A stretch of DNA of 64,000 bases from positions 9,565 to 73,564 of the forward strand of contig DEAI01000006.1 of NCBI GenBank assembly GCA_002346675.1, read 5' to 3'. Below the pieces are notes generated by a model. The model made no database searches and was not told where the DNA came from. It saw only the letters and a program-made list of their open reading frames with translations. A program made the translations under genes and the position numbers. Source of the DNA: Fidelibacterota bacterium UBA2986. GTDB lineage: Bacteria; Fidelibacterota; Marinisomatia; Marinisomatales; AB-629-J13. Below are positions 1-64,000 of this stretch, piece by piece; within the stretch, counting starts at the first letter, position 1; the number at the start of each line of letters is the position of its first letter.

Positions 1-17
1 GCGCCCCAATTTATCTT

Positions 18-3000
18 CTATTTTACTAATAGCATTTTCTTAAATCCATGAAAATCACCGGCCTCCACAGAGTAGAAATATACCCCTGAAGATACCGGCA
101 CACCATTAGAATCTGTTCCGTTCCACTGAACAAAATGATAGCCCGCTGGATAGCTCTTGTTAGCCAACTCAGCGATCAGCTGTCCACGTGCGTTAAAAAC
201 AGAAACAGACACATCAGCGATCTCCGGTAGTTCAAACCTGATATTGGTCACCGGGTTAAATGGATTCGGGTAGTTTTGAGAGAGAGCGTACTCTACCGGA
301 AGCGAAATGGTCTTAAATACAACCGGATTTAATCCGTTACCAAAAGCTCCGTTCACCTCAAACTCGAACGCATTTGCCAGCTCTTTTATCTCACCGGTAC
401 TCGCATCCATTACTCCAAAGCGGATATTTTCGCCCTGCTCGTGACCGTAAACCATCATTCCAACGGTGTACCTGTCAGCAACAGGGTGATAGATCGGAGC
501 TGCAATACCACGACACTCTTCACCAACAAAGGCAGCTATGATGTCATCACTATCCATCGACTCTTCGCTGTCAATCATCAGGACTCCTGTGATCGTCATA
601 TTGTGCTCATATCCATGATGATTGACCTCCCACGGGGAGTTCAAAAGCTGAGGCATAATTGTTCTCGCCAATTCTCCAGGTGGGTCTGTGTATAGCAGGG
701 TCGCGTCATCGTTCATATTGATCATGTAACCATCAAGAGGCATCATGTTCTCAAGTCCACCCTCAGCAAACCATCCATAGTTATCATAGTAGGATGCGTA
801 GCTGGTCTGGTTCTTAATGAGCGAACCTGACTCTCCAATGGACTCCAAAGCAGCACCTACCTCGTTACCAGATTGCGGTAAATAGCTGACCCAGTTCCAA
901 CCTGCGGAGAGACCAATAGGTCTGTCAGAGAACACAACAGGCTCACCTGTATAGGAGAGAGTAGCGCTCTCATCCATGCTGATCATGTACATACTCTCAA
1001 CATCGATATTCTCAAGTCCACCCTCAGCAAACCACCCATAGTTATCGTAGTAGGATGCGTAGCTGGTCTGGTTCTTAATGAGCGAACCTGACTCTCCAAT
1101 AGACTCCAAAACAGACGCAACACCGAGATCATCGCCCTCTACGTTCAAGCTAAACCAGTTCCAACCTGCGCTTAGGTCAACATCTACGGTTAAATCATAT
1201 TCCGCTGCCTCTGGAGTGGCACACGCTTCATTTGAGTGGCCAGACTCTGATCCATCTTGGAAGACCTGAGTAACGGTATAGCAGTACTCCACATCGCCCG
1301 CTAGTGGGGCATCAGTAAACGAGCTGCTCTCTACACCTTCAGCTGCCAAAGCACCATCACGGTAGACATTAAAAGTATCTTCTCCCGGCTCACTGCTCTC
1401 ACCAGGTACAACAACTAAATGCAGAGACGTAAACGCAGGATTATCTAGCACCAGAGAATTCTCAACGGTCATATCTACGCTGATCATATTACCTCCAAAT
1501 GCATCCTGGAGTGTAAATGATCCGTGAGCGCTGAGTCCCGCATTGCTCCAAGAAAGCTCAATATAATTATCCACATCGTACATTAGCGCGACCTCATAGA
1601 CATGCTCAACACCAACATCGTCTAAGTTACCATTTAATACCTGGCTATAGAATCTGTCTCCGTTCCAAACCAGCGCTGCATCAAATGCAGGCGGAGGAGG
1701 GGCTGGAGGCGCAAAAGAATCTGTTTCCTCATCATAGCCATCAGTGGCATCAGGTGAAAGACCTATGGTAAGATCATAGGTTCCGCCCTGAGTTCCACCG
1801 GAAGAGTTAAAGGTAAATGTAAAATCTGGTGTACCCTCAGGCGGTGGCACCGGCTCAAATGGTGTCATATGTAGCTTTAAGGTATTTAACGCAGGATTAC
1901 AAGATTCGGCTGAACTCTCAGCGGTCATATCAATCTCAAAAAGAATTCCGCCAAATGCATCTCTCAAGTAAAAACTACCGAGCTCTGACCATCCAGCATT
2001 GTCCCAGGACGCTGTAACACATCCATCTGTTCCGTACTGGAGCAGGACATCTACGACATGCTCACTGTAGTCCACATCACCCCCTAGAATCTGCGTATAA
2101 TATCTGTCACCACCCCAGCCCAGGGCCGCATCAAATGCAGGTGGAGGAGGCGCAGGTGGCGCATATGTGTCAGTGCCAGCATCGTATCCATCGGAAGCGT
2201 CCGGCGAAAACCCTGTCACCAAGGACAGAGTCTGCCCGTCACCGCTCACATCAACCTGGATAGTAAAATCTGCTCCATCATCACGATTATTATCATTGAT
2301 CGCATCCCAAGACAGATGAACTTCTTCAATACCAGCGATTGCGGTCAAGTTAGAGGGCGCAGGTGGCGGAGGAGGAGTGATGTCTATGACATCACCTTCA
2401 TCACGCGGCTGAATTTTATATGCACCATATGAAAAATAGAGCGGTCCGGTAACTACGTACTCATCCCCTGCTGCAGCTTCATAGCCAAACATCTGGTCAT
2501 CTATCCTCGCGGATCCAGAGTCATCGTTAATGGACCACTCACCATAGCCAAGGTCACTCTCATCACACACACCTGAGGTGGTAACGAGAACACCCTCGTA
2601 GGCCTCATCATTAACCTCAGCGGTACTCAATACTACCGGCTCCGGCAGCGGAACACCGCTTTCTAACAACTCAGCAGACACATACACCAATTCCGTCAAT
2701 CCATAATATTCCTCTACAATACCGGTGAACTGTCCCAAGTCACCTAACTCAACATTCTCAGGCTCTTCACCCGCAAATACCCAAATACCGTTCCAGGCAC
2801 CAGACCCATCCTGTATATAAACTCCATTGCTAGCTATTGCCGTGACAACACCCACGGTCGTTACCTCTTGCCCCGCATATGGAGATTCTTCTGCCTGTCC
2901 CTGGATCTCGTAGATCGTTATTGGACCAGGTGGCGGGCCAGCTACTGCAGGCGTCACCTTGAGCTTCAATGTGTTTAGCGCAGGGTTATCTAAATAGAGT

Positions 3001-6000
3001 GAATTATCTGCTAACATATCAACACTGACCAGCATACCGCCAAAGGCATCTTCCAGTGCAAACGTACCTTGATCACTCCAGCCACTATTATCCCACTCAA
3101 GCGTTATAGAACCATCAGCTCCAAACTGCAGTAGGACATCCCAAACGTGCTCTTCAAGGTCATCCTCAGAGCCATTCAGAATCTGAGTATAGTAGCGGTC
3201 ACCGCCCCAACCAAGCGCTGCATCAAAGGCAGGTGGAGGAGGCGCTGGAGGCGCATATGTATCAATACCAGCGTCATATCCGTCAGTTGCATCAGGAGAA
3301 AAACCAAAGCTCATTGTCAAGCTCTGATCATCGCCGGTTGCGGTAATTGTATTTGTGAAATTGGGATCACTGGAAGGAGTTGGACATCCGCTCCACGGAT
3401 GAGGATCAAGCACCAGATCACCATCGGTAAGTAAAAATCCACGATTGCTCCACTCAACGTTATAGGCACACTCATCGGGAACATCCTCAACTATATCCCA
3501 GCCACCACATGTATATTTATATTCGTATGCAACATCTGAGGCATAGAGCACCATGGATGTAGTAAAGACACCGTCAACATCTTCATCAGAGAGCTCAGCT
3601 CCCCAGCCGGACCAGTTGTCCATTGAGCCGGTCACCCAGGGATTACCCGCACACTGGGAATCCGTAAGCTGAAATGTAACGCTATACTCTGGAGCACATG
3701 ACTGACAGGGCACGGTAAATCCCGTATCTCCCGTCACACTGCCATCAGGACCAACAACTACCGTCGGGTTTGAATCAAAACCTGCCAACGAGGGCAGCCA
3801 GATTCCCCACTCAGAGCCGTCATTCTCTATAGCTCCCCACTCGTAGCTTCCCGCCTCAAGGTCAAGGGTAAGGGTCCACGTTCCGCTGGCAGGATCAGTA
3901 TTGTTCATGTCAACGTTGGCCCAGTCTGTCATGGTTCCCTTGAGCTCAACATCCTGGTAATTATTACCATCATCAACAACGGTAAATGTTACTGGATGCG
4001 TGTCCGGCTCACCCGAACCGGGCAGCGGAGTTACTAATAATTTTAATCCGGTAAAGGCAGGGTTATCCACTGTAAGTGAATTGTCTGCTAGCATATCCAC
4101 ATTGATCATCATACCGCCAAAGGCATCCTGAAGAACACAGGAACTCATAAGGTCTGACCAGCCTGCGTTGTCCCAGGACAACTCAACAAGACCATCTGAC
4201 CCAAACGCAAGAGCAACACCATATTCATGCTCAACCAGGTCATCAGCCGATCCATTCAGAATCTGCGTATAATATCTATCTCCAGCCCAATTTAATGCTG
4301 CATCAAATGCAGGTGGAGGAGGCGCAGGAGGCGCATAATTATCTATACCGTCATCAAATCCGTCTGTAGCATCTGGCGAAAATCCAAATGTCAATGTATA
4401 TGAAGAGCCCTCTCCGGACGCCATAATATCAGCTGAAAAATCTGGGTCGCCCGCAGGTGGTGGTGGCGGCTCATCACCAGGACATCCGCTCCACGCGTGC
4501 TGCTCTAGAACCATGTCGCTCTCTCCAAGAACAAATCCACGGTTGCCCCACTCTACATTGTAGGCACACTCATCTGGAACATTCTCAACTTGATCCCATC
4601 CGCCACAGGTATACTTATATTCGTATGCGGCTTCCTGAGGTATAAGAGCCATGGTTACACTTGAAACACCGTCACCATCCTCATCAGAGAGCTCAGCTCC
4701 CCAGCCGGACCACCCGTCCATAGAACCGGTCACCCAGGGGTTGCCCTCACAGGGGTCATCTGTCAACTGAAATGTAACATCATATGTAGCGGGAGGCTGA
4801 AGCTCATCACAAAAACCGTCACCGCAAATACCAAAACATGCGTTTACAGTAACATCATCCTCTCCCCACTCAAGAAACCTGTCGTTCCAGTTATCGGGAT
4901 CTGCACAGTCCTGTCCAGCAATATTTTCCTTACAATCCCAGCCACAATCACCATTTAGATATGTATGGTGAGAGCCCGTGCTTGCAGGGCGGGTCAGCGT
5001 AATTGTCCAGATATCATCACCATCATCATCGCTCATGGCATTATCAGCGGGACCACCAAAGAGCGCGCCGCCACCAACAAATACACTATTGCCAGTTTCA
5101 ACACTGCTCATATCCAGGTTAAAGGTGATATCAACGGTTGGAATATCAACACACTCTCCATCAACACACTCCTGCCACGGACCACACTCAACATCTGCGC
5201 AGGGGTCTGTATCTATAGACTCCGCTGTCTTAAGAGTAAATGTCCAGTAGCCAGGACCAAAATTGATAAACACTGTCATGGTGGTTTCATCATCAGAGAC
5301 TGTCGCATCATAGGTAATGGACTCCGGAGCGTCATCAGGACTGGTTAGCTCACCTCCATTAACTGCCTTTGCGAGACCTAAAAAGGCACCGACACCGTTC
5401 AAGGTTACCGTACCAAAGTTCCAACCATCACCAGACGCAAAAGCGTAAGAGTAGGTTGCAGGATTTGAACCATCATGAGGATAAACCGGCGCTCCACAGC
5501 CCTCCGGCTCTCCACCTGACTGCCAGCCCTCTATCCAGGTTTCATCCTGTAAAACATTTGAAAATGTACCATCTTCATTAAAAATATATTCATCGTCAAA
5601 GAGACACGCCCTTGTGGCGACATCCTCTTCGCTGTTTGCCCACCAACTTCCATCATTTGGGTTGGGACCTACAGCCAACGCTCCCGCCTGAGGCGCGAGC
5701 CTCCAGGTTGTTTTTATATCAATTTCCGGCGGCCCGTCACCAGCACATCCGCTCCATGGGTGAGAGTCAAGGATCATATTATTTGAGAGGACAAATCCAC
5801 GGTTGCTCCACTCTACATTGTAGGCACACTCATCTGGAACATTCTCAACCTGATCCCATCCGCCACAGGTGTACTTGTATTCATAGGCAACATCTGAGGC
5901 ATTCAAAACCATCGATACCATATACATACCATCACCATCGCCATCAGAGAGCTCAGCTCCCCAGCCGGACCAGTTGTCCATGGAGCCGGTTACCCAGGGA

Positions 6001-9000
6001 TTACCATCACAGGGCACGGAGCCCCAGCTGTCATCCAACTGAAAGGTAACAGTATACTCCGGACTGCAGGTCTGACATGGAACGGTAAATCCTGTATCAC
6101 CATTCACATCACCGTCAGGACCAACAATTACAACTGGGTTATAATCAAAACCTGCCAAGGAAGGCAGCCAGATTCCCCACTCAGAGCCGTCATTCTCTAT
6201 GGCTCCCCACTCATAGGCTCCCGGTTCAAGGTCAAGCGTAAGTGTCCACGTACCGCTGCCATCATTGTTCATATCAACGTTGGCCCAGTCTGTCATGCTT
6301 CCCTTAAGCTCAATATCCTGGTAATTATTTCCGTCATCCACAACGGTAAACGTCACAGGGTTCGTAGTCGGTCCACTTGAGCCAGCAGAAGGAGTAACAA
6401 ATAATTTTAAACTGGTAAAAGCAGTATTATCCACTGTAAGCGAATTGTCTACTAACATATCCACCCAGATCATCATACCGCCAAAAGCATCCTCAAGCTC
6501 ACAGCCACTCATAAGGTCTGACCAGCCTGTATTGTCCCAGGACAATTCAATCAGGCCATCAGAGCCAAAGGCAAGAGAAATATCATACTCGTGCTCAACC
6601 AGATCATCTATCGATCCGTTAAGGATCTGTGTATAATAGCGGTCACCGCCCCAGCTCAACGCTGCATCAAATGCAGGAGGAGGAGGTGAAGGAGGAGCAT
6701 AGGTATCTATACCTTCATCAAAACCGTCCGTCGCATCTGGCGAAAATCCGAACGTCATGTTATATGTATTGCCCTCTCCGGTGGCTGAAAAACTAGCTGC
6801 GAAATCAGGATGGCCTGCCGGAGGCTCAGGGGTTACATCAACAACATCATTCTCATCCCTAGGCTGTATCTTAAAAGCACCATAAGAATAATCAAGAGGA
6901 CCGGAAACTGTGTAGTGATTTCCGACCGTAGCCATATAGGCGTACATTTTGTCATCGATTCTACCGGGAGCGGTTCCATCATTTATGGACCACTCACCAT
7001 AGCCTAGATCGTTATTATCGCACTCACCGGTTGCGACCACAACAACTGACTCATTTTCCTCTTCCATTACACCGGTCTGAATTCCAACTGGCGTGGGTAA
7101 AGGATTACCGCTTGATAAAACATTTACCTCTTCAAGTTCAATTTCAGTTAAATCATAATATTCTAAAACCGTACCTACTACAGTAACATCATCTCCAATG
7201 GCAACCGCATCTGCACCACCATAGACCCAAATACCACACCAATCTGCTGACCCTGATGATCCATCACAATCCTGCATCCAGAATCCACTAGATGTCACAC
7301 CGGTGACAATACCATACGAATATACCAACACATCCACATATGGAGAGGCATCAGCCTGTCCCTGTATCTCATAAATGCTTAGATCTAATGGCTGAACTGG
7401 ATACTCACAGCAGTCATTACCGCCATCCTCACAGCCATCAGAATCAGCGTCATAGTTTAACGCATCAGGATCTAAACAGCCCCAGTTTTCACCTGCTGGC
7501 TCATCAATGTGCCAACCTAATGTTGAAGGTGTATAGTCAGCCGTAGGACGCTCCGCAACAACCCACTCAGAGTCATCAGCGTTTGTACCGGCAGATGAGG
7601 CCCAGTCACCACTGTTACCTGAGGACACCTCATCCTTTCTCACAAGGGTATTATCTTTGGTGGCGTTATTAACACCGGCAACCGCCCAGCCCGAACCCGG
7701 GTCATCACCCAGCTCACCTATAAGATCTAATATTGATAAAGTTGTCGTATCAGTCAACGCAAAGGCATCATCACCGTTTGAAAGATATGTAAATGTCTGA
7801 TCACACTCTGCCTGAATCCCATCACTTGCAGAACCGTGACAGACCACATAAACCTCACCCGCTGCCAATGTGGTTCCATCTTCAAAGGTCACATTGTTCG
7901 GATAATCAAAAGAACCGGTTTCATCACAGCCATTAGAACAGCTGGAAAGGGAAAAATCAGCCAGATTTACATCTTCATCTGAGCCATTATAAATCTCTAA
8001 ATATTTATTATTGCTTGAGCCCTCTGCAGCCTCCGAAAAGAAAAGCTCCGGAAAATCTGCAGGTGGCGGCCCGTCACCAGGACATCCACTCCACGGGTGA
8101 GAGTCAAGCGTCAGGTCACCATCGTTCAAAAAGAATCCGCGGTTGTGCCACTCCGCATTATATGCACACTCATCCGGGACATCCTCAACCTGGTCCCATC
8201 CGCCACAGGTATACTTGTACTCATAGGCAACATCTGAGGCATTCAGCACCATTGACGCACTGTAAATACCATCCCCATCTCCATCTGAGAGCTCGGCTCC
8301 CCAGCCGGACCATCCATCCATAGAACCGGTCACCCAGGGATTTCCAGTACACGGAACTGAGCCCCATGTATTATCTAGCTGAAAGGTAACACTATACTCA
8401 GACGGTGGTGGCGGCTCATATGTCCCAGGAGTAATACTAAAATGTAGCACGGTATGCTCGCTCACGCTAACACCCTCTACCTCATTCATATTCACGCTTA
8501 AAAGATCACCGCCAAAGGCATCTGAAAGCGTAAAAGTACCAAACCCATTTAACAAGGAATTATCCCACGCAAGATCAATAACACCGCTCTCATCATACTG
8601 CAGAAGAACATCAAACACGTGAGCCTCACCAAAATCACTCTCACTGCTTCCAAGCATCTGGATAAAGTAGCGGTCACCCTCCCAGCCAAGGGCTGCATCA
8701 AATGCAGGTGGAGGTGGCGCTGGAGGTGCATAATCATCAATATTTGGATCAAACCCGTCCGTAGTAGAACTAGAAAATCCAGCCATAAGGTGATACTCAT
8801 CTGAGCCAGATGAAACGATCAGGTGAACACCAAATTCAGGCCCAGCGGGTGGCGGCTCGTCACCAGCACATCCGCTCCACGGGTGTGAATCCAAAACTGT
8901 ATTATCCGAGAGAACAAATCCACGGTTCTGCCAATCACAGTTGTAGGCACAATCACAGGGAACATCCTCAACCTGGTCCCATCCGCCACAGGTGTACTTA

Positions 9001-10007
9001 TACTCATAGGCAACATCTGAGGCATTCAAAACCATGGACACCGTATATATACCATCACCATCGCCATCGGAGAGCTCAGCTCCCCAGCCGGACCAGTTAT
9101 CCATAGAGCCTGTTAACCAGGGATTGCCATCACAGGGCACAGAGCCCCAGCTGTCATCCAACTGAAAGGTAACACTGTACTCAGGACTACATGTCTGACA
9201 GGGAACCTCAAATCCCGTGTCACCTGTGACACTCCCGTCAGGGCCAACCACAACCGTTGGGTTTGTTTCAAAACCTGCCAGCGAGGGCAGCCAGATTCCC
9301 CACTCAGAGCCGTCATTCTCTATAGCTCCCCACTCATAGCTTCCCGCTTCAAGGTCAAGCGTAAGGGTCCACGTTCCGCTGCCATCGTTGCTCATATCAA
9401 CGTTGGCCCAGTCAGTCATAGTTCCTTTGAGCTCAACATCCTGATAATTATTTCCGTCATCCGTAACTGTAAAGGTAACGGGAAAAGTGTCCGGCTCTTC
9501 TGAGCCAGCCAAAGGAGTAACCATTAGCTTCAAACCGGTAAAGGCAGGATTAGTCAAGGAAGCGCTTGCATCAGAAAGCATATCCACATTTATCATCATA
9601 CCGCCAAAGGCATCCTGAAGAACACAGGAGCCCATTAGGTCTGACCAGCCGGTATTATCCCAGCTTAGATTAATAGTGTTATTACTATCATACGCAAGAG
9701 CTATATCATATACGTGCTCCACAAGGTCATCATTGGAGCCACTTAAAATTTGGGTATAATACCTTTCGCCACCCCACGTCAACGCAGCATCAAAGGCAGG
9801 AGGAGGGGGTGCGGGAGGGGCATAGCTGTCTAGCCCGTCATCAAATCCGTCCGTCGCATCAGGCGAAAATCCAAAGGTCAGTGGGTAGGACTGTTCTCCG
9901 CCGCCATCTGCATTTATCGTACCAGAAAAATTAGGCCCTTGCGCAAAAAGACCTGTCGCTAAAAAGGATACAAAAAATAACTTTGTAACTGTTGAAGGTG
10001 AATTCAT
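18..10007 (-). CDS. Giant (~3,330 aa) acidic modular secreted surface protein with a T9SS (Por) C-terminal sorting domain. Carries multiple CBM20/E-set-like beta-sandwich modules, one lamin-tail-like (LTD) module and two 'IYEIQG' OB-like modules. No catalytic domain recognised.
   Basis: One uninterrupted ORF (track 18..10037). Preferred start is ATG 10007 (MNSPSTVTKLFFVSFLATGLFAQ, a signal peptide) with GGAGGA at 10015-10020. The C-terminus (LSQNYPNPFNPVTNIRFEL...SGVYFYSVEAGDF..KKMLLVK) is the classic T9SS type-A tail. Five '..GNPWxTGSMDxWSGWGAELSD..YEYKYTCGGWD' modules resemble starch-binding-type CBMs. 'FFSEAAEGSSNNKYLEIYNGS' is LTD-like. Confidence 0.85.
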   Translation of the reverse strand: MNSPSTVTKLFFVSFLATGLFAQGPNFSGTINADGGGEQSYPLTFGFSPDATDGFDDGLDSYAPPAPPPPAFDAALTWGGERYYTQILSGSNDDLVEHVYDIALAYDSNNTINLSWDNTGWSDLMGSCVLQDAFGGMMINVDMLSDASASLTNPAFTGLKLMVTPLAGSEEPDTFPVTFTVTDDGNNYQDVELKGTMTDWANVDMSNDGSGTWTLTLDLEAGSYEWGAIENDGSEWGIWLPSLAGFETNPTVVVGPDGSVTGDTGFEVPCQTCSPEYSVTFQLDDSWGSVPCDGNPWLTGSMDNWSGWGAELSDGDGDGIYTVSMVLNASDVAYEYKYTCGGWDQVEDVPCDCAYNCDWQNRGFVLSDNTVLDSHPWSGCAGDEPPPAGPEFGVHLIVSSGSDEYHLMAGFSSSTTDGFDPNIDDYAPPAPPPPAFDAALGWEGDRYFIQMLGSSESDFGEAHVFDVLLQYDESGVIDLAWDNSLLNGFGTFTLSDAFGGDLLSVNMNEVEGVSVSEHTVLHFSITPGTYEPPPPSEYSVTFQLDNTWGSVPCTGNPWVTGSMDGWSGWGAELSDGDGDGIYSASMVLNASDVAYEYKYTCGGWDQVEDVPDECAYNAEWHNRGFFLNDGDLTLDSHPWSGCPGDGPPPADFPELFFSEAAEGSSNNKYLEIYNGSDEDVNLADFSLSSCSNGCDETGSFDYPNNVTFEDGTTLAAGEVYVVCHGSASDGIQAECDQTFTYLSNGDDAFALTDTTTLSILDLIGELGDDPGSGWAVAGVNNATKDNTLVRKDEVSSGNSGDWASSAGTNADDSEWVVAERPTADYTPSTLGWHIDEPAGENWGCLDPDALNYDADSDGCEDGGNDCCEYPVQPLDLSIYEIQGQADASPYVDVLVYSYGIVTGVTSSGFWMQDCDGSSGSADWCGIWVYGGADAVAIGDDVTVVGTVLEYYDLTEIELEEVNVLSSGNPLPTPVGIQTGVMEEENESVVVVATGECDNNDLGYGEWSINDGTAPGRIDDKMYAYMATVGNHYTVSGPLDYSYGAFKIQPRDENDVVDVTPEPPAGHPDFAASFSATGEGNTYNMTFGFSPDATDGFDEGIDTYAPPSPPPPAFDAALSWGGDRYYTQILNGSIDDLVEHEYDISLAFGSDGLIELSWDNTGWSDLMSGCELEDAFGGMMIWVDMLVDNSLTVDNTAFTSLKLFVTPSAGSSGPTTNPVTFTVVDDGNNYQDIELKGSMTDWANVDMNNDGSGTWTLTLDLEPGAYEWGAIENDGSEWGIWLPSLAGFDYNPVVIVGPDGDVNGDTGFTVPCQTCSPEYTVTFQLDDSWGSVPCDGNPWVTGSMDNWSGWGAELSDGDGDGMYMVSMVLNASDVAYEYKYTCGGWDQVENVPDECAYNVEWSNRGFVLSNNMILDSHPWSGCAGDGPPEIDIKTTWRLAPQAGALAVGPNPNDGSWWANSEEDVATRACLFDDEYIFNEDGTFSNVLQDETWIEGWQSGGEPEGCGAPVYPHDGSNPATYSYAFASGDGWNFGTVTLNGVGAFLGLAKAVNGGELTSPDDAPESITYDATVSDDETTMTVFINFGPGYWTFTLKTAESIDTDPCADVECGPWQECVDGECVDIPTVDITFNLDMSSVETGNSVFVGGGALFGGPADNAMSDDDGDDIWTITLTRPASTGSHHTYLNGDCGWDCKENIAGQDCADPDNWNDRFLEWGEDDVTVNACFGICGDGFCDELQPPATYDVTFQLTDDPCEGNPWVTGSMDGWSGWGAELSDEDGDGVSSVTMALIPQEAAYEYKYTCGGWDQVENVPDECAYNVEWGNRGFVLGESDMVLEQHAWSGCPGDEPPPPPAGDPDFSADIMASGEGSSYTLTFGFSPDATDGFDDGIDNYAPPAPPPPAFDAALNWAGDRYYTQILNGSADDLVEHEYGVALAFGSDGLVELSWDNAGWSDLMSSCVLQDAFGGMMINVDMLADNSLTVDNPAFTGLKLLVTPLPGSGEPDTHPVTFTVVDDGNNYQDVELKGTMTDWANVDMNNTDPASGTWTLTLDLEAGSYEWGAIENDGSEWGIWLPSLAGFDSNPTVVVGPDGSVTGDTGFTVPCQSCAPEYSVTFQLTDSQCAGNPWVTGSMDNWSGWGAELSDEDVDGVFTTSMVLYASDVAYEYKYTCGGWDIVEDVPDECAYNVEWSNRGFLLTDGDLVLDPHPWSGCPTPSSDPNFTNTITATGDDQSLTMSFGFSPDATDGYDAGIDTYAPPAPPPPAFDAALGWGGDRYYTQILNGSEDDLEEHVWDVLLQFGADGSITLEWDNSGWSDQGTFALEDAFGGMLVSVDMLADNSLYLDNPALNTLKLKVTPAVAGPPPGPITIYEIQGQAEESPYAGQEVTTVGVVTAIASNGVYIQDGSGAWNGIWVFAGEEPENVELGDLGQFTGIVEEYYGLTELVYVSAELLESGVPLPEPVVLSTAEVNDEAYEGVLVTTSGVCDESDLGYGEWSINDDSGSARIDDQMFGYEAAAGDEYVVTGPLYFSYGAYKIQPRDEGDVIDITPPPPPAPSNLTAIAGIEEVHLSWDAINDNNRDDGADFTIQVDVSGDGQTLSLVTGFSPDASDGYDAGTDTYAPPAPPPPAFDAALGWGGDRYYTQILGGDVDYSEHVVDVLLQYGTDGCVTASWDNAGWSELGSFYLRDAFGGILFEIDMTAESSAESCNPALNTLKLHMTPFEPVPPPEGTPDFTFTFNSSGGTQGGTYDLTIGLSPDATDGYDEETDSFAPPAPPPPAFDAALVWNGDRFYSQVLNGNLDDVGVEHVYEVALMYDVDNYIELSWSNAGLSAHGSFTLQDAFGGNMISVDMTVENSLVLDNPAFTSLHLVVVPGESSEPGEDTFNVYRDGALAAEGVESSSFTDAPLAGDVEYCYTVTQVFQDGSESGHSNEACATPEAAEYDLTVDVDLSAGWNWFSLNVEGDDLGVASVLESIGESGSLIKNQTSYASYYDNYGWFAEGGLENIDVESMYMISMDESATLSYTGEPVVFSDRPIGLSAGWNWVSYLPQSGNEVGAALESIGESGSLIKNQTSYASYYDNYGWFAEGGLENMMPLDGYMINMNDDATLLYTDPPGELARTIMPQLLNSPWEVNHHGYEHNMTITGVLMIDSEESMDSDDIIAAFVGEECRGIAAPIYHPVADRYTVGMMVYGHEQGENIRFGVMDASTGEIKELANAFEFEVNGAFGNGLNPVVFKTISLPVEYALSQNYPNPFNPVTNIRFELPEIADVSVSVFNARGQLIAELANKSYPAGYHFVQWNGTDSNGVPVSSGVYFYSVEAGDFHGFKKMLLVK
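747..848 (-). repeat. Intragenic near-identical direct repeat, copy 2 (encodes LESIGESGSLIKNQTSYASYYDNYGWFAEGGLEN)
   Basis: About 100 nt almost identical to 1008-1109, with only a few substitutions seen by eye. The encoded 34 aa are identical in both copies. Confidence 0.9.
1008..1109 (-). repeat. Intragenic near-identical direct repeat, copy 1
   Basis: Pairs with 747-848. Lies inside a duplicated ~85-aa 'SAGWNW(F/V)S...' module of the giant protein. Confidence 0.9.
1401..1832 (-). repeat. 'APPxPPPPAFDAAL' module, copy 7 of 7 (~145 aa, unassigned family)
   Basis: Core motif APPAPPPPAFDAAL is encoded at 1671-1712. Flanks are G(F/L)SPDATDGYD upstream and W.GDR(Y/F)Y.Q.L.G...EH....L......I.L.W.N.G......L.DAFGG.......M downstream. 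Confidence 0.85.
1854..2276 (-). repeat. 'APPxPPPPAFDAAL' module, copy 6 of 7
   Basis: Core motif at 2121-2162. Same conserved flanks as the other copies. Confidence 0.85.
2940..3368 (-). repeat. 'APPxPPPPAFDAAL' module, copy 5 of 7
   Basis: Core motif at 3213-3254. Confidence 0.85.
4017..4451 (-). repeat. 'APPxPPPPAFDAAL' module, copy 4 of 7
   Basis: Core motif at 4293-4334. This copy is very similar to copies 1 and 3 along its whole length. Confidence 0.85.
6381..6812 (-). repeat. 'APPxPPPPAFDAAL' module, copy 3 of 7
   Basis: Core motif (APPSPPPPAFDAAL) at 6657-6698. Confidence 0.85.
8424..8843 (-). repeat. 'APPxPPPPAFDAAL' module, copy 2 of 7
   Basis: Core motif at 8688-8729. Confidence 0.85.
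9507..9932 (-). repeat. 'APPxPPPPAFDAAL' module, copy 1 of 7
   Basis: Core motif at 9780-9821. Lies directly after the signal peptide. Confidence 0.85.
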
Positions 10008-10226
10008 TTTTAATTCCTCCATTATAATTGACTTCAAATTTCAATAATCATTTTGGTATAAAAAACTTTAAACCCCACCCATCCTATCGTAAACGAGAAC
10101 AAAGCGAGATCATCTTCTCTCACACCAAACCTTACTACTTCTAAAATCTTTTCGGCAGAACACCTTTATAGCAAAAATATTGCGACTCTCTCCGACTGCC
10201 TTTTCCCATACCCTCCAACAAGAAAT

Positions 10227-10258
10227 CATGCGGGAGCGGCCTTTGCCGCCCCCGCATG
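10227..10258 (-). terminator. Rho-independent terminator of the 2,472-aa gene
   Basis: Minus-strand RNA is CAUGCGGGGGCGGC-AAAG-GCCGCUCCCGCAUG, a 14-bp stem with one G-U pair, followed by AUUUCUUGUU. It starts ~12 nt after the stop at 10271-10273. Confidence 0.8.
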
Positions 10259-10270
10259 ACCATGTTTTTT

Positions 10271-13200
10271 TTATTTCATCAAAACCATCTTCTTCATAGC
10301 GTGAAAGTCTCCCGCGGTGATCATGTATAGATATACACCACTTGAAACCGGCTCGCCCTGAAGATTGTGACTGTCCCACACAACACTGTGGAAACCAGCA
10401 GGCACGTGCGCCTGAACCAGGTCAGCTACTTTCTGTCCCATCATGTTGTAAACAGCGATGGATACATCAGAAGCTTCCGGAATCTGATAGCTGATATTTG
10501 TCACAGGATTGAACGGATTCGGAAAATTCTGCTCAAGACCAAAGGCCTCCGGAACTTCCGGTACCCTGTTCAGGGTCATATGAGTTACGCTTCCTGGAAG
10601 AGAAACGGTTCCCATTCCATCCAAGACGATCTCTTCGCCATCTGCTGCAAGCACCCACAGCATGTAGTCACCGGCATCCTTAACAATGTTGTACTCAATG
10701 ACCAGCTCACTGGAGGGGTTCATCACATCAATAACAGCTGCATCTTCAGCGATCTTTGTGTCACCCGCAAAACGGACATCAAAAGCTCCATCAAAAGGCT
10801 TTGGCGGCAGACTGTGGCTCAGCGCGAGCTCCTCTGTTACCTCAACACCAAAGTGAAGTTTCATTCCGTTTACTGTCAGCGAGTTAGCTGTCAGCTCAGC
10901 TCTAGTTCTCGGCAACGAAGCGCCGGATGAGAGATAGACCATTCCATCCGCTGACGCTCTCAGCCAGTATCCCTTTCCAGGTGTAACTGCGTTCACCGGC
11001 TCTGAGTATGGATACCCATAGAGCGTTCCCTCTATGACTACACCGTCTGGGTCATCAATCCCTGCATCCTGAGATACTGAACCAATGAGATTCCAACCGG
11101 CAGATAGTGAGATACCAAGGTCATCAACTGGATCACCGGTCTGAGTGTCTGACCCATCAGAGTCAAATCTCAGCCAGTATCCCTGTCCGTTGTTTAGCGC
11201 ATCAACCGCAACATATGGATACTCATAGAGCGTACCTTCAATGTGTCCGCTAAAGAGATCTCCGACACCGTTTGCGTCTGTACCAACTGCCAAACTAACC
11301 ATGTTCCAGCCAGCTGAGTGATCCACTGTAACATCCACCGTACTGGTACCGCCAGCAGCTGCGCAGGCCTCTTCAGATGGATCTGAGTAGATACCACCAT
11401 CAATAGCGTAAACCCAACCACAGACTTCGTCTCCATCACCGAAACCATAAATGGTTATCGATGTTTCCACTGTCTGAAAGCAGTAGTCCGTACCGGCAAA
11501 TGCAAAACACAGCTCAAAGATAATATCTCTGAGACCGTGCTCAAATTCAAAGCTGCCGTCATTAATATTGAACTGCGATGCAGACACATCACGTCCCCCA
11601 GAACTAATAGTAAAAGAGGTGCTCTCCATGGTAGTAAAGTCACCGCCAGAGGCGAGAATCGTTCCATCATCCAGAGACAGCTCATAGTATCCTTCACCAT
11701 AGCTACAGCAAATACCATCTCCATAGGCGTCATAGATCGTGAACGTATAGTCACCATCTTCCAGCTCAACAGGGGTGCTGTACATTGTGTTGCTCTCATA
11801 ACCTTCACCATTTGCTACAATGTTACCATCTGCATCAGCTATATCCCAGGAGGTCTCGCTACCATAGTTATCTGTAAGTATGTCTACATTGACCACGGTT
11901 CCGCTCGGCTCTGGGAAATCATAATCCCAGGACCAGGTTATTGCGGGATAGTCCGCCCCATCGACGTTAAGCCATCCGCCCTCTGCGACCACATTGGATG
12001 GTGCGTCAGGAGGCTCAACATATACCAACATTGCACATGCTGGGCTTGACGGAGGACTCTCTATTCCCCCAGAACTCGCTGTAACTTCGTAGCAGTACTC
12101 CACATTTTCTACAATGTCAGAGTCTTCAAATCCAGTCAGCAACATATCTGAGGCAATGGCCGCGCCGTCACGGTATACTGTGTAGGTGGTCTGCTCAAAA
12201 TCAATAAGCTCAACTACCATTGTATATGTACCCTCAAACGCTCCATTCCAGAAATCACCAACGGCAAAATTTGCAACCATTGGATGGTCTGAGTTGTTTG
12301 TCCATGTAACATCGTGCTCAGTAAGATCAGGACTGTAGACTTGGGTATAGGACTCATCTAACTCAAAAACCCAGATACCTACGTCCATATTACCTGAGAC
12401 ATCTACATCACCCTCTGTAACAACGAGGCGCAGACTCTGACCGTTGTTTACCGAGATCTGAAACCAATCGGGGTCAACAGAACAGTGCACAAGGTCATAG
12501 GTTCCCGGACCAATGTCCCAGGAAGTACCTGAGCCATCATTGTCCTCATATTCATCGTCAACACATTCCTCTACAGACTCGCCCTCTTCAATGGTAAATG
12601 CAAACGGTCCTGAATCGTAGGCATTATACCAGTAGAGATATAGATCCTGCCCAGCTGTCACATTAAACTCGACAGTTGAGGGACCATAATAACCACAGCA
12701 GTCATCGTTGTAGGTTAGGATGTCGGTATAACTTCCCTCTTCATTTGTCTCACAAGAGCCCAGAACGTATAGATAGGTGTCCCAAGCTGCGTCATCAGTT
12801 TCATTCTGAGATGAGATCGTTATGCTGCCATCTGCACCAACTGAATAATGAAACCACTGGCTCTCACCGCTGGCGTCATTGCTTCCCCCAGAGGCAGAAA
12901 GAGGATACTCACATACCTGACCATCATAAACACAGCTGCCATCATCTTCCGTAGCATCTGGGTTATAGTTTGCAGCGTCAGGATCTGTACAGCCAAAAAC
13001 ATCCACTGAACCGCCAACCTCAAAGCTGGTCGAACCATCGGTGCCACTTTCAAGGGTCCAGTTCAGATATACCGTTCCATCAGTTCCGGTAACGGTAAGA
13101 TAGTTCCCGTTCCATCCATCACCATAAGAATCTGCACCGGTAACATCATAGTTTCCGCCTTCAAGACACTCTTCGCTGGTGTAAGGTGCTCCCCCAGAGA

Positions 13201-16200
13201 ATGAGGAACCATCTTCACCATTTATGGTCCACGATACCTCACTCTGCCAGCTTCCGCCGTCACAGGATATTATAACCTCTGTGGCATTGCACTCCGGTGG
13301 TGGAGGAGGCTCATCGCCATCTACAAAAAGCGTTCCGCTATAGGGAGCTCCGCCATCCAAAAGGACTTCACCACTTGCAACATCGCTGATTGTCCATGAG
13401 ACTTCACTCTGATAGCTTCCGCCATCGCAAGATACACTGTAGCTTCCATTATCAATATCTAAATACTCTTCTGCATAGTTGCCAGTATCAAAGGTAAAGC
13501 AGCTCTGCTCATATCCGCCACCGATACACAGCTCATTACCGTTCCAACCGTCACCCCAAGAATCATACATCTGAACTAAGAGAGTAGCTCTGACATCTTG
13601 GTCCACGGTCTGTGCTCTAGCCTGAGCGATTAGCTCCTGGAGCTCAGCATGCGAGGAGGCAACGCTGTTGCGGCCGCTTGACATTATTTGCTGGAATTTT
13701 TTCTCATTGTTATAAGCTTCCAACGCGGCAGGGTTTCCATGCCCATAAGGATGGAGACCTGATATTTTAAGCTCATCTTTGCTTTGGTTTAGAGCTTTTT
13801 TAGATCCAGGCCTGTCTATTGAATACTGCCTATTAGATGCGGTACCCATGTCACCAAACTCACCTGACCGTCCACCGGGTGAAACATATGGCGGATCCCA
13901 AGCAAGATCTATGGACTCTACCAAAGGAGTAGCTGTCAGGTTTTGTGGACACTCAGGACAGTCCACACCCTCAACCCCAATGGTCAACTCATAGGTAATT
14001 GGATCTTCACCTGCGTAGTAGATAACACCCACATATACTGTCATGGGGTCATCCGACAGATTTGCATAGGTTGCCGCCTCAGTGGCATCCCAGTTTCCGC
14101 TTCCCGCGAGGTCATCACCGCCACCCCAATCACAAATTCCATCGCCATCATAGTCCTCAACAAACAGGTCAATATCGTTACCTGCGTCACCTGTTCCCAA
14201 AGTGGAAACATTCAGGTTTGACCATGGGCCTACTGTGACAACGCTCCAGTCAATTGCCGTAAAACCACCAGGCTGCACAGCACCATCTGGGTTGTCTGAT
14301 GTACACAGCGCATAGCCCCAGGTACCGTTCTCACCGTGATCTGTTGCAATATCTTTTGTGTCATCATCCTCATACATGTCATCAGCGCACAAGCCCTCTG
14401 CTCCTACCGTGAGCTCATAATCACCCATCATACCACCGTAGCCATCTACCACTATATAGTAGGTGTTTCCGGCTACCAGGTCAACCGACAAACTGCTCAG
14501 CCAGCTGGTGTGAGAGTTAGCACACTCATCATCGTTACATCCAGCCAAAACACTTGCGTCGTTTTCATAGACATAGACCTTGGTGTCGTAATAGGTACCC
14601 TCACCGCAGAGACTTATATCTACAGATATATCCTCGGTAGCATCATATCTGTACACCACATCCGGAGATGTACTCCCTGCGTATGGACATACCTCATCAT
14701 AGTTATCATAAAATCCTAATGTTGTACCAAAAGTGGTAAATGGGATCGCACCCACAACAAACGGATCGTCCATTGTATCACCCTCAATACCGGCGATCGA
14801 TGAAGCACAGGCCTCATTTGAGTGCCCCGATTCCTCTCCACCAGGGAGCATCTGTGAGACCGTATAACAGTTCTCAACATCGGGCTCTACATCGCCATCA
14901 AAATAACTTACACCTGTAATACCTTCCGCAATGGGATCGCCATAGCGAAACACATTGAAAGTTGGCACATACAACTCCTGAACATCAACGGTGAGCTCAA
15001 AGTCCTGGTCAGGCTCCAACATTGCAGGAAACAAGATAGAACCCATCCCACCACCATAGCCGTCTTCAGTTATCGTAAACTCGTGGGAAATGCACGTACC
15101 ATCAAAGGTATAGCTACTTACCAACCAGTCATCACAGCCACAGTCATCCATAACAATGATACCGGTATTGGTCATACCCTCAGCACCACAGAGCGTGATA
15201 CTTACGGAGTTGTTCGCATAGGGAAGCTCTATATCATACCACACCGCATACCAATCTAATACGCCCTCACAGTCTACGGTAGAGCTTGATGTTGTACCAC
15301 TTACGGTTACCGGATATGGGCCGCTAACTGGCTCAGCATCTTCACAGAGATCATTTGCCGGTGCAGGATACTCACAGCAGCCATCATCAATGGTAGGGTC
15401 TCCAACACTCATGCCCTCACAGTTATATCCATAGTTTGTAGCATTGACATCTGTACAGCCGAGCACCTCACCGGTTTCACCCAACTCTAAGATACCCGAG
15501 TACGGGGCACCTCCAGACAACAGCTCTTCACCAGAATTGGTGTCAACTATTTGCCAGGAAACCTCGCCCTGCCAGGAACCACCATCACAGCTGACATCAT
15601 AGACACCATCTGCCAAACTCAGGCTTGCTGTTCCGTCTGTTCCGGATTCCAATGTAAATGAATTTTCACCGATCATAAGCACGTTTCCGTTCCACCCGTC
15701 TCCGTAGGAATCCTGCATATTGATGGTAAGATCCGTGTCTCTCAAATTAAGGTCAGTATCAGCGATATTTGTTGATACATTGTAGAACCCAGATGCGTGC
15801 CTTACTTCGGGCTCATCACCTTTAGCAGGGTTGCTACCAAAAAGGTCCACCACGTCCGTGTTCGTTGGGGTTGCAGTGAGAGCGTTTGTGACAACAGGCT
15901 CCCAGCTCAGATTGACCCCTCCGGGTACACCCTCAGCAGAAAGGGTCGGCTGATTTGGGTTATTAAAAGCGGTAACTGTCAACACATAGTCACCAAAGGA
16001 AGAGCCATAGCCAAAGACCTTGACCCAGCCCGTACCAGGAGTAACAGGCATAAGCGTGAACTCTGACTGCAAACCGCAAAAATCATCGTTCTCTACGAGA
16101 AAATTATCACAGCCATTCCAGATCTCCATCTTTGTATCAAAGCCAGAGCCACACAGAGACACTGTAAGATTATCATAATCATCATCTACATCAAAGGAGT

Positions 16201-17689
16201 ACCAGCGATAGTCACCGGGCTCTGTGGTTGCTCCGGTTGCCGAATCTCCATTGACATCTACGGTGAGCGGAAATTCACACAGCATACCTAAATCATAGAC
16301 ACATGATCCGTCATCCACTGTGGCATCTGGGTTGTAGTTCAGCGCTTCTGAATCAGTACAACCAAAAACATCTTCCACTTCACCCAATGAAAATATTCCA
16401 TCATGGGGCGCTCCACCTGAGGCCACATTACCGCTGCCATCGGTATAATCTAGACTCCAGCTCACCTCACTTTGGTAGGAACCATAGTCAACAACAATGC
16501 TGTAGTTTCCATCAGCAACACAGAGCACATCGGCTCCCTCTGATCCCTCATCCAATGTTCCCTCAGCTACTAAATTGCCGTCGGATAGATCGTTAATGAT
16601 ATACACATTGCCGTTCCACCCATCTCCATAGGTATCATACATTGACATTGTGATATCATTGGCATCACACTCATCGTACTCGCATGAAGCGTCATCTATA
16701 TTGGCATCAGGGTTATAGTTATTTGCCTGTGGATCAGTACATCCTTCTACGGCAGCCGTCCAGCCAATCTCAAAGTCAGCGGGGTCTGCTGTATACCATC
16801 CGGCAATACGAATGTGAATTGTACTTCCAATTCTTCCCTCAGTTGACTCTCCATAGTAGTCAACACCGGTGGCATGAAACAGCTGCTCAAAGTACTGGTA
16901 GCCATAATTAATAAAATCGGCATAACTGCCATACTCATCCAAACCACAAGTACCAATAGCCTGAATCATTTCATATTCTGGATAGCTGACCGTAAGAATA
17001 CCTGCCTCAGGTATGGTAAAAGTATACCATCCCTCTCCGCCATCGTGAGCATTGGTACCAACAGCTCCCTCTAAAGGATATTCACACACATCACCGTTAT
17101 AAAAACAGCTGCCGTCATCTGTATTGGCAGACTCATCATAATTGATTGCATCGGGGTCTGTACACCCATATACCGGAATGTCACCACCGACGGTAAACAT
17201 AAATGAACCCTCAGCGCCGCTGTCTATGGTTCCCTGACCAAGCACATTGCCATCGGGATCAGAAAACGATATAGTTCCCCCGTTCCACCCATCACCATAG
17301 GAGTCATAAAGATATACTGTAAAATCACCATCCTCCAAGGATAACACCACTGTAGGAGTACCATCGCCACCCGCACCGGAGTCTACGATGTTGGAGTTAG
17401 CATCCATCACCTCCCATGAATTTTCAGTGGACCAACTTCCAGGAACATATTCCCGGGTAACTTCGGTACTTCTAAATCCAGGGGTGTAATTTACTTCTCT
17501 CACGATAGTATCTGGTGTATTTCCAGACTCATAATATTCTGCTTTTTCCTTTTCAATCAAGGACTGAGCATATTCATTTGTTGCTTTGGTTGGATCAACC
17601 AGCCTCTGGTTCTCCACCTCTGCAAAGACAGAGGTAACCATAAGAGCGGCTACAAAGCTAAACAATATGGATTGTTTAAGTAGTTTCAT
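10271..17689 (-). CDS. Giant (2,472 aa) acidic modular secreted surface protein with a T9SS C-terminal sorting domain. Carries repeated 'GDGWNG'/'SEVSW' modules, pre-peptidase-C-terminal (PPC)-like beta-sandwich modules and Fn3-like modules. No catalytic domain recognised.
   Basis: Uninterrupted ORF. AGGAG lies 7 nt upstream of ATG 17689. Signal peptide is MKLLKQSILFSFVAALMVTSVFA. 'DDEYEDNDGSGTSWDIGPGTYDLVHCSVDPDWFQISV' and 'DDMYEDDDTKDIAT...' fit the PPC-domain pattern. C-terminus 'EQNFPNPFNPVTNISYQIP...SGVYLYMITAGDF..KKMVLMK' is a T9SS tail. Confidence 0.85.
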   Translation of the reverse strand: MKLLKQSILFSFVAALMVTSVFAEVENQRLVDPTKATNEYAQSLIEKEKAEYYESGNTPDTIVREVNYTPGFRSTEVTREYVPGSWSTENSWEVMDANSNIVDSGAGGDGTPTVVLSLEDGDFTVYLYDSYGDGWNGGTISFSDPDGNVLGQGTIDSGAEGSFMFTVGGDIPVYGCTDPDAINYDESANTDDGSCFYNGDVCEYPLEGAVGTNAHDGGEGWYTFTIPEAGILTVSYPEYEMIQAIGTCGLDEYGSYADFINYGYQYFEQLFHATGVDYYGESTEGRIGSTIHIRIAGWYTADPADFEIGWTAAVEGCTDPQANNYNPDANIDDASCEYDECDANDITMSMYDTYGDGWNGNVYIINDLSDGNLVAEGTLDEGSEGADVLCVADGNYSIVVDYGSYQSEVSWSLDYTDGSGNVASGGAPHDGIFSLGEVEDVFGCTDSEALNYNPDATVDDGSCVYDLGMLCEFPLTVDVNGDSATGATTEPGDYRWYSFDVDDDYDNLTVSLCGSGFDTKMEIWNGCDNFLVENDDFCGLQSEFTLMPVTPGTGWVKVFGYGSSFGDYVLTVTAFNNPNQPTLSAEGVPGGVNLSWEPVVTNALTATPTNTDVVDLFGSNPAKGDEPEVRHASGFYNVSTNIADTDLNLRDTDLTINMQDSYGDGWNGNVLMIGENSFTLESGTDGTASLSLADGVYDVSCDGGSWQGEVSWQIVDTNSGEELLSGGAPYSGILELGETGEVLGCTDVNATNYGYNCEGMSVGDPTIDDGCCEYPAPANDLCEDAEPVSGPYPVTVSGTTSSSTVDCEGVLDWYAVWYDIELPYANNSVSITLCGAEGMTNTGIIVMDDCGCDDWLVSSYTFDGTCISHEFTITEDGYGGGMGSILFPAMLEPDQDFELTVDVQELYVPTFNVFRYGDPIAEGITGVSYFDGDVEPDVENCYTVSQMLPGGEESGHSNEACASSIAGIEGDTMDDPFVVGAIPFTTFGTTLGFYDNYDEVCPYAGSTSPDVVYRYDATEDISVDISLCGEGTYYDTKVYVYENDASVLAGCNDDECANSHTSWLSSLSVDLVAGNTYYIVVDGYGGMMGDYELTVGAEGLCADDMYEDDDTKDIATDHGENGTWGYALCTSDNPDGAVQPGGFTAIDWSVVTVGPWSNLNVSTLGTGDAGNDIDLFVEDYDGDGICDWGGGDDLAGSGNWDATEAATYANLSDDPMTVYVGVIYYAGEDPITYELTIGVEGVDCPECPQNLTATPLVESIDLAWDPPYVSPGGRSGEFGDMGTASNRQYSIDRPGSKKALNQSKDELKISGLHPYGHGNPAALEAYNNEKKFQQIMSSGRNSVASSHAELQELIAQARAQTVDQDVRATLLVQMYDSWGDGWNGNELCIGGGYEQSCFTFDTGNYAEEYLDIDNGSYSVSCDGGSYQSEVSWTISDVASGEVLLDGGAPYSGTLFVDGDEPPPPPECNATEVIISCDGGSWQSEVSWTINGEDGSSFSGGAPYTSEECLEGGNYDVTGADSYGDGWNGNYLTVTGTDGTVYLNWTLESGTDGSTSFEVGGSVDVFGCTDPDAANYNPDATEDDGSCVYDGQVCEYPLSASGGSNDASGESQWFHYSVGADGSITISSQNETDDAAWDTYLYVLGSCETNEEGSYTDILTYNDDCCGYYGPSTVEFNVTAGQDLYLYWYNAYDSGPFAFTIEEGESVEECVDDEYEDNDGSGTSWDIGPGTYDLVHCSVDPDWFQISVNNGQSLRLVVTEGDVDVSGNMDVGIWVFELDESYTQVYSPDLTEHDVTWTNNSDHPMVANFAVGDFWNGAFEGTYTMVVELIDFEQTTYTVYRDGAAIASDMLLTGFEDSDIVENVEYCYEVTASSGGIESPPSSPACAMLVYVEPPDAPSNVVAEGGWLNVDGADYPAITWSWDYDFPEPSGTVVNVDILTDNYGSETSWDIADADGNIVANGEGYESNTMYSTPVELEDGDYTFTIYDAYGDGICCSYGEGYYELSLDDGTILASGGDFTTMESTSFTISSGGRDVSASQFNINDGSFEFEHGLRDIIFELCFAFAGTDYCFQTVETSITIYGFGDGDEVCGWVYAIDGGIYSDPSEEACAAAGGTSTVDVTVDHSAGWNMVSLAVGTDANGVGDLFSGHIEGTLYEYPYVAVDALNNGQGYWLRFDSDGSDTQTGDPVDDLGISLSAGWNLIGSVSQDAGIDDPDGVVIEGTLYGYPYSEPVNAVTPGKGYWLRASADGMVYLSSGASLPRTRAELTANSLTVNGMKLHFGVEVTEELALSHSLPPKPFDGAFDVRFAGDTKIAEDAAVIDVMNPSSELVIEYNIVKDAGDYMLWVLAADGEEIVLDGMGTVSLPGSVTHMTLNRVPEVPEAFGLEQNFPNPFNPVTNISYQIPEASDVSIAVYNMMGQKVADLVQAHVPAGFHSVVWDSHNLQGEPVSSGVYLYMITAGDFHAMKKMVLMK

Positions 17690-17761
17690 TTTCTACTCCT
17701 TTTTATTTTGGTTAAATGCAAATAAATTAAATTATTTTCACAAGAAAATGTGGGACGAAAA

Positions 17762-17826
17762 AGGCAGGGAGAGGGGACTGCCGACAGTCTGTCGGCACGG
17801 ACGGAAAGGGGTTGGGAAAACTGCCT
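17762..17826 (-). promoter_or_regulatory. GC-rich nested hairpin followed by a U-run in the putative 5' leader of the 2,472-aa gene (attenuator/terminator-like)
   Basis: Outer stem is AGGCAG (17762-17767) with CTGCCT (17821-17826). The inner near-perfect palindrome tGCCGACAGtCTGTCGGCa is at 17779-17797. On the minus strand the structure is followed by UUUUUCG, ~70 nt upstream of the ATG. It is an isolated GC island in an AT-rich spacer. Confidence 0.4.
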
Positions 17827-18119
17827 GGAGCAAGTCACAGTGCTATTTTCCTGCCTCAAGTGTACGACACCAATATGAGATAAAATACCGGTGCAAACCG
17901 TACTTTAATGATAAGGTCTTCCACATAGCTCGGTCGCAAATGTATAAACCCTAATCACACAATACAAGAGAAATAATCTGATAAAAGTCAAAATATGATT
18001 TACATCACATCTGCGCTTTTTAATCATTGAGCTACAGCTTATTTATTTTTATTTAAAAGTAATGAAAAGCCGTAATTTTTCCTAATCTTTTTCAAGTGTT
18101 TATTTAAAATAAGGAAACC

Positions 18120-19076
18120 ATGATCTATAATACAGTTTTAGAAACAATTGGCAAAACTCCGATCATAAGACTGAATAAGGTCGGAAAAGGTCTGGATGCA
18201 GGTCTATTTGTGAAGTGTGAATTTTTTAATGCCGGTGGGTCACTAAAGGACCGCATCGGAGCTAGAATGATTGAGGAGGCAGAGAGATCAGGGCGGATCA
18301 AACCAGGTGACACCCTAATCGAGCCTACATCAGGGAACACTGGAATTGGCCTGGCCCTCGCTGCAGCGGTAAAAGGATACCATCTCATCATAACCATGCC
18401 CGAAAAAATGAGCATGGAAAAAGAGGTGGTTTTGAGGGCTCTAGGTGCGGAGATCATACGCACTCCTACCGAGGCTGCACACGATGCACCGGAGGGGCTT
18501 ATAGAGGTCGCCAAAAAATTACAGCGAGAGACCCCGAACTCTCATATTTTGGATCAATATAAAAACCCAGAGAACCCTGACGCACACTATAAGGGAACAG
18601 CTGAGGAAATTTTATCTGAATTTGGAACAAACCTCCACACAGTTGTCATGGGAGTCGGGACCGGCGGAACTATCAGCGGGGTCTCAAAAAGGTTGAAAGA
18701 GTGCATACCTAATATCAACATTGTGGGCGTTGACCCGTTTGGGTCTATTCTCGGGGGCGGAGACGAGGTGTTTCCCTACTTTGTAGAGGGAATTGGCTAT
18801 GATTTTTTTCCAGATGTTTTGGACAACGAGCTGGTAGACAGATATATCAAGGTGAACGATGAAAACTCATTTAAAACTGCGAGACAGCTGATCAGGGAGG
18901 AGGGTCTTTTGGTTGGGGGCTCCTCCGGCTCCTGTGTGTGGGCGGGGCTCCAGGTTGCAAAAGAGCTAAAGAAAAATGAGAACTGTCTTATTATATTAGC
19001 AGATGGTATTCGCAACTATCTGAGCAAGTTCATTTCTGACAATTGGATGAGAGAAAAGGGGTTTGAGGTAGACTGA
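18120..19076 (+). CDS. PLP-dependent cystathionine beta-synthase / cysteine synthase family enzyme (no CBS-pair domains)
   Basis: GKTPIIRLN..., SLKDRIG (PLP-Lys motif), EPTSGNTGIGLA, ILDQYKNPENPDAHYKGTAEEI and GVGTGGTISG are typical of the CysK/CBS fold-II PLP family. The middle region looks more CBS-like. Confidence 0.85.
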   Translation: MIYNTVLETIGKTPIIRLNKVGKGLDAGLFVKCEFFNAGGSLKDRIGARMIEEAERSGRIKPGDTLIEPTSGNTGIGLALAAAVKGYHLIITMPEKMSMEKEVVLRALGAEIIRTPTEAAHDAPEGLIEVAKKLQRETPNSHILDQYKNPENPDAHYKGTAEEILSEFGTNLHTVVMGVGTGGTISGVSKRLKECIPNINIVGVDPFGSILGGGDEVFPYFVEGIGYDFFPDVLDNELVDRYIKVNDENSFKTARQLIREEGLLVGGSSGSCVWAGLQVAKELKKNENCLIILADGIRNYLSKFISDNWMREKGFEVD

Positions 19077-19113
19077 TTTTCTGCTCTGCCTGAAAATTGT
19101 ATTTCTTATTAAA

Positions 19114-19830
19114 ATGAATTATAGAACGGCACATATAAGACACCATTTATTTGTCATTTTTATTGGCCTTAGCGTGTCCCAGGCTGAAAGTGAATTTACT
19201 CCTAACGGTGTAGATATGAGGGGATATATTGTAAACGTTGGCGAGCAGTCACCAGACTTCAAACTAGAGTTTCCAGATGGATCTTCCACCTCACTTGAAA
19301 AACTAATGGGCAACGTGGTCATGCTCCAGTTCACCGCATCGTGGTGCTCTGTCTGCAGAGATGAGATGCCGCACATCGAAAGTGATATCTGGAAGCCCTA
19401 TCAAAAATCCGGACTCAGACTCATTGGTATTGACCTGGATGAGCCCCCAGAGACTGTGGTGAAGTTCGCCCAAGAAATGAAAATCAGCTATCCGCTAGCG
19501 GTTGACTCAGCGGCCATAGTGTTTCATAAATTTGCTGAAAAAAACGCGGGAGTCACCAGAAATATCATTCTCGACCCAAACGGAAAAATCATATTTCTTA
19601 CTAGACTGTTTGACCCAGCAGAGTTCAGAGAAATGATATCTGTTATCCACAAAGAGCTCGAAAAGAAAAACTCTCAGGATATTTCGTCCTTAGAGGAGGA
19701 AATAAAATCTTTGAAGACAAAAGATCGTGCTGGTGTTAGATCAATGACCTCCAAACTCTATCGCTCTAAATTGAGTCTCAAGAAAAAGATTCAAACAAAG
19801 AACTATCTGGATCGGATAAACCGCTTTTAA
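19114..19830 (+). CDS. TlpA/AhpC-TSA-like thioredoxin-fold protein with signal peptide and a Lys-rich coiled-coil-like tail
   Basis: VVMLQFTASWCSVCRDEMPH (WCxxC) with a hydrophobic N-terminus. Its stop overlaps the uvrC stop tail-to-tail (19827-19830). Confidence 0.75.
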   Translation: MNYRTAHIRHHLFVIFIGLSVSQAESEFTPNGVDMRGYIVNVGEQSPDFKLEFPDGSSTSLEKLMGNVVMLQFTASWCSVCRDEMPHIESDIWKPYQKSGLRLIGIDLDEPPETVVKFAQEMKISYPLAVDSAAIVFHKFAEKNAGVTRNIILDPNGKIIFLTRLFDPAEFREMISVIHKELEKKNSQDISSLEEEIKSLKTKDRAGVRSMTSKLYRSKLSLKKKIQTKNYLDRINRF

Positions 19831-21659
19831 TTATTTTTGAGTTCTCTAAGCTCCCTCGCTGTTTCAATGCACTGAGCTGAGATATCCTCCGGAATAGAGC
19901 ACTTCTCAGATAGCTCTCTCTTAGTTTCGTTAGAGATCATTTTTAAGTTTTGATATGTGGTTAATATTTTTTTTACCCGCTTGGGACCCATACCCTTTAT
20001 CTTTAGAAATGGCGACTCAATGGAAGATTTTTCTCTTTTTTGCCTGTGAAAGCTAACCGCAAATCTGTGTGCCTCATCTCTGATCTTTCTTAAGAGCAAA
20101 AGCCCCGCAGAGGTTTTGGATATGGACTGTGGATCTGACTGCCCGGGCAAATATACCTGCTCCAGCTTTTTTGCCAAACCTATAATAGAGACATAGGCAA
20201 TTCCCAGCTCTCTAAGAGCTGATACAGCCATGGAGAGCTGGCCTTTTCCACCATCCACTAAGATCAAATCCGGTAGAGATTTTTTTTCTTTTAACAATCT
20301 AGAATATCGTCTCAATACAACCTCTCTCATTGAGGCAAAATCATCAACCCCAACAACGGTCTTTAGGTTAAACTTCCGATAGCTCTTCTTGGCAGGCTTC
20401 CCATCCTTAAATGTTACCAGAGAGGCGACAGTGTTCTCTCCCCCCAGGTGAGAGATATCAATTGCCTCAACTGACCTTGGTGGTGCTTTCAGCTGTAGAT
20501 CCTCCTGCAGCTGCCTCAGCGAATTTGGAATGTACTCTCTTCGTTTTTTCTTTTCAAGTATCCACTCTCCCAGCAATAATTTTGCATTTTGATAGGCAAC
20601 TCTCAGCTCCCTTGCCTTCTCACCTCTCTGGGGATAGAGAATTCGTACAGCACCAGCTCTCCTTTCCCTTAGCCAGGACTCCAGAGAATCTCCGCCAGCC
20701 AGTGGCTCGGACAGGGTCACCTGCTTAGGTATGTCGGAGGACTCCAGATAAAACTGCGCTATGACCGATTCCATCGCAGAGGTTGGCGAGCTGATCTGAC
20801 GGAGGTATATCTTTTCTCTGCTGTAAAACCTCCCTCCTCTCACTCGTATAATGACAACAACACCCATTTCATTTTCATGGACCAATGAGAAGATATCCCT
20901 GTCGCTAAAATCAGCTGAAACCTTTCTCTGCCTCTCTTTGAACCGCCGCACAGATTGAAGTTGGTCTCTAAATCTAGCGGCATCTTCAAACCTCTGCTCA
21001 ATTGAGGCCTGCCTCATTGCTTTTGATAAATAGTTTTCTGTGTCACCAGTTTTTCCATGTAAAAATGAGGTCACTGCCGCTATCATCTTTTGATATTCTT
21101 GTTCTGAGATCAGCGCTTCACAGGGCCCCCCGCACTTTTTGATGTGGTAGTCTAGACAGAGCGCTACCTTTTTTTGTTGAATGGTTTTTTCGTCAAGCTT
21201 AAATGAGCAGCTGCGGATCTGATACAACGTGTGGATCATTTTTAGTACCACCCTCAGATGATTTACGTCTGTATAGGGTCCAAAATAGCGGGATCCATCC
21301 CTAATAATAGTTCTAGTTAAAAATACCTGGGGAAAGGGCTCACATGTAACTCTGATAAATGGAAACGATTTACCATCTTTCAAATCTATATTATATTTTG
21401 GCTGGTGTTTTTTTATTAGATTTGCTTCTGTAAATATTGCTTCCACCTCGCTCGATGTAATAATCCATTCGATGTCCTCAATGCGCTTGACCAGAGACTG
21501 ATTTTTTGGAGTTTGGTATTTGTTTTTTAGAAAATATGATCGGACCCTGTTCTTGAGATTTTTGGCTTTTCCGATATATAGTATCTTGTTTTTTTGACCC
21601 TTGAAAAAATATACGCCCGGTTTTGCCGGTATTTTTTTTGTTTTTAGAGTATTTTTCAA
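19827..21659 (-). CDS. uvrC: Excinuclease ABC subunit C
   Basis: N-terminal GIY-YIG motif (PGVYFFKG..ILYIGKAKNLKNRVRSYF), a UvrBC-interaction region, an endonuclease V-like domain and a C-terminal HhH. 610 aa. Confidence 0.95.
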   Translation of the reverse strand: MKNTLKTKKIPAKPGVYFFKGQKNKILYIGKAKNLKNRVRSYFLKNKYQTPKNQSLVKRIEDIEWIITSSEVEAIFTEANLIKKHQPKYNIDLKDGKSFPFIRVTCEPFPQVFLTRTIIRDGSRYFGPYTDVNHLRVVLKMIHTLYQIRSCSFKLDEKTIQQKKVALCLDYHIKKCGGPCEALISEQEYQKMIAAVTSFLHGKTGDTENYLSKAMRQASIEQRFEDAARFRDQLQSVRRFKERQRKVSADFSDRDIFSLVHENEMGVVVIIRVRGGRFYSREKIYLRQISSPTSAMESVIAQFYLESSDIPKQVTLSEPLAGGDSLESWLRERRAGAVRILYPQRGEKARELRVAYQNAKLLLGEWILEKKKRREYIPNSLRQLQEDLQLKAPPRSVEAIDISHLGGENTVASLVTFKDGKPAKKSYRKFNLKTVVGVDDFASMREVVLRRYSRLLKEKKSLPDLILVDGGKGQLSMAVSALRELGIAYVSIIGLAKKLEQVYLPGQSDPQSISKTSAGLLLLRKIRDEAHRFAVSFHRQKREKSSIESPFLKIKGMGPKRVKKILTTYQNLKMISNETKRELSEKCSIPEDISAQCIETARELRELKNN

Positions 21660-21761
21660 TTTATGGTGATACTAGAGATTTAGATTTGATGTGTCCTTCT
21701 CCTACAAAGCAACGGCCTATCTATCAGCTGATAGTGTATAGCTAGGTTATAAAAGAGATAC

Positions 21762-22169
21762 TCACCTGGGTTCCTGAGCTAGCTCCACCAGTACCCCACC
21801 TGTATCCTTTGGGTGAATAAATGTAACCAAAAAACCTTCCGCGCCTACCTTTGGAACTGGGTAAATAACTGAGATACCCGCAATTTTAAGCTCACCTATT
21901 GCCGACTCAATGTCATCAACCTTTAGGCATATGTGGTGTATCCCCTCACCACTTTTATTTATGAATTTTTGAATTGCTGAGTCAGGGTTTTTTGATTCAA
22001 GCAGCTCTATCTTTCCGCTATCTGAATCAAATATTGCTGTTTCCACAGATTCAGATTCTACGTTCTCCTGTCCCGTTAGCTTAATGCCAAGCACCTTCTC
22101 CCAGAAATCTTTTCTCTCGTCAATTTGATTTACAGCGATTCCAATGTGTTCTATTCCTAATATTTTCAT
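21762..22169 (-). CDS. mce: Methylmalonyl-CoA epimerase (VOC/glyoxalase superfamily)
   Basis: IEHIGIAV....A..FW...LG, IELLE, GEGIHHICLKVDDI and FIHPKDTGGVLVEL match the epimerase pattern. 135 aa. Confidence 0.8.
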   Translation of the reverse strand: MKILGIEHIGIAVNQIDERKDFWEKVLGIKLTGQENVESESVETAIFDSDSGKIELLESKNPDSAIQKFINKSGEGIHHICLKVDDIESAIGELKIAGISVIYPVPKVGAEGFLVTFIHPKDTGGVLVELAQEPR

Positions 22170-23200
22170 TTTAAGCCTGCGCTCTCTCCTCTCATGTTTA
22201 GTGATAGACCAAGCCCGCTTCCAATTGGAAGAAGGGGGACCCCTCCATTAATCTGAATTCCAAGGTATGGGTCATTTTTAATTAGTAGATTTCCGTCCAA
22301 ATCGAGGTAATCTGCCTCTGAGGCAAACTGGCCCATTGCTGTGATCCCTACTGATGATTCTACCATACATCCCAGCATGACTTTTAGCTCAAACTTCTTT
22401 GCTAAACGAATCATCTTGGGGACCTCATCACACCATCCGCACTTCATTAACTTGATGTTGATACCGTGAAAGGAATCCACTAGCTTTGGGATATCACTTA
22501 GATCGATGCAATTTTCATCGGCAATAAGTGGTAGCGGAGATTCATTTTTTAATTCTTTCATTAGATGTAGCTGGTCTGCCTTTAGGGGCTGTTCAATTAG
22601 CTCTACATTTTTACTGGCGAGCCAACTACACATGTCCTTTGCCTGCTCCAATGTCCAGCCCTCGTTCGCATCAACCCGAATAGTCTTATCCGTTAATTTT
22701 CGTATCTCATTTATAATATCTCGGTCGCTATCGGAGCCCAATTTTATTTTTAAGATACTGTAGCTCTCTGCCTCATCAATTTTTTCCGAAATATTTTGAA
22801 GGTCACCTAGAGCAATTGTAAATGAGGTCGGACAAGTAACATTTCCCGAATATCCATATTTATCATATATCGATTTTTTATCTTGTTTTCCCTTTAAATC
22901 AAAAAACGCCATGCTGAGCGCTGCGTTAAGGGATTTTATCCCACTGGTGAGTGGCTCTACGTGGCTCTTAAAATCCTGAAAATGTTCAAAGTCAACCATA
23001 GATGAAGGGATGGTTTCCAAGACTCTTAAGCAGCTCTCAAATGATTCTCCATAGTGGTTGGAGGGCGCTGCCTCTCCCCTCCCAATATTTCCCTCGCGCT
23101 CCAGATAAATATAAATAATATCATAAAAATCATGCGTACTTCTGGAGAGCCCAAAGGGGTGAGAGCACTCGATACGGTATGGTTTAAATGTTAGCTCCAC
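22166..23200 (-). CDS. Enolase-superfamily dipeptide (L-Ala-D/L-Glu) epimerase-like enzyme
   Basis: IRVDANEGWTLEQA....L....VELIEQPL, IADENC and IKLMKCGW are typical of the muconate-lactonizing / dipeptide epimerase subgroup. GTG start at 23200. Confidence 0.75.
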   Translation of the reverse strand: MELTFKPYRIECSHPFGLSRSTHDFYDIIYIYLEREGNIGRGEAAPSNHYGESFESCLRVLETIPSSMVDFEHFQDFKSHVEPLTSGIKSLNAALSMAFFDLKGKQDKKSIYDKYGYSGNVTCPTSFTIALGDLQNISEKIDEAESYSILKIKLGSDSDRDIINEIRKLTDKTIRVDANEGWTLEQAKDMCSWLASKNVELIEQPLKADQLHLMKELKNESPLPLIADENCIDLSDIPKLVDSFHGINIKLMKCGWCDEVPKMIRLAKKFELKVMLGCMVESSVGITAMGQFASEADYLDLDGNLLIKNDPYLGIQINGGVPLLPIGSGLGLSLNMRGESAGLK

Positions 23201-23355
23201 TGGCCCCAGTTTGTTTAAAAAATATGAGCTTCTATAAAGAGTTTCATACTAAATCTTAAACCTCAATAATGTTTTTATCAGAATAAATATTTATCTCTAT
23301 GATATAATTAAAATTGTAGACTGTTAGCATTTAGAGCGAAACGATATATCTGGGT

Positions 23356-24138
23356 TCAATTGCGAAACTTCGGCTTCCGTTTTTCTACAAAAGCTTCAAG
23401 TCCCTCATTTGCCTCTTCATTGTCAAACAGACCGCTGAAAGATTCAACTTCATTTTGCAATCCTCTTTCAATGGTATTGCCATAGACACTGTTTATACAT
23501 CGGAGTGACTCTGCAACAGCGTTAGGACCATTTTTTAATATTTTATCTGCAAGCTCCTTAGTATACTCTATCAGCTGGCTGTGCGGGACAACCTTGTTAA
23601 CGAGCCCTACTCTAAATGCTTCCTCCGCACCGATAGTGTGTCCTCCAACTATAAGCTCGGTGGCGTTTCCCCTTCCAATGATACGTGGTAGCCTCTGTGT
23701 ACCGCCCCAACCGGGGATTAGACCGAGCTTGACCTCGGGCTGTCCAAAGACAGCATTTTCACTTGCAATTCTAATGTGACACGCAAGAGATATCTCACAT
23801 CCGCCCCCCAAGGCAAAGCCATTCACCGCAACCAAAACGGGTTTAGCAGAATTTTCTATTTTTAATGTTAGAGTTTGCCCCAGCTTACCAAAAGCTAGCG
23901 CACCTTCTCTGTCAAGACTTTGCATATATTTAATATCTGCACCCGCAATAAATGCCCTGTCACCTGCACCTGTGAGAATAATGACACCCGTATCAGAATC
24001 ACTTTCTAAGGCTGTAAATGCACTGTGGAGCTCTCTCAAGACATCTACACTCAGCGAATTTAAGGCATCAGGACGGTTGACAGTTACAAGGGCTATATAG
24101 CTCTCAACTTCAACTTTAATATATTGATAGTCATTCAT
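23356..24138 (-). CDS. Enoyl-CoA hydratase/isomerase (crotonase) family
   Basis: NRPDALNSL, ILTGAGDRAFIAGADIK, VNGFALGGGCE and FGQPEVKLGLIPGWGGTQRL are canonical crotonase motifs. Confidence 0.9.
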   Translation of the reverse strand: MNDYQYIKVEVESYIALVTVNRPDALNSLSVDVLRELHSAFTALESDSDTGVIILTGAGDRAFIAGADIKYMQSLDREGALAFGKLGQTLTLKIENSAKPVLVAVNGFALGGGCEISLACHIRIASENAVFGQPEVKLGLIPGWGGTQRLPRIIGRGNATELIVGGHTIGAEEAFRVGLVNKVVPHSQLIEYTKELADKILKNGPNAVAESLRCINSVYGNTIERGLQNEVESFSGLFDNEEANEGLEAFVEKRKPKFRN

Positions 24139-24153
24139 ACTTATTTCCCAGGT

Positions 24154-25620
24154 TTAATCTCTAAAGGTACGGCTGAACAATACCATTACAGTAAAAATCT
24201 CTAGACGACCCAACAACATACAAAAAGAGAGCAGCCACTTTCCGATATCAGGAAGCATGGCATAATTGTCCGTGGGACCAAACTCACCTAAAGCGGGACC
24301 AATATTACCAATTGCTGAAGCTGACGCACCAATCGCAGATTTTAGATCAATATTCATAGTTGTCAGGACCATCGTTGTAAAAGTAAAAATTGATATATAG
24401 AAAAGAAAAAATCCTAATGTATTTCGAATCACATCTTCTGAAATATAGCGACCTCCAATGCGAATAGGGATAATTGCTTTAGTATGGAGCATCCTACGTG
24501 TTTCCTTGGCAGCATATTTGAACAAGAGCATGATACGAACAATTTTCATCCCACCTGTAGTCGAACCACCCATACCACCCATAAACATCATAAATAAAAT
24601 CATAAATTGTGCAAAATATGCCCACAGCTCATAATCTGCCGTTGAATAGCCTGTAGAGGTTAATATGGCGACCGTCTGAAAGAGAGATTCACGAAAATGT
24701 TTTTCAGACCACTCATTCCCAGCGGCCGAAATACTTGAGAAGATCAGAAGACCAACAACAATAATAATTCCAAAGTATGTCAAAAACTCCTTATCTCTAA
24801 AATAGGTATTCACTTTCCCTGTTATCGCATGAAAATGTAGGGAAAAATTGATCCCAGCTAAAAACATGAATAAGATAATTATATATTGAATCGCAGCGCT
24901 ATCATAGTAACCTATGCTCGCATTTTTTGTAGAGAACCCTCCCGTTGGCATAGTAGCTAACGCATGACATATGGAATCAAACCATGGCATACCACTAATA
25001 AGTAATAACAGAAATTGAGCTGCCGTAAAACCTAAATAGACCATCCATAAAATTTTAGCTGTCTCACGAACACGTGGACGAATTTTATCTGCAACCGGGC
25101 CCGGAACTTCTGCTTTGAATAGCTGAACACCACCTACACCTAATAATGGCAAAATTGCGATATAAAAGACAATAATTCCCATACCGCCAATCCACTGAAG
25201 GAACGAACGCCAAAACAGGATTCCGTGTGGGAGGCTCTCAATTCCATAGGGAAGATTTGGTAGAGTTAGCGGGTTACCGATTATCGTTGCTCCGGTGGTC
25301 GTTACACCTGACATTGATTCAAAAAAAGCATCGGTGAAATTTGGAATGTGTCCACCAATATAAAAGGGGAGTGACCCAGCAATGGCGGTCAGCACCCAGG
25401 CTACAGTCACAATGGCAAACCCATCCTTGTTCGTAAGTTTATCAAATTTTTTGGTGAAAAACCAGCCTGTAAGGCCAATCGTGACGCAAATTGTAGAACA
25501 TATTAAAAACGTATAAACAATCTCCCCATAGAGATAAGCAATAGAGGCAGGAATTAGCATAGCCATACCTAAAATGGCAAGCAAAACTGCATTAATATTG
25601 ACAACTGTTCCTAAATTCAT
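24154..25620 (-). CDS. trkH: Trk-type K+ uptake membrane subunit
   Basis: Polytopic. Repeated pore-loop-like motifs (SGVTTTGAT, MPTGGFST, TSTGYST, GGSTTGGMK). 4-nt overlap with trkA. Confidence 0.9.
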   Translation of the reverse strand: MNLGTVVNINAVLLAILGMAMLIPASIAYLYGEIVYTFLICSTICVTIGLTGWFFTKKFDKLTNKDGFAIVTVAWVLTAIAGSLPFYIGGHIPNFTDAFFESMSGVTTTGATIIGNPLTLPNLPYGIESLPHGILFWRSFLQWIGGMGIIVFYIAILPLLGVGGVQLFKAEVPGPVADKIRPRVRETAKILWMVYLGFTAAQFLLLLISGMPWFDSICHALATMPTGGFSTKNASIGYYDSAAIQYIIILFMFLAGINFSLHFHAITGKVNTYFRDKEFLTYFGIIIVVGLLIFSSISAAGNEWSEKHFRESLFQTVAILTSTGYSTADYELWAYFAQFMILFMMFMGGMGGSTTGGMKIVRIMLLFKYAAKETRRMLHTKAIIPIRIGGRYISEDVIRNTLGFFLFYISIFTFTTMVLTTMNIDLKSAIGASASAIGNIGPALGEFGPTDNYAMLPDIGKWLLSFCMLLGRLEIFTVMVLFSRTFRD

Positions 25621-26966
25621 TTTATAGTAAACAGTTTCTGTATTTTTTTAATTAAATTATTTTTCCCAAATACAAGCACAACATCTTCGTGAGTGATCTG
25701 GGAGTCACCCCTAGCGATGCTTAAATGTCCGTGGTGATTTATGACAGCAATGATACTTTCTTTTGGAAAATCAATTTCTCTTAGCGGCATCTGGGTAACG
25801 ATACTGCCTGGCTCTGGACTTAATTCCCATACCTCCACATCAAGTTCATCAAATGTAGTCAGGGCGGTTTCAGCTTGGTCGCTACGAACCTCCTTTATGA
25901 TAGAATTTACGGTGGACATATTTTTACTTAGTACAGTTCCAACGCTTATTTCGTGAATTATAGGCATATATTCTGTCTGAATCATATGAATAATTGACTG
26001 TTTTGCACCCAGGTGATAGGCAAGCATTCCTGACAGTAAATTAGTTTTCTCACTCTCTGTTACAGCTATATAGTTATCTACATCCTGGATATTCTCCGAC
26101 TTGAGAAGATCAACGTCTGTTCCATCTGAATTAATAACCATGGTGTGTTCCAGCTCATTTGCGATCTTTTCCGCTTTTTCTCTGTTTATTTCAACTAATC
26201 TCACAGACATTTCTTCTTGAATAGTTTCAGCTAGTGAGCGCCCGATTTTACTGCCTCCCAAGATCATAACACGATTGGAACCTGTTTCTGGAATCTCTAA
26301 CAATTCTAAAAGAAGATGAAGAGAGTTAGACTCAAAAATAAAAAATATTGTATCTTTATCTTCAAAGATAAAATCGCTCCAGGGAATGGTAGTTTCTGTT
26401 TTTCTGGTAACCGCTACAATTCCAACCTTAAATCCATCACAGCTCTCACAAAATTCTTTCACTGATTTTCCTGCGAGCTTTGAGTTTCCATTAACCCTCA
26501 ATCCCATCATATGAAGTCTCCCCCCTTCAAATTCCATATAATAGGAAGCGTATGGATGTCGAACCAGCTGGGCAATCTCCTCACATACAACCTTTTCAGG
26601 ATGAATAACCAGATCTATGCCAAATTTTTCTGGACGGATGATAGAATTTCTATCACTGTATTGTTGGTTCCGTAGTCTCGCTATAATTTTTTTTGCACCT
26701 AAAATATGCGCCTGCTGAGAGGCAATAAGGTTCACCTCATCAATCCTGGTCAGCGCTAGGACATAGTCTGCACCCTCCACATTTGCCTTTATAAGGTTTT
26801 GAGGACTTGCTCCATTTCCCTCTACAACGATCACATCCAAGTTCTCCGACGCCCGACGACATTTTCGTGAATCAATATCCACGACAGTGATATCATAATT
26901 TTCCTGACTCAGGGCTTTAGCAACATGAAACCCAACCTCTCCTACACCAATAATTATAATTCTCAT
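25617..26966 (-). CDS. trkA: Trk system NAD-binding peripheral subunit
   Basis: Two Rossmann (MRIIIIGVGEVG; VMILGGSKIG) plus RCK_C repeats. 449 aa. Confidence 0.9.
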   Translation of the reverse strand: MRIIIIGVGEVGFHVAKALSQENYDITVVDIDSRKCRRASENLDVIVVEGNGASPQNLIKANVEGADYVLALTRIDEVNLIASQQAHILGAKKIIARLRNQQYSDRNSIIRPEKFGIDLVIHPEKVVCEEIAQLVRHPYASYYMEFEGGRLHMMGLRVNGNSKLAGKSVKEFCESCDGFKVGIVAVTRKTETTIPWSDFIFEDKDTIFFIFESNSLHLLLELLEIPETGSNRVMILGGSKIGRSLAETIQEEMSVRLVEINREKAEKIANELEHTMVINSDGTDVDLLKSENIQDVDNYIAVTESEKTNLLSGMLAYHLGAKQSIIHMIQTEYMPIIHEISVGTVLSKNMSTVNSIIKEVRSDQAETALTTFDELDVEVWELSPEPGSIVTQMPLREIDFPKESIIAVINHHGHLSIARGDSQITHEDVVLVFGKNNLIKKIQKLFTIK

Positions 26967-26997
26967 AGTCTCTCCTCTCTATACATGAAAACTAAGT

Positions 26998-28248
26998 TCA
27001 TGATTTGATCCTCTTTATTTCTGCACCTAAGGATTGGAACTTCCCAACGATATTTTCATAGCCCCTGTCTATGTGGTAAATCCTGCTTACAAGAGTTTCA
27101 CCTTCTGCAGCTAGCCCCGCGATGATCAGGGACGCGCTGGCACGAATATCTGTGGACATGACCTCTGCTCCCTTCAGTTTTTTTACTCCCCTAACAAACG
27201 CAGTATTATGCTCAGTTTTTATATCTGCCCCCAACCGGTTCAGCTCAGGGACATGAGAGAACCTATCATGATAAACCGAGTCGGTCAACATCGAAGACCC
27301 ATCGGCTAGACACATGAACGCGATCCACTGGGCCTGGAGGTCAGTAGGAAATCCGGGATAGACAGCTGTGGTCAGGTCAACAGGGTTAACTCTGCCGGTG
27401 AAAGATGCAGTAATTGACTCTCTATCAATATCCACCTGCGTTCCCGCGGAGTGGAGTTTCTCCAACAGTGATGTCAGCTGAGAGGGAACTGAATTTTTAA
27501 CAGTAACCTTTCCCATTAGAGCTCCGGCTATCAGAAAGGTTCCAATTTCAATACGATCAGGAATCACACTTATGGTTATGGGTTTGAGATGTTCTACACC
27601 GTGAACTGTGAGATATGAGGTTCCTATACCCTCTATCTGTGCTCCCATCAGTTTCAGCATTTCAGCTAACTGTTCAATCTCCGGCTCCATCGCTGCGTTC
27701 TCGATGGTTGTAGTTCCCCTGGCCCTTGTAGCTGCCATCAGAATATTACCTGTAGCACCTACAGATGGAAAATCAAATCTAACTGAGCAGCCTTTTAGGT
27801 ACGGTGCTTTTGCCAATACATAGCCCTCTTTCAGCTTGATTGAAGCACCCATTTTTTTCAGTGCTCTGAGATGAAAGTCTACTGGTCTCGGTCCCCAAGC
27901 ACATCCGCCCGGCAGAGAAACCTTAGCCTCACCAAATCGAGATAATAGAGGACCCAAAACATAAAAAGATGCCCGCATTGTTTTCACCAGCTCGTATGGT
28001 GCTTTGGGAGTATCCATAGTTGAAGTATTAACAGATAAACTGGGAAAATCTAAGTTAACCTCAGCTCCAGTCACTTCTAAAAGAGAGGCCATAGTTATAG
28101 TATCTCTCAAATTTGGAACATTTTCAATTGTAGTTGTTCCATCGGCCAAGAGGGATGCTGCCATCATTGGTAGAACTGCATTTTTTGCTCCACTAATGAG
28201 GACACTCCCCTTTAACTCCCGCCCCCCACCAATATAGATACTATCCAT
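26998..28248 (-). CDS. murA: UDP-N-acetylglucosamine 1-carboxyvinyltransferase
   Basis: ISGAKNA.LP, PGGCAWGPRPVD (active-site Cys loop), FPTDLQAQ and IYHIDRGYE. The track ORF starts at TTG 28263. ATG 28248 (MDSIYIGGG...) aligns better with the MurA N-terminus and gives an 8-nt overlap with the recN stop. Confidence 0.92.
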   Translation of the reverse strand: MDSIYIGGGRELKGSVLISGAKNAVLPMMAASLLADGTTTIENVPNLRDTITMASLLEVTGAEVNLDFPSLSVNTSTMDTPKAPYELVKTMRASFYVLGPLLSRFGEAKVSLPGGCAWGPRPVDFHLRALKKMGASIKLKEGYVLAKAPYLKGCSVRFDFPSVGATGNILMAATRARGTTTIENAAMEPEIEQLAEMLKLMGAQIEGIGTSYLTVHGVEHLKPITISVIPDRIEIGTFLIAGALMGKVTVKNSVPSQLTSLLEKLHSAGTQVDIDRESITASFTGRVNPVDLTTAVYPGFPTDLQAQWIAFMCLADGSSMLTDSVYHDRFSHVPELNRLGADIKTEHNTAFVRGVKKLKGAEVMSTDIRASASLIIAGLAAEGETLVSRIYHIDRGYENIVGKFQSLGAEIKRIKS

Positions 28249-29884
28249 GTGCTGAACTGACAATAGTGCGATATGAGTCTTCCATCTGCCCCGACATTTT
28301 TATGCTCCCGTAAAGCTGAGATATCATATTAATCCTCTCTTCCTTATTCAAATAGGAGGCACCTACCTGTGTCTTTTGTTTTATACTTTTTTTTGAGATA
28401 TGAAGGTGATGATTAGCGCGTGCAGCAATTTGGGGTAGGTGTGATATACAGAACACCTGTTTTACTTTAGCCAGGTTTACCAAAGCTCTGGATACTTTTT
28501 CCGCAGTTTCTCCTGAAATGCCGGAATCTATTTCATCGAAAATCAATGTGTCTACAGGGTCATTTGATTGAAACACTGTCTTGATTGACAGCATGATACG
28601 TGAAATTTCTCCACCTGAAGCTATATCAGTCAAGGGTTTCGGGCTCTCCCCTGGATTGGCACTTAAATAAAACTCTACCCTATCATAGCCAGTGGGATAT
28701 GCTTTAACCGCATTATTGTTGAAACTAACAATTGAACTCTCCTGCTCATTAACTCCAAACTTAATAATAAACTGTGGCTCTGAAATATTTAATAATTTCA
28801 TTTGCCTTTCTATTGAAGACTGAAGTTTTTCTGCAGCACCTAAGCGAGATGAGTGGAGCTGGTCGGCCCTAGCTTGATATGATTCATTTAGAGATAGCAA
28901 CTCCTTTTTGAGTCGCACTATAGATTGGCCATCAGTTTCAATAGATGATAGCTCTTTTTTTATCTCCTCTAGCTTCATGTTTACTGATTCAATTGATCCG
29001 CCATATTTCCTTTTTAGGGACTCTATCTCTTGGAGCCTATGGTCAATCTCGGAGCACTGCTCTTGGTCGATCTCTAGTGAGCTTTGATACTGGAGTAGCT
29101 GGTTGGTTATATCTTGAATAGATATCCTGGCAGAATTAAGTTCATCTAGAAAGGTGTGCAATTCACTGTCAATGCCTTTTATTTCAGCTAGCGTGTTAAT
29201 TATTTCTTCTAGCCTAATTAATATAGAAAAGTCTCCTGACTCAAGAGAGCCTATGATATTTTGCACTGAGTTATAAAGAGTTTCACCGTTTGAAAGTTTT
29301 TTAAATTGTTTTAATAAAATCTTATCCTCATCGGCTTTTGGAGAAACAGCTTTTATCTCATTTAGTTGAAACTCAAGGAGCTCTTTTTTTTCTTCCATTT
29401 CTGAGAGATTTTTTCTTTTTAGTTTCAGCTTACTTTCTACTATTGAAATATTTTTAAATGTTTCCTTTAGCTTTTCTACATCTTCAATATTTTCTGCAAA
29501 CCTATCCAAATAGCTCAGGTGGTAAACTTTGTTTAAAATCATTTGCTGGTCATGTTGACCATGAAAATCAGCATAATAGGGCACCACAATTGAAAACTTG
29601 TTCTCTTTTACAGGTTCATCATTTATAAAAGACTTTGTTCTACCTGAGCTTGAGAGAATTCGGCGAATTGTTCCCTGTGATGTGGCTGTCTCCACAACAG
29701 TGTGTGGCCTCCCTGTTCTCACTAAGACCTTGTTACCTTTAGATCCTAAGACATATGAGAGAGCTTTTACAAGCAGGGATTTCCCTGACCCTGTTTCGCC
29801 AGTGATAACGGTCAGCCCGGGATTGAAATTGATATTCAATTCCGAAATTATAGCAAGATCTTTCAGAAACAATGAACGAATCAT
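28241..29884 (-). CDS. recN: DNA repair protein RecN
   Basis: Walker A (ITGETGSGKS), a long coiled-coil middle, and a C-terminal signature/Walker B region (ASGGEISRIMLSIK...LIFDEIDSGISG). Confidence 0.92.
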   Translation of the reverse strand: MIRSLFLKDLAIISELNINFNPGLTVITGETGSGKSLLVKALSYVLGSKGNKVLVRTGRPHTVVETATSQGTIRRILSSSGRTKSFINDEPVKENKFSIVVPYYADFHGQHDQQMILNKVYHLSYLDRFAENIEDVEKLKETFKNISIVESKLKLKRKNLSEMEEKKELLEFQLNEIKAVSPKADEDKILLKQFKKLSNGETLYNSVQNIIGSLESGDFSILIRLEEIINTLAEIKGIDSELHTFLDELNSARISIQDITNQLLQYQSSLEIDQEQCSEIDHRLQEIESLKRKYGGSIESVNMKLEEIKKELSSIETDGQSIVRLKKELLSLNESYQARADQLHSSRLGAAEKLQSSIERQMKLLNISEPQFIIKFGVNEQESSIVSFNNNAVKAYPTGYDRVEFYLSANPGESPKPLTDIASGGEISRIMLSIKTVFQSNDPVDTLIFDEIDSGISGETAEKVSRALVNLAKVKQVFCISHLPQIAARANHHLHISKKSIKQKTQVGASYLNKEERINMISQLYGSIKMSGQMEDSYRTIVSSAHG

Positions 29885-30231
29885 AAACGGTGGGATGGTT
29901 TATAAAATAAAATACTTCCGATGAGCATGCCAGCTGTATCCGCAAAAAAATCAGCTAGACTTGTACATCTATCTGAGATAAAACTCTGCCACCACTCATC
30001 GAAAGCTCCAAAAATCATTCCAAAACAAATAATACAAATAAGTCCAACTAATTTATGAGGGGAAAAACTTTTTACTGCAATAAATCCCAACAATGAGTAC
30101 ACTAAAAAATGAGCTATTTTATCGGTATGCTGAAATCCAATATCAGGAATAGCTTTGGATGGTAAAGCAGATACAGTCAGTATAATCAACATATAAATCC
30201 CCAGAAATACTCTGTACGTCTTAGAGTTCAT
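29881..30231 (-). CDS. VanZ-like small membrane protein
   Basis: Four predicted TM segments. DKIAHFLVYSLLG and DEWWQSF..R..S..D...D..G fit the VanZ family pattern. Confidence 0.65.
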   Translation of the reverse strand: MNSKTYRVFLGIYMLIILTVSALPSKAIPDIGFQHTDKIAHFLVYSLLGFIAVKSFSPHKLVGLICIICFGMIFGAFDEWWQSFISDRCTSLADFFADTAGMLIGSILFYKPSHRL

Positions 30232-31732
30232 ATTCTTTTATCACTTTGTGAATATTATTTAAGACATCTGTCGCGGTCAATCCTCTATAGCCTGTTTCAG
30301 AGACAAGTGTGTCCGCTGCTTTTCCATGAATATATACCCCCAACTTGCTTGCATCAGGAGGAGCAATATTCTGCGCTATTAATCCCCCAATACAGCCCGC
30401 CAGTACGTCACCAGTACCTGCAGATGCTAGCCCCTGGTTTCCACTAATGTTTATGGATCCTATATCATTAAAAACAACCGATACCGGAGTAGTTTTGATT
30501 ACAAGAGTACCGGAAAAGTCATTCATAAATTCTTCAATAACTCTAATAAAATTTTCCCTCACATAATATACGGGGTGGTTTACCATATAACTGAACTCTG
30601 CTAAATGAGGAGTTAAAACACAGTTGTCTGGGAGCAATGAAATGTGACCATTAATAAATCGTAAAGCATCTGCATCGATGATCATAGGTTTCTTACAGGA
30701 TTCAATTACCTTTAAAATAAAATATTTTGTATCGGCTTCACTGCCAAGCCCTGGTCCAATTACAAGGCTATCGCACCAATAAAGTTCTTTTTCTATCTCC
30801 TCAAAATTTCTTTCTCTAAAATACCCCTTGCCATTATCTTCACAGGGTAAAGTAATTCCCTCTATAAATAGGGATTCAACTATTGGAGACAGCGAATTCG
30901 GAGCACAGAGCTTTACCAGACCAGCGCCGCTCCTTAGAGAGGCCTTCCCAGCTAAAATAGAGGCTCCAGTCATTCCCCTAGATCCTGCTATCACAAGAAC
31001 CTTACCCTGTCCGTGTTTGTAGGAGTCTTTTGGGGGAGCAATAAGAATTTTCTCTGGGAGCTCTCTGTCAAACAATCTCCACTGTATCCCCGAAAGAGGA
31101 TTATCGATCTTTGGAAATCCTATGTCAGCTACAATTACTTCTTCGCTACTATCTTTTCCAGGAAAAAAATGATGACCAGTTTTTTCAAATCCCATGGAAA
31201 TCGTCATATTTGCCCTTACCGCTGTTCCACTGAAGAATCCAGTGTCTGCGTTTATCCCTGAAGGAATATCCACAGCAACTATCTCTGCAGATTGTCTGTT
31301 AAGCCAGTCTATCCAACCAGCTACCGGTTCTCTAACTTTTCCAGATATACCGACTCCTAGCATTGCATCAATAATTAGGTCAAACTTTTTTAATTCAGAG
31401 GGGTCTTCTTGGAAAAGAATAGAGATTCCTTTCTCAATACATTCTTCATAATAATGAAGTGTATCATTTTTAAATTTTTTTGGAGAATATATATGATATA
31501 TTTGGGGAGAAAATTCAGCAAGTGCTGCTGCCGCTGCAAACCCGTCACCACCATTATTTCCCTTTCCACAGACTATTAGAATATTTTTTTTATCTAAATT
31601 TTGATAATTTTGGAGGACTGTATCTGCTATTTTTTCCCCAGCATTCCCCATCAAAGTTTCACCGGAAATCCCAAATTCGTTTCCAGAAATTTTGTCTAGC
31701 TCCCTTGATTGTTGGGAGGTTATGATATACAT
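30221..31732 (-). CDS. nnr: Bifunctional NAD(P)H-hydrate repair enzyme (epimerase + ADP-dependent dehydratase; YjeF family)
   Basis: N-terminal YjeF_N (VCGKGNNGGDGF) plus C-terminal carbohydrate-kinase-like domain (HKG.GKVLVIAGS..MTGA, ASAGTGDVLAG). Confidence 0.9.
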   Translation of the reverse strand: MYIITSQQSRELDKISGNEFGISGETLMGNAGEKIADTVLQNYQNLDKKNILIVCGKGNNGGDGFAAAAALAEFSPQIYHIYSPKKFKNDTLHYYEECIEKGISILFQEDPSELKKFDLIIDAMLGVGISGKVREPVAGWIDWLNRQSAEIVAVDIPSGINADTGFFSGTAVRANMTISMGFEKTGHHFFPGKDSSEEVIVADIGFPKIDNPLSGIQWRLFDRELPEKILIAPPKDSYKHGQGKVLVIAGSRGMTGASILAGKASLRSGAGLVKLCAPNSLSPIVESLFIEGITLPCEDNGKGYFRERNFEEIEKELYWCDSLVIGPGLGSEADTKYFILKVIESCKKPMIIDADALRFINGHISLLPDNCVLTPHLAEFSYMVNHPVYYVRENFIRVIEEFMNDFSGTLVIKTTPVSVVFNDIGSINISGNQGLASAGTGDVLAGCIGGLIAQNIAPPDASKLGVYIHGKAADTLVSETGYRGLTATDVLNNIHKVIKEYEL

Positions 31733-32103
31733 TATTTTTTTTGCATTATAACAAAAGCAACTGCGCTATCACTATCGTGAGAGATTGAACATTCACATGA
31801 AAAGTTAGAACTATATTTTATAGGTAACTTTACAAATGGCGCTCCATTATATTTTGATTTGATCTCAATATCTTTAAAAATTGTTTGGTAATTCATCCCT
31901 TTAGACATAATAGCTTTTTTTACCGCTTCCTTAGCTGCAAACCTTCCTGCAAAGTGCTGAGATGGTCTTACCCTGCTCTCACAATAGATAATTTCTTCAT
32001 CTGTAAAAACGCGATCTAGGAAGCGACCACTTATATCAGAATTTAAAATTTTTTCCACACGGTCTATTGATACAATATCAACACCAATTGATAGCTCAGT
32101 CAC
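31732..32103 (-). CDS. acpS: Holo-[acyl-carrier-protein] synthase
   Basis: IGVDIVSIDRV...., FT..E......R......AGRFAAKEAV.KA and SISHD. 123 aa. Confidence 0.88.
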   Translation of the reverse strand: MTELSIGVDIVSIDRVEKILNSDISGRFLDRVFTDEEIIYCESRVRPSQHFAGRFAAKEAVKKAIMSKGMNYQTIFKDIEIKSKYNGAPFVKLPIKYSSNFSCECSISHDSDSAVAFVIMQKK

Positions 32104-32779
32104 TGTTTAGTTCTCTCACAATAGTTACAACCTCATAGATATCGTTCACATCCCAATCAGCTCCCGAATGTACCGTGCCAAAGGTATCACCATATTTTGC
32201 AAACATAGTTCGGATACCAACTTTTTTTGCACCTACAACATCCCTCTCAGGCCAATCACCAATCATAAGTGCCTCCTGAGAAGTAACGCTCATTTTATCA
32301 AGTGCCATTTCAAATGGTATGGGTGAAGGTTTTCTTGCCCCTGTATCATCAAATGTTAGTACAAGATCAAATATATGATGAAGATTTAAATGATAAATTC
32401 GAAGCCATGCTTCACGGCTAGGTGCATCAGAGACCAGAGCTAATTTTATCCCCATTTTTAATAATTCAAATAAACAGCGATTTACATTAGGATATAATTG
32501 AAGGCTCGCTTCCCTTGCTCTTCTGTAGGCAACAATTCCCGCTGCGAGAAACTTATTATCAACATAGCCAAGTGTCTTTGTGAGATATTCGTTAAATATT
32601 TTCTGATTTTCCCATCCAATTTCATGGTAAAGTGAGAAAATATCTTCAAAAGATTTTTCTGCATCGAGGTTCAGCCCCGCCTCCTGCATTGCGGAGATAG
32701 CAGCGCTTACCGCATTTTCTTTCATCTTGATAAAATCGAGAAGAGTATTATCAAGATCAAAAATAACAACCTTGATCAT
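32096..32779 (-). CDS. HAD-superfamily hydrolase (phosphatase, subfamily IA-like)
   Basis: Motif I VIFDLDNTLLDF, motif II LVSDAP, and motif III/IV K.KPSP...........MIGDW..RDV.GA...G. Confidence 0.8.
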   Translation of the reverse strand: MIKVVIFDLDNTLLDFIKMKENAVSAAISAMQEAGLNLDAEKSFEDIFSLYHEIGWENQKIFNEYLTKTLGYVDNKFLAAGIVAYRRAREASLQLYPNVNRCLFELLKMGIKLALVSDAPSREAWLRIYHLNLHHIFDLVLTFDDTGARKPSPIPFEMALDKMSVTSQEALMIGDWPERDVVGAKKVGIRTMFAKYGDTFGTVHSGADWDVNDIYEVVTIVRELNSD

Positions 32780-32816
32780 ATGAATCTCATGCAGATTATG
32801 TTCTGCTTAAATTGGC

Positions 32817-34130
32817 CTACTCTTCATACTTTTCGGGGTTTTTAATTCGGTCAATTTCGTACTCTGACATTTGTCTCCAAGAGCGGTCATCTCTTGCCTT
32901 TTCTAATGCATTTAGTGCAGCGGTCTTACTCCCTCTACCTTTACACCACTCTGCAATACCCAGCTCGTACCAGCCTGCACCAAATCGTTTTTTTCTATCT
33001 GTCGCCTCTCTGGCAGCTTCCTTAGCTGAATCACAATTTCCCAAATGATTATGCGCAGATGCAAGTCTCACCCATGCAGAGGCATCTTTTGGATTTAATG
33101 AGGTTCCTTTTTCAAGATATGTTACGGCTAAATCCAGAGAATCTGCATCAATATAGATTGCACCTAAAGAAATATACGGTTTCGCATAATTTTCATCTAC
33201 CGCAATTGCGGTCTTAAGAACCTCAACTGCACTCTCATAATCCTTATTTTGAATATAAATATCTCCCATGCTGCTATATGCTTTTGCATATCCGGGGTGT
33301 ATCGTTACAGCTTGCTGGAAAGACGCTAAAGCCTCAGCTTTATTTCCATATTTATTCTGTGCAAGTCCAAGAGCAAACCATCCAATATAGAAAGTTGAAT
33401 CTGTATCAATTGCGTTTGTGTAGGCTTTGATTGCGATATCTAAATTTCCCCTTTTTGCCTCAATAACACCAATTTGATAGTGGGCTTTTATAAATGCTGG
33501 GTCATACTCCAAAACTTGATAGTAGGCCTCCATGGCCTTCTCAAGATTTCCACGTCTATATGAATTGTTTCCCTCATTGAATGTATTTTTCACAACATTT
33601 TCAATTGCAGTTCGGGCATTGTTGTGGTTAGGATTTAAGTCTAGCGCTTGCCTAAATAATTTTACAGATGCAGAAAAGTCCCTAACACGAAATTTTGCAA
33701 GACCCATACTGTAAACTGCCTCGGTAAAATTAGGAAATTCTTTCACAACTTCCTCGTAAAAGGTAAACGCATTTTCAAATTCCCCATTTTTCATGGCTCT
33801 CCCGCCATCACTCATTTTAATATTTATATCATTGAACCGATCAAATTCAGTTTTAAACTGGTCATAGTCCACATCAACTGCCTTGCGCAAATACATCTGA
33901 GATTTCTCCATATCTCCTAACCTCAGCTGTAATTGAGCTAGCTCCATCATTGCAGGGGTAAACTGATCATTTTGATCTAAGGCTAACTCAAAATCTACTA
34001 GAGCTTCCTCCAACTCACCGTTGCTAAGTTTTGACTTTCCTGATGATAGCAGCTGGTCAGGGGTAGCGGAATTACCTATAGATATAAAAAGGGCTAAAAG
34101 TGGAGCTATAATTATATTTAATTGTTTCAT
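32817..34130 (-). CDS. Secreted tetratricopeptide-repeat protein
   Basis: Signal peptide MKQLNIIIAPLLALFISIGNSA. More than 8 TPR-like 34-aa units (A...Y...L..DP....A....G). Confidence 0.75.
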   Translation of the reverse strand: MKQLNIIIAPLLALFISIGNSATPDQLLSSGKSKLSNGELEEALVDFELALDQNDQFTPAMMELAQLQLRLGDMEKSQMYLRKAVDVDYDQFKTEFDRFNDINIKMSDGGRAMKNGEFENAFTFYEEVVKEFPNFTEAVYSMGLAKFRVRDFSASVKLFRQALDLNPNHNNARTAIENVVKNTFNEGNNSYRRGNLEKAMEAYYQVLEYDPAFIKAHYQIGVIEAKRGNLDIAIKAYTNAIDTDSTFYIGWFALGLAQNKYGNKAEALASFQQAVTIHPGYAKAYSSMGDIYIQNKDYESAVEVLKTAIAVDENYAKPYISLGAIYIDADSLDLAVTYLEKGTSLNPKDASAWVRLASAHNHLGNCDSAKEAAREATDRKKRFGAGWYELGIAEWCKGRGSKTAALNALEKARDDRSWRQMSEYEIDRIKNPEKYEE

Positions 34131-34161
34131 ATGATTTGGATTAATTTATTGGTTAAACCTG

Positions 34162-34245
34162 TGCCGAAGGCCGGAGTCGAACCGGCACGTCCGTTGGGAC
34201 ACTGCCCCCTCAAGACAGCGTGTCTACCAATTCCACCACTTCGGC
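34162..34245 (-). tRNA. tRNA-Leu (anticodon GAG), class II long variable arm, CCA not encoded
   Basis: Minus strand is GCCGAAG-UG-...CUGUC-UUGAGGG-GGCAG...UGCCGGUUCGACUCCGGC-CUUCGGC-A. All four stems pair. It starts 4 nt after the secG stop (secG followed by tRNA-Leu, as in E. coli secG-leuU). Confidence 0.93.
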
Positions 34246-34248
34246 AAA

Positions 34249-34590
34249 TTATTCATTTTCATCTAAAAGTCCCTGAGACGCGGGGAGAGACAAATCAGCG
34301 CCGGGGGTGATAAGCTGATTCTCTGACTCTTGTTTCAAAAGAGAATCTGCCTGAGCTTCACCAGGTGCACTGAGGAGACTAATCAAAACTGCTAACAATA
34401 GAAATACCCCAGCTAACCATGTAGTCAGTCTACTCAAAAATGATGCGGCTCCCCTTCCTCCCATGATTGCACTGGTAGTAGCGCTACCAAATGTACCTGA
34501 TAATCCACCGCCTTGGCTGGCCTGCATTAAGACCACCAGTATTAAAAATATACTGATGAGAGAGTGTATAAAAATAAAAAATCCTTGCAC
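34249..34590 (-). CDS. secG: Preprotein translocase subunit SecG
   Basis: IFLILVVLMQ.S.GGGLSG.FG is the SecG signature. GTG start at 34590 with AGGAGGA 4 nt upstream. Confidence 0.88.
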   Translation of the reverse strand: MQGFFIFIHSLISIFLILVVLMQASQGGGLSGTFGSATTSAIMGGRGAASFLSRLTTWLAGVFLLLAVLISLLSAPGEAQADSLLKQESENQLITPGADLSLPASQGLLDENE

Positions 34591-34599
34591 AATTCCTCC

Positions 34600-35361
34600 T
34601 TAACTATATTGTTCAACTGTTTTAATGATATGATAGAATGATTCCGTTTTCAAGCTGGCTCCTCCAATTAAAAATCCATCTACACCCTGTGTCAAAATTA
34701 AAGACTCAACATTCTGGGGATTCACAGAACCCCCGTACAAAATTGAGACGTTCTCACTCTCTCTAATAGAATATAACTTTTCAATTTTTTTTCTGATAAA
34801 CTTATGTACCCTTTCAATTTGAATTGAGTCCGCATTAAGTCCGGTTCCAATTGCCCATACGGGCTCATAGGCAACGATGACATTTCCTACATTAGAGATA
34901 TCTCTTAAACCAGACTCAATTTGATGTTCCAAAACATCTTTTGTTGAACCGCTCTCCATTTCTTCTAGGGTTTCACCTATACAAAATATGGGAACTAACT
35001 TGTAAGCAAGCAGGGCCTGTATCTTTTTATTGATCCACTCATCCTTTTCTCCAAAACAGTGCCTCCTCTCAGAGTGTCCTAAAATCACATACTGTACACC
35101 TAACTCTGAAAGCATTGAACATGAAACCTCTCCAGTGAATGCCCCAGAATTTTCCCAATGACAATTTTGTGCACCTAACTCACAAGTAGTGCCATTTAAC
35201 TGCTTTTTCATTTCAAATAACGCTGTATAAGGCGGGCAGAATATAACTTTTGTCCTGTCTACATCCAAAAGTAATTTCGTCATCTCATCGACGAACGATA
35301 GCCCCTCTGAAAGAGTCTTATACATTTTCCAGTTTCCAATTACATATTTTTGTTTTTTCAT
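34600..35361 (-). CDS. tpiA: Triosephosphate isomerase
   Basis: GNWKM, ILGHSERR, AYEPVWAIGTG and YGGSV motifs. Confidence 0.95.
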   Translation of the reverse strand: MKKQKYVIGNWKMYKTLSEGLSFVDEMTKLLLDVDRTKVIFCPPYTALFEMKKQLNGTTCELGAQNCHWENSGAFTGEVSCSMLSELGVQYVILGHSERRHCFGEKDEWINKKIQALLAYKLVPIFCIGETLEEMESGSTKDVLEHQIESGLRDISNVGNVIVAYEPVWAIGTGLNADSIQIERVHKFIRKKIEKLYSIRESENVSILYGGSVNPQNVESLILTQGVDGFLIGGASLKTESFYHIIKTVEQYS

Positions 35362-36548
35362 GGTTTCTCTAACGCTAAAATTGCGGGAAGTTGGTTTCCA
35401 CTTAGCAGCTCTAAGGATGCCCCACCTCCTGTTGAAACGTGAGACATCTCTGAGGCTAATCCAAATTGATTTACCGCCGAAGCAGTATCACCTCCTCCTA
35501 CAATAACTGTTTGATTAATCTCTTTTCCTTTTGCACATATCTCTGCTATCCCTCTTGTCCCTCCTGCAAAATCTTCCTTTTCAAAAACTCCCATTGGACC
35601 ATTCCACAGTATAGTTCCTGCATTTGAAATAATCTCTCCGAATTTATTAATAGTTTCATTTCCAATATCATAACCGCCCATTTCGTCAGGCATGTTTGAT
35701 ACAGAGACCGTGAGTTTTTCTTTCGGAGAATCCAAATTCTCAGATATAACCACATCAGAGGGAAGAACTAACTTTACTGAGTGGTTTCTAGCTTCATAGA
35801 GTATTTTTTTAGCATCAGAAATCATGGAGTTATCTACAAGAGATTTCCCGATTCCTTTACCTTTTGCTTTCAAAAATGTGAACGCCATTCCGCCACCAAT
35901 TAAAACTGAATCTGCCTTGGGAATTATATGATAAATTAAATCCAGCTTTCCCTTAATCTTTGCTCCACCTAGTACGACAACAAAAGGCTTTGTAGGATCT
36001 TGAATGGCTTGTTTTAAATATTTTAGCTCATTTTCTATTAGAAATCCTATCCCTTTTTGATGGAAAAATTTTAGGACTCCAACATTGGACGCGTGCATAC
36101 GGTGAGCGGTGCCAAAAGCGTCGTTGATAAATACCTCGCCGTGCTTTGCTAATAGGGAGCTGAATTCAGGATCATTCTCAGTTTCTCCTTTATGAAATCT
36201 TAAGTTTTCAAGTAAGTGAACCTCTCCAGGTTTTAGTCCTAGTGTCACATCATGGGAATCTTCTGATATACAACTATTAGAAAATTTTATCTGGCTTTCT
36301 AATAGATCTGCCAATGTCTCCCCAACCGGAATCAAACTATATTTTTCATCATAGCTGCCATTCGGACGTCCCAGGTGTGAACATAATACGAGCGAAGCGC
36401 CCTGGTTAAGACAATACCTTATGGTCGGTATAGAGCTTTTGATTCTGAATGAATCGAGAACCTTGCCATTTTTAATTGGAACATTATAGTCAACCCTCAT
36501 AAGGATTGTCTTTGCCTTTAAATTGATCTGTTTTAATGAGTTGATCAT
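35358..36548 (-). CDS. pgk: Phosphoglycerate kinase
   Basis: RVDYNVP, SHLGRP, NDAFGTAHR, GGAK...K and STGGGASLE motifs. 4-nt overlap with tpiA. Confidence 0.95.
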   Translation of the reverse strand: MINSLKQINLKAKTILMRVDYNVPIKNGKVLDSFRIKSSIPTIRYCLNQGASLVLCSHLGRPNGSYDEKYSLIPVGETLADLLESQIKFSNSCISEDSHDVTLGLKPGEVHLLENLRFHKGETENDPEFSSLLAKHGEVFINDAFGTAHRMHASNVGVLKFFHQKGIGFLIENELKYLKQAIQDPTKPFVVVLGGAKIKGKLDLIYHIIPKADSVLIGGGMAFTFLKAKGKGIGKSLVDNSMISDAKKILYEARNHSVKLVLPSDVVISENLDSPKEKLTVSVSNMPDEMGGYDIGNETINKFGEIISNAGTILWNGPMGVFEKEDFAGGTRGIAEICAKGKEINQTVIVGGGDTASAVNQFGLASEMSHVSTGGGASLELLSGNQLPAILALEKP

Positions 36549-37129
36549 TCGATTTAATAAGCTGGTTTAGTCTCTACCGCAATAGTGTTCACACTATCAA
36601 AACCGCTTTCTATCAAAAATATTGTTCGAATATCCAGTGAAGAGCAGTCTGTCAAAAGATCCATAAGCAATCTAATAACTTTATAATGGGGAGAGTTCTT
36701 TATGTGGACGGGTTCCGCCAAATTCAATTTTCTTTTCCTTTAAGATTGTGGCCTAAGATAGCTTGCATTTTACTCTTTTTATTTAATGTAATTCTACAGA
36801 GTTATTCTAAAAAGTTACCTATTCTAAACTGGTCTATTTGGCTAGATCAATACCCTACTTTGTTTTATATACGTGGATATGTAAAAAGATAAGAGACCAC
36901 ATATTAGGAAAAGTATCTTTTAGGTTTTATTCAAAACCACTGCAAAAACCACTCTGTGGAAACAGCTGTCTAATTTGACAGATGAATTGGTTTTAAAATT
37001 GACAAGCACCTTATAGATATTTACTTTTTTAAAAGCAGGTGTTATATATGGTGGAATGAATTTCTATAAACATTTAATGTTGATGAATTAGCCAATGAAA
37101 TGTAATATCCCCTCGGCTTTAATATAAGT

Positions 37130-40120
37130 ATGATGAGTTTAATTAATAGTAATAATCGTGAGAGATTAGATTTCCAGGACCTAATGTTGTTCCGGGTGCA
37201 TGAAATTCTTCTCGTTTCAAGTCAATATGATGCCTATATATTAGAAGAAGATGGGCGTCTAACGGAACAAATTCTTCATGAATATCTGGGTATGAATTTT
37301 AGTTATGCTCCTCGATTATGGCATGCCCAAACTGCAGAGTCAGCACTAAAAATGTTATCCGAACGAAAGTTTGATATTGTAATTATTATGCTCCGGATTG
37401 CAGATATGAATGCCGTATCCCTAGCAAAAAGAATTAAAAAAAATCATCCAAAAAAGTTTCTTATCTTATTGGCTTTCGATGAATCTGAGCTATCGTTTTT
37501 TATAGAAGATGAGATTAATCAGTATTTTGATAGAATATTTATTTGGTCAGGTAATTCTAATGTATTCCCTGCAATAATTAAACAATTGGAAGACAGAAAA
37601 AATGCGCCTCGGGATATTTTAAAGGGCGAGGTAAGAGCAATAATTTTTATAGAAGATTCTCCTCAATTTTATTCGGTCATTCTTCCAATGATTTATCGCG
37701 AGATAATGTATCATACTCAGCAGCTAGTGGGAAAAAGTCTAAATCACACTCAGAGACTGATTCACCTTCGTTCAAGAACAAAAATATTATTTGCCACCAA
37801 TTTTGAGGAAGCCAAGAAATATTTTGATAAATATCATGATAATATTCTTGGAATTGTTTCGGATATAAAATTTCCAAGAAATAACAAGTTAGACCCCAAT
37901 GCAGGAATATATTTGACCGAATACGTTCGAAAAAAAGAGCCACATATGCCAATTATCCTGCAATCAACAAATATAGAAAAAAAGGAAAAAGCAGATAAAG
38001 TAAACTCTGCATTTCTATATAAACGTTCAGATACCTTACTCTACGATATCAGACGGTTTATCACAAACAATTTTGGGTTTGGAAATTTTATTTTCAGGAC
38101 TTTGGAAGGAGATTCAATTTCTGAGGCTGCTAATTTAAAAGAGCTGAAAAAACAAATCGCAAAAATACCGGAAAACATTATGGTGCACCACGCATCAAGT
38201 AATCATTTTTCAAATTGGATCGCAGCAAGAGGTGAGTTTGACCTTGCAAAAAAATTGAGACCAAAACAAGTAACTGATTTTAAAACTCCAGACGAGCTAA
38301 GAAAATATCTTATAGTCTCTATAGACACAAGCTTAGACGAAGAGAAAAAAATAAAGATCGCTGATCTCAGCCAAAAGGAAAAAGCAACGATTACCAATTT
38401 CACTCGGCTCTTTGGGGGCTCTCTCGGGGGCAAAGCACGTGGACTGGGATTCATGAATAAAATTATGAGAGATTCTAAATTGCGGGAAAAATTTTCAGAT
38501 GTTCTTATCCAGGTCCCTCGCATCGCGGTCGTTGGCACAGACGCGTTTGATCAGTTTATGGCTGAAAACAAACTGTATGACTCAGTTTATAAAACAAATT
38601 CCAATTCCCAATTGGAAATTGAGTTTTTAGATGCACAACTTCCGTCAGGGTTGGTCAAATCACTAAAAACATTTATCAAGCAAGTGAGGTACCCTCTGGC
38701 CGTAAGGTCATCCAGTTTATTGGAGGACTCTCAGTATCAACCATTGGCAGGGATGTATTCAACGCTTATGATTCAGAACTCAGATAGAAGCACAAAAATA
38801 CGAGTAAATCAGTTAAGCGAAGCTATCAAACGTATATATGCTTCCACTTTTTTCAAAGATCCCAGGTCAATTACATCAATATCTGGTTATCGCCACACAG
38901 AAGAAAAAATGGCTGTTCTTATTACCGAACTGATTGGACAGAATTATGGTGACAGGTTCTATCCTACTGTTAGCGGAAATGCACAGAACATTAACTATTA
39001 CCCTGTATCCTATGCCGAGAGAAATGATGGTGTAGCAACAATAGCTCTTGGATTTGGAAAAACTGTAGTAGAAGGAGAAAAATCCTTGAGATTTTCTCCT
39101 AAATATCCTGATATTTTACCTCAATTCTTTTCTGTTCGCTCTACCGAAGAAAATTCTCAATCAATGTTTTATGGTCTCGATATGAATCCCAATGTAGACC
39201 CCCTATCTGAGGGAGAAAAAAATAACTTAAAAAAATATAGCTTGGACACCGCGGAGCTTGACGGCTCACTACGTTGGGCTGGAAGTGTTATCTGTCCTGA
39301 AGACGGTATCATTCGTGATTCACTTAGATACAAGGGGAAGCGGATTGTTTCGTTTCCATCTCTTTTAAAGTGGAAAGTTTTTCCTTTTTCAGATATAATT
39401 GATGAGTTATTAAAGATTGGGAAAAAACATCTTGGATGCCCAGTAGAAATTGAATTTGCAGTAAATTTATTTGACAAAGGGAAAAAACCAGAATTTTATC
39501 TACTGCAAATCAAACCCATGATAATCAGCAATTTAGATATAAAGAATGACATTAATATTTCTTCAGATGATGAAATATTTATGAAAAGTACTGGCTCATT
39601 AGGGGATGGATATTTTAATGAAATTAGAGATATAATTTTAGTTGATCCTGAACTATATCAGTCCAGCAAATCAAGAGATATAGCAAGAGAAATTGGATAT
39701 TTTAATAAAAAAGTTTCTCCGAGATCCTATGTTTTGGCTGGTCCAGGTAGGTGGGGCTCTGCTGACCCATGGCTGGGAATTCCGGTAAACTGGAAAGATA
39801 TTTCAAATGTAAAAATCATAATTGAAATAGGATTAAGTAGCTTTCCAGTTGATCACTCTTTTGGGAGTCATTTTTTCCAAAATGTAACAAGCCGGAGAAT
39901 TGGATATTTTACAATTTCCCATAGAGGAAATAGAGACCTAATTGATCTTGATTGGATAAGGGAATTACCTCTAAAAGAGAAGAAGAAATTTTCCTCTTGG
40001 TATCAGCTAGATGAACCTCTGAGGATATCTATCAATGGTCAGAAAGGTCTCGGAGTGGGCTTAAAACCCCAGCTAGAAGAATCACCGGTCATGGACGAAC
40101 AGAATTCTTCCGGAATTTAA
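37130..40120 (+). CDS. 996-aa protein: two N-terminal receiver-like domains (first degenerate) fused to a PEP-utilising-enzyme ATP-grasp (PPDK_N-type) domain. No phospho-His swivel motif seen.
   Basis: Receiver 1 has 'FDIVIIMLRIADMN', with Met where the phospho-Asp is expected. Receiver 2 has 'IIFIEDSP...ILGIVSDIKFP...ILQST'. 'FGGSLGGKARGLGFM' resembles the GGKAxxL nucleotide-binding motif of PEP synthase / PPDK N-terminal domains. I could not find a GGxTSHAA-like motif. Confidence 0.7.
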   Translation: MMSLINSNNRERLDFQDLMLFRVHEILLVSSQYDAYILEEDGRLTEQILHEYLGMNFSYAPRLWHAQTAESALKMLSERKFDIVIIMLRIADMNAVSLAKRIKKNHPKKFLILLAFDESELSFFIEDEINQYFDRIFIWSGNSNVFPAIIKQLEDRKNAPRDILKGEVRAIIFIEDSPQFYSVILPMIYREIMYHTQQLVGKSLNHTQRLIHLRSRTKILFATNFEEAKKYFDKYHDNILGIVSDIKFPRNNKLDPNAGIYLTEYVRKKEPHMPIILQSTNIEKKEKADKVNSAFLYKRSDTLLYDIRRFITNNFGFGNFIFRTLEGDSISEAANLKELKKQIAKIPENIMVHHASSNHFSNWIAARGEFDLAKKLRPKQVTDFKTPDELRKYLIVSIDTSLDEEKKIKIADLSQKEKATITNFTRLFGGSLGGKARGLGFMNKIMRDSKLREKFSDVLIQVPRIAVVGTDAFDQFMAENKLYDSVYKTNSNSQLEIEFLDAQLPSGLVKSLKTFIKQVRYPLAVRSSSLLEDSQYQPLAGMYSTLMIQNSDRSTKIRVNQLSEAIKRIYASTFFKDPRSITSISGYRHTEEKMAVLITELIGQNYGDRFYPTVSGNAQNINYYPVSYAERNDGVATIALGFGKTVVEGEKSLRFSPKYPDILPQFFSVRSTEENSQSMFYGLDMNPNVDPLSEGEKNNLKKYSLDTAELDGSLRWAGSVICPEDGIIRDSLRYKGKRIVSFPSLLKWKVFPFSDIIDELLKIGKKHLGCPVEIEFAVNLFDKGKKPEFYLLQIKPMIISNLDIKNDINISSDDEIFMKSTGSLGDGYFNEIRDIILVDPELYQSSKSRDIAREIGYFNKKVSPRSYVLAGPGRWGSADPWLGIPVNWKDISNVKIIIEIGLSSFPVDHSFGSHFFQNVTSRRIGYFTISHRGNRDLIDLDWIRELPLKEKKKFSSWYQLDEPLRISINGQKGLGVGLKPQLEESPVMDEQNSSGI

Positions 40121-40128
40121 AGACAACT

Positions 40129-41490
<1,362 letters not shown>

Positions 41491-41658
41491 TTAGAAACCG
41501 AATTTCTGTGAAAATATAGATTGAATCCAAGAATTGACTATATTTTTTTTGTTTTCTTAAAACGATATCAGCTAATTTTCGTACCCTCTTTTGAAAGCTT
41601 TTATTATAAGACCATCTGTTTGAATGATATGAAAAGCTTTGAAGGGGTAATATATTTT

Positions 41659-41732
41659 GGCGGCGTAGCTCAGTTGGTTAGAGCATCGGAATCATAATCC
41701 GAGTGTCCGGGGTTCGAGTCCCTGCGCCGCTA
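41659..41732 (+). tRNA. tRNA with CAT anticodon (elongator Met, or lysidine-type Ile2). CCA not encoded.
   Basis: GGCGGCG-UA-GCUC-AGUUGGUUA-GAGC-A-UCGGA-AUCAUAA-UCCGA-GUGUC-CGGGG-UUCGAGU-CCCUG-CGCCGCU-A. Lacks the initiator features (no C1xA72, no GGG/CCC anticodon stem). The 1:72 pair is G-U. Confidence 0.9.
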
Positions 41733-41758
41733 CTATTTCTGTGTTATATTTTATTTTG

Positions 41759-41832
41759 TACGCCTGGGAGGATTCGAACCCCCAACCTTCTGGTCCGTAG
41801 CCAGACACTCTATCCAGTTGAGCTACAGGCGC
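41759..41832 (-). tRNA. tRNA-Arg (anticodon ACG), CCA not encoded
   Basis: Minus strand is GCGCCUG-UA-GCUCAACUGGAUAGAGU-G-UCUGG-CUACGGA-CCAGA-AGGUU-GGGGG-UUCGAAU-CCUCC-CAGGCGU-A. Close to the E. coli Arg-ACG layout. The 1:72 pair is G-U. Confidence 0.92.
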
Positions 41833-41865
41833 ATAAGTGCTTGGAATTTATTTAATTTTTAAAAA

Positions 41866-41889
41866 TAAAAAAACCCTGCAATAGCAGGG
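41866..41889 (-). terminator. Rho-independent terminator of the small secreted-protein gene
   Basis: Minus strand is CCCUGC-UAUU-GCAGGG followed by an 8-U run, ~30 nt after the stop at 41920. Confidence 0.75.
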
Positions 41890-41919
41890 ATTCAATTAAA
41901 CCTTTGTTTTAAAGAGAAA

Positions 41920-42171
41920 TCAGTTTTGTAGTTTCTTATTTTTTTCGGCCATTTTTTTATATTCAATATTCCACTTTTTATATAGTTTTATTACTGCGTC
42001 ATGCAACTGGCCGTGTGGGGCACCTTTTTTATGGTAATCTCCCACAACTCGGCTGATTTCTTCCATTTGTTCCTTTGACAAGTGAGATGGATTTTGAGGT
42101 TGTGGGATGTGAGCCAATCCAACTCCGAGGCCAAAGACCATTACTAATAATATGTGTGATATATTTTTCAT
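41920..42171 (-). CDS. Small secreted hypothetical protein (83 aa)
   Basis: Signal peptide MKNISHILLVMVFGLGVGLA, followed by a helical Lys-rich mature part and its own terminator. No family recognised. Confidence 0.55.
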   Translation of the reverse strand: MKNISHILLVMVFGLGVGLAHIPQPQNPSHLSKEQMEEISRVVGDYHKKGAPHGQLHDAVIKLYKKWNIEYKKMAEKNKKLQN

Positions 42172-42257
42172 GCTCTGTTAAAACTTACGGGATTGATAAA
42201 AAACATCCAACACTTTTTTAATTAAAAACATGTGACACAGGCCACATAAAAAACCAT

Positions 42258-42413
42258 TTATTTCTTTTTTTTGAATTTTGATAGCCAGAAACCACAGATC
42301 ATAAGAAATATTATTAACACAAAATTTATATTGTTATCGTTAAAAAATAAATTAACTCCCAACATTAAAAAACTATAAACAACCAACAATATTCCAATAT
42401 TTTTGTAAGACAA
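42258..42413 (-). CDS. Possible unannotated 51-codon two-TM membrane peptide
   Basis: TTG 42413 ...SYKNIGILLVVYSFLMLGVNLFFNDNNINFVLIIFLMICGFWLSKFKKKK* (stop 42258-42260). Below the track's length cut-off. Two hydrophobic helices plus a basic tail, but no clear SD, and the context is AT-rich. Confidence 0.25.
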   Translation of the reverse strand: MSYKNIGILLVVYSFLMLGVNLFFNDNNINFVLIIFLMICGFWLSKFKKKK

Positions 42414-42430
42414 AATAATTTTAATTAAAT

Positions 42431-43195
42431 CTAGTTTAAGGGTTCAGTTATGCTATTCTTTTTCCTATTCTGGCGAAAGAGTTTTTTCTGATATCTAGTT
42501 TGTACAAAATCTATCAAAATTAGAATTCCAATAATAAAATAAAAGGTTGCCTTACTCATTGGTGTAATCTCATATCCAAACAAATGAAGATGGGCCATGT
42601 GTCCCCCATCAGATAATAGCATGATTCCAACCACAAACAGAATAAATAGACCCAGCACTTCATACATTCGATTTTGTTCTAAAAATTGAGAGACTCTGTC
42701 CGAAAGCCAAATCATCAGCAGACCACCAATGACGATTGCAGTTGCCATTACCCAAAATACATCGGTCAATGCCATAGCACTTAAGATAGAATCAAAAGAG
42801 AATACAACATTCATAGATACAATTAAAAATATGACCATACTCACAGATTTTGAATGTTCTTCAGTGTTTTCATAGCTGCTTAATACCATCATGTGGAGAA
42901 TCTCTTTGGTAGCAGTATAGATAATAAAGACGCCTCCAAAAATTAGAATAACACTGTGGAGATTAAAGTCACCTTCTATGATATTGTTAAGGTCAAATAT
43001 AACTATGGAATGATGAAATGTATGAATGAGCTTTATAACTGCATACAAAAGTATAATCCTCAAACCAATGGCTATCCCGATTCCCAACCGCCGTACCTTT
43101 GCTCTTTGGTCTTCTGGAGCTCTTTTAGATTCCAGAGAAATATACAGGAGATTATCAAATCCTAGAACTGCCTGCAAGAGGGTTAGCATTCCCAA
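42431..43195 (-). CDS. TerC-family integral membrane protein
   Basis: LQAVLGFDNLLYISLE and VVFSFDSILSAMALT are the duplicated TerC (DN / DS) motifs. ~7 TM segments. TTG start at 43195, with an ATG two codons later, so the start is uncertain. Confidence 0.8.
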   Translation of the reverse strand: MGMLTLLQAVLGFDNLLYISLESKRAPEDQRAKVRRLGIGIAIGLRIILLYAVIKLIHTFHHSIVIFDLNNIIEGDFNLHSVILIFGGVFIIYTATKEILHMMVLSSYENTEEHSKSVSMVIFLIVSMNVVFSFDSILSAMALTDVFWVMATAIVIGGLLMIWLSDRVSQFLEQNRMYEVLGLFILFVVGIMLLSDGGHMAHLHLFGYEITPMSKATFYFIIGILILIDFVQTRYQKKLFRQNRKKNSITEPLN

Positions 43196-43276
43196 AGTTA
43201 AAATATTTTCTATATTAATTTTCCTCTCCTAAAATAAAACTAATTATTTTTAAATATATAAAAGCGAGTAATTTCA

Positions 43277-44107
43277 TTACTCAAAATTTTCTAACCATTC
43301 CATTAAACCATTTTCCAATTCATAAATAGACGGCGCAACAAACAAACTGGGTTGATAATCGGTTGGTTCAAAGGGTGTTCTGCTTAATTTATCCAAATCA
43401 AAAGGTAATAATTCTGCTTTATTTTTATAGCTGGGCATTTCGCCTATGGATGATAACAATCCTGCGCCATATGCTTTAATATTACCATTTTCACTTACCA
43501 ATCCAAATTCAAGGGTGTACCAGTAGGCCTGAATCAATCTCTGAAAACTCTCAGGTTTTGCTCTTCTAGCTGCTAATCCAAAATGATAATTAAGGTTTGA
43601 AAAAAACGGATGTGCAAGTGTGATAGCATGACCCACTAGTTCATGGATGATATCGGGCTCCGGAGTATACAATGGACTGCTATAATGACGAATATATTGA
43701 GTAGAACAAAACTTTCTGTCTGCTAAATTCAATAAAAAATGTTCAGGAGAGATTAATCCGCCAACAGGTATCATACTGAATCCAGTTAATTGTTTTAACT
43801 GAACATTTATCTTAAATAGTTGGGGAATTTTTTGGTCATTTAAATTGATCAAACTTTTTGCATCTAAAAAGTACTGGCAAGCATGTTCATTGTGTAATTG
43901 AAACAGCAGTATCAGCACCTGAGACCACATCTCATGTTCATCCCGGGTATATTCAACTGAAGGTATTTCACCACCTTTTTTATATCCATAAGCAATTTTT
44001 GCAATTAAGTTCCTTCGTTGGCGATACGCTTTATCACGAAAACCGGGATGATCCTTGTCTAACTCAACTAAGGGAGGGTGATCTTGTTCTTTCTGATACA
44101 CTGGCAA
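43277..44107 (-). CDS. phhA: Phenylalanine-4-hydroxylase (biopterin-dependent aromatic amino-acid hydroxylase, bacterial short form)
   Basis: HPGF.D..YR.RR, PEPDIIHELVGH (iron-binding His pair) and YWYTLEFGL. 276 aa, TTG start. Confidence 0.88.
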   Translation of the reverse strand: MPVYQKEQDHPPLVELDKDHPGFRDKAYRQRRNLIAKIAYGYKKGGEIPSVEYTRDEHEMWSQVLILLFQLHNEHACQYFLDAKSLINLNDQKIPQLFKINVQLKQLTGFSMIPVGGLISPEHFLLNLADRKFCSTQYIRHYSSPLYTPEPDIIHELVGHAITLAHPFFSNLNYHFGLAARRAKPESFQRLIQAYWYTLEFGLVSENGNIKAYGAGLLSSIGEMPSYKNKAELLPFDLDKLSRTPFEPTDYQPSLFVAPSIYELENGLMEWLENFE

Positions 44108-44363
44108 TTCATTTAGTAAGGAAATATAAAAAGAATTACCTCTTCATTATAAATTAAACTTTTAAGTTGGTTATAGAATATAAAAAAAGTAGGTTCTCTT
44201 TTCCATTCACAAAGTGTTATAGGAGGCCATCCATAATAAACGGGAAGAAAAAGAGAGACCTACTTTTAATGTTAACCACCCAATCAATATTCTACTCCTA
44301 AATCAATTCAAAGCGGTGATATAATGAAAGTATACACTAACATTCAGCGCAATGATAGTTATT

Positions 44364-44948
44364 CTATCTAAGTGATTTCAAAAAATTATCGATACCAATT
44401 TCTATAATACTGTCAAAATCATATTCATCAATCTCTCTCAACAAAAAAACATTCTGTATAATATTAAAAAATCCAATACTGTTGATCAATAGCTTTACAG
44501 AGATATCAACATCAATATTTTTTCTATATCCCCAATGATCTATACCATATCAAACCATAGTCTCAATTGGCCCAACTATATCTTTTTCATAAATTTTAGC
44601 GTACTTAAAAAATGTTTTTTTCTTATACATCCCTATATGTAAAAATATTTTAAACATTTTTCGTTGAAACGGGTCAGATCTAACAGCTCTGTGAAAATAT
44701 CTAATCAGCTCACAACGGAAATCATCTTCGCTCTTAATGTCCTGTATTCTAAAGCCGATAATCATTTTAAAAAATTGATCGGCTAAAATACTTATGATTG
44801 ATTCTTTACTAGAAAAATGTCGAAAAAGAGTCACCTCAGCTAATCCAGATTTTTTTGCAATTTGTTTAGTAGTAACCTGATAGAATGGTTTCTCATCAAT
44901 AAGAGTTAGCGTACTATCAATTAGCTTGTCCTTTGTCTTTTTAGACAT
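44364..44948 (-). pseudogene. TetR/AcrR-family regulator interrupted by one in-frame TGA (44550-44552)
   Basis: N-terminal part is MSKKTKDKLIDSTLTLIDEKPFYQVTTKQIAKKSGLAEVTLFRHFSSKESII (HTH) ...GPIETMV, then TGA. The same frame continues YGIDHWGYRKNIDVDISVKLLINSIGFFNIIQNVFLLREIDEYDFDSIIEIGIDNFLKSLR* (stop 44364-44366). The sum is ~194 aa, the normal TetR length. The start at ATG 44948 is supported by the terminator at 44994-45021. Confidence 0.75.
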
Positions 44949-44993
44949 ACAATAATTTACCTCTTCCCTAAGATTATACAAAGAGCTGGCTAT

Positions 44994-45021
44994 AAAAAAC
45001 CCCACGAATGTGGGGTTTTTT
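44994..45021 (-). terminator. Bidirectional rho-independent terminator after the small OMP gene
   Basis: AAAAAA-CCCCAC-GAAU-GUGGGG-UUUUUU, with A/U runs on both sides. Lies between the OMP stop (45045) and the TetR start (44948). Confidence 0.85.
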
Positions 45022-45044
45022 ATAGCATAAAATGTAACTGTTTA

Positions 45045-45545
45045 TTAAAAAGAATACCCCAAGCCAAGGCCAATTGAAGTAACCATTTCATCTCCAAAAA
45101 ATGGACACAATGACGCCTTAAAGAATAGACCACCTTCTGGCTTTTGGTATCGGTAGCCAAGATTACCAGTTGGGATAGCTCCATCAGCGCCAATAGAAAA
45201 ATCAATTTCTTCTATATTGCCTGAGTAATCTATAGACACCAGTACAACACCGCCTCCAATTTCAAGCTTATGATTTCCATCACCCATTAAGTAATTTCCA
45301 AGCACTGGAATCATTGTAATTTTTACATCCTCTGTTAATATTAAAGAGGTTTCAAAATCAACAGTAGTACTGCTAACAGTGAGTCCTCCATATCCAGCTC
45401 GAACTGAAATATTATCAGTAACCATCCTATCATAATTGACAGAATATACTAATCCATTTCCAAATAATTCAAAGTAAACTGTATTTGCTTGAGCATGTAT
45501 AGAGGTTGCCCCAATAAAGGCAAATACCATTAGTAGTTTTTTCAT
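45045..45545 (-). CDS. Small outer-membrane beta-barrel protein (8-strand OmpW/OmpA-beta-like)
   Basis: Signal peptide MKKLLMVFAFIGATSIHAQA, alternating hydrophobic strands, and a C-terminal ...GLGLGYSF aromatic terminus typical of BAM substrates. Confidence 0.7.
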   Translation of the reverse strand: MKKLLMVFAFIGATSIHAQANTVYFELFGNGLVYSVNYDRMVTDNISVRAGYGGLTVSSTTVDFETSLILTEDVKITMIPVLGNYLMGDGNHKLEIGGGVVLVSIDYSGNIEEIDFSIGADGAIPTGNLGYRYQKPEGGLFFKASLCPFFGDEMVTSIGLGLGYSF

Positions 45546-45730
45546 ATTTTCTCCTATGTTTGTTTTTGGTATGTGGAATTCAGTTCAGTGTAAGAAGAAC
45601 ATAAAAACGACTCGTATTACGATCTACATTAAGTAAACCAATTCTTCTAAAGTTATACTTTAAGAGTAAGTATTCCAAGTAAAATATATTTTGGGAATAA
45701 TTTTCTATATTTTATAATTCTTATAATGTT

Positions 45731-46483
45731 CTATCCCTTTACACAACGAATAGAAAATCCGTTTCTCTTATTGTCTTCAAAACCCCTGCCGATACCTGAG
45801 TTACTATAAACAAGTAGCCTGTACCACGCATTGTCATTATTGTACTCGGTAGAGGACCAAAAGAATCCCGAGACGCCGACATGGTCAAAGTTACCATTGT
45901 TGTAGTAGCGGTAACCACTAGGAAGGAAATCAAAACCACTTTTCTGATCATATCCTAGATTATTTATTAAATCACCATCAGGCCATAAATCCGTTTCACC
46001 TACAATCTTACTCCCTTCATTTGTACCTCTCCAACCTGTGCTACTTACTTCCTCCTCATTCATCCCAAGATACATCTCTAATTCTTTAACCTCATCATCC
46101 GTAGGTACATTCCAGCCCTCTGGACATATCCCTCTATCATCATCAACCGCATACCAATTATACAAATAACCATAAGTATCAGCACTACCCTCATCATCAT
46201 CATAAACTGCATAGGCACCTGTTTCTGTTTCATTTAACTCACTCCATTCAAAACTACTGTATCCTGTAGGTATCTCATCACCATTCCTGTAATGGGTCAC
46301 CTTTAGATTCTCTGCCATCCAAAGCTGGCTACCAATTTGAACATTTTGATAAATATTACCATCTAAATCAGTTATCGTACAATCTTCTGTCTGTGTTATA
46401 CCTCTATCTGTACAATCTTTATTCTTCTCGTTTTCACATGACAACACAAACAACACTAATGGTATGAATAGAAAGCGGTTCAT
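45731..46483 (-). CDS. Lipoprotein with a Fibrobacter-succinogenes-major-paralogous (FISUMP) domain
   Basis: MNRFLFIPLVLFVLSC (lipobox), then DLDGNIYQNVQIGSQLWMAENLKV, YGYLYNWYAV..RGICPEGWNVPTDDE, FLPSGYR, FWSST and GFSIRCVKG. The track ORF begins upstream at 46555, but that extension overlaps no signal sequence. Confidence 0.8.
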   Translation of the reverse strand: MNRFLFIPLVLFVLSCENEKNKDCTDRGITQTEDCTITDLDGNIYQNVQIGSQLWMAENLKVTHYRNGDEIPTGYSSFEWSELNETETGAYAVYDDDEGSADTYGYLYNWYAVDDDRGICPEGWNVPTDDEVKELEMYLGMNEEEVSSTGWRGTNEGSKIVGETDLWPDGDLINNLGYDQKSGFDFLPSGYRYYNNGNFDHVGVSGFFWSSTEYNNDNAWYRLLVYSNSGIGRGFEDNKRNGFSIRCVKG

Positions 46484-46577
46484 TTGCTCTAATTTACCCC
46501 ATCCACACTTTTTCACAAACAACACTAATGATATAAAATAAGAAAGCCCCATCATAAGACGAGGCTTTTAAAGGGAG

Positions 46578-46649
46578 TAGCCCGTACGAGAATCGAACTC
46601 GTGTTACCGCCTTGAGAGGGCGGCGTCCTAACCCCTAGACGAACGGGCC
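46578..46649 (-). tRNA. tRNA-Glu (anticodon CTC), CCA not encoded
   Basis: Minus strand is GGCCCGU-UC-GUCUAGGGGUUAGGAC-G-CCGCC-CUCUCAA-GGCGG-UAAC-ACGAG-UUCGAUU-CUCGU-ACGGGCU-A. Layout is like E. coli tRNA-Glu. The 1:72 pair is G-U. Confidence 0.92.
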
Positions 46650-46663
46650 TTTCCAATAATCTG

Positions 46664-46734
46664 CTGGGGAGGAAGGAGTTGAACCCTCACTTACGGAACC
46701 AGAATCCGCTGTCCTACCATTAGACGACTCCCCA
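46664..46734 (-). tRNA. tRNA-Gln (anticodon CTG), CCA not encoded
   Basis: Minus strand is UGGGGAG-UC-GUCUAAUGGUAGGAC-A-GCGGA-UUCUGGU-UCCGU-AAGU-GAGGG-UUCAACU-CCUUC-CUCCCCA-G. The U1-A72 pair and G73 are typical of bacterial tRNA-Gln. Confidence 0.92.
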
Positions 46735-46787
46735 AAAGTCTGTCGAAATTTAATGCAGTGAAATTGAATGATAAAACACAATTGATG

Positions 46788-46811
46788 AAAAAAGGGCTCC
46801 CGAAGGAGCCC
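46788..46811 (-). terminator. Rho-independent terminator of the Sec-candidate gene / redox cluster
   Basis: Minus strand is GGGCUCC-UUCG-GGAGCCC followed by UUUUUU, ~27 nt after the stop at 46838. Confidence 0.9.
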
Positions 46812-46837
46812 TTAGTAGATTAATGAAATAGTTCTTT

Positions 46838-48622
46838 TTACTTCATCACCATCATTTTTTTGATGATGGTTTTATTATCAGTTTTTAGAGTATACAAATA
46901 CATCCCCGATGGTACATTAGACGCATTAAAAATTGCTTCATGAACTCCGACATCCTGAATCCTATCTACCAATCGAGCAATTTCCTGACCCGATAAATTG
47001 TGCACCAGTAATTTCACACTGGTCTGCTGTGTAATCTCATATTGAATTGAGGTAACCGGGTTGAATGGGTTGGGATAATTCTGTAGAAGAGTCAACTCAT
47101 CTGGAAAAGATGAAACTGACCGCTTTCTCAGCTGCAGGTTATCCCCTAAATTTTCAATATTGATAATCCCTGAACCATTCAGAATATATTCAGTACCGGT
47201 TTCTGAGTTTATCAAAACCCATACTTTGCTATCTTCGGTATTTTTTTTAATATCAAAAGAAATATTGACTTTTTCAGTATTCTTCATCAACTCAATCTTT
47301 CCGTAATCTTCTGCGTAAGTCATATTATCTGAAAAACGAACATCAAAAGCGCCTACCGGTGGTTTTGGAGGGAGGCTGTAGCTGAGTCTCTCACTCTCCG
47401 GTACCTTTGTACCAAAGTAAAGAGGAATATTATTAAAGCGAATTACATTTGCATCTACTAATCTATTTAAAAAGAATTTTGTTCTGCCCTGATTCTCAGA
47501 TGCAGCGATTGTGATCTCTCCATCATTATATGATCTTAACCAATATCCTTTTCCTGGCTCAATAATCTCTGCGATAGAGTATCCTACATCAAATGAATAG
47601 ATTGTATTTGGTATGATCAAATTATCCGGATCTAAGATAGAATTTGAATAGACCGATGTAGAAACTCCTGAAATCATATTCCAATCTTCAGCAATCGGAA
47701 TGGTTATTTCTTCAATTTCAAAACCGGTCAGAGTTGAAAAACCACCTTCATCATCAAAGCGAATCCAGTAACCTGTTCCATTTTCTAAATTGGATTCTAA
47801 ATTGTATCCATTGTCAAATGAATACAGTGTATTTTCAATTGCATCTGGGAAAATGTATTGATAACTCGTATTATCCATCGTCAAAGGCAAACCAACTGTA
47901 ACCCAATCAGGCGAATACGCCAGCATCATGTCCATAGTGGGGTCCTGCCAGTCATTGGTGATTTCTCCCTGGTAAATCTCTTTACTACTCGAGGAATAGG
48001 ATTGAATTAATACAATGGTATGTATATTATTCAAATCCCAAGAAGGATCTAAATCAAAATGATGTGAGAACTGTCCTGTCTCTCCTTCTGCATATAGGTC
48101 AAAAGCAAAATGTTCATAACCTTCTACAGTAGCAAAATAATTGTTATTATAAAAATAGGTTAGAAGAAAGACTATCTTATTATCGCTGGTTGTAATATCT
48201 CCTGTCATAGCAATATCTGCAACTAGATCTAACCCACCATCATTTTGATTCAAATATGTAATAAAATCCATTTGGACTGGACTATCATCATTAATTAAAT
48301 CATTATAAACATTCATATAATATGGGTACATATTGGTTCCACCACCGACCACATCCGTGTGACCATTAAATTCAACATGAGGAATTCCTCCGACGCCATA
48401 CATTGAATTACGCTGGGAGTATCCGGGGCTGGTATGTCCGTCACCTTCCCAAATTAGGGGAATAACATTGGTATGATTTTCGTAAAGCTGTTTGAGCCCG
48501 GCCCGGGCATCAGGACAGTATCCTCACCAAGTTTGAGTGAAAACCTCACCAACAACTGAAATTTGAGTTCCAAAGATAAGTGAGTTTATGAACACACCCA
48601 TGACAATCATTATTTTTTTCAT
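46838..48622 (-). CDS. Candidate selenoprotein: signal peptide + thioredoxin-fold 'FTxxW-U-GYCP' domain + shared surface cassette + T9SS C-terminal sorting domain (594 codons including one in-frame TGA at 48524-48526)
   Basis: The track ORF (46838..48403) is only the part after the first Met. The same frame is open up to ATG 48622 (GGGAG 7-8 nt upstream; MKKIMIVMGVFINSLIFGTQISVVGEVFTQTW), then TGA, then GYCPDARAGLKQLYENHTNVIPLIWEGDGHTSPGYSQRNSMYGVGGIPHVEFNG... The paralog at 48739-50058 has LLELFTNVGCSPCVP at the aligned site. The tail LLQNYPNPFNPVTSIQYEI...GMYLYTLKTDN..KKMMVMK is a T9SS CTD. Confidence 0.7.
48488..48523 (-). promoter_or_regulatory. Candidate bacterial SECIS-like hairpin immediately 3' of the in-frame UGA
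   Basis: The RNA after UGA is GGAUACUGUC-CUG-AU-GCCCG-GGC-CGGGC-UCAAA-CAG. The core GC stem is at 48496-48508, 15 nt after the UGA, and can be extended by CUG/CAG. Fold not computed. Confidence 0.4.
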
Positions 48623-48738
48623 TTTTCGCTCCCTTAATTCAATATTTTTATAAAAATTTATACTAAAACACTTCATCTAAAACCTATCTCTTCAAAAGTT
48701 ACTCTGGAAGGTACAAATATTCTAGGATATCTCCAATT

Positions 48739-50058
48739 TTAATGTGATACCGGCAAAAGTGAATGCACCCGATTCGATTGATAAATTTTATTGGTCTGTA
48801 CCGATTGGACCATTGACACAACATAGAAAAAAGGATTATCGTTGGAATATCCTTCCGGTTTTAAGAGAGATATTCGTGATGTATACATCTCATCCTTAGT
48901 AAGTGAACTGAATTCAGCACTTGAATTTAGATCTCTCATGACCTGCATATGAATCAGCTCACCATTGAAAGCTGCATATTCTATACTATCCTCAACAACT
49001 ACTGCCCAAATCTTCACCACATCATTGATTGTATTAAACGGTCGCACTTCCAAATCAACAATAATGCTGTCACCACTAGCTGATAGATCATAAGTGTGTC
49101 CTAAATACATGTCACTTTCCTGTGCAATTTCAGATAAAACGATGCTATTGGCATTATTTTCTACGGGACTCTGTCCATTCAAAATGTGAACACCGTTAAT
49201 TAAAACGACAGGACAAAACAGAATATTGTACATTGTCCGTCTTAGCTCAACATCAGCCGGATTATAATCATACATAGGGTCGATTGGCAGCGGTGAGTTC
49301 CAGTGATATCGAATTATAGTTATATTTTGGTCATAATCATACAAAATATCATCCAAAATATGGTTTACCGGTACACATGGACTGCAACCTACATTCGTAA
49401 ACAATTCCAATAATACCGAGTTGGCATCTTCACAATTATTTGATTGATCATCATCACAATATCCACAGCCATCAACTACAGCATTACCCCCCCAATTTCC
49501 TGAACAGTCCTGAACACAATCATTGCTGTAATCCTCATCGCAAACATTACATTCATCTAAATATGCTCCCCCCCCACATTCACCATTACAGTCCTTTTCT
49601 GTACCATCCGGATAGCCTGGACATGCACAATCACTATCTCCATTACAAACTCCACAGTTATCAATAAGTGCTGTCCCGTTACACCTTCCTAAACAATCCA
49701 ACTCCCCCGGACATGCGATCACCGATAAATCAAAATAAAGAACGGATTTAGAATAATCTGAGTTTACCTGAAATTTTAACAGTGAAGGTCCCTGCTCCTT
49801 ACCATAAAATATAATATTGTTTTTACTTACGGAGACAATATTTACCTTACTCGTATCAGAAATAGTTAATAGTTGTGGTGTCCCAATTACTTTATTCAGT
49901 TGACTCATTAATGAGTCCAAATTATAATATAAAGTGTCTTTATGAATTAAATTATTTGAAATCACAATTTCATCTACGGGAGGGTCCACTGCATTCGGAA
50001 TTAAATCACATCCAAAATAAATAAGAAAAATACTGACCAAGAAAAAATGATTTTTCAA
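48739..50058 (-). CDS. Lipoprotein with a Cys-rich 'DxCGxCxGD' repeat region and a thioredoxin-fold CSPC domain (Cys paralog of the Sec candidate)
   Basis: MKNHFFLVSIFLIYFGC (lipobox). The Cys-rich block is at 49432-49713 (IDNCGVCNGDSDC, LDECNVCDEDYSNDC, VDGCGYCDDDQSNNC). LLELFTNVGCSPCVP has its CxxC at 49375-49386. 4-nt overlap with the upstream OMP gene. Confidence 0.75.
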   Translation of the reverse strand: MKNHFFLVSIFLIYFGCDLIPNAVDPPVDEIVISNNLIHKDTLYYNLDSLMSQLNKVIGTPQLLTISDTSKVNIVSVSKNNIIFYGKEQGPSLLKFQVNSDYSKSVLYFDLSVIACPGELDCLGRCNGTALIDNCGVCNGDSDCACPGYPDGTEKDCNGECGGGAYLDECNVCDEDYSNDCVQDCSGNWGGNAVVDGCGYCDDDQSNNCEDANSVLLELFTNVGCSPCVPVNHILDDILYDYDQNITIIRYHWNSPLPIDPMYDYNPADVELRRTMYNILFCPVVLINGVHILNGQSPVENNANSIVLSEIAQESDMYLGHTYDLSASGDSIIVDLEVRPFNTINDVVKIWAVVVEDSIEYAAFNGELIHMQVMRDLNSSAEFSSLTKDEMYTSRISLLKPEGYSNDNPFFYVVSMVQSVQTNKIYQSNRVHSLLPVSH

Positions 50059-51686
50059 AATCTAACTTCCAACATTAATCGCATCCCGTCAAACGGACTG
50101 ATATATCGACACACTCCTCCGGTGCATCTCACCCCGCCTTTTTCGGCTCCGTAATTTGTTCTGAGTGTTATAATAGAAGAGGGTTTATAGGAAATTTCTC
50201 CGCTTATCCAACGTGCATTTTCATCGAATGAAGGGTCAGATGTCTGATCTGTAACCAATGAGAATGATAATTTTTGTTTCCAATCGACTGATAAAATTAC
50301 TTGCTGATTTTTATAATTTTTTCCACTCTTTGAAACATTTTGTGTGCCAAGTAAACCGCTGAATACATAGGAACCCATTTGTTTAGAGAAATAAAACGGA
50401 ATAAAGGAAATATATTGTTCTTTTGAGATTCCATCTGTAGAATAATCAGTAAAAGCAGCGAAGGATCGATTTTGGAATGTTATATCAGAATATTCCAGTT
50501 CAATATACCACTCTTGAAAAGGAAAATATTCTATATCCATTTTAGGCAAAAATTGAGTGTTTTTTAGTTCGCTGATTGATGTTCTACTGGCCTGAGAATA
50601 AATTCCGGTCAGCAAAAATGATTCACCTAAATTTTTTCGGTAATCTATATTAAACCCAACCTCATCTCCATAATCCACAACATGGGTCAAGTTTGCCAAC
50701 AATCCAACCACATGTTGAGGAAGCGAGGTAGGTCCTAAATTAAATGGTAATGATTTTGAGGCAAGACGGTTAAAATTTATTTTATTATCAGACGACTCAA
50801 TTCCATATTGATATAATTTATATTCGATCGTTAAAGTGGAATGATCAGGTAATGATCCAATCCATTGGGAATATAAAACAGTACCAGTTTGGTTAGATAT
50901 GGATTCAACAGTTTTTAATACTGTACCATCAAATTCCTGCTTGACTAGAGGAAGGTCAAACCATTTCTTTAAAGCTCCGTATTCTATATTCCATTCCCAA
51001 TTATCTGAAAAATACGTAAATGTAATCCCACTTCCAATGATAGTTGCTTCCTGTTCATTAGTATCTACAATGGTCGATGAAAGAGTCTCTATATTCAGTG
51101 ATTCCATTCGGACCGGAGACCTAAATTTGGATAAAGTAAAATAACCAGAACTATTCCAATCTTGATCTTCTGGAAAATAACTTAGTTGAGCCCCTCCAGC
51201 ATCATAACTAGTCAAAATATCCGGTGTGCGGTCAGCTGATGGAGAATATGAAGTAAACTCATTCCTTCTGCCATAGAGAGATGTGATTTGAATCTCCTCA
51301 CTCAGATCAAAATCTACTCGTAGACCAAATGGACGGTTATCAAAATCTAACGATTTATCCTCAAAGAAGTTAAAGGCCAGCCCGTTTCCAAAAACGGCTG
51401 TTAAGTGCCCTGAATAAAGAGCCCATGACTCTTGAACCAAGTTAAAAGATAACGTACGAATTCCCGATAATTTAAGTCCATATTCCGGAGGTTTATTATA
51501 GACAAATTCCGAAGTAACATCCCAGTTATCCCCTTGAATATTTAAAGTTAAAAAATTTTCAGCATAGGTAAATTCATTTTCGGGTTGCATATTTTCACCA
51601 TATCGGGAATAAATACTTCCTCTATATTCTTGTGCAAAAACACTGGTAAATATGCTAACTATAAAGATAGTTAAATATAAATTCAT
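50055..51686 (-). CDS. Large outer-membrane beta-barrel protein, family not recognised
   Basis: Signal peptide MNLYLTIFIVSIFTSVFAQ, 543 aa of alternating beta-strand-like segments rich in Y/F/S/N, and a C-terminal ...GMRLMLEVRF aromatic terminus. Confidence 0.65.
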   Translation of the reverse strand: MNLYLTIFIVSIFTSVFAQEYRGSIYSRYGENMQPENEFTYAENFLTLNIQGDNWDVTSEFVYNKPPEYGLKLSGIRTLSFNLVQESWALYSGHLTAVFGNGLAFNFFEDKSLDFDNRPFGLRVDFDLSEEIQITSLYGRRNEFTSYSPSADRTPDILTSYDAGGAQLSYFPEDQDWNSSGYFTLSKFRSPVRMESLNIETLSSTIVDTNEQEATIIGSGITFTYFSDNWEWNIEYGALKKWFDLPLVKQEFDGTVLKTVESISNQTGTVLYSQWIGSLPDHSTLTIEYKLYQYGIESSDNKINFNRLASKSLPFNLGPTSLPQHVVGLLANLTHVVDYGDEVGFNIDYRKNLGESFLLTGIYSQASRTSISELKNTQFLPKMDIEYFPFQEWYIELEYSDITFQNRSFAAFTDYSTDGISKEQYISFIPFYFSKQMGSYVFSGLLGTQNVSKSGKNYKNQQVILSVDWKQKLSFSLVTDQTSDPSFDENARWISGEISYKPSSIITLRTNYGAEKGGVRCTGGVCRYISPFDGMRLMLEVRF

Positions 51687-51703
51687 CTGAGAAGTGCTAT
51701 TTT

Positions 51704-52249
51704 TTAATCTAACTTCGTAGAATCTGAGGCAGCTTTTTTAGTCCCATCCAATACATCTACAATCACCGCTTCCATTTCCTTTTCATCTCCAGGGATGTAA
51801 CCGGAATGTTCCCATAATATTTTTCCATCTGGAGAAACTAGTATAGAAAATGGAAGAGCTTCTGTATTAAATTTTTCAAAGAATCTTTGCTCTGTATCTA
51901 AGTATATCGCATAAGAAATCTTCTTTGATTTTAATGTAGTAGAAATTTTCTTTATAGTTTTAGAGTCATCGACTGAAATTCCAACAACCTGAAAATCATC
52001 ATCTTTATATTTATGGTGCATGATTTCTAATTCTTTCATCTCCTTCAAACAAGGAACGCACCATGTAGCCCAAAAGCTCATCATAGTATATTTTTCATTT
52101 AAAATCTTTTTTGTGGATATCTTTCTACCTTTTAATGATTTTATTTTTACATTAGGTAAATCTCGATACTCCTCTTTAATATCTACTCCTTCAGAGTATA
52201 ATAATGATATGTGTGTGAAAATTAAAAATCCTATTATTTTGTATTTCAT
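51704..52249 (-). CDS. TlpA/ResA-like periplasmic thiol:disulfide oxidoreductase
   Basis: N-terminal anchor/signal, MMSFWATWCVPCLKEMKEL (WCxPC), and ...ALPFSILVSPDGKI. First gene of the four-gene minus-strand cluster. Confidence 0.85.
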   Translation of the reverse strand: MKYKIIGFLIFTHISLLYSEGVDIKEEYRDLPNVKIKSLKGRKISTKKILNEKYTMMSFWATWCVPCLKEMKELEIMHHKYKDDDFQVVGISVDDSKTIKKISTTLKSKKISYAIYLDTEQRFFEKFNTEALPFSILVSPDGKILWEHSGYIPGDEKEMEAVIVDVLDGTKKAASDSTKLD

Positions 52250-52392
52250 ATTTTAACCCAATTTTATATTAACTTAGTCTCGATACGAGATTTATTACTT
52301 ATATTCGACAATATAAACTAGAATTTTATTCCAATGCAAACATTTGCTCTAAATTCATTGGAAATAATAATAAGTTTTTATATATAACAAAC

Positions 52393-52416
52393 AAATGTAA
52401 GTTATTACTTACATTT
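52393..52416 (-). terminator. AT-rich hairpin, probable terminator after glnS
   Basis: AAAUGUAAGU-(4 nt)-ACUUACAUUU, a perfect 10-bp stem followed by a U-rich tract on the minus strand, ~30 nt after the glnS stop. It separates glnS from the redox cluster. Confidence 0.5.
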
Positions 52417-52445
52417 ATAAATTATTTTCTTCTATCCTATCTAAG

Positions 52446-54131
52446 CTATCCAAAATTATTATCAACTTTCTTTTGTATTTTTTTCCAGGTGTCTCTTAGT
52501 GAAACCGTCCTATTAAAAATCAAATATTGTTCTGAAAAGTCTTCAGAGTCTAAACAAAAATAACCCTGTCTCTCAAATTGGATGGTTTCCCCTTTTTTAA
52601 CGGTTTGAACTGCTGGCTCCACTCTGCTTCCCTTTAAAACACTTAAAGAATTCGGATTTATATTTTGTGTAAAATGCCCTCCCTCCTCCACTTTTGCTGG
52701 ATTCTCAGTTGTAAATAATCTATCGTACAAACGAACTTCCATTGGCAGTGAATTCTCTGCCGATACCCAATGAAGTGTCCCCTTCACTTTTCTACCATCC
52801 GGAGCGGAACCTCCCTTTGTTTCAGGGTCATATGTACATCTTAATTCCACAATTTCTCCATTCTCATTTTTTATTATGTCTTTACAGGTGATAAAATATG
52901 CATATCGGAGTCGAACTTCTTTCCCCAGTGTCAATCGAAAAAACTTTTTGGGTGCATCTTCCATAAAATCTGATTTTTCTATAAATAATTCCCTGCTGAA
53001 TGGGATCTTTCGTTTTCCAGCACTTGGATCTTCAGGATTGTTAATTCCCTCCACCTCTTCCACTTTATCCTCTGGGAAATTCTCTATTACTATTTTAAGA
53101 GGATCTAATACTCCCATAAATCGTAACGCTCGTTTGTTCAAATCTTCCCTTACCGAGTGTTCAAGCAGAGCTATATCTGCTGTCATCTCCCGCTTCGCTA
53201 CTCCCAGATTTTCTGCAAATTTTCGAATGGAGGCCGGTGAATAGCCCCGCCTTCTCATTCCTGATATAGTGGGCATTCTCGGATCATTCCATCCAGACAC
53301 GTAGTTGCCCTCCACCAGCTCCAATAGCATTCGTTTGCTCATAACAGTAAAATTCAAATTCAATCGAGCAAATTCAATTTGCCGGGGATGATAGACATTT
53401 AACTGTTCTAAAAACCAGTCATAGAGTGGTCGATGATCCTCAAATTCCAGCGTACAAAGTGAATGAGTAATTCCCTCGATGGAATCTTCCAGACCATGGG
53501 CCCAATCATACATAGGATAAATACACCATGCGTCCCCGGTTCTGTGATGAGATTCATGCAAGATCCTATAAAGAACCGGATCTCTCATATTCAGATTAGA
53601 GTTATTCATATCAATTTTTGCACGAAGTACTTTTGAACCATTGGAAAACTCTCCTGCTTTCATTCGCCTGAATAAATCCAGATTCTCATCAGTGGGACGA
53701 TTACGAAAAGGGCTTTCCCTACCTGATTTGGTCAAAGTACCCCGAAATTGATTGATTTCTTCTGCAGATAAGTCACAGATAAATGCTTTTCCGTTTTTCA
53801 CCAGAGTCTCAGCATGAGTGTACATTTCATCAAAATAGTCTGAGGCATACAGTATTTTATCTCCCCACTCAAAACCCAACCATCTCACATCTTCGATAAT
53901 GGAACTTACATACTCTTCTTCTTCTTTGGATGGATTGGTATCATCAAACCTCAGATTGCACTGACCGTTGTATTTTTCTGCAAAACCAAAATTGATGCAG
54001 ATGGATTTGGCATGGCCAATGTGAAGATATCCATTTGGTTCCGGTGGAAATCGTGTGATGATATTTTTATGTTTTCCTGAGGACAGATCATCTTCAATAA
54101 TCTGCTGAATAAAATTTTTGGATTCAGTCAT
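52446..54131 (-). CDS. glnS: Glutaminyl-tRNA synthetase
   Basis: [17 protein letters not shown] (HIGH), VMSKR (KMSKS-type) and a C-terminal anticodon-binding beta-barrel region. ATG 54131 is preferred over the track's TTG 54137, giving an 8-nt overlap with the gltX stop. Confidence 0.93.
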
Positions 54132-55566
54132 GATCAATTGGCAGTATTTCTACCGCTTTCTCTAGTCTTCTAATACATACATCCTTCCCTAAAACTTCCA
54201 TCATATGAAACAGTGATGGACCTGCACCGGCTCCACTGACAGCCAACCGAACAGGATGAATAAATTTTGCAGGACTCAGCTCTTTTATATCGCTTAATTT
54301 TCTCAATTCAATTTCTATATTTTCTTGGGTCCAAGTTACTATATTTTTTAAGACTTCCATAAAATATATAATCAGTTCATTCACTTCATTAGTTTTCCAC
54401 CGCTTTCTCATAGTTTTTGAATCATATTCTTGCGGATCATCAAAAAAATAATCGCTGGAATCCATCAATTCAATAATTGTTTTACAGCGTGGTTTCATGA
54501 GCTCAATAACAGAGAGCAAATAATCGAGATATCTACTATCTCCCCACAACATATTTATGGAATGAATTGAATTTAAAATATCCTCATTTTTCATTTTTAA
54601 GATCGTCTGCTGATTCACCCACTCCAGCTTTTGAATGTCAAATACCGCTCCTTTTTTTAAAACCCGCTCCAAAGAAAATTCACCAATTAGTTCCTCCAAT
54701 CTAAAGAGCTCTTGTTCCGTCCCAGGGTTCCACCCCAGTAAAGCCAAATAATTTACCAAAGCGGAGCTTAAGAATCCCTGATCTCGAAATGCCTGTACTC
54801 CGGTAGCACCATGACGCTTACTCAACCGTTTTTTATCAGGTCCTAAGATCATGGGTAAATGTACAAATTGTGGAAGTCCATAACCCAGTGCATTGTATAA
54901 AATAATTTGTTTTGGAGTATTCGAAATGTGGTCCTCTCCACGGATAATGTGAGTGATTCCCATATCGTTATCATCTACAACCGCAGTAAAATTGTATGTG
55001 GGAGAACCGTCCGTGCGGGCTACTATGAAATCATCCAGCTCATTATTTTGTACAGTAATTTCACCATAAATGGAGTCTGAAAATTTTGTTTCTCCTTTTG
55101 GTATTTTAATTCTGATTACATTTAAAGTATTATTTTCAAGCTTTACTTTAATATTGTTCTGTGTAAGAGAGCGACATGTCCCAGGGTAGGTATAGCCTAA
55201 ACCTGCTTTTTCTCTTTCGCCCCTGATTCTAGCCAGCTCCTCCTTATCACAAAAACACCGATATGCATTATCTGATGTCAATAATTTTTGAATTGACTTT
55301 TTATATATATCATTTCTTTTGGATTGATAAACCAGTTTTTCATCCCAATCACAATTCATCCAATTCAGAGATTCGCAGATCTGATCCACAAAATTTTGCT
55401 TTGAGCGTACTTTATCAGTGTCTTCAATCCTCAGCAAGAATGTCCCATTATGGGATCGTGCAAACAACCAATTGAATAATGCCGTTCTTGCACCGCCTAA
55501 ATGGAGCTCTCCCGTTGGACTGGGAGCAAATCGGACTCTCACAGATTGGTTTGTATATTGTGTCAT
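54124..55566 (-). CDS. gltX: Glutamyl-tRNA synthetase
   Basis: [22 protein letters not shown] (HIGH-type), LRIEDTD and RLSKRHG (KMSKS-type). 480 aa. Confidence 0.93.
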
Positions 55567-55902
55567 AATGAGGGCTCAAATTAAAACGAAAAAATCTTTC
55601 AAATAATTTACATTTTTTATAAATATCATACGTGTTCTTCTAACAACGGAGACTCAATACAAAACTTCGTGCAACAAAATGGAACGACTGAGTAAATTAA
55701 ACTATATCTAAAAGAGATAAACCTATCCCAAGACTTGCAGTAATTATGATAACTAACATTGCCAATATATAAAGTGTCAGGAATTTAGAAAAATTTAATC
55801 AAAATTATTCCTCAGCTAAATAATTTCTAAACGCACGAACAACTGATACAGTATAACTTTTGTTATCAATTTATCTAAATAAACTTCATCTTAGATTATA
55901 AT

Positions 55903-56730
55903 TTGAGTAGAAATACTGCCATATTTCTTTTAATACTAACGGGTATTTTATGGAGCACCGGTGGATTTATCATAAAGGCCATCCCCTGGCCTCCCCTAAC
56001 TATTGCAGGCCTTAGAAGCGGAATCACATTCGCTCTGGTATACTGTTACAGTAGACCCAAGTTTTCTAACTTTGATAAGTACACCTGGGGCGGTGCATTA
56101 TCTTACGCTTTAATGGTAGTATGTTTTGTAATCGGAAATAAATTGACATCAGCAGGGAATGTTATTCTGATTCAGTTTTCAGCTCCAGTATATGTGGCAA
56201 TTTTTAGCTTTTCATTTTTAGGAGAAAAAGCCACAAAAGTAGACTGGATCACAATTTTTATCATATTGATTGGGTTAGGGTGTTTTTTTATGGATGAACT
56301 TTCCCTATATCAGCTGTGGGGGAATATTTTTGCACTTTTGTCAGGGATTGGATTTGCGGGGCTAACCCTCTTTATGCGTAAGCAAAAGGATGGCAGGCCT
56401 ATTGATTTAGTAATTTTGGGTAACTTAATTACATTTTTACTTTGCACCCCTTTTTACGTTAAAGCGGTACCATTTGAAATACAACCCTGGCTTTTGATCA
56501 CCTTTTTAGGTGTGGTTCAGCTAGGATTTGCCTACATACTGTATAGCACAGCAATAAAGTATGTATCTGCTCTGGATGCGATCATTTATCCCGTTGTTGA
56601 ACCAATTTTTAATCCTATTTTTGCTTTTATCTTTTTAGGAGAATATATGGGTATAAATGCTCTGTTTGGAGGTGCCCTAGTTGTAGCAGGGGTCATAGTC
56701 CGTGGGATTGCCCAAAGAACTAACAATTAA
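55903..56730 (+). CDS. EamA/DMT-superfamily transporter
   Basis: Ten predicted TM helices in two EamA-like halves. TTG start. Confidence 0.75.
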   Translation: MSRNTAIFLLILTGILWSTGGFIIKAIPWPPLTIAGLRSGITFALVYCYSRPKFSNFDKYTWGGALSYALMVVCFVIGNKLTSAGNVILIQFSAPVYVAIFSFSFLGEKATKVDWITIFIILIGLGCFFMDELSLYQLWGNIFALLSGIGFAGLTLFMRKQKDGRPIDLVILGNLITFLLCTPFYVKAVPFEIQPWLLITFLGVVQLGFAYILYSTAIKYVSALDAIIYPVVEPIFNPIFAFIFLGEYMGINALFGGALVVAGVIVRGIAQRTNN

Positions 56731-56872
56731 TAGCCAAATAGTTAGCAAAATATTACTCTGCTATTAATCCTATCATATCTTAATTAGAGTTCTTGTTTTA
56801 CATCCAATTCAAACTTTAGTTTTTTCGCCGTTTTTAAATGTAATTTCTATCAATTAACTGATTATTTATATT

Positions 56873-58507
56873 ATGAATGACACACCCTATAACATCCCAA
56901 AACCAGAAAATGAGCAGATAAAAAGCTATGCACCTGGCTCACCAGAAAAGATTTCACTAAAAGCAAAAATTACTGAGTTAAAATCTATCCACATTGAAAT
57001 CCCGATCATCATTGGCGGAGAAGAAATAAAAACCGGAAACACAGGTGATTGTGTTATCCCCCATAACCATCAACATGTTTTGGGTACTTTTCACAAGGCA
57101 GGTGAAAAAGAAATTCAGCTTGCCATAGGCTCTGCCCTAGAAACGTGGAAGTGGTGGTCCAAAACTCCCCTTGAGAAAAGAGCAAAGATATTTTTAAAAA
57201 TGGCAGATCTTTTAGCAGATTCATGGAGGGACACAATCAATGCTGCTACAATTCTAAATATGAGCAAAAATGCTTTTCAGTCAGAAATTGATGCAGCCTG
57301 TGAGCTCATAGATTTTTGGAAATTCAATGCCTGGTTTGCTCAGGAGTTATATCAGCAGCAACCCATGTACTCGCCAGATGGAATGAAAAATTCCACAGAG
57401 CACCGTTCATTGGAAGGATTTATTTTTGCTGTGACACCATTCAATTTTACCAGTATCGCCGCCAACCTCCCCTCTGCTCCAGCTCTTATGGGAAATGTAG
57501 CTCTCTGGAAGCCAGCATCCAGCACAGTTTACCCCGCATATTTTCTTATGAAATTATTCAAAGAAGCGGGACTTCCGGATGGTGTAATAAACTTTATTCC
57601 TGGAGATGGCTCCGTTGTTGGACCCTCCGTTATGAATCATCCCGATCTTGCTGGTGTTCATTTTACAGGGTCAACCGCTGTATTTCAAAATATGTGGAAA
57701 ACTGTTGGTGAAAATATTTCAAAGTATAAATCATATCCCCGTATTGTGGGAGAAACCGGTGGAAAGGATTTTTGTATTGCACACGAGTCGGCACATATCG
57801 ACGGTTTGGTTACATCAATGGTAAGAGGTGCTTTTGAATTTCAGGGACAAAAATGTTCTGCACTCTCCAGAATCTATATTCCATCAACAATTTGGAGAGA
57901 GGTAAAAGAAAAATTTACAGCGGAAGTAAAAACAGTTAATATGGGAGACCCTGAGGATTTTACCCATTTTGTAAATGCTGTCATCGATAAATCTGCATTT
58001 GATTCCATTACCAGATATATTGACCACGCAAAGCACTCTGATGAAGCGGAGATTTTAGTGGGAGGAAATTACGATGATTCAGTTGGGTATTTTATTGAGC
58101 CAACTGCAATATTAACCACCAATCCTATTTATAAAACCATGGAAGAAGAAATATTTGGTCCCGTTCTAACCATTTATGTTTATAACCCAGAAGATTGGGA
58201 TGAAACATTAAAACTGGTAGATTCCACATCTCCCTATGCCTTAACAGGTGCTGTTTTTGCTAGCGAACCGAGCGTGATAAATGAAGTAAAACAAAAGTTG
58301 TGTCACTCTGCAGGTAATTTTTACATCAATGATAAGCCTACAGGTGCGGTAGTTGGCCAGCAGCCATTCGGAGGAAGTAGAGCATCGGGAACCAATGATA
58401 AAGCCGGTTCCATTTTTAATTTGATTCGATGGGTCTCCCAGCGAACCATAAAAGAAACGTTTGAACCACCTTCAGATTACAGATATCCATTTATGGATGA
58501 AAAATAG
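56873..58507 (+). CDS. pruA: L-glutamate gamma-semialdehyde (1-pyrroline-5-carboxylate) dehydrogenase, ALDH family
   Basis: 544 aa. FNFT.I, WKPS, ETGGKDF (catalytic Glu), FEFQGQKCSA (catalytic Cys) and EEIFGPV. The long N-terminal extension is typical of the stand-alone P5CDH group. Confidence 0.85.
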   Translation: MNDTPYNIPKPENEQIKSYAPGSPEKISLKAKITELKSIHIEIPIIIGGEEIKTGNTGDCVIPHNHQHVLGTFHKAGEKEIQLAIGSALETWKWWSKTPLEKRAKIFLKMADLLADSWRDTINAATILNMSKNAFQSEIDAACELIDFWKFNAWFAQELYQQQPMYSPDGMKNSTEHRSLEGFIFAVTPFNFTSIAANLPSAPALMGNVALWKPASSTVYPAYFLMKLFKEAGLPDGVINFIPGDGSVVGPSVMNHPDLAGVHFTGSTAVFQNMWKTVGENISKYKSYPRIVGETGGKDFCIAHESAHIDGLVTSMVRGAFEFQGQKCSALSRIYIPSTIWREVKEKFTAEVKTVNMGDPEDFTHFVNAVIDKSAFDSITRYIDHAKHSDEAEILVGGNYDDSVGYFIEPTAILTTNPIYKTMEEEIFGPVLTIYVYNPEDWDETLKLVDSTSPYALTGAVFASEPSVINEVKQKLCHSAGNFYINDKPTGAVVGQQPFGGSRASGTNDKAGSIFNLIRWVSQRTIKETFEPPSDYRYPFMDEK

Positions 58508-58543
58508 GACAAACACTTGAACAATCAAGATCAGATATGATAT

Positions 58544-59824
58544 ATGACCATTCGATCTGAAATAAATCCACTGAAAAAAGTTATCGTTCACACTCCTGGA
58601 GTTGAGCATCAATACACACTTCCGGAAAATACATTCGAATGGACAAAGGATAGAGATGGTAAAATGATTCATAACCCCGATTATTTGTTGTTTGATGATC
58701 TTATCTCACCTTCTCTCATGAAAGATGAGCACTCTCAATTGGTCTCAATCTTAAAAACATTTACTGGAGATAAAAATACACTGCAATTCTGTGACCTACT
58801 TTTGGATGTGCTAAATAATGATGGTGCAAGGTCTGACCTTTTGGAACAATGTCTAGCGCTAGATAATGAACTATACAAATGTGATCTTTCATTTGATAAA
58901 CAAATGATCTTGGATTTGGATCCTTTTCAATTTTTAAATGTGTTATTATCTGGAAGAATGAACAAAAACGGAGTTCATCATTATCTAAGATGGCCTTTAC
59001 CCAACCTTATTTTTACAAGAGATATAGCAGTAATGCTTGGAAATACACTTCTTCTAACCTGGGGAAAGCGGAATGTGAGAAAAAGAGAAATGCTTTTAAC
59101 CAGTTTTCTAGCTTATAATCAGTCTATTTTTGAACCAATAGCTCTGTTTGATTTCCACAAACTATACCCGGACTTATCTATTGAAGGGGGCGATATTATC
59201 CTGTTTGATGAGAGCACTCTGTTCATAGGGCTAAGTGAGCGAAACTCAAAAGAATCAATTGATGGTATTTTACCCTTATGCTATGAAGAGGGCTTTAATC
59301 AGATCATTGTAGTAGATTTACCAAAAACCAGAGCTATCATGCACTTAGATACAATTTTTAGCCGAATCAGTGAAGAAGATATCTTAGTCTATCCCCCTTT
59401 ATTTCACCAAAAAGAAATAAAGGGTCAAACCATTTCATTTTATTACATTGAGAAAAATCAATCAATTTTTGATGTAAATCCGGTTAACCATTCATTAGAA
59501 AATTGTTTAAAAGAAATTGGATATAATTTGAACCCGGTCTATTGCGGAGGGAAAGAACCTATTTCACAGGAACGTGAACAATGGTCAGACGGTGCTAACG
59601 CATTTGCACTTGAATCAGGTAAAATCATCAGCTATGCACGAAACCAGGAGACTTTGAAGGAACTAGAAAAGTTTGATTATAAATCTATTGATGCCGTAAC
59701 ATATTGCAGGGAAAAGGATCACTGGTTGAACTATGATGGAAAACTGAATATTACGATTGACAGCGCTGAGCTACCCCGGGGAAGGGGCGGCCCTCGATGC
59801 CTCACTATGCCGTTGGACAGATAA
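58544..59824 (+). CDS. arcA: Arginine deiminase-family (guanidino-group modifying) enzyme
   Basis: EINPLKKVIVHTPG.E, IMHLDTIFS and C-terminal GRGGPRCLTMPLDR (catalytic Cys motif). Confidence 0.8.
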   Translation: MTIRSEINPLKKVIVHTPGVEHQYTLPENTFEWTKDRDGKMIHNPDYLLFDDLISPSLMKDEHSQLVSILKTFTGDKNTLQFCDLLLDVLNNDGARSDLLEQCLALDNELYKCDLSFDKQMILDLDPFQFLNVLLSGRMNKNGVHHYLRWPLPNLIFTRDIAVMLGNTLLLTWGKRNVRKREMLLTSFLAYNQSIFEPIALFDFHKLYPDLSIEGGDIILFDESTLFIGLSERNSKESIDGILPLCYEEGFNQIIVVDLPKTRAIMHLDTIFSRISEEDILVYPPLFHQKEIKGQTISFYYIEKNQSIFDVNPVNHSLENCLKEIGYNLNPVYCGGKEPISQEREQWSDGANAFALESGKIISYARNQETLKELEKFDYKSIDAVTYCREKDHWLNYDGKLNITIDSAELPRGRGGPRCLTMPLDR

Positions 59825-59826
59825 TA

Positions 59827-60771
59827 ATGTCAAAAACTGTATTAATTGGATTAGGTGGGAATGCTCTAGCACCTAAAGAAGAAAAGGGAGATGTTCAGCA
59901 ACAATTTGCTCGTACAAGAAAAACTCTTTCAGAGGTAATGGAATTTGTGCGCCAGGGATACAACATATGCCTTACTCATGGAAATGGGCCACAAGTTGGA
60001 GCTGAACTACATCGTATGGATTTAACATATGACGCTATCCCTCCTCTCCCTCTGGGAGTATGTGTTGCAGGTACACAGGGCACGATAGGATATATGATTC
60101 AGCAGTCCTTTCAAAACGCGTTAAGGATTGAAAATATAGACCGGGAAGTTGTAACATTAGTTACCCAGGTTAGAGTGGACGAAAGAGATCCTTCAATTAC
60201 CAACCCAACAAAATATATTGGAAAAAGATATTCAAAAGAAGAAGCTCATAATTTGAGTGTAAAATTTAATTGGAAAATAAAGGAACAGGAAATAGACTGC
60301 TGGAGACGAGTAGTCCCATCTCCCGATCCACTATACATTTTACATGGGAAATCTATTCGTGCCTTGGTGGAAAGAGGTACCATAGTTCTTGCTGCAGGCG
60401 GAGGTGGAATACCCGTTTACAATGATGAGAGGAATTTATTGGAAGGTTTAGATGCGGTGATTGATAAAGATTTAACCGCAGCAAAACTGGCTTGGATTGT
60501 AAGAGCTCACGAATATTATATTATCACAGACGTTGACAAGGTTTATTTAAATTATATGCAGAAAAACCAGAAACCTATCCATGAGATGACTGTCTCTGAA
60601 ACATTAAAATATCAATCTCAAGGTCAATTTCAAAAAGGTAGTATGTTTCCAAAAATGAGATCTGCCTTATATTTTTTAGAACATGGTGGACAAAAAGCTG
60701 TCATTACTAACGTAGCACAACTAAAGGATGCAATTAATGGCAATGCCGGGACAACAATTATTAATGATTAA
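59827..60771 (+). CDS. arcC: Carbamate kinase
   Basis: MSKTVLIGLGGNAL, THGNGPQVG, AAGGGGIPV and VIDKDL. ATG 59827 lies directly after the arcA stop. The track's upstream extension overlaps arcA. Confidence 0.88.
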   Translation: MSKTVLIGLGGNALAPKEEKGDVQQQFARTRKTLSEVMEFVRQGYNICLTHGNGPQVGAELHRMDLTYDAIPPLPLGVCVAGTQGTIGYMIQQSFQNALRIENIDREVVTLVTQVRVDERDPSITNPTKYIGKRYSKEEAHNLSVKFNWKIKEQEIDCWRRVVPSPDPLYILHGKSIRALVERGTIVLAAGGGGIPVYNDERNLLEGLDAVIDKDLTAAKLAWIVRAHEYYIITDVDKVYLNYMQKNQKPIHEMTVSETLKYQSQGQFQKGSMFPKMRSALYFLEHGGQKAVITNVAQLKDAINGNAGTTIIND

Positions 60772-60785
60772 TATATAAACCAACA

Positions 60786-61958
60786 ATGAAAATACACGAA
60801 TATCAAGCAAAAGAATTATTTAGAAATTACAATGTAAATATTCCTAACAGCTATCCAGCATTTTCAGTTCAAGAAGCGTTAGAGGCTTATGATAAATTGG
60901 ACAGCGAAACAGTTGTAATTAAAGCACAAATCCATGCCGGAGGAAGAGGCAAAGGAGGTGGTGTTAAACTAGCACATTCAAGAGATGAAGTAGAGTCTAT
61001 TTCATCTTCTATCTTAGGAATGAATTTAGTTACACACCAAACTGGATCTGAGGGGAAAAAAGTTCAGCGATTACTTATTGAGTCTGGTGTTAACATCGCT
61101 TCTGAGTTCTATGCAGGTATTGTTTTGGACCGTGTAAAAAGACAATTTGTTTTTATGGTTTCCACAGAAGGAGGTGTGGAAATAGAGAAAGTGGCTACAG
61201 AAACTCCCGAAAAAATTATCAAAGAATGGATTAATCCAGATACCGGCTTAACTCTAGAACAAGCAATTTCTCTGGGGAAATCTCTGGAATTAACCGATGA
61301 ACAAATTCATTTTTCTACAGAAATTTTTATCGCGCTTTGGAATGTTTTTTATGAAATGGATTGTTCTCTTTTGGAGATCAATCCTCTCGTGGTTACTCAA
61401 GAGAATGAGGTGATGGCTTTGGATGCAAAAATGAATTTTGATTCCAATGCACTATTTTTCCACCCAGAACTTGAAAATTTGAGAGATGAAAGCGAAGAAC
61501 ATCCTGCTGAGCTAGAGGCATCCAAATACAAATTAAATTATATAAAGTTAGATGGTAATGTTGGATGTATGGTAAACGGCGCTGGGCTTGCAATGGCCAC
61601 GATGGATATAATCAAACTACATGGCGGTGAACCTGCAAATTTTCTTGATGTGGGCGGTGTAGCAAATCCTGAAACAGTTTCAAATGGATTTAAGATCACA
61701 CTATCAGATACAAATGTAAGATCAATTTTAATCAATATATTTGGTGGAATTGTACGCTGTGATCGAGTAGCCCAGGGAGTGATTGAGGCAATGAAAACTG
61801 TCAAGGTAGATTTGCCGGTAATTGTCCGGCTAGAGGGAACCAATGCCAAAAAAGCTGGAGAGTTATTAAATAATTCTCCATTAGATTTTATAGTTGCCAC
61901 CAGTCTCAGTGATGCAGCTGAGAAAGCAGTATCCGCTGCTATAGGAGGTTCAAAATGA
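60786..61958 (+). CDS. sucC: Succinyl-CoA synthetase beta subunit
   Basis: [12 protein letters not shown], an ATP-grasp region, [18 protein letters not shown] and [10 protein letters not shown]. Confidence 0.95.
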
Positions 61959-62830
61959 GCGTTCTAGTAGGAGATAACACTCGTTTGATCATTCAAGGTA
62001 TTACAGGAAAAGAGGGCTCATTTCACGGAGAGCAGATAAAGGATTATGGCACAAATTTAGTGGGCGGAGTCACCCCTGGAAAAGGAGGACAAACTGCATT
62101 AGGTGTGCCGGTATTTAATTCAGTTAAGGATGCCAGATCTCAAACGGGAGCAAATACATCTGTTATTTTTGTGCCTCCCCGATTTGCAGGAAAAGCAATC
62201 ATTGAATCTGCAGAATCAGGGATTGATTTAATTATTTGCATTACAGAAGGTTTACCAACTATGGATATGGTAAAGGTCAATAATGTCCTTAAGAATCTCC
62301 CCGCTCGCCTTATCGGGCCCAATTGTCCCGGAATCATCTCCCCGGGGAAGGCCAAGATCGGTATTATGCCAGGGTTTATACATGAACAAGGCGAGATCGG
62401 AGTTATCTCGCGGTCTGGAACTCTCACTTACGAAGCGGTACATCAACTGGTAGCAGTTGGATTAGGTCAGTCCACTTCTGTGGGTATTGGAGGCGACCCA
62501 ATCATCGGAACCACCTTTATTGATATGCTTGAATTGTTTGCCAAAGATGGAGGAACCAGCGGAGTGGTTCTAATCGGTGAAATTGGAGGATCAGCTGAAG
62601 AAGAAGCCGCACAATGGGTCATTGATAATAAATTCACAAAACCCATTACAGCTTTTATAGCTGGGCAGACTGCACCTCCAGGAAGACGGATGGGGCATGC
62701 AGGAGCTATTATTTCCGGCGGCCAAGGGACCGCTGATGATAAAATAAAGGCTTTAAAGTTAGCTGGTATTCATGTAGCAGACAGTCCAGCAGAAATTGGT
62801 ATAACAATGGAAAGAGCACTACACTCATAA
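61955..62830 (+). CDS. sucD: Succinyl-CoA synthetase alpha subunit
   Basis: [27 protein letters not shown] and GHAGAII (phospho-His). 4-nt overlap with sucC. Confidence 0.95.
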
Positions 62831-62836
62831 TTGTAA

Positions 62837-63274
62837 TTGGAGAAAATAAAATTGAAAACAAGAACTTTAGCCATCATTAAACCCGATGCAGTTGCATCTG
62901 GTCATACAGGAAAAATAATCAGTAGAATTACCAATGAAGGTTTTTCGATTTTAGGTTCAAAACAAATTAAAATGAATCTTTCGCAGGCAGAGGGATTTTA
63001 TGATATACACCGAGGAAAACCATTTTTTGAGGAATTGACACAATTTATGAGTTCAGGTTCTTGCATTGTTCTCGCTCTTGAAAAAGAGAATGCTGTGAAG
63101 GAATGGAGGAATGTCATTGGGGCAACTAACCCTGATGAGGCAGACGAAGGTACCATCCGAAAGCTTTATGCAAAAGATCTAGGACAAAATGCTGTGCATG
63201 GCTCAGACTCTGCTGAGAATGGGCAAAAAGAAATTGCTTATTTTTTTGCAGAATTTGAATTAATCTTAAATTGA
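62837..63274 (+). CDS. ndk: Nucleoside-diphosphate kinase
   Basis: RTLAIIKPDAV, GATNP and NAVHGSDS (active-site His). The likely true start is TTG 62852 (GGAG 9 nt upstream) rather than TTG 62837. Confidence 0.9.
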   Translation: MEKIKLKTRTLAIIKPDAVASGHTGKIISRITNEGFSILGSKQIKMNLSQAEGFYDIHRGKPFFEELTQFMSSGSCIVLALEKENAVKEWRNVIGATNPDEADEGTIRKLYAKDLGQNAVHGSDSAENGQKEIAYFFAEFELILN

Positions 63275-63326
63275 TTCATCCATTATTTTATCTTAGTTTA
63301 TCAAAGTAATTAAAAAGTTTGGTCCA

Positions 63327-64000
63327 ATGCGGATGATAAAATATTTTTTATTTTCAATTTATCTGGTTGTCTATTTAAGCGGCTGTGAAAAAACAAAGCC
63401 AAGTGGTTACATCGGAGAATCTATAACACTAACAGCAAAAAATCTGGATAATATTAAATCCTTAAAATATAAATGGACTATCTCTGAGAAACCAGAAAAT
63501 AGCAAAATCAAATTAGATAGTGTAATTATATCAGAAGATGAATCATCTTTATCGTTTGTTCCTGATTTTGTAGGCCACTATAGTCTCAGAGTGTCACTAT
63601 CCTGGTATGGAGAGGTCATTTCAATACAATCATTCTCACTAGAAATCGCCGAAAATGTAAAAAATGAGGTTAAATTAATAAAAACGGAACCATCGCCTAC
63701 ATCACCTCCATCATCTAGCTGGAAAGAAGATGATAAATCATGGTTGGAAGATTCAATTAAAAAACCGATCTTTAATAAAACTATTGAACCATCCTCCTCT
63801 TTTTTTAACCCTCCAAAGGACTCAAGTTTTTATACCATTCAGGTCGCCGCAAAAAAGGACGAAGAGAGTGCAGATATATTTATGAAAGAAATGCATGGAA
63901 ACGGATTCGATGCGTATATTCAAAGATATTATAAAAAGAAATCCAATGAATTGTGGTATAGGATCAGAGTTGGGGCTTTCAATTCTAAAGATTCCGCAGT
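63327..64000 (+). CDS. Lipoprotein with a C-terminal SPOR (peptidoglycan-binding) domain, 3'-truncated by the window end
   Basis: Not in the ORF track because there is no stop in the window. ATG 63327 MRMIKYFLFSIYLVVYLSGC (lipobox) ... FYTIQVAAKKDEESADIFMKEMHGNGFDAYIQRYYKKKSNELWYRIRVGAFNSKDSA fits the SPOR pattern. Confidence 0.7.
   Translation, partial: MRMIKYFLFSIYLVVYLSGCEKTKPSGYIGESITLTAKNLDNIKSLKYKWTISEKPENSKIKLDSVIISEDESSLSFVPDFVGHYSLRVSLSWYGEVISIQSFSLEIAENVKNEVKLIKTEPSPTSPPSSSWKEDDKSWLEDSIKKPIFNKTIEPSSSFFNPPKDSSFYTIQVAAKKDEESADIFMKEMHGNGFDAYIQRYYKKKSNELWYRIRVGAFNSKDSA

What the first reader, a model, noticed from the sequence alone, without database searches (positions are those of the whole stretch)
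18..17689. Two tandem giant T9SS cargo genes (about 3,330 + 2,472 codons) built only of binding or structural modules
These two genes occupy 27% of the window.

- **Shared properties.** Both products are secreted, with a signal peptide and a T9SS tail. Both are extremely Asp/Glu/Gly/Thr-rich with very few Lys/Arg.
- **Composition.** I recognise carbohydrate-binding-like, PPC-like, Fn3-like, LTD and OB-like beta-sandwich modules. I cannot recognise any hydrolase, protease or nuclease catalytic motif.
- **Transcription.** Each gene appears separately transcribed, since a strong terminator at 10227-10258 lies between them.

This looks like a pair of giant particle- or polysaccharide-binding adhesins, or possibly S-layer/sheath components. 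Several of their module types are unassigned (see separate findings).
Basis: partly seen in the sequence, partly recalled or inferred. Interest (0 to 1): 0.7.

Follow-up and report, generated by a model that had tools for sequence, protein, structure and literature searches.

The report
Giant sticky surface proteins of SAR406
Two real, back-to-back giant genes of an uncultured ocean bacterium (Marinimicrobia/SAR406) encode extremely acidic, enzyme-free cell-surface proteins made of about 55 small beta-sandwich modules, many resembling starch/glycogen-binding modules. They are most likely polymer- or particle-catching adhesins, a known kind of protein built partly from undescribed modules.

Summary
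**Observation: confirmed.** Both ORFs lie on the minus strand: P1 at window 18-10007 (3,329 aa) and P2 at 10271-17689 (2,472 aa).

- Both have a Sec signal peptide and a T9SS type A C-terminal domain.
- Both have D+E about 17% and K+R about 2%.
- A -36 kcal/mol hairpin lies between them.
- Identical proteins occur on 5-8 contigs in the NCBI, JGI, ENA and Tara collections, so they are not assembly chimeras.
- The organism is a Candidatus Marinimicrobia (SAR406) MAG. Both proteins are annotated "hypothetical".

**No catalytic domain found.**

- P1 contains nine CBM20/48-clan modules; five keep the Trp/Lys/Trp glucan-binding triad.
- P1 also has an LTD and two ExeM/NucH-type OB modules without the EEP nuclease domain.
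- P1 has one 185-aa module seen elsewhere with GH16 and CBMs.
- P1 has seven copies of an orphan 150-aa module. Its AF2 model (pLDDT 96) has no PDB neighbour.
- P2 is built of PPC/collagen-binding-domain-like sandwiches, "SYGDGWNG" sandwiches, Cys-knots and split Fn3 domains.

**New here.**

- The P2→P1 pair, with its hairpin, is conserved in four loci.
- P1 module number varies between relatives (1,375-3,329 aa).
- The array continues outside the window with two more giant cadherin-like genes; the complete one carries a T9SS tail.

**Verdict:** non-catalytic, surface-anchored multivalent binders. This is a new variant of a known kind, of moderate interest.

The parts
18..10007 (-). P1 coding sequence (3,329 aa; MBH49429.1, which is annotated 5 codons longer). 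Module order: SP, A-B-C, A-C, LTD, knot, OB, A-B-C, U1430, C', C, A-B-C, A, OB, Fn3(N half), A, A, Fn3(C half), E, E, preCTD, CTD.
   Evidence: ORF; translation; module map from self-comparison and HMMs; exact match in public collections.
10271..17689 (-). P2 coding sequence (2,472 aa; MBH49428.1). Contains SP, a K/E-rich N-terminal segment, six 'SYGDGWNG' beta-sandwich (G) modules, five Cys-knots, seven PPC-like modules, three split Fn3-like domains, a basic linker, E modules, preCTD and CTD.
   Evidence: Collinear full-length orthologs at 42-65% identity.
10224..10261 (-). Intrinsic-terminator-like hairpin 10 nt after the P2 stop codon: 17-bp stem, AAAG loop, T-rich tail TTTCTTGTT.
   Evidence: dG -36 kcal/mol, z = -7.0. 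Equivalent hairpins follow the P2-like stop codon in L001, L002 and L004.
10015..10020 (-). Shine-Dalgarno-like GGAGGA, 7 nt upstream of the P1 ATG at 10007.
   Evidence: Sequence.
9939..10007 (-). P1 Sec signal peptide (aa 1-23).
   Evidence: Read from the sequence: MNSPSTVTKLFFVSFLATGLFAQ|G.
17621..17689 (-). P2 Sec signal peptide (aa 1-23).
   Evidence: Read from the sequence: MKLLKQSILFSFVAALMVTSVFA|E.
21..278 (-). P1 T9SS type A C-terminal sorting domain (aa 3244-3329).
   Evidence: TIGR04183 35.0 bits (cut-off 23); FlgD_ig 42.1 bits.
10274..10531 (-). P2 T9SS type A C-terminal sorting domain (aa 2387-2472).
   Evidence: TIGR04183 38.9 bits; Por_Secre_tail 36.0 bits.
9492..9938 (-). A1, the first of seven orphan 'A' modules of about 148 aa (motif APPAPPPPAFDAAL). 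The other copies are at 8412-8852, 6369-6815, 4005-4451, 2937-3371, 1842-2279 and 1404-1829.
   Evidence: Alignment of the seven copies, mean column identity 68%. No Pfam hit at E<=1. No PDB hit by sequence profile. AF2 pLDDT 96.1, all-beta. No Foldseek PDB hit at E<=1e-3. Unrelated to C, G/PPC and U1430 by hhalign.
9192..9482 (-). B1, a CBM48-like module. Other copies at 6069-6359 and 3699-3995.
   Evidence: Pfam AMPK1_CBM 34.6 bits summed over P1, 17.7 bits for one copy. Homologous to C: hhalign probability 95.9%, E = 5.5e-9. Weak PDB hits to pullulanase, SEX4 and AMPK.
8853..9185 (-). C1, a CBM20/48-clan module with the motifs GSMDNW, YEYKY and GGW. Other copies at 8073-8402, 5733-6062, 4464-4790 and 3372-3692, plus a degenerate C' at 4794-5144.
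   Evidence: The C profile hits the AMPK beta CBM (E = 1.4e-4) and the glucoamylase starch-binding domain 1ac0 (E = 2.9e-4). Both binding-site Trp and the Lys align. C regions in relatives coincide with Pfam CBM_48, CBM_20 and X25 hits.
7638..8066 (-). Lamin-tail domain (LTD).
   Evidence: Pfam PF00932, 49.7 bits against a cut-off of 34.3.
6819..7424 (-). OB1, the accessory OB-like module of ExeM/NucH-type nucleases, here without the EEP domain. Second copy, OB2, at 2364-2930.
   Evidence: NCBIfam matches only positions 25-308 of 884 (ExeM) and 2-109 of 546 (ExeM_NucH_DNase). The profile hits residues 2-80 and 209-239 of PDB 9sf8/9sf9 at E = 2e-11.
5172..5726 (-). U1430, a single 185-aa module (WRLAP...GALAVGP...WW...RACLFDD...TWIEGWQ) belonging to a populous family that is not in Pfam.
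   Evidence: 880 cluster representatives at E<=1e-3. Among 43 members: T9SS tail in 24, CBM48/AMPK1_CBM in 5, X25 in 4, CBM20 in 4, GH16 in 2, CBM4_9 in 2, and CBM6, CBM35 and SKN1 in 1 each. No PDB sequence hit.
1212..2363 (-). Split Fn3-like domain of P1. The N half is at 2280-2363 and the C half at 1212-1388, with A6 and A7 nested between them.
   Evidence: Rejoining the halves in silico raises the Pfam RGI_lyase (Fn3-like) score from 21.1 to 31.8 bits, and the match then spans both halves.
12581..13294 (-). The G5-knot-PPC6 segment of P2 that was modelled (aa 1462-1705; the part coordinates cover modules aa 1466-1703).
   Evidence: AF2 pLDDT 91.6, all-beta. Foldseek: ColG tandem CBD 5iku (E = 2.9e-4, probability 1.0), PPC 5sv5 (TMt 0.61), ColH CBD 3jqw (TMt 0.64).
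12032..13960 (-). Split Fn3 of P2. The N half is at 13886-13960 and the C half at 12032-12193. They enclose the basic linker, G4, G5, a knot, PPC6 and PPC7. A second split Fn3 (N half 15884-15955, C half 14801-14974) encloses G3, a knot and PPC3.
   Evidence: Rejoined halves match Pfam fn3 at E = 3.9e-4 over profile positions 3-80 of 84; fn3 was not among the hits for the C half alone. For the second case the score rises from 14.6 to 21.9 bits. Both halves are conserved in orthologs.
684..1202 (-). E1-E2 tandem modules of P1, related to P2 aa 2080-2230, followed by the preCTD module at 279-680.
   Evidence: Self-comparison and P1/P2 cross-comparison. No Pfam family.

Best explanation
P1 and P2 are non-catalytic, cell-surface-anchored giant binding proteins (adhesins) of a Marinimicrobia/SAR406 bacterium.

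**Export and anchoring (inferred from the two sorting signals).** Each protein is exported by Sec through its signal peptide. The type IX secretion system then recognises its type A C-terminal domain. By analogy with Bacteroidota type A cargo, the CTD is cleaved off and the new C-terminus is attached to the outer-membrane surface. The N-terminus would then be the distal tip.

**Shape (inferred).** The mature chains are strings of about 25-30 small beta-sandwich modules. Parts are looped out of split Fn3 domains. The chains are polyanionic (net charge about -490 and -375). They could reach tens of nanometres from the cell.

**P1.** It is a multivalent glycan catcher.
- It has nine CBM20/48-clan modules, five of which keep an intact Trp/Lys/Trp site. 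This gives avidity for alpha-glucans such as glycogen or starch-like storage polymers.
- One U1430 module comes from a family found elsewhere with GH16 and CBMs.
- Two OB modules are of the kind that ExeM/Xds nucleases need in order to act on DNA. They may add binding of extracellular DNA.
- Seven orphan A modules, one of them at the distal tip, have no assigned ligand.

**P2.** It is made of PPC/collagen-binding-domain-like and related sandwiches. It is the conserved partner encoded immediately upstream. It most likely acts as a second binding or spacer fibre of the same surface structure.

**What is shown and what is inferred.** Shown: gene integrity, sorting signals, module homologies and folds, absence of recognisable enzymes, and conservation of the gene pair. 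Inferred: surface anchoring, the ligands, and cooperation of the two proteins.
For: **Real, conserved genes.**
- Exact copies are found in up to 8 contigs from several collections.
- P2 has end-to-end collinear orthologs at 65, 43 and 42% identity, with conservation spread over all modules.
- The order P2-like then P1-like, on the same strand and with a hairpin in between, recurs in L001, L002 and L004.

**Sorting signals.**

**Glycan binding in P1.**
- The C profile hits the AMPK beta CBM and the glucoamylase starch-binding domain. The binding-site Trp, Lys and Trp align and are kept in all five C copies.
- B is homologous to C.
- Relatives of P1 carry Pfam-significant CBM_48, CBM_20 and X25 hits exactly where my C model matches.
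- The U1430 family co-occurs with GH16, CBM4_9, CBM6, CBM35 and CBM20/48.

**OB modules.**
- They match the N-terminal accessory region of a solved EEP nuclease at E = 2e-11.
- In ExeM and Xds that OB region is required for nuclease activity, while the LTD is dispensable (PMC6085458, PMC6746945).

**No enzyme found.**
- No catalytic family in Pfam or NCBIfam, and no PDB sequence hit for either full-length protein.
- Both models are all-beta.
- The P2 segment matches binding and spacer domains: ColG/ColH CBD, PPC, the C-terminal domain of C. perfringens enterotoxin, and CUB-EGF-CUB.

**Neighbours.** The two further giant genes downstream are also built only of repeat domains (Big_9, cadherin-like, PKD, fn3; the second is cut by the contig end). 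The complete one carries a T9SS tail.
Against: - No binding was measured, so all ligands are assigned by homology.
- Single B and C copies fall below Pfam's cut-off. The 34.6-bit AMPK1_CBM score is summed over copies.
- P2 has no module with a known ligand. PPC-type domains are often mere spacers.
- The A module (about 1,030 residues of P1) and the G, E, preCTD and U2030 modules have no assigned function. A small or novel catalytic activity cannot be excluded by the absence of hits.
- T9SS machinery, amylases and glucanases of the host were not examined. None is in the window.
- Expression is unknown.
Confidence: 0.6

Rival explanations
1. Structural coat. The four giant acidic proteins are the main building blocks of an S-layer-like or sheath-like envelope. 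It would serve as a cation-binding, protective or anti-grazer/anti-phage layer, and the CBM-like modules would bind the cell's own surface glycans rather than external substrates.
For: - Four tandem genes totalling more than 8,900 codons lie in a small genome, all with K+R about 2% and built of repeated modules.
- The gene pair is conserved beside housekeeping genes, including dnaA in L001 and L002.
- P2 has no ligand-specific module.
- Stand-alone and tip-located A modules could mediate self-assembly.
Against: - No SLH or known S-layer family was hit.
- P1 module number is highly variable between relatives (1,375 to 3,329 aa). That is typical of adhesins and less so of lattice proteins.
- The canonical starch-site residues are kept in five C copies.
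Confidence: 0.2
2. Scaffold. P1 and/or P2 act like a cellulosome or amylosome scaffoldin. The orphan A modules or the Cys-knots would be docking sites that recruit separately secreted enzymes or the small stand-alone A-module proteins.
For: - The A module also occurs as secreted proteins of about 165 aa and as A+CTD proteins of 257 aa.
- Relatives of P2 carry Pfam dockerin (PF00404) and cohesin (PF00963) hits.
- One A-bearing fragment carries an EEP domain (P0161).
Against: - No cohesin or dockerin hit in P1 or P2 themselves.
- The genomic context of stand-alone A proteins shows no enzyme partner pattern.
- No A-A or A-partner interaction has been tested.
Confidence: 0.1
3. Hidden enzyme. One of the unassigned modules (A, U1430, G, preCTD) is a novel small catalytic domain, so the proteins would be giant surface hydrolases or lyases.
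For: - The A and U1430 modules have invariant Asp, His, Arg and Glu residues.
- The A fold has no PDB neighbour, so its function is open.
Against: - All modules are 80-200 aa.
- The two segments that were modelled are all-beta.
- Seven-fold repetition of A and six-fold repetition of G is typical of binding or spacer modules, not of catalytic ones.
- U1430 occurs in 2-5 tandem copies and sits beside true GH16 domains in other proteins.
Confidence: 0.06
4. Artefact. The giant ORFs are assembly concatenations of shorter paralogous genes.
For: P1 is highly repetitive at the protein level.
Against: - Identical full-length sequences occur on up to 8 contigs across the NCBI, JGI, ENA and Tara collections.
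- DNA repeats are only 60-87% identical.
- The reading frames of 10 kb and 7.4 kb are uninterrupted.
- P2 has collinear orthologs.
- There is a single signal peptide and a single CTD per ORF.
Confidence: 0.01

Closest known systems
Giant T9SS-secreted surface adhesins of Bacteroidota (e.g. SprB and RemA of Flavobacterium johnsoniae)
   Same: - Thousands of residues built of repeated beta-rich modules.
- Sec signal peptide plus a C-terminal T9SS sorting domain.
- Displayed on the cell surface, with no catalytic domain.
   Different: - The CTD here is type A (TIGR04183), as in LPS-anchored cargo, rather than the type B CTD described for SprB (from my own knowledge).
- No SprB-type repeat was hit.
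- The host is a planktonic Marinimicrobia, and no link to gliding is known.
- The modules are CBM20/48, LTD, OB, PPC-like and orphan types.
Non-catalytic multi-CBM starch-binding surface proteins (SusE/SusF of Bacteroides; Sas6/Sas20 of Ruminococcus bromii)
   Same: Tandem starch-binding beta-sandwich modules without a catalytic domain, held at the cell surface to capture alpha-glucan by avidity.
   Different: - Those proteins are small (about 40-70 kDa). They are lipoproteins or bind through dockerins, and they are encoded beside amylases and transporters.
- P1 is 357 kDa and T9SS-anchored. It also carries A, LTD, OB and U1430 modules.
- P1 sits among housekeeping genes.
ExeM / Xds / NucH extracellular nucleases
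   Same: The LTD followed by the OB-like accessory region is homologous.
   Different: The EEP catalytic domain is absent. Each OB module is followed directly by an A module or by the N half of the split Fn3 domain, so P1 can at most bind nucleic acid, not cut it.
Clostridial collagenase PPC / collagen-binding domains (ColG s3a-s3b, ColH s3)
   Same: The modelled P2 segment has the same beta-sandwich fold, also arranged in tandem.
   Different: - Sequence similarity is not significant.
- There is no peptidase domain.
- The modules alternate with Cys-knots and 'SYGDGWNG' sandwiches.

Membership tests
T9SS type A cargo | N-terminal Sec signal peptide | tested here: met
   Read from the sequence only: a basic n-region, a hydrophobic core of about 14 residues, and AQ|G or FA|E cleavage motifs. 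No dedicated predictor was available.
T9SS type A cargo | C-terminal sorting domain matching TIGR04183 / PF18962 above the curated cut-off | tested here: met
   TIGR04183 scores 35.0 bits (P1) and 38.9 bits (P2) against a cut-off of 23. PF18962 scores 36.0 bits for P2 and 25.1 bits for P1, against a cut-off of 27.
T9SS type A cargo | Host encodes the T9SS machinery (SprA/Sov, PorKLMN, PorU/PorV) | not testable with these tools
   Among the 20 window genes scanned, no T9SS machinery component was found. The rest of the MAG could not be fetched. NCBI names relatives 'T9SS type A sorting domain-containing protein [Candidatus Marinimicrobia]' (P0202).
CBM20/CBM48 starch-binding modules (P1 modules B and C) | Significant sequence match to the family | tested here: met
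   - The C profile matches the AMPK beta CBM at E = 1.4e-4 and the glucoamylase starch-binding domain at E = 2.9e-4.
- AMPK1_CBM scores 34.6 bits summed over P1. A single copy scores 17.7 bits, below the cut-off of 26.8.
- B and C are homologous: hhalign probability 95.9%.
- C regions in relatives coincide with Pfam-significant CBM_48, CBM_20 and X25 hits.
CBM20/CBM48 starch-binding modules (P1 modules B and C) | Conserved binding-site aromatic and Lys residues (W100, K126, W133 of AMPK beta1; numbering from my own knowledge) | tested here: met
   GSFNNW aligns with GSMD(N/G)W, and YKF...GQW aligns with YEYKY..GGW, in all five C copies. The degenerate C' lacks them.
CBM20/CBM48 starch-binding modules (P1 modules B and C) | Binding of alpha-glucan | not testable with these tools
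   Requires recombinant modules and binding assays.
ExeM/NucH/Xds extracellular nucleases | LTD plus OB-like accessory region | tested here: met
   LTD 49.7 bits. ExeM model positions 25-308 of 884. PDB 9sf8 N-terminal region at E = 2e-11. All 7 OB segments tested (two from P1, five from relatives) match the start of the ExeM_NucH_DNase model.
ExeM/NucH/Xds extracellular nucleases | EEP (endonuclease/exonuclease/phosphatase) catalytic domain | tested here: not met
   No PF03372 hit. NCBIfam scores of 79 and 66.6 bits are far below the cut-offs of 1,300 and 300, and they cover only the N-terminal parts of the models. Residues after each OB are occupied by A modules or, after OB2, by the N half of the split Fn3 domain and then A6. 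P1 is therefore not a member.
PPC / collagen-binding domain (PF04151) | Sequence match above the cut-off | tested here: not met
   Best E-values are 0.089 and 0.51, with 14.1 and 11.7 bits against a cut-off of 25.9.
PPC / collagen-binding domain (PF04151) | PPC/CBD beta-sandwich fold | tested here: met
   The AF2 model (pLDDT 91.6) matches 5iku (E = 2.9e-4), 5sv5 (TMt 0.61) and 3jqw (TMt 0.64), each with probability 1.0. Only PPC6 and G5 were modelled. The other PPC-like modules are assigned by motif resemblance.
SprB-type gliding adhesins | SprB repeats and a type B CTD | tested here: not met
   The CTD matches the type A model. No SprB-related family appears in the Pfam or NCBIfam results.
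Cellulosome/amylosome scaffoldins | Cohesin and/or dockerin modules | tested here: not met
   No PF00963 or PF00404 hit in P1, P2 or their separated modules. Some relatives do have them.
S-layer proteins | SLH or another known S-layer anchoring or lattice domain | tested here: inconclusive
   No such family was hit. S-layer proteins are too diverse for a negative result to be decisive.

The most novel reading that the evidence does not exclude
The window shows half of a SAR406-specific surface organelle. Four tandem genes (more than 8,900 codons) would build a polyanionic, Ca2+-stiffened brush that catches dissolved and gel polymers (alpha-glucan, beta-glucan, extracellular DNA) without any enzyme of its own.

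In this reading:
- The orphan A module is a genuinely new beta-sandwich fold. It would act as the tip adhesin or as the self-association module of the brush.
- The nested split-Fn3 architecture folds the chains into looped bouquets.
- The conserved intergenic hairpin sets the P2:P1 stoichiometry.
Probability: 0.2. Interest if true: 0.7.

Novelty: new variant of a known kind. Interest (0 to 1): 0.45.

Why it matters
Marinimicrobia (SAR406) are among the most abundant uncultured bacteria of the dark ocean and of oxygen-minimum zones (from my own knowledge). How they meet their substrates is essentially unknown.

- **A costly investment.** This genome devotes an array of at least 27 kb to four enzyme-free surface proteins.
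- **A testable prediction.** P1 carries nine CBM20/48-type modules plus nuclease-derived OB modules. This predicts that SAR406 cells physically capture storage glucans, and perhaps extracellular DNA, on their surface.
- **How to test it.** Recombinant modules, glycan arrays, size-fractionated metaproteomes and fluorescent-polysaccharide staining would all address the prediction.
- **Candidates for family curation and structure work.** Several module families are populous yet absent from Pfam: the A module, U1430 (880 cluster representatives at E≤1e-3) and the SYGDGWNG sandwich. The A model is confident and has no PDB neighbour.
- **If wrong.** These are still the largest genes of the organism and conserved as a pair, but they would then be ordinary structural coat proteins.

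Tried and rejected
**Searches that found nothing useful.**
- Pfam scans of 26 separated modules at E≤1 gave almost nothing.
- Whole-protein phmmer searches against PDB gave no hit.
- The U1430 profile against PDB gave only chance hits with E>0.1.
- The A profile against PDB gave no hit.
- The A model against BFVD gave one hit, a "putative hemin binding protein" from an uncultured marine phage (E = 5.5e-5, TMq 0.59). It says nothing about function.
- Four literature searches on Marinimicrobia, T9SS, giant proteins and LTD found no description of these proteins.
- Rfam and tRNA scans found nothing inside the finding.

**Leads that did not resolve.**
- The genome-contig scan with P2 returned only fragments or distant relatives. 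L008 is another tandem pair of giant T9SS genes in a Neomarinimicrobiota MAG, but it is not orthologous.
- The genomic context of the stand-alone A-module proteins P0075 and P0100 showed no informative partner.

**Ideas rejected.**
- **Horizontal transfer as the cause of the higher G+C of the giant genes.** GC3 is 0.43, like the nearby cysK, uvrC and murA. The excess lies in codon positions 1 and 2, so it reflects amino-acid composition.
- **Assembly chimera.** Rejected on the evidence.
- **A as a distant CBM20/48, PPC or U1430 relative.** hhalign probabilities are below 1%.

**A failed submission.** It was re-run without them.

Full report
**1. Observation**

The window holds two very long uninterrupted ORFs on the minus strand: 18..10037 (3,339 codons from an upstream TTG) and 10271..17689 (2,472 codons).

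- **Start of P1.** The best start is the ATG at 10007. A GGAGGA lies at 10020-10015. The resulting 3,329-aa product is the exact sequence held in public collections. NCBI's MBH49429.1 begins 5 codons earlier.
- **Share of the window.** Together the genes span 27.6% of the window.
- **Signal peptides.** Both products begin with a canonical Sec signal peptide.
- **T9SS tails.** Both end in a T9SS type A sorting domain. TIGR04183 scores 35.0 and 38.9 bits against a cut-off of 23, with Pfam Por_Secre_tail and FlgD_ig hits.
- **Composition.** D+E is 16.8% and 17.3%, K+R is 2.0% and 2.1%, and the net charge is -493 and -375. Cytoplasmic neighbours have K+R of 10-19%.
- **Hairpin.** It has 17 bp with 11 G-C pairs, dG of -36 kcal/mol and z = -7.

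Only the strand was left unstated.

**2. Not an artefact**

- The exact P1 sequence was found on 8 contigs of 50 kb to 1 Mb, and P2 on 5. The sources include NCBI, JGI, ENA, Tara and Logan.
- DNA repeats inside P1 are 60-87% identical over 100-300 nt. One 109-nt pair reaches 95%. That is too divergent for repeat-induced mis-assembly.
- P2 aligns end to end with orthologs of 2,611-2,661 aa at 65, 43 and 42% identity. Conservation is spread over all modules.

**3. Organism and context**

- The proteins are MBH49429.1 and MBH49428.1, annotated [quoted passage not shown].
- Neighbours in the window are housekeeping genes: a cysteine synthase-like gene, a ResA-like gene, UvrC, MurA, RecN, TrkAH, PGK and GDH.
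- No T9SS machinery gene was found among the 20 window genes scanned.
- The higher G+C of the giant genes lies in codon positions 1 and 2. GC3 (0.43) matches the adjacent genes. The difference therefore reflects amino-acid composition, not foreign origin.

**4. Anatomy of P1**

Self-comparison and HMMs built from the internal copies account for essentially the whole chain. The order is: SP, A-B-C, A-C, LTD, knot, OB, A-B-C, U1430, C', C, A-B-C, A, OB, [Fn3 N half], A, A, [Fn3 C half], E, E, preCTD, CTD. A-B-C is a thrice-repeated supermodule.

- **LTD.** Pfam-significant at 49.7 bits.
- **B and C modules.**
  - They are homologous to each other (hhalign probability 95.9%, E = 5.5e-9).
  - They belong to the CBM20/48 clan. 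The C profile hits the AMPK beta CBM (E = 1.4e-4), the A. niger glucoamylase starch-binding domain (E = 2.9e-4), a pullulanase and Stbd1.
  - In relatives, the regions my C model matches are the regions Pfam calls CBM_48, AMPK1_CBM, CBM_20 or X25.
  - The two Trp and the Lys that form the glucan site in the AMPK CBM (from my own knowledge of that family) align with GSMD(N/G)W and YEYKY..GGW in all five C copies.
- **OB modules.** They match only the N-terminal parts of NCBI's ExeM and ExeM_NucH_DNase models. They also match residues 2-80 and 209-239 of the solved EEP nuclease 9sf8/9sf9 (E = 2e-11). No EEP domain follows.
  - In ExeM and Xds this OB region is required for nuclease activity, whereas the LTD is dispensable (PMC6085458, PMC6746945).
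- **U1430 (185 aa).**
  - It belongs to a large family that is not in Pfam: 880 representatives at E≤1e-3, often in 2-5 tandem copies.
  - Among 43 members scanned, 24 carry a T9SS tail, 5 carry CBM48, 4 carry CBM20 and 2 carry GH16. CBM4_9, CBM6, CBM35 and SKN1 also occur.
- **A module (7 copies, about 1,030 residues).**
  - It has no Pfam, NCBIfam or PDB sequence relative, and no profile similarity to the other modules.
  - Its AF2 model is very confident (pLDDT 96.1, pTM 0.90, 11 strands). Foldseek finds nothing in PDB at E≤1e-3, with best TM-scores of 0.2-0.3.
  - Relatives are marine and, where named, Marinimicrobia. They include stand-alone proteins of about 165 aa and a 257-aa A+CTD protein. 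In many giant T9SS proteins the A module sits directly after the signal peptide, which would be the distal tip.

**5. Anatomy of P2**

- Pfam and NCBIfam recognise only the CTD.
- The chain alternates several module types:
  - "SYGDGWNG" sandwiches (G, six copies)
  - 20-aa Cys-knots of the form CTDPxAxNYxxxAxxDDGSC, which match MPEG1 residues 332-354 at E = 6e-4
  - PPC-like modules and Fn3-like pieces
  - a basic linker, then E, preCTD and CTD
- An AF2 model of G5-knot-PPC6 (pLDDT 91.6, all-beta) gave these Foldseek matches:
  - the ColG tandem collagen-binding domains (E = 2.9e-4, probability 1.0)
  - the B. anthracis collagenase PPC domain (TMt 0.61)
  - the ColH CBD (TMt 0.64)
  - the claudin-binding domain of C. 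perfringens enterotoxin
  - CUB-EGF-CUB

**6. Split Fn3 domains**

The Fn3-like matches cover only C-terminal halves. Motifs typical of the N-terminal half (PxNLTA...LSW) lie hundreds of residues upstream. I rejoined the halves in silico and scanned them against Pfam.

| Case | C half alone | Rejoined |
|---|---|---|
| P1 | 21.1 bits (RGI_lyase, Fn3-like) | 31.8 bits, above the 27.8-bit cut-off, match spans both halves |
| P2, first | 14.6 bits | 21.9 bits |
| P2, second | no fn3 match | fn3 at E = 3.9e-4, profile positions 3-80 of 84 |

- Both halves are conserved in orthologs.
- The proteins are therefore not simple strings of beads. Blocks such as A6-A7, G3-knot-PPC3 and linker-G4-G5-knot-PPC6-PPC7 appear to be nested inside Fn3 loops.
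- This rests on sequence alone and needs a structural check.

**7. Conservation of the pair, and the larger array**

- The arrangement of a P2-like gene, a strong hairpin and a P1-like gene on one strand recurs in three other loci:
  - L001: 2,382 aa followed by 1,917 aa
  - L002: 2,024 aa followed by 1,375 aa
  - L004: 2,611 aa followed by a gene that begins A-B-C-LTD and is cut by the contig end. This locus is syntenic with the window.
- The hairpin sequences differ between loci while position and strength are kept.
- P1-type genes vary widely in module content (1,375, 1,917, 3,179 and 3,329 aa), whereas P2 is collinear.
- On the 285-kb Tara contig the array continues beyond the window's left edge with g3 and g4.
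  - g3 is 1,328 aa, with Big_9, cadherin-like and PKD repeats and a T9SS CTD.
  - g4 is at least 1,782 aa, with Big_9, cadherin-like and fn3 repeats, and is cut by the contig end.
  - Both have K+R of about 2% and no catalytic family.

**8. Mechanism**

*Shown.* Two intact, conserved genes; Sec and T9SS sorting signals; module homologies and folds; no recognisable enzyme.

*Inferred.*
- Export by Sec and then T9SS.
- Removal of the CTD and anchoring of the new C-terminus at the outer surface, as for type A cargo in Bacteroidota.
- The N-terminal A module as the distal tip.
- Multivalent capture of alpha-glucan by nine CBM20/48 modules, with further specificities from U1430 (a glucan context) and the OB modules (nucleic acid).
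- P2 as a conserved companion fibre or spacer.

I put 0.6 on this non-catalytic surface-binder reading. The rivals are a structural coat (0.2), a scaffold that recruits partners through the A modules (0.1), a hidden enzyme (0.06) and an artefact (0.01).

**9. Comparison with what is known**

- **In function**, the closest analogues are giant T9SS adhesins such as SprB and RemA, and non-catalytic multi-CBM starch binders such as SusE/F and Sas6/Sas20.
- **In membership**, the following hold:
  - T9SS type A cargo: the two testable criteria are met; the machinery was not testable.
  - CBM20/48 clan: B and C qualify.
  - ExeM/NucH family: P1 is not a member, because the EEP domain was tested for and is absent.
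  - Pfam PPC family: not a member at sequence level.
  - SprB-type adhesins and cohesin/dockerin scaffoldins: not members.
- No paper describing these proteins was found.

**10. Verdict**

The kind of protein (a giant, enzyme-free T9SS surface protein) is known. The particulars are new:

- a conserved P2→P1 pair within a four-gene array in SAR406
- a multi-CBM20/48 protein that also carries nuclease-derived OB modules
- nested split Fn3 domains
- several undescribed module families, one of which has a confident model and no PDB neighbour

I rate this a new variant of a known kind, with interest 0.45.

Noticed in passing
Outside the window, left of position 18; L018 20094-24080 and 24328-29673: The array continues beyond the window. 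Two further same-strand giant acidic genes follow P1 on the 285-kb Tara contig. g3 is 1,328 aa, with Big_9, cadherin-like and PKD repeats and a T9SS CTD. g4 is at least 1,782 aa, with Big_9, cadherin-like and fn3 repeats, and is cut by the contig end. A weaker hairpin (9-bp G-C stem, z = -2.3) followed by a T run lies just after the P1 stop codon.
   Followed up: partly
window 1212-2363 (P1); 14801-15955 and 12032-13960 (P2): Fn3-like domains appear to be split, with whole module blocks nested between their N and C halves. Rejoining the halves in silico raises the Pfam scores (21.1 to 31.8 bits; 14.6 to 21.9 bits; no fn3 match to E = 3.9e-4).
   Followed up: partly
window 46838-48403 (-), with 48739-50058 (-) and 50055-51686 (-): A third, smaller T9SS cargo (521 aa, Por_Secre_tail 36.1 bits) lies here. 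By eye, its C-terminal E-like/preCTD/CTD cassette resembles that of P2. It sits next to a 439-aa ORF without a Pfam family and a DUF6029 protein.
   Followed up: no
window 13589-13885 and 17441-17620 (P2 aa 1269-1367 and 24-83): 19 of P2's 52 Lys+Arg residues are concentrated in two short, poorly conserved segments. One is the basic linker nested in a split Fn3, and the other is the N-terminal segment. They could be hinges or processing sites.
   Followed up: no
L001 17150-17210, L002 16076-16130, L004 16988-17040; window 10224-10261: A perfect G+C-rich hairpin of 13-20 bp with a 4-nt loop follows the P2-like stop codon in all four loci. The sequences differ, so the structure is conserved rather than the sequence. 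L002 has a second, 20-bp hairpin further downstream.
   Followed up: partly
P2 knots, e.g. window 12932-12991, 17105-17164, 16301-16360: The 20-aa motif CTDPxAxNYNPxATxDDGSC recurs five times in P2 and once in degenerate form in P1. It is widespread in marine giant proteins. It matches residues 332-354 of human and mouse MPEG1 (perforin-2) at E = 6e-4.
   Followed up: no
P0075 / L019 3884-4381; P0061; P0161: The orphan A module also exists in three other forms: a stand-alone secreted protein of about 165 aa, an A+T9SS-tail protein of 257 aa, and a fragment next to an EEP nuclease domain.
   Followed up: partly
whole window: Third-position G+C is 0.41-0.49 for most genes in the first 28 kb (P1, P2, cysK, resA, uvrC, murA; trkH, trkA and recN are 0.34-0.35). 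It is 0.27-0.35 for genes beyond about 35 kb. This step in composition is unexplained.
   Followed up: no
window 10367-10930 (+) and 11537-12049 (+): Two antisense ORFs of 187 and 170 codons lie inside P2. They are most likely by-products of the skewed codon composition of the giant gene and not genes.
   Followed up: no
window 52446-54137 (-) and 54124-55566 (-); 37130-40120 (+): Two adjacent class I Glu/Gln-tRNA synthetase paralogues overlap by 14 nt. Separately, a 996-aa protein has only a PPDK_N ATP-binding domain recognisable.
   Followed up: no
L008 669-14617: A Black Sea Neomarinimicrobiota MAG (BS750m-G69) carries another tandem pair of giant T9SS cargo genes (1,817 and 2,742 aa). It is not orthologous to P1/P2. 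Tandem giant surface genes may be a recurrent trait of the phylum.
   Followed up: partly

What the first reader, a model, noticed from the sequence alone, without database searches (positions are those of the whole stretch)
46838..52249. Four-gene envelope thiol-redox cluster: TlpA-like reductase, large beta-barrel OMP, CxxC lipoprotein, UxxC T9SS protein
Four co-directional genes lie between the hairpin at 52393-52416 and the strong terminator at 46788-46811. Spacing is tight for the first three genes: a 17-nt gap and then a 4-nt overlap, with 116 nt before the last gene.

The gene order suggests an electron path from periplasm to cell surface:
1. A periplasmic WCVPC TlpA-like protein.
2. 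A 543-aa OMP barrel of unknown family.
3. A lipoprotein with a Cys-rich region and a CSPC thioredoxin fold.
4. A T9SS-exported paralog with U/C at the active site.

The neighbouring giant T9SS cargos contain dozens of conserved Cys pairs (CQTC, PDEC, SGC, GCTD...GSC). A dedicated surface disulfide-handling system is therefore a plausible function. I do not know a described system with this composition.
Basis: inference. Interest (0 to 1): 0.62.

Follow-up and report, generated by a model that had tools for sequence, protein, structure and literature searches.

The report
Outer-membrane thiol-redox module with selenoprotein
A gene set conserved across several bacterial phyla joins a periplasmic disulfide reductase, an uncharacterised outer-membrane barrel with an invariant cysteine pair, and cell-surface thioredoxin-like proteins (one built with selenocysteine), which suggests these bacteria carry thiol-reducing power out to their surface.

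Summary
Four co-directional minus-strand genes lie between an AT-rich hairpin and a strong terminator:
- a TlpA-like reductase (WCVPC);
- a 543-aa DUF6029 barrel;
- a lipoprotein with an Omp28/HBP35-like CSPC domain;
- a T9SS cargo whose homologous domain has an in-frame TGA (W-U-GYC).

TGA is an ordinary stop elsewhere in the window. This TGA is conserved in five related genomes, aligns with the catalytic Cys of homologues, and is followed by an invariant GC hairpin.

- A TlpA-like gene sits directly upstream of DUF6029 in 74/74 and 55/55 assessable loci from two clades only about 25% identical.
- Every full-length DUF6029 carries a GG..C....C pair before its last strand.
- A surface-targeted thioredoxin-fold protein (lipoprotein or T9SS cargo) follows in 61/71 and 22/26 loci.
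- In the second clade this partner belongs to a different thioredoxin-fold family, and 38/42 copies are selenoproteins.

The best reading is a module that delivers reducing equivalents from the periplasm to surface (seleno)thioredoxins through or at the barrel. That mechanism is inferred, not shown. The proposed link to the giant T9SS cargos, 29 kb away, is unsupported. I found no description of this module.

The parts
51704..52249 (-). g1: periplasmic TlpA/ResA-like thiol-disulfide reductase, 181 aa, N-terminal signal or anchor, WCVPC at 52049-52063
   Evidence: Pfam AhpC-TSA 9.6e-20, Redoxin 5.4e-19, Thioredoxin_8. NCBIfam ResA 4.9e-20 and TlpA 1.9e-17, both below the equivalog cut-offs. An orthologous gene lies directly upstream of DUF6029 in 74/74 and 55/55 loci, and every one has CxPC.
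50055..51686 (-). g2: DUF6029 outer-membrane beta-barrel, 543 aa, signal peptide, about 24 strands, no plug domain, C-terminal beta-signal ending in F; invariant Cys pair C521/C526 (CTGGVC, nt 50106-50126) in the hairpin before the last strand
   Evidence: PF19494 81.5 bits against a cut-off of 27. AF2 model pLDDT 72.6, 24 long strands plus a short hairpin. Foldseek returns only generic large barrels at TM about 0.45. Cx4C is present in all 153 C-terminally complete representatives out of 166.
48739..50058 (-). g3: lipoprotein, 439 aa: lipobox (IYFG-C17, Asp at +2), Ig-like domain (about aa 29-114), Cys-rich module (15 Cys in aa 116-205), Omp28/HBP35-like thioredoxin-type domain with GCSPC (nt 49375-49389) and a C-terminal Omp28 beta-sandwich
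   Evidence: NF045500 7e-8, lipoprot_Omp28 0.003, DUF1223 1.3e-4. In the orthologue profile A4, 45/60 members hit Pfam Omp28. PDB profile hits: 2axo, 1fo5, 2r2c (Omp28), 5y1a (HBP35). AF2 is confident only for the N-terminal Ig-like domain. Present downstream of the barrel in 61/71 loci.
46838..48622 (-). g4: T9SS-secreted selenoprotein, 594 codons: signal peptide, Omp28/HBP35-like domain with W-U-GYC, a repeat-containing middle region of unknown family, type-A CTD (aa 516-592, nt 46847-47077)
   Evidence: Translation. NF045500 1.9e-19. TIGR04183 44.6 bits against a cut-off of 23. PF18962 35.8 against 27. hhalign to the g3-type profile: probability 98%, E 1.5e-13 over 194 columns. Active-site stretch aligns to HBP35 VVLEVFTAEWCGYCP.
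48524..48526 (-). In-frame UGA read as selenocysteine (codon 33 of g4)
   Evidence: TGA is conserved at this codon in L006, L007, L008, L009 and L011, with conserved protein sequence on both sides. It aligns with the first Cys of CxxC in g3, HBP35 and the A4 profile. The signal peptide lies upstream of it.
48496..48508 (-). SECIS-like hairpin GCCCG-GGC-CGGGC, starting 19 nt after the U of UGA
   Evidence: MFE fold -19.3 kcal/mol, z -2.0. The stem is identical in five related genomes. It is built from rare codons GCC-CGG-GCC-GGG, joint codon-usage probability about 3e-4. An analogous hairpin in the second clade shows compensatory changes.
46792..46813 (-). Intrinsic terminator ending the cluster
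   Evidence: 9-bp stem with 6 GC pairs, loop of 4, T-run.
52393..52416 (-). AT-rich 12-bp hairpin between glnS and g1, a possible terminator of the upstream glnS/gltX unit
   Evidence: Sequence and fold. The consensus terminator scan did not call it.

Best explanation
The cluster is a conserved envelope thiol/selenol-redox module of T9SS-bearing FCB-group bacteria (the window is from a Marinimicrobia/SAR406 lineage).

Shown:
- A TlpA-type CxPC reductase gene and a DUF6029 outer-membrane barrel gene form an obligate pair.
- The barrel always carries a Cys-x4-Cys hairpin before its last strand.
- In most loci the pair comes with one or more thioredoxin-fold C/UxxC proteins that carry a cell-surface address, either a lipobox followed by an acidic residue or a type-A T9SS CTD.
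- In this window there are two such partners: a Cys lipoprotein (g3) and a Sec-containing T9SS cargo (g4).

Inferred mechanism:
- TlpA is kept reduced by the usual inner-membrane CcdA/DsbD route.
- It hands reducing equivalents to the surface thioredoxin-like proteins at or through the wide, plug-less barrel.
- The hand-over is either direct, with a partner domain sitting in the lumen, or goes via the barrel's own Cys pair.
- The surface enzymes then reduce or isomerise disulfides outside the cell. Candidate substrates are secreted or T9SS-anchored proteins such as cysteine peptidases, disulfide-rich food proteins, or oxidised surface thiols.
- Selenocysteine would give an active site that reacts faster and resists irreversible over-oxidation in oxic seawater.
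For: 1. Domain identities of all four genes.
2. A TlpA-like gene lies immediately upstream of DUF6029 in 74/74 assessable genome loci and 55/55 assessable loci of a second clade. Barrels of the two clades are about 25% identical. The same holds in four further distant representatives.
3. CxPC is present in every TlpA-like copy.
4. The Cys pair is, apart from glycines, the only residue type invariant across distant DUF6029 members. It is present in all 153 C-terminally complete representatives.
5. A surface-addressed thioredoxin-fold partner is present in 61/71 and 22/26 loci.
6. The partner belongs to two different thioredoxin-fold families: Omp28/HBP35-like, and TlpA/AhpC-TSA-like. It is encoded upstream or downstream of the pair. 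This is non-orthologous replacement that keeps the theme.
7. Sec replaces the N-terminal active-site Cys in g4 and in 38/42 second-clade partners. Each has a SECIS-like hairpin with compensatory changes: covariation 0.375 against 0.14 for shuffles, 0/500 shuffles as high. UxxC is a hallmark of catalytic redox sites.
8. The nearest characterised relative, HBP35, is a T9SS surface protein with thioredoxin activity that depends on the aligned Cys48 and Cys51.
9. The model shows about 24 strands and no plug. Long conserved loops and the Cys hairpin are all on the odd-to-even (extracellular or lumenal) side.
10. g2 and g3 overlap by 4 nt and there is no internal terminator, consistent with co-expression.
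Against: - There is no biochemical, structural or expression evidence for any member.
- The barrel model is of moderate confidence, and pLDDT is below 50 at the Cys hairpin itself. I could not inspect coordinates.
- The Cys pair could simply be a structural disulfide.
- Ten loci, and some distant ones, have only TlpA plus the barrel with no nearby partner. The pair therefore has a function that does not need an adjacent surface thioredoxin.
- HBP35 complemented an E. coli dsbA mutant, so relatives can act as oxidants.
- No CcdA/DsbD gene and no Sec machinery lie in the window.
- The physiological substrate is unknown.
Confidence: 0.45

Rival explanations
1. Scaffold or export platform without trans-membrane electron flow. 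DUF6029 is an anchor or assembly partner for the surface lipoprotein or T9SS cargo, in the manner of SusC/SusD, LptD/LptE or PorP-type anchors. Its Cys pair is a structural disulfide. TlpA works only in the periplasm, keeping the Cys/Sec-rich partners (and perhaps the barrel) correctly reduced or isomerised before export.
For: - The order barrel gene then lipoprotein gene, with a 4-nt overlap, is typical of barrel-lipoprotein complexes.
- g3 has 15 extra Cys in a 90-aa module that would need redox care in the periplasm.
- The Cys hairpin is modelled on the loop side of the barrel, not the periplasmic side.
Against: - T9SS cargos have their own translocon and anchoring route, yet they recur as partners.
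- Loci with TlpA plus the barrel and no partner exist.
- A catalytic Sec would be pointless in an enzyme that cannot be re-reduced.
- This reading does not explain why a reductant-type TlpA is obligatory for a barrel that holds a structural disulfide.
Confidence: 0.27
2. Surface oxidant defence or oxidative folding. The surface thioredoxin-fold proteins act as peroxidase-like scavengers, or as DsbA/DsbC-like oxidases and isomerases for secreted Cys-rich proteins. The barrel is a channel for a small redox substrate such as a low-molecular-weight thiol or disulfide, or peroxide.
For: - HBP35 complements dsbA.
- Second-clade partners give weak AhpC/TSA hits.
- L001 neighbours include glutaredoxin, OsmC and rhodanese genes.
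- Sec resists over-oxidation (general knowledge).
Against: - The motif is W-C/U-x-x-C of the Trx/TlpA type, not the peroxiredoxin T/S-x-x-C type.
- TlpA-type WCxPC proteins are reductants in characterised systems (general knowledge).
- No peroxiredoxin family score reaches its cut-off.
Confidence: 0.15
3. Metal or haem acquisition. The barrel imports Cu or haem. The thioredoxin-like proteins are Sco- or HBP35-like binding proteins, and TlpA keeps their ligand cysteines reduced, as TlpA does for ScoI and CoxB.
For: - HBP35 binds hemin and supports growth under hemin limitation.
- OprC, TonB-dependent transporters and MtrB are among the Foldseek hits.
- TlpA's known clients are copper proteins (general knowledge).
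Against: - The Foldseek matches are generic (TM about 0.45, rmsd above 10 Å).
- The barrel has no plug or TonB box.
- There is no Sco CxxxC...H motif and no Met/His-rich motif.
- The His residues in the barrel loops are not conserved in distant members.
Confidence: 0.06
4. Artefact. g4 is a pseudogene or two ORFs split by a genuine stop, and the four-gene adjacency is fortuitous.
For: - TGA is a normal stop in this genome.
- g4 scores below the NF045500 cut-off.
Against: - The TGA and both flanks are conserved in five other genomes.
- It aligns to the catalytic Cys of homologues.
- An invariant hairpin follows it.
- The signal peptide needed by a T9SS cargo lies upstream of the TGA.
- Synteny holds in about 130 loci.
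Confidence: 0.02

Closest known systems
HBP35 (PG0616) of Porphyromonas gingivalis, PDB 5y1a
   Same: - A T9SS type-A CTD cargo displayed on the cell surface.
- An N-terminal thioredoxin-like motif, EVFT..WCGYCP, almost identical to g4's EVFTQTW-U-GYCP.
- In-vitro thioredoxin activity that depends on the two aligned cysteines.
   Different: - HBP35 uses Cys, not Sec.
- It is transcribed as a 1.1-kb mRNA, i.e. apparently monocistronic. No DUF6029 or TlpA partner is reported for it, and I did not check its neighbours.
- Outside the motif the similarity to g4 is weak (E 0.17 by sequence, 0.005 by profile).
- Hemin binding was not assessed here.
Omp28 outer-membrane lipoprotein family (PF11551, NF033782; PDB 2r2c)
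   Same: - 45/60 orthologues of g3 hit Pfam Omp28.
- The A4 profile hits the 2r2c sequence, and the g3 model hits its fold.
- The lipoprotein signal is shared.
   Different: - g3 itself is below both family cut-offs.
- g3 carries additional Ig-like and Cys-rich modules.
- Omp28 has no assigned function and has not been described as a CxxC redox protein in what I could search.
Predicted selenoprotein family 'Hypothetical protein GOS_C' = NF045500 'Omp28-related selenoprotein'
   Same: - A UxxC selenoprotein with an Omp28-like thioredoxin-type domain.
- Marine metagenomic origin.
   Different: - g4 scores 70 bits against a 200-bit cut-off.
- g4 has a long extra region and a T9SS CTD in place of the model's dockerin-like tail.
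- The family is catalogued only as a predicted selenoprotein, with no context or function.
DsbD/CcdA to TlpA/ResA/CcmG periplasmic reductive pathways
   Same: - g1 has the TlpA active site FWATWCVPC.KEM and the redoxin fold.
- It has thioredoxin-fold client proteins.
   Different: - Known pathways end in the periplasm, at cytochrome c, Sco/CoxB or Msr.
- None includes an outer-membrane barrel or surface clients.
Working analogues only: MtrCAB outer-membrane electron conduit; DsbD beta domain; LptD/LptE and SusC/SusD barrel-lipoprotein pairs
   Same: - A wide barrel joins a periplasmic and a surface redox protein (Mtr).
- A membrane-embedded Cys pair relays electrons between thioredoxin folds (DsbD).
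- The barrel gene is followed by its lipoprotein gene (Sus, Lpt).
   Different: - No sequence relationship to any of them.
- No haems.
- MtrB appears only as a generic Foldseek match.
- The analogy is mechanistic inference, not membership.

Membership tests
TlpA/ResA-type periplasmic thiol-disulfide reductase (g1) | Redoxin / thioredoxin-like fold domain | tested here: met
   PF00578 71.2 bits, PF08534 68.9 bits, PF13905 53.4 bits, all above their cut-offs.
TlpA/ResA-type periplasmic thiol-disulfide reductase (g1) | W-C-x-P-C active site and an N-terminal export signal or anchor | tested here: met
   WCVPC at aa 63-67. Hydrophobic N-terminus MKYKIIGFLIFTHISLLYS. CxPC is present in all orthologues.
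TlpA/ResA-type periplasmic thiol-disulfide reductase (g1) | Score above the NCBIfam equivalog cut-off for TlpA, ResA or DsbE | tested here: not met
   ResA 72.1 against 170, TlpA 63.7 against 230, DsbE 37.4 against 123. It belongs to the superfamily, not to any named equivalog.
TlpA/ResA-type periplasmic thiol-disulfide reductase (g1) | Reducing redox potential; electrons received from CcdA/DsbD | not testable with these tools
   No CcdA/DsbD gene lies in the window. This needs biochemistry.
DUF6029 (PF19494) (g2) | Pfam gathering score over the full length | tested here: met
   81.5 bits against 27; aa 33-543 match profile positions 47-538 of 538.
DUF6029 (PF19494) (g2) | C-terminal GG..C..G.C hairpin before the last strand (a feature defined here) | tested here: met
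   C521 and C526. The motif is present in 153/153 C-terminally complete representatives.
Wzi-like polysaccharide-associated barrels (suggested for DUF6029 in PMC9603273) | Similarity to Wzi, or genomic linkage to OPX/capsule genes | tested here: not met
   No Wzi among the PDB sequence hits, nor among the 50 Foldseek matches listed. None of the neighbouring genes I annotated is a polysaccharide-export gene.
Omp28 family (PF11551 / NF033782) (g3) | Family model score above the cut-off | tested here: not met
   No Pfam Omp28 hit for g3 at E ≤ 0.1. NF033782 scores 16.8 against 150. However, 45/60 orthologues hit PF11551, and the profile hits the Omp28 structure 2r2c. g3 is a divergent relative.
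Bacterial lipoprotein (g3) | Lipobox with Cys after the signal-peptide h-region | tested here: met
   LIYFG-C17. Orthologues show ...FYSC-ESND...LGC-ELIPE and ...WSC-E/DW. Surface exposure via an acidic export signal is inferred only.
NF045500 Omp28-related selenoprotein / GOS_C (g4) | Model score above the cut-off | tested here: not met
   70.3 bits against 200, covering only model positions 40-267 of 377.
NF045500 Omp28-related selenoprotein / GOS_C (g4) | UxxC at the thioredoxin-type active site | tested here: met
   W-U-GYC at codons 32-36. The family motif UxxC is listed in PMC13188914.
Bacterial selenoprotein (g4) | In-frame UGA that aligns with Cys in homologues and is conserved in orthologues | tested here: met
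Bacterial selenoprotein (g4) | SECIS stem-loop shortly downstream of the UGA | tested here: met
   Hairpin at 48496-48508. The stem is invariant in six genomes and built from rare codons. No covariation is available in this clade. Compensatory changes are seen in the analogous second-clade hairpin.
Bacterial selenoprotein (g4) | selA/selB/selD and tRNA-Sec in the genome | not testable with these tools
   None in the 64-kb window. The rest of the genome is not available.
T9SS type-A cargo (g4) | C-terminal sorting domain TIGR04183 / PF18962 above the cut-off | tested here: met
   44.6 against 23, and 35.8 against 27, at aa 516-592.
HBP35-like surface thioredoxin (g4) | Thioredoxin motif plus CTD; thioredoxin activity; hemin binding | tested here: inconclusive
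   The motif and the CTD are shared. Overall sequence similarity is marginal (E 0.17). The activities cannot be tested here.

The most novel reading that the evidence does not exclude
DUF6029 is an outer-membrane thiol relay, a functional counterpart of DsbD in the other membrane. Its invariant Cys-x4-Cys hairpin, sitting in the lumen of a plug-less barrel of about 24 strands, would be redox-active. It would accept electrons from periplasmic TlpA and pass them to surface-anchored thioredoxin or selenothioredoxin proteins. FCB-group bacteria would thereby gain a catalytic disulfide-reducing activity outside the cell.
Probability: 0.25. Interest if true: 0.9.

Novelty: new variant of a known kind. 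Interest (0 to 1): 0.72.

Why it matters
Thiol-disulfide pathways in Gram-negative bacteria are thought to stop in the periplasm. How a surface or secreted thioredoxin such as HBP35 could be recycled is unexplained.

This module supplies a concrete, widely conserved candidate for that missing link: a reductant-type TlpA locked to an outer-membrane barrel whose only invariant side chains (glycines aside) are two cysteines, plus surface-addressed thioredoxin folds.

It also does four other things:
- It gives a testable function to DUF6029, which has about 750 cluster representatives at E ≤ 1e-10, and to the Omp28 family.
- It shows that predicted marine selenoprotein families, so far catalogued only as sequences, are T9SS-secreted surface enzymes.
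- It gives an ecological rationale for Sec use, namely an oxidation-resistant catalyst in oxic seawater.
- It bears on how abundant ocean heterotrophs (Marinimicrobia/SAR406) handle disulfide-rich organic matter or keep surface cysteine enzymes active.

Tried and rejected
- **Profile search for more homologues.** A second homologous-protein run with the barrel alignment returned the same 17 proteins. That search was wasted.
- **Wide DUF6029 alignment.** The 37-sequence alignment of distant DUF6029 proteins was too diverse to seed a metagenome scan. A narrower one worked.
- **Barrel against PDB, by sequence.** Nothing was found.
- **Barrel against PDB, by fold.** Foldseek on the barrel model gave only generic matches to 22-26-strand barrels such as TonB-dependent transporters, OprC, MtrB and PapC (TM about 0.45, rmsd above 10 Å). 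I do not use these for function.
- **AF2 on g3.** The model is poor across the thioredoxin-like part (pLDDT below 50 for aa 207-315). Its Foldseek list is mostly unrelated Ig-like sandwiches. Only the Omp28 hit 2r2c agrees with the sequence evidence.
- **Rfam.** Only tRNAs were found.
- **Wzi / polysaccharide reading of DUF6029.** Considered because of PMC9603273. Rejected for this subfamily, because neighbourhoods contain redox and T9SS genes, not OPX/capsule genes.
- **General TGA recoding (code 4 or 25).** Rejected, because 11/35 ORFs end in TGA.
- **Link to the giant T9SS cargos at 18-17689.** They are real T9SS cargos. But they are 29 kb away and are not a conserved neighbour.
- **Literature.** Searches for DUF6029, Omp28 with selenoprotein, selenoprotein with T9SS, and Omp28 with TlpA found no description of the module.

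Full report
**1. Observation**

All four genes are present on the minus strand, as described.
- g1: 51704-52249, 181 aa.
- g2: 50055-51686, 543 aa.
- g3: 48739-50058, 439 aa, TTG start.
- g4: 46838-48622, 594 codons, interrupted by one in-frame TGA at 48524-48526.

Spacing is 17 nt between g1 and g2, a 4-nt TTGA overlap between g2 and g3, and 116 nt between g3 and g4.

A strong intrinsic terminator follows g4 at 46792-46813. A 12-bp AT-rich hairpin sits between glnS and g1 at 52393-52416. No terminator-like site was found inside the cluster on the coding strand. The promoter scan is uninformative: 32 sites found against 31.9 expected.

**2. Gene identities**

- **g1** is a redoxin/TlpA/ResA-type protein with an N-terminal hydrophobic signal. 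Its active site, FWATWCVPCLKEM, is the classical TlpA motif. It stays below every NCBIfam equivalog cut-off.
- **g2** matches Pfam DUF6029 over its full length (81.5 bits against a cut-off of 27). It has no PDB relative by sequence.
  - An AF2 model (pLDDT 72.6, pTM 0.68) gives about 24 long strands plus a short hairpin, and no plug domain.
  - Foldseek finds only generic large barrels.
  - All long connections are odd-to-even, which is the extracellular or lumenal side when the N-terminus is periplasmic. They contain the family's conserved motifs.
  - The last of these connections is the hairpin RC521TGGVC526R.
- **g3** is a lipoprotein (IYFG-C17-D). It has an Ig-like domain, then a Cys-rich module with 15 Cys in 90 aa. 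Then comes a domain with ELFTNVGCSPC that matches NF045500, Omp28 and DUF1223 weakly.
- **g4** has a signal peptide, the stretch GEVFTQTW-U-GYCP, a region of about 290 aa of unknown family, and a type-A T9SS CTD above its cut-offs.
- **g3 and g4 are distant paralogs.** hhalign of g4 aa 1-240 against the profile of g3-type domains gives 98% probability and E 1.5e-13 over 194 columns.

**3. The TGA encodes selenocysteine**

- TGA terminates 11 of 35 long ORFs in the window, so there is no general recoding.
- This is the only U..C / C..U candidate in 64 kb.
- The codon is conserved in five other genomes whose barrels are 58-76% identical. Protein sequence is conserved on both sides: GTQISV[IV]GEVFT[QA]TW-U-[GP]YCPDAR.
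- It aligns with the first Cys of CxxC in g3, in the profile, and in HBP35.
- The signal peptide that a T9SS cargo needs lies upstream of it.
- A GCCCG-GGC-CGGGC hairpin starts 19 nt after the UGA. Its stem is identical in all six genomes. It is built from codons that are rare here, with a joint probability of about 3e-4.
- selA, selB, selD and tRNA-Sec are not in the window. That point could not be tested.

**4. Comparative genomics**

*First clade.* A scan of one genome per GTDB species with a DUF6029 alignment gave 79 loci. They come from Neomarinimicrobiota, Ignavibacteria, Bacteroidota, Rhodothermaceae and similar groups. The window clusters with the Marinimicrobia.
- A TlpA-like gene lies directly upstream of the barrel in 74 of 74 assessable loci.
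- An Omp28-like E-[LIVF]-[FY]-T-N-x-x-C-x-x-C protein lies directly downstream in 61 of 71.
- The ten exceptions form one subclade in which RNase G, dnaN and recF follow the barrel.
- 45 of 60 of the downstream proteins hit Pfam Omp28. Their profile hits these PDB entries:
  - 2axo, a DUF1223 protein;
  - 1fo5, a thioredoxin;
  - 2r2c, Omp28;
  - 5y1a, HBP35.
- Six carry a T9SS CTD. The rest carry a lipobox whose Cys is usually followed by Asp or Glu.
- g4 orthologues occur only in the closest relatives, L006-L011.

*Family breadth.* An exhaustive profile search found 1595 cluster representatives at E ≤ 1e-3 and 748 at E ≤ 1e-10. All 153 of the 166 retrieved sequences that are C-terminally complete have GG..C....C before the last strand. 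In an alignment of 37 distant members, the two Cys are the only invariant non-glycine residues.

*Second clade.* This clade comes from marine metagenomes. Its barrels are about 25% identical to g2.
- TlpA is upstream in 55 of 55 assessable loci.
- A T9SS-CTD protein starts within 700 nt downstream in 22 of 26.
- These partners are not Omp28-like. They are TlpA/AhpC-TSA-like thioredoxin folds, often with dockerin modules and often in tandem copies.
- 38 of 42 have an in-frame TGA exactly at ...SW-U-x-x-C. Three have Cys.
- Downstream of these UGAs, a 9-bp helix with an invariant G-U in the loop shows compensatory changes. The covariation score is 0.375 against 0.14 for shuffles, with 0/500 shuffles as high. 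Slid controls score at most 0.187.

*More distant representatives*.
- L086 and L169: a redoxin gene followed by DUF6029.
- L168: a T9SS ATW-U-GSC selenoprotein encoded upstream of the TlpA gene and DUF6029.

*Synthesis.* The invariant core is the TlpA gene plus the Cys-pair barrel. The recurrent theme is a surface-addressed C/UxxC thioredoxin fold, supplied by at least two non-orthologous families in variable positions.

**5. Mechanism**

*Shown:* the domain composition, the obligate TlpA-barrel pairing, the invariant Cys pair, the surface addresses of the partners, and Sec at the attacking position of the redox motif.

*Established knowledge:*
- TlpA/ResA/CcmG-type WCxPC proteins are periplasmic reductants fed by CcdA/DsbD.
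- UxxC sites are catalytic redox centres.
- T9SS type-A cargos and acidic-signal lipoproteins of this group are surface-exposed.
- HBP35 is a T9SS surface protein with Cys48/Cys51-dependent thioredoxin activity (PMC2907840).

*Inferred:* reducing equivalents move from TlpA to the surface thioredoxins at or through the wide, plug-less barrel. This could happen by insertion of a partner domain into the lumen, or through the barrel's own Cys pair. I put about 0.45 on this flow. Within that, I put about 0.25 on the barrel Cys pair being a true relay, an outer-membrane analogue of DsbD.

*Substrates are unknown.* One second-clade locus has a 1434-aa C25 (gingipain-type) cysteine peptidase with a dockerin directly upstream of tlpA. 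This hints at keeping surface cysteine enzymes reduced, but it is a single case.

*Rivals:*
- a scaffold or export role with a structural disulfide (0.27);
- surface antioxidant or oxidase/isomerase activity (0.15);
- metal or haem uptake (0.06);
- artefact (0.02).

**6. Comparison with what is known, and novelty**

- The selenoprotein family is already catalogued as 'Hypothetical protein GOS_C' / NF045500, with no function assigned (PMC13188914). g4 is a divergent relative below the cut-off, with a T9SS tail.
- HBP35 is the closest characterised protein.
- Omp28 has no assigned function.
- The one paper I found that mentions DUF6029 notes HHpred similarity to Wzi-like barrels near polysaccharide-export genes (PMC9603273). 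The neighbourhoods examined here do not support that reading for this subfamily.
- I found no description of the TlpA-DUF6029-surface thioredoxin module. This is absence of evidence within an open-access library only.

I rate the module a new variant of a known kind: a periplasmic thiol-reductive pathway extended by a dedicated outer-membrane component and surface clients. The relay reading would make it categorically new.

**7.

However, the fourth gene is lineage-specific. The link to the giant Cys-rich cargos 29 kb away is unsupported. The electron path remains an inference.

Noticed in passing
L087-L166 (for example L087:3264-4484, L094:6973-11184, L140:6635-10359): Marine-metagenome DUF6029 loci carry one to three tandem T9SS-CTD genes with an in-frame TGA at ...SW-U-x-x-C. 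38 of 42 copies have TGA and 3 have Cys. These are TlpA/AhpC-TSA-like thioredoxin folds, many with dockerin modules, so they appear to be a family of T9SS-secreted selenoproteins.
   Followed up: partly
L144:102-4406: A 1434-aa C25 (gingipain-type) cysteine peptidase with propeptide and dockerin is encoded directly upstream of the tlpA-DUF6029-selenoprotein genes. It is a possible client of a surface reductase. Seen in one locus only.
   Followed up: no
L001:4760-7494 and 10978-11424: In a 104-kb Marinimicrobia-type contig the module is flanked by several small genes:
- glutaredoxin, OsmC, rhodanese and DUF6132 genes;
- a 217-aa T9SS-CTD protein with a CSIC...C motif that overlaps tlpA;
- a DUF2231 membrane protein downstream.
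This may be a larger redox island. The selenoproteome review lists Sec-containing forms of the glutaredoxin, OsmC-like and rhodanese-like families.
   Followed up: no
window 46577-46734 and 52446-55566: The cluster sits between genes inferred to be glnS and gltX (upstream) and tRNA-Gln(CTG) and tRNA-Glu(CTC) (downstream), that is, between two synthetase genes and tRNAs for the same two amino acids. The glnS/gltX assignment was inferred from Pfam labels on the syntenic locus L003, where the same two genes lie upstream of the module.
   Followed up: partly
window 49444-49713 (g3 aa 116-205): A Cys-rich module (15 Cys in 90 aa, motifs such as CGVCNGD and CNVCDED) matches no Pfam family. It recurs in dozens of otherwise unrelated marine proteins (P0186-P0220), some with dockerin, Fib_succ_major or T9SS domains.
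   Followed up: no
window 47100-47930 (g4 aa about 230-510): The middle of g4 contains a duplicated motif (LYSFDNGY...ENGTGYWIRF and IYSFDVGY...EPGKGYWLRS). It has no family match.
   Followed up: no
L007, L013, L015, L016, L021, L032 (record titles): Some MAG records holding near-identical Marinimicrobia-type loci are titled Winogradskyella, Lentisphaeria or Chromatiales. L007 has a barrel 76% identical to the window's. These are probably mislabelled bins or contaminating contigs.
   Followed up: no
window 45731-46555: A 274-aa lipoprotein-like ORF with a Fibrobacter succinogenes major paralogous domain (PF09603, E 7.8e-48) lies just downstream of the tRNAs.
   Followed up: no
window 18-17689: Two giant ORFs of 3339 and 2472 aa carry T9SS CTDs. 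The first also has LTD and CBM-like domains, and it is the ORF nearest the window edge.
   Followed up: partly
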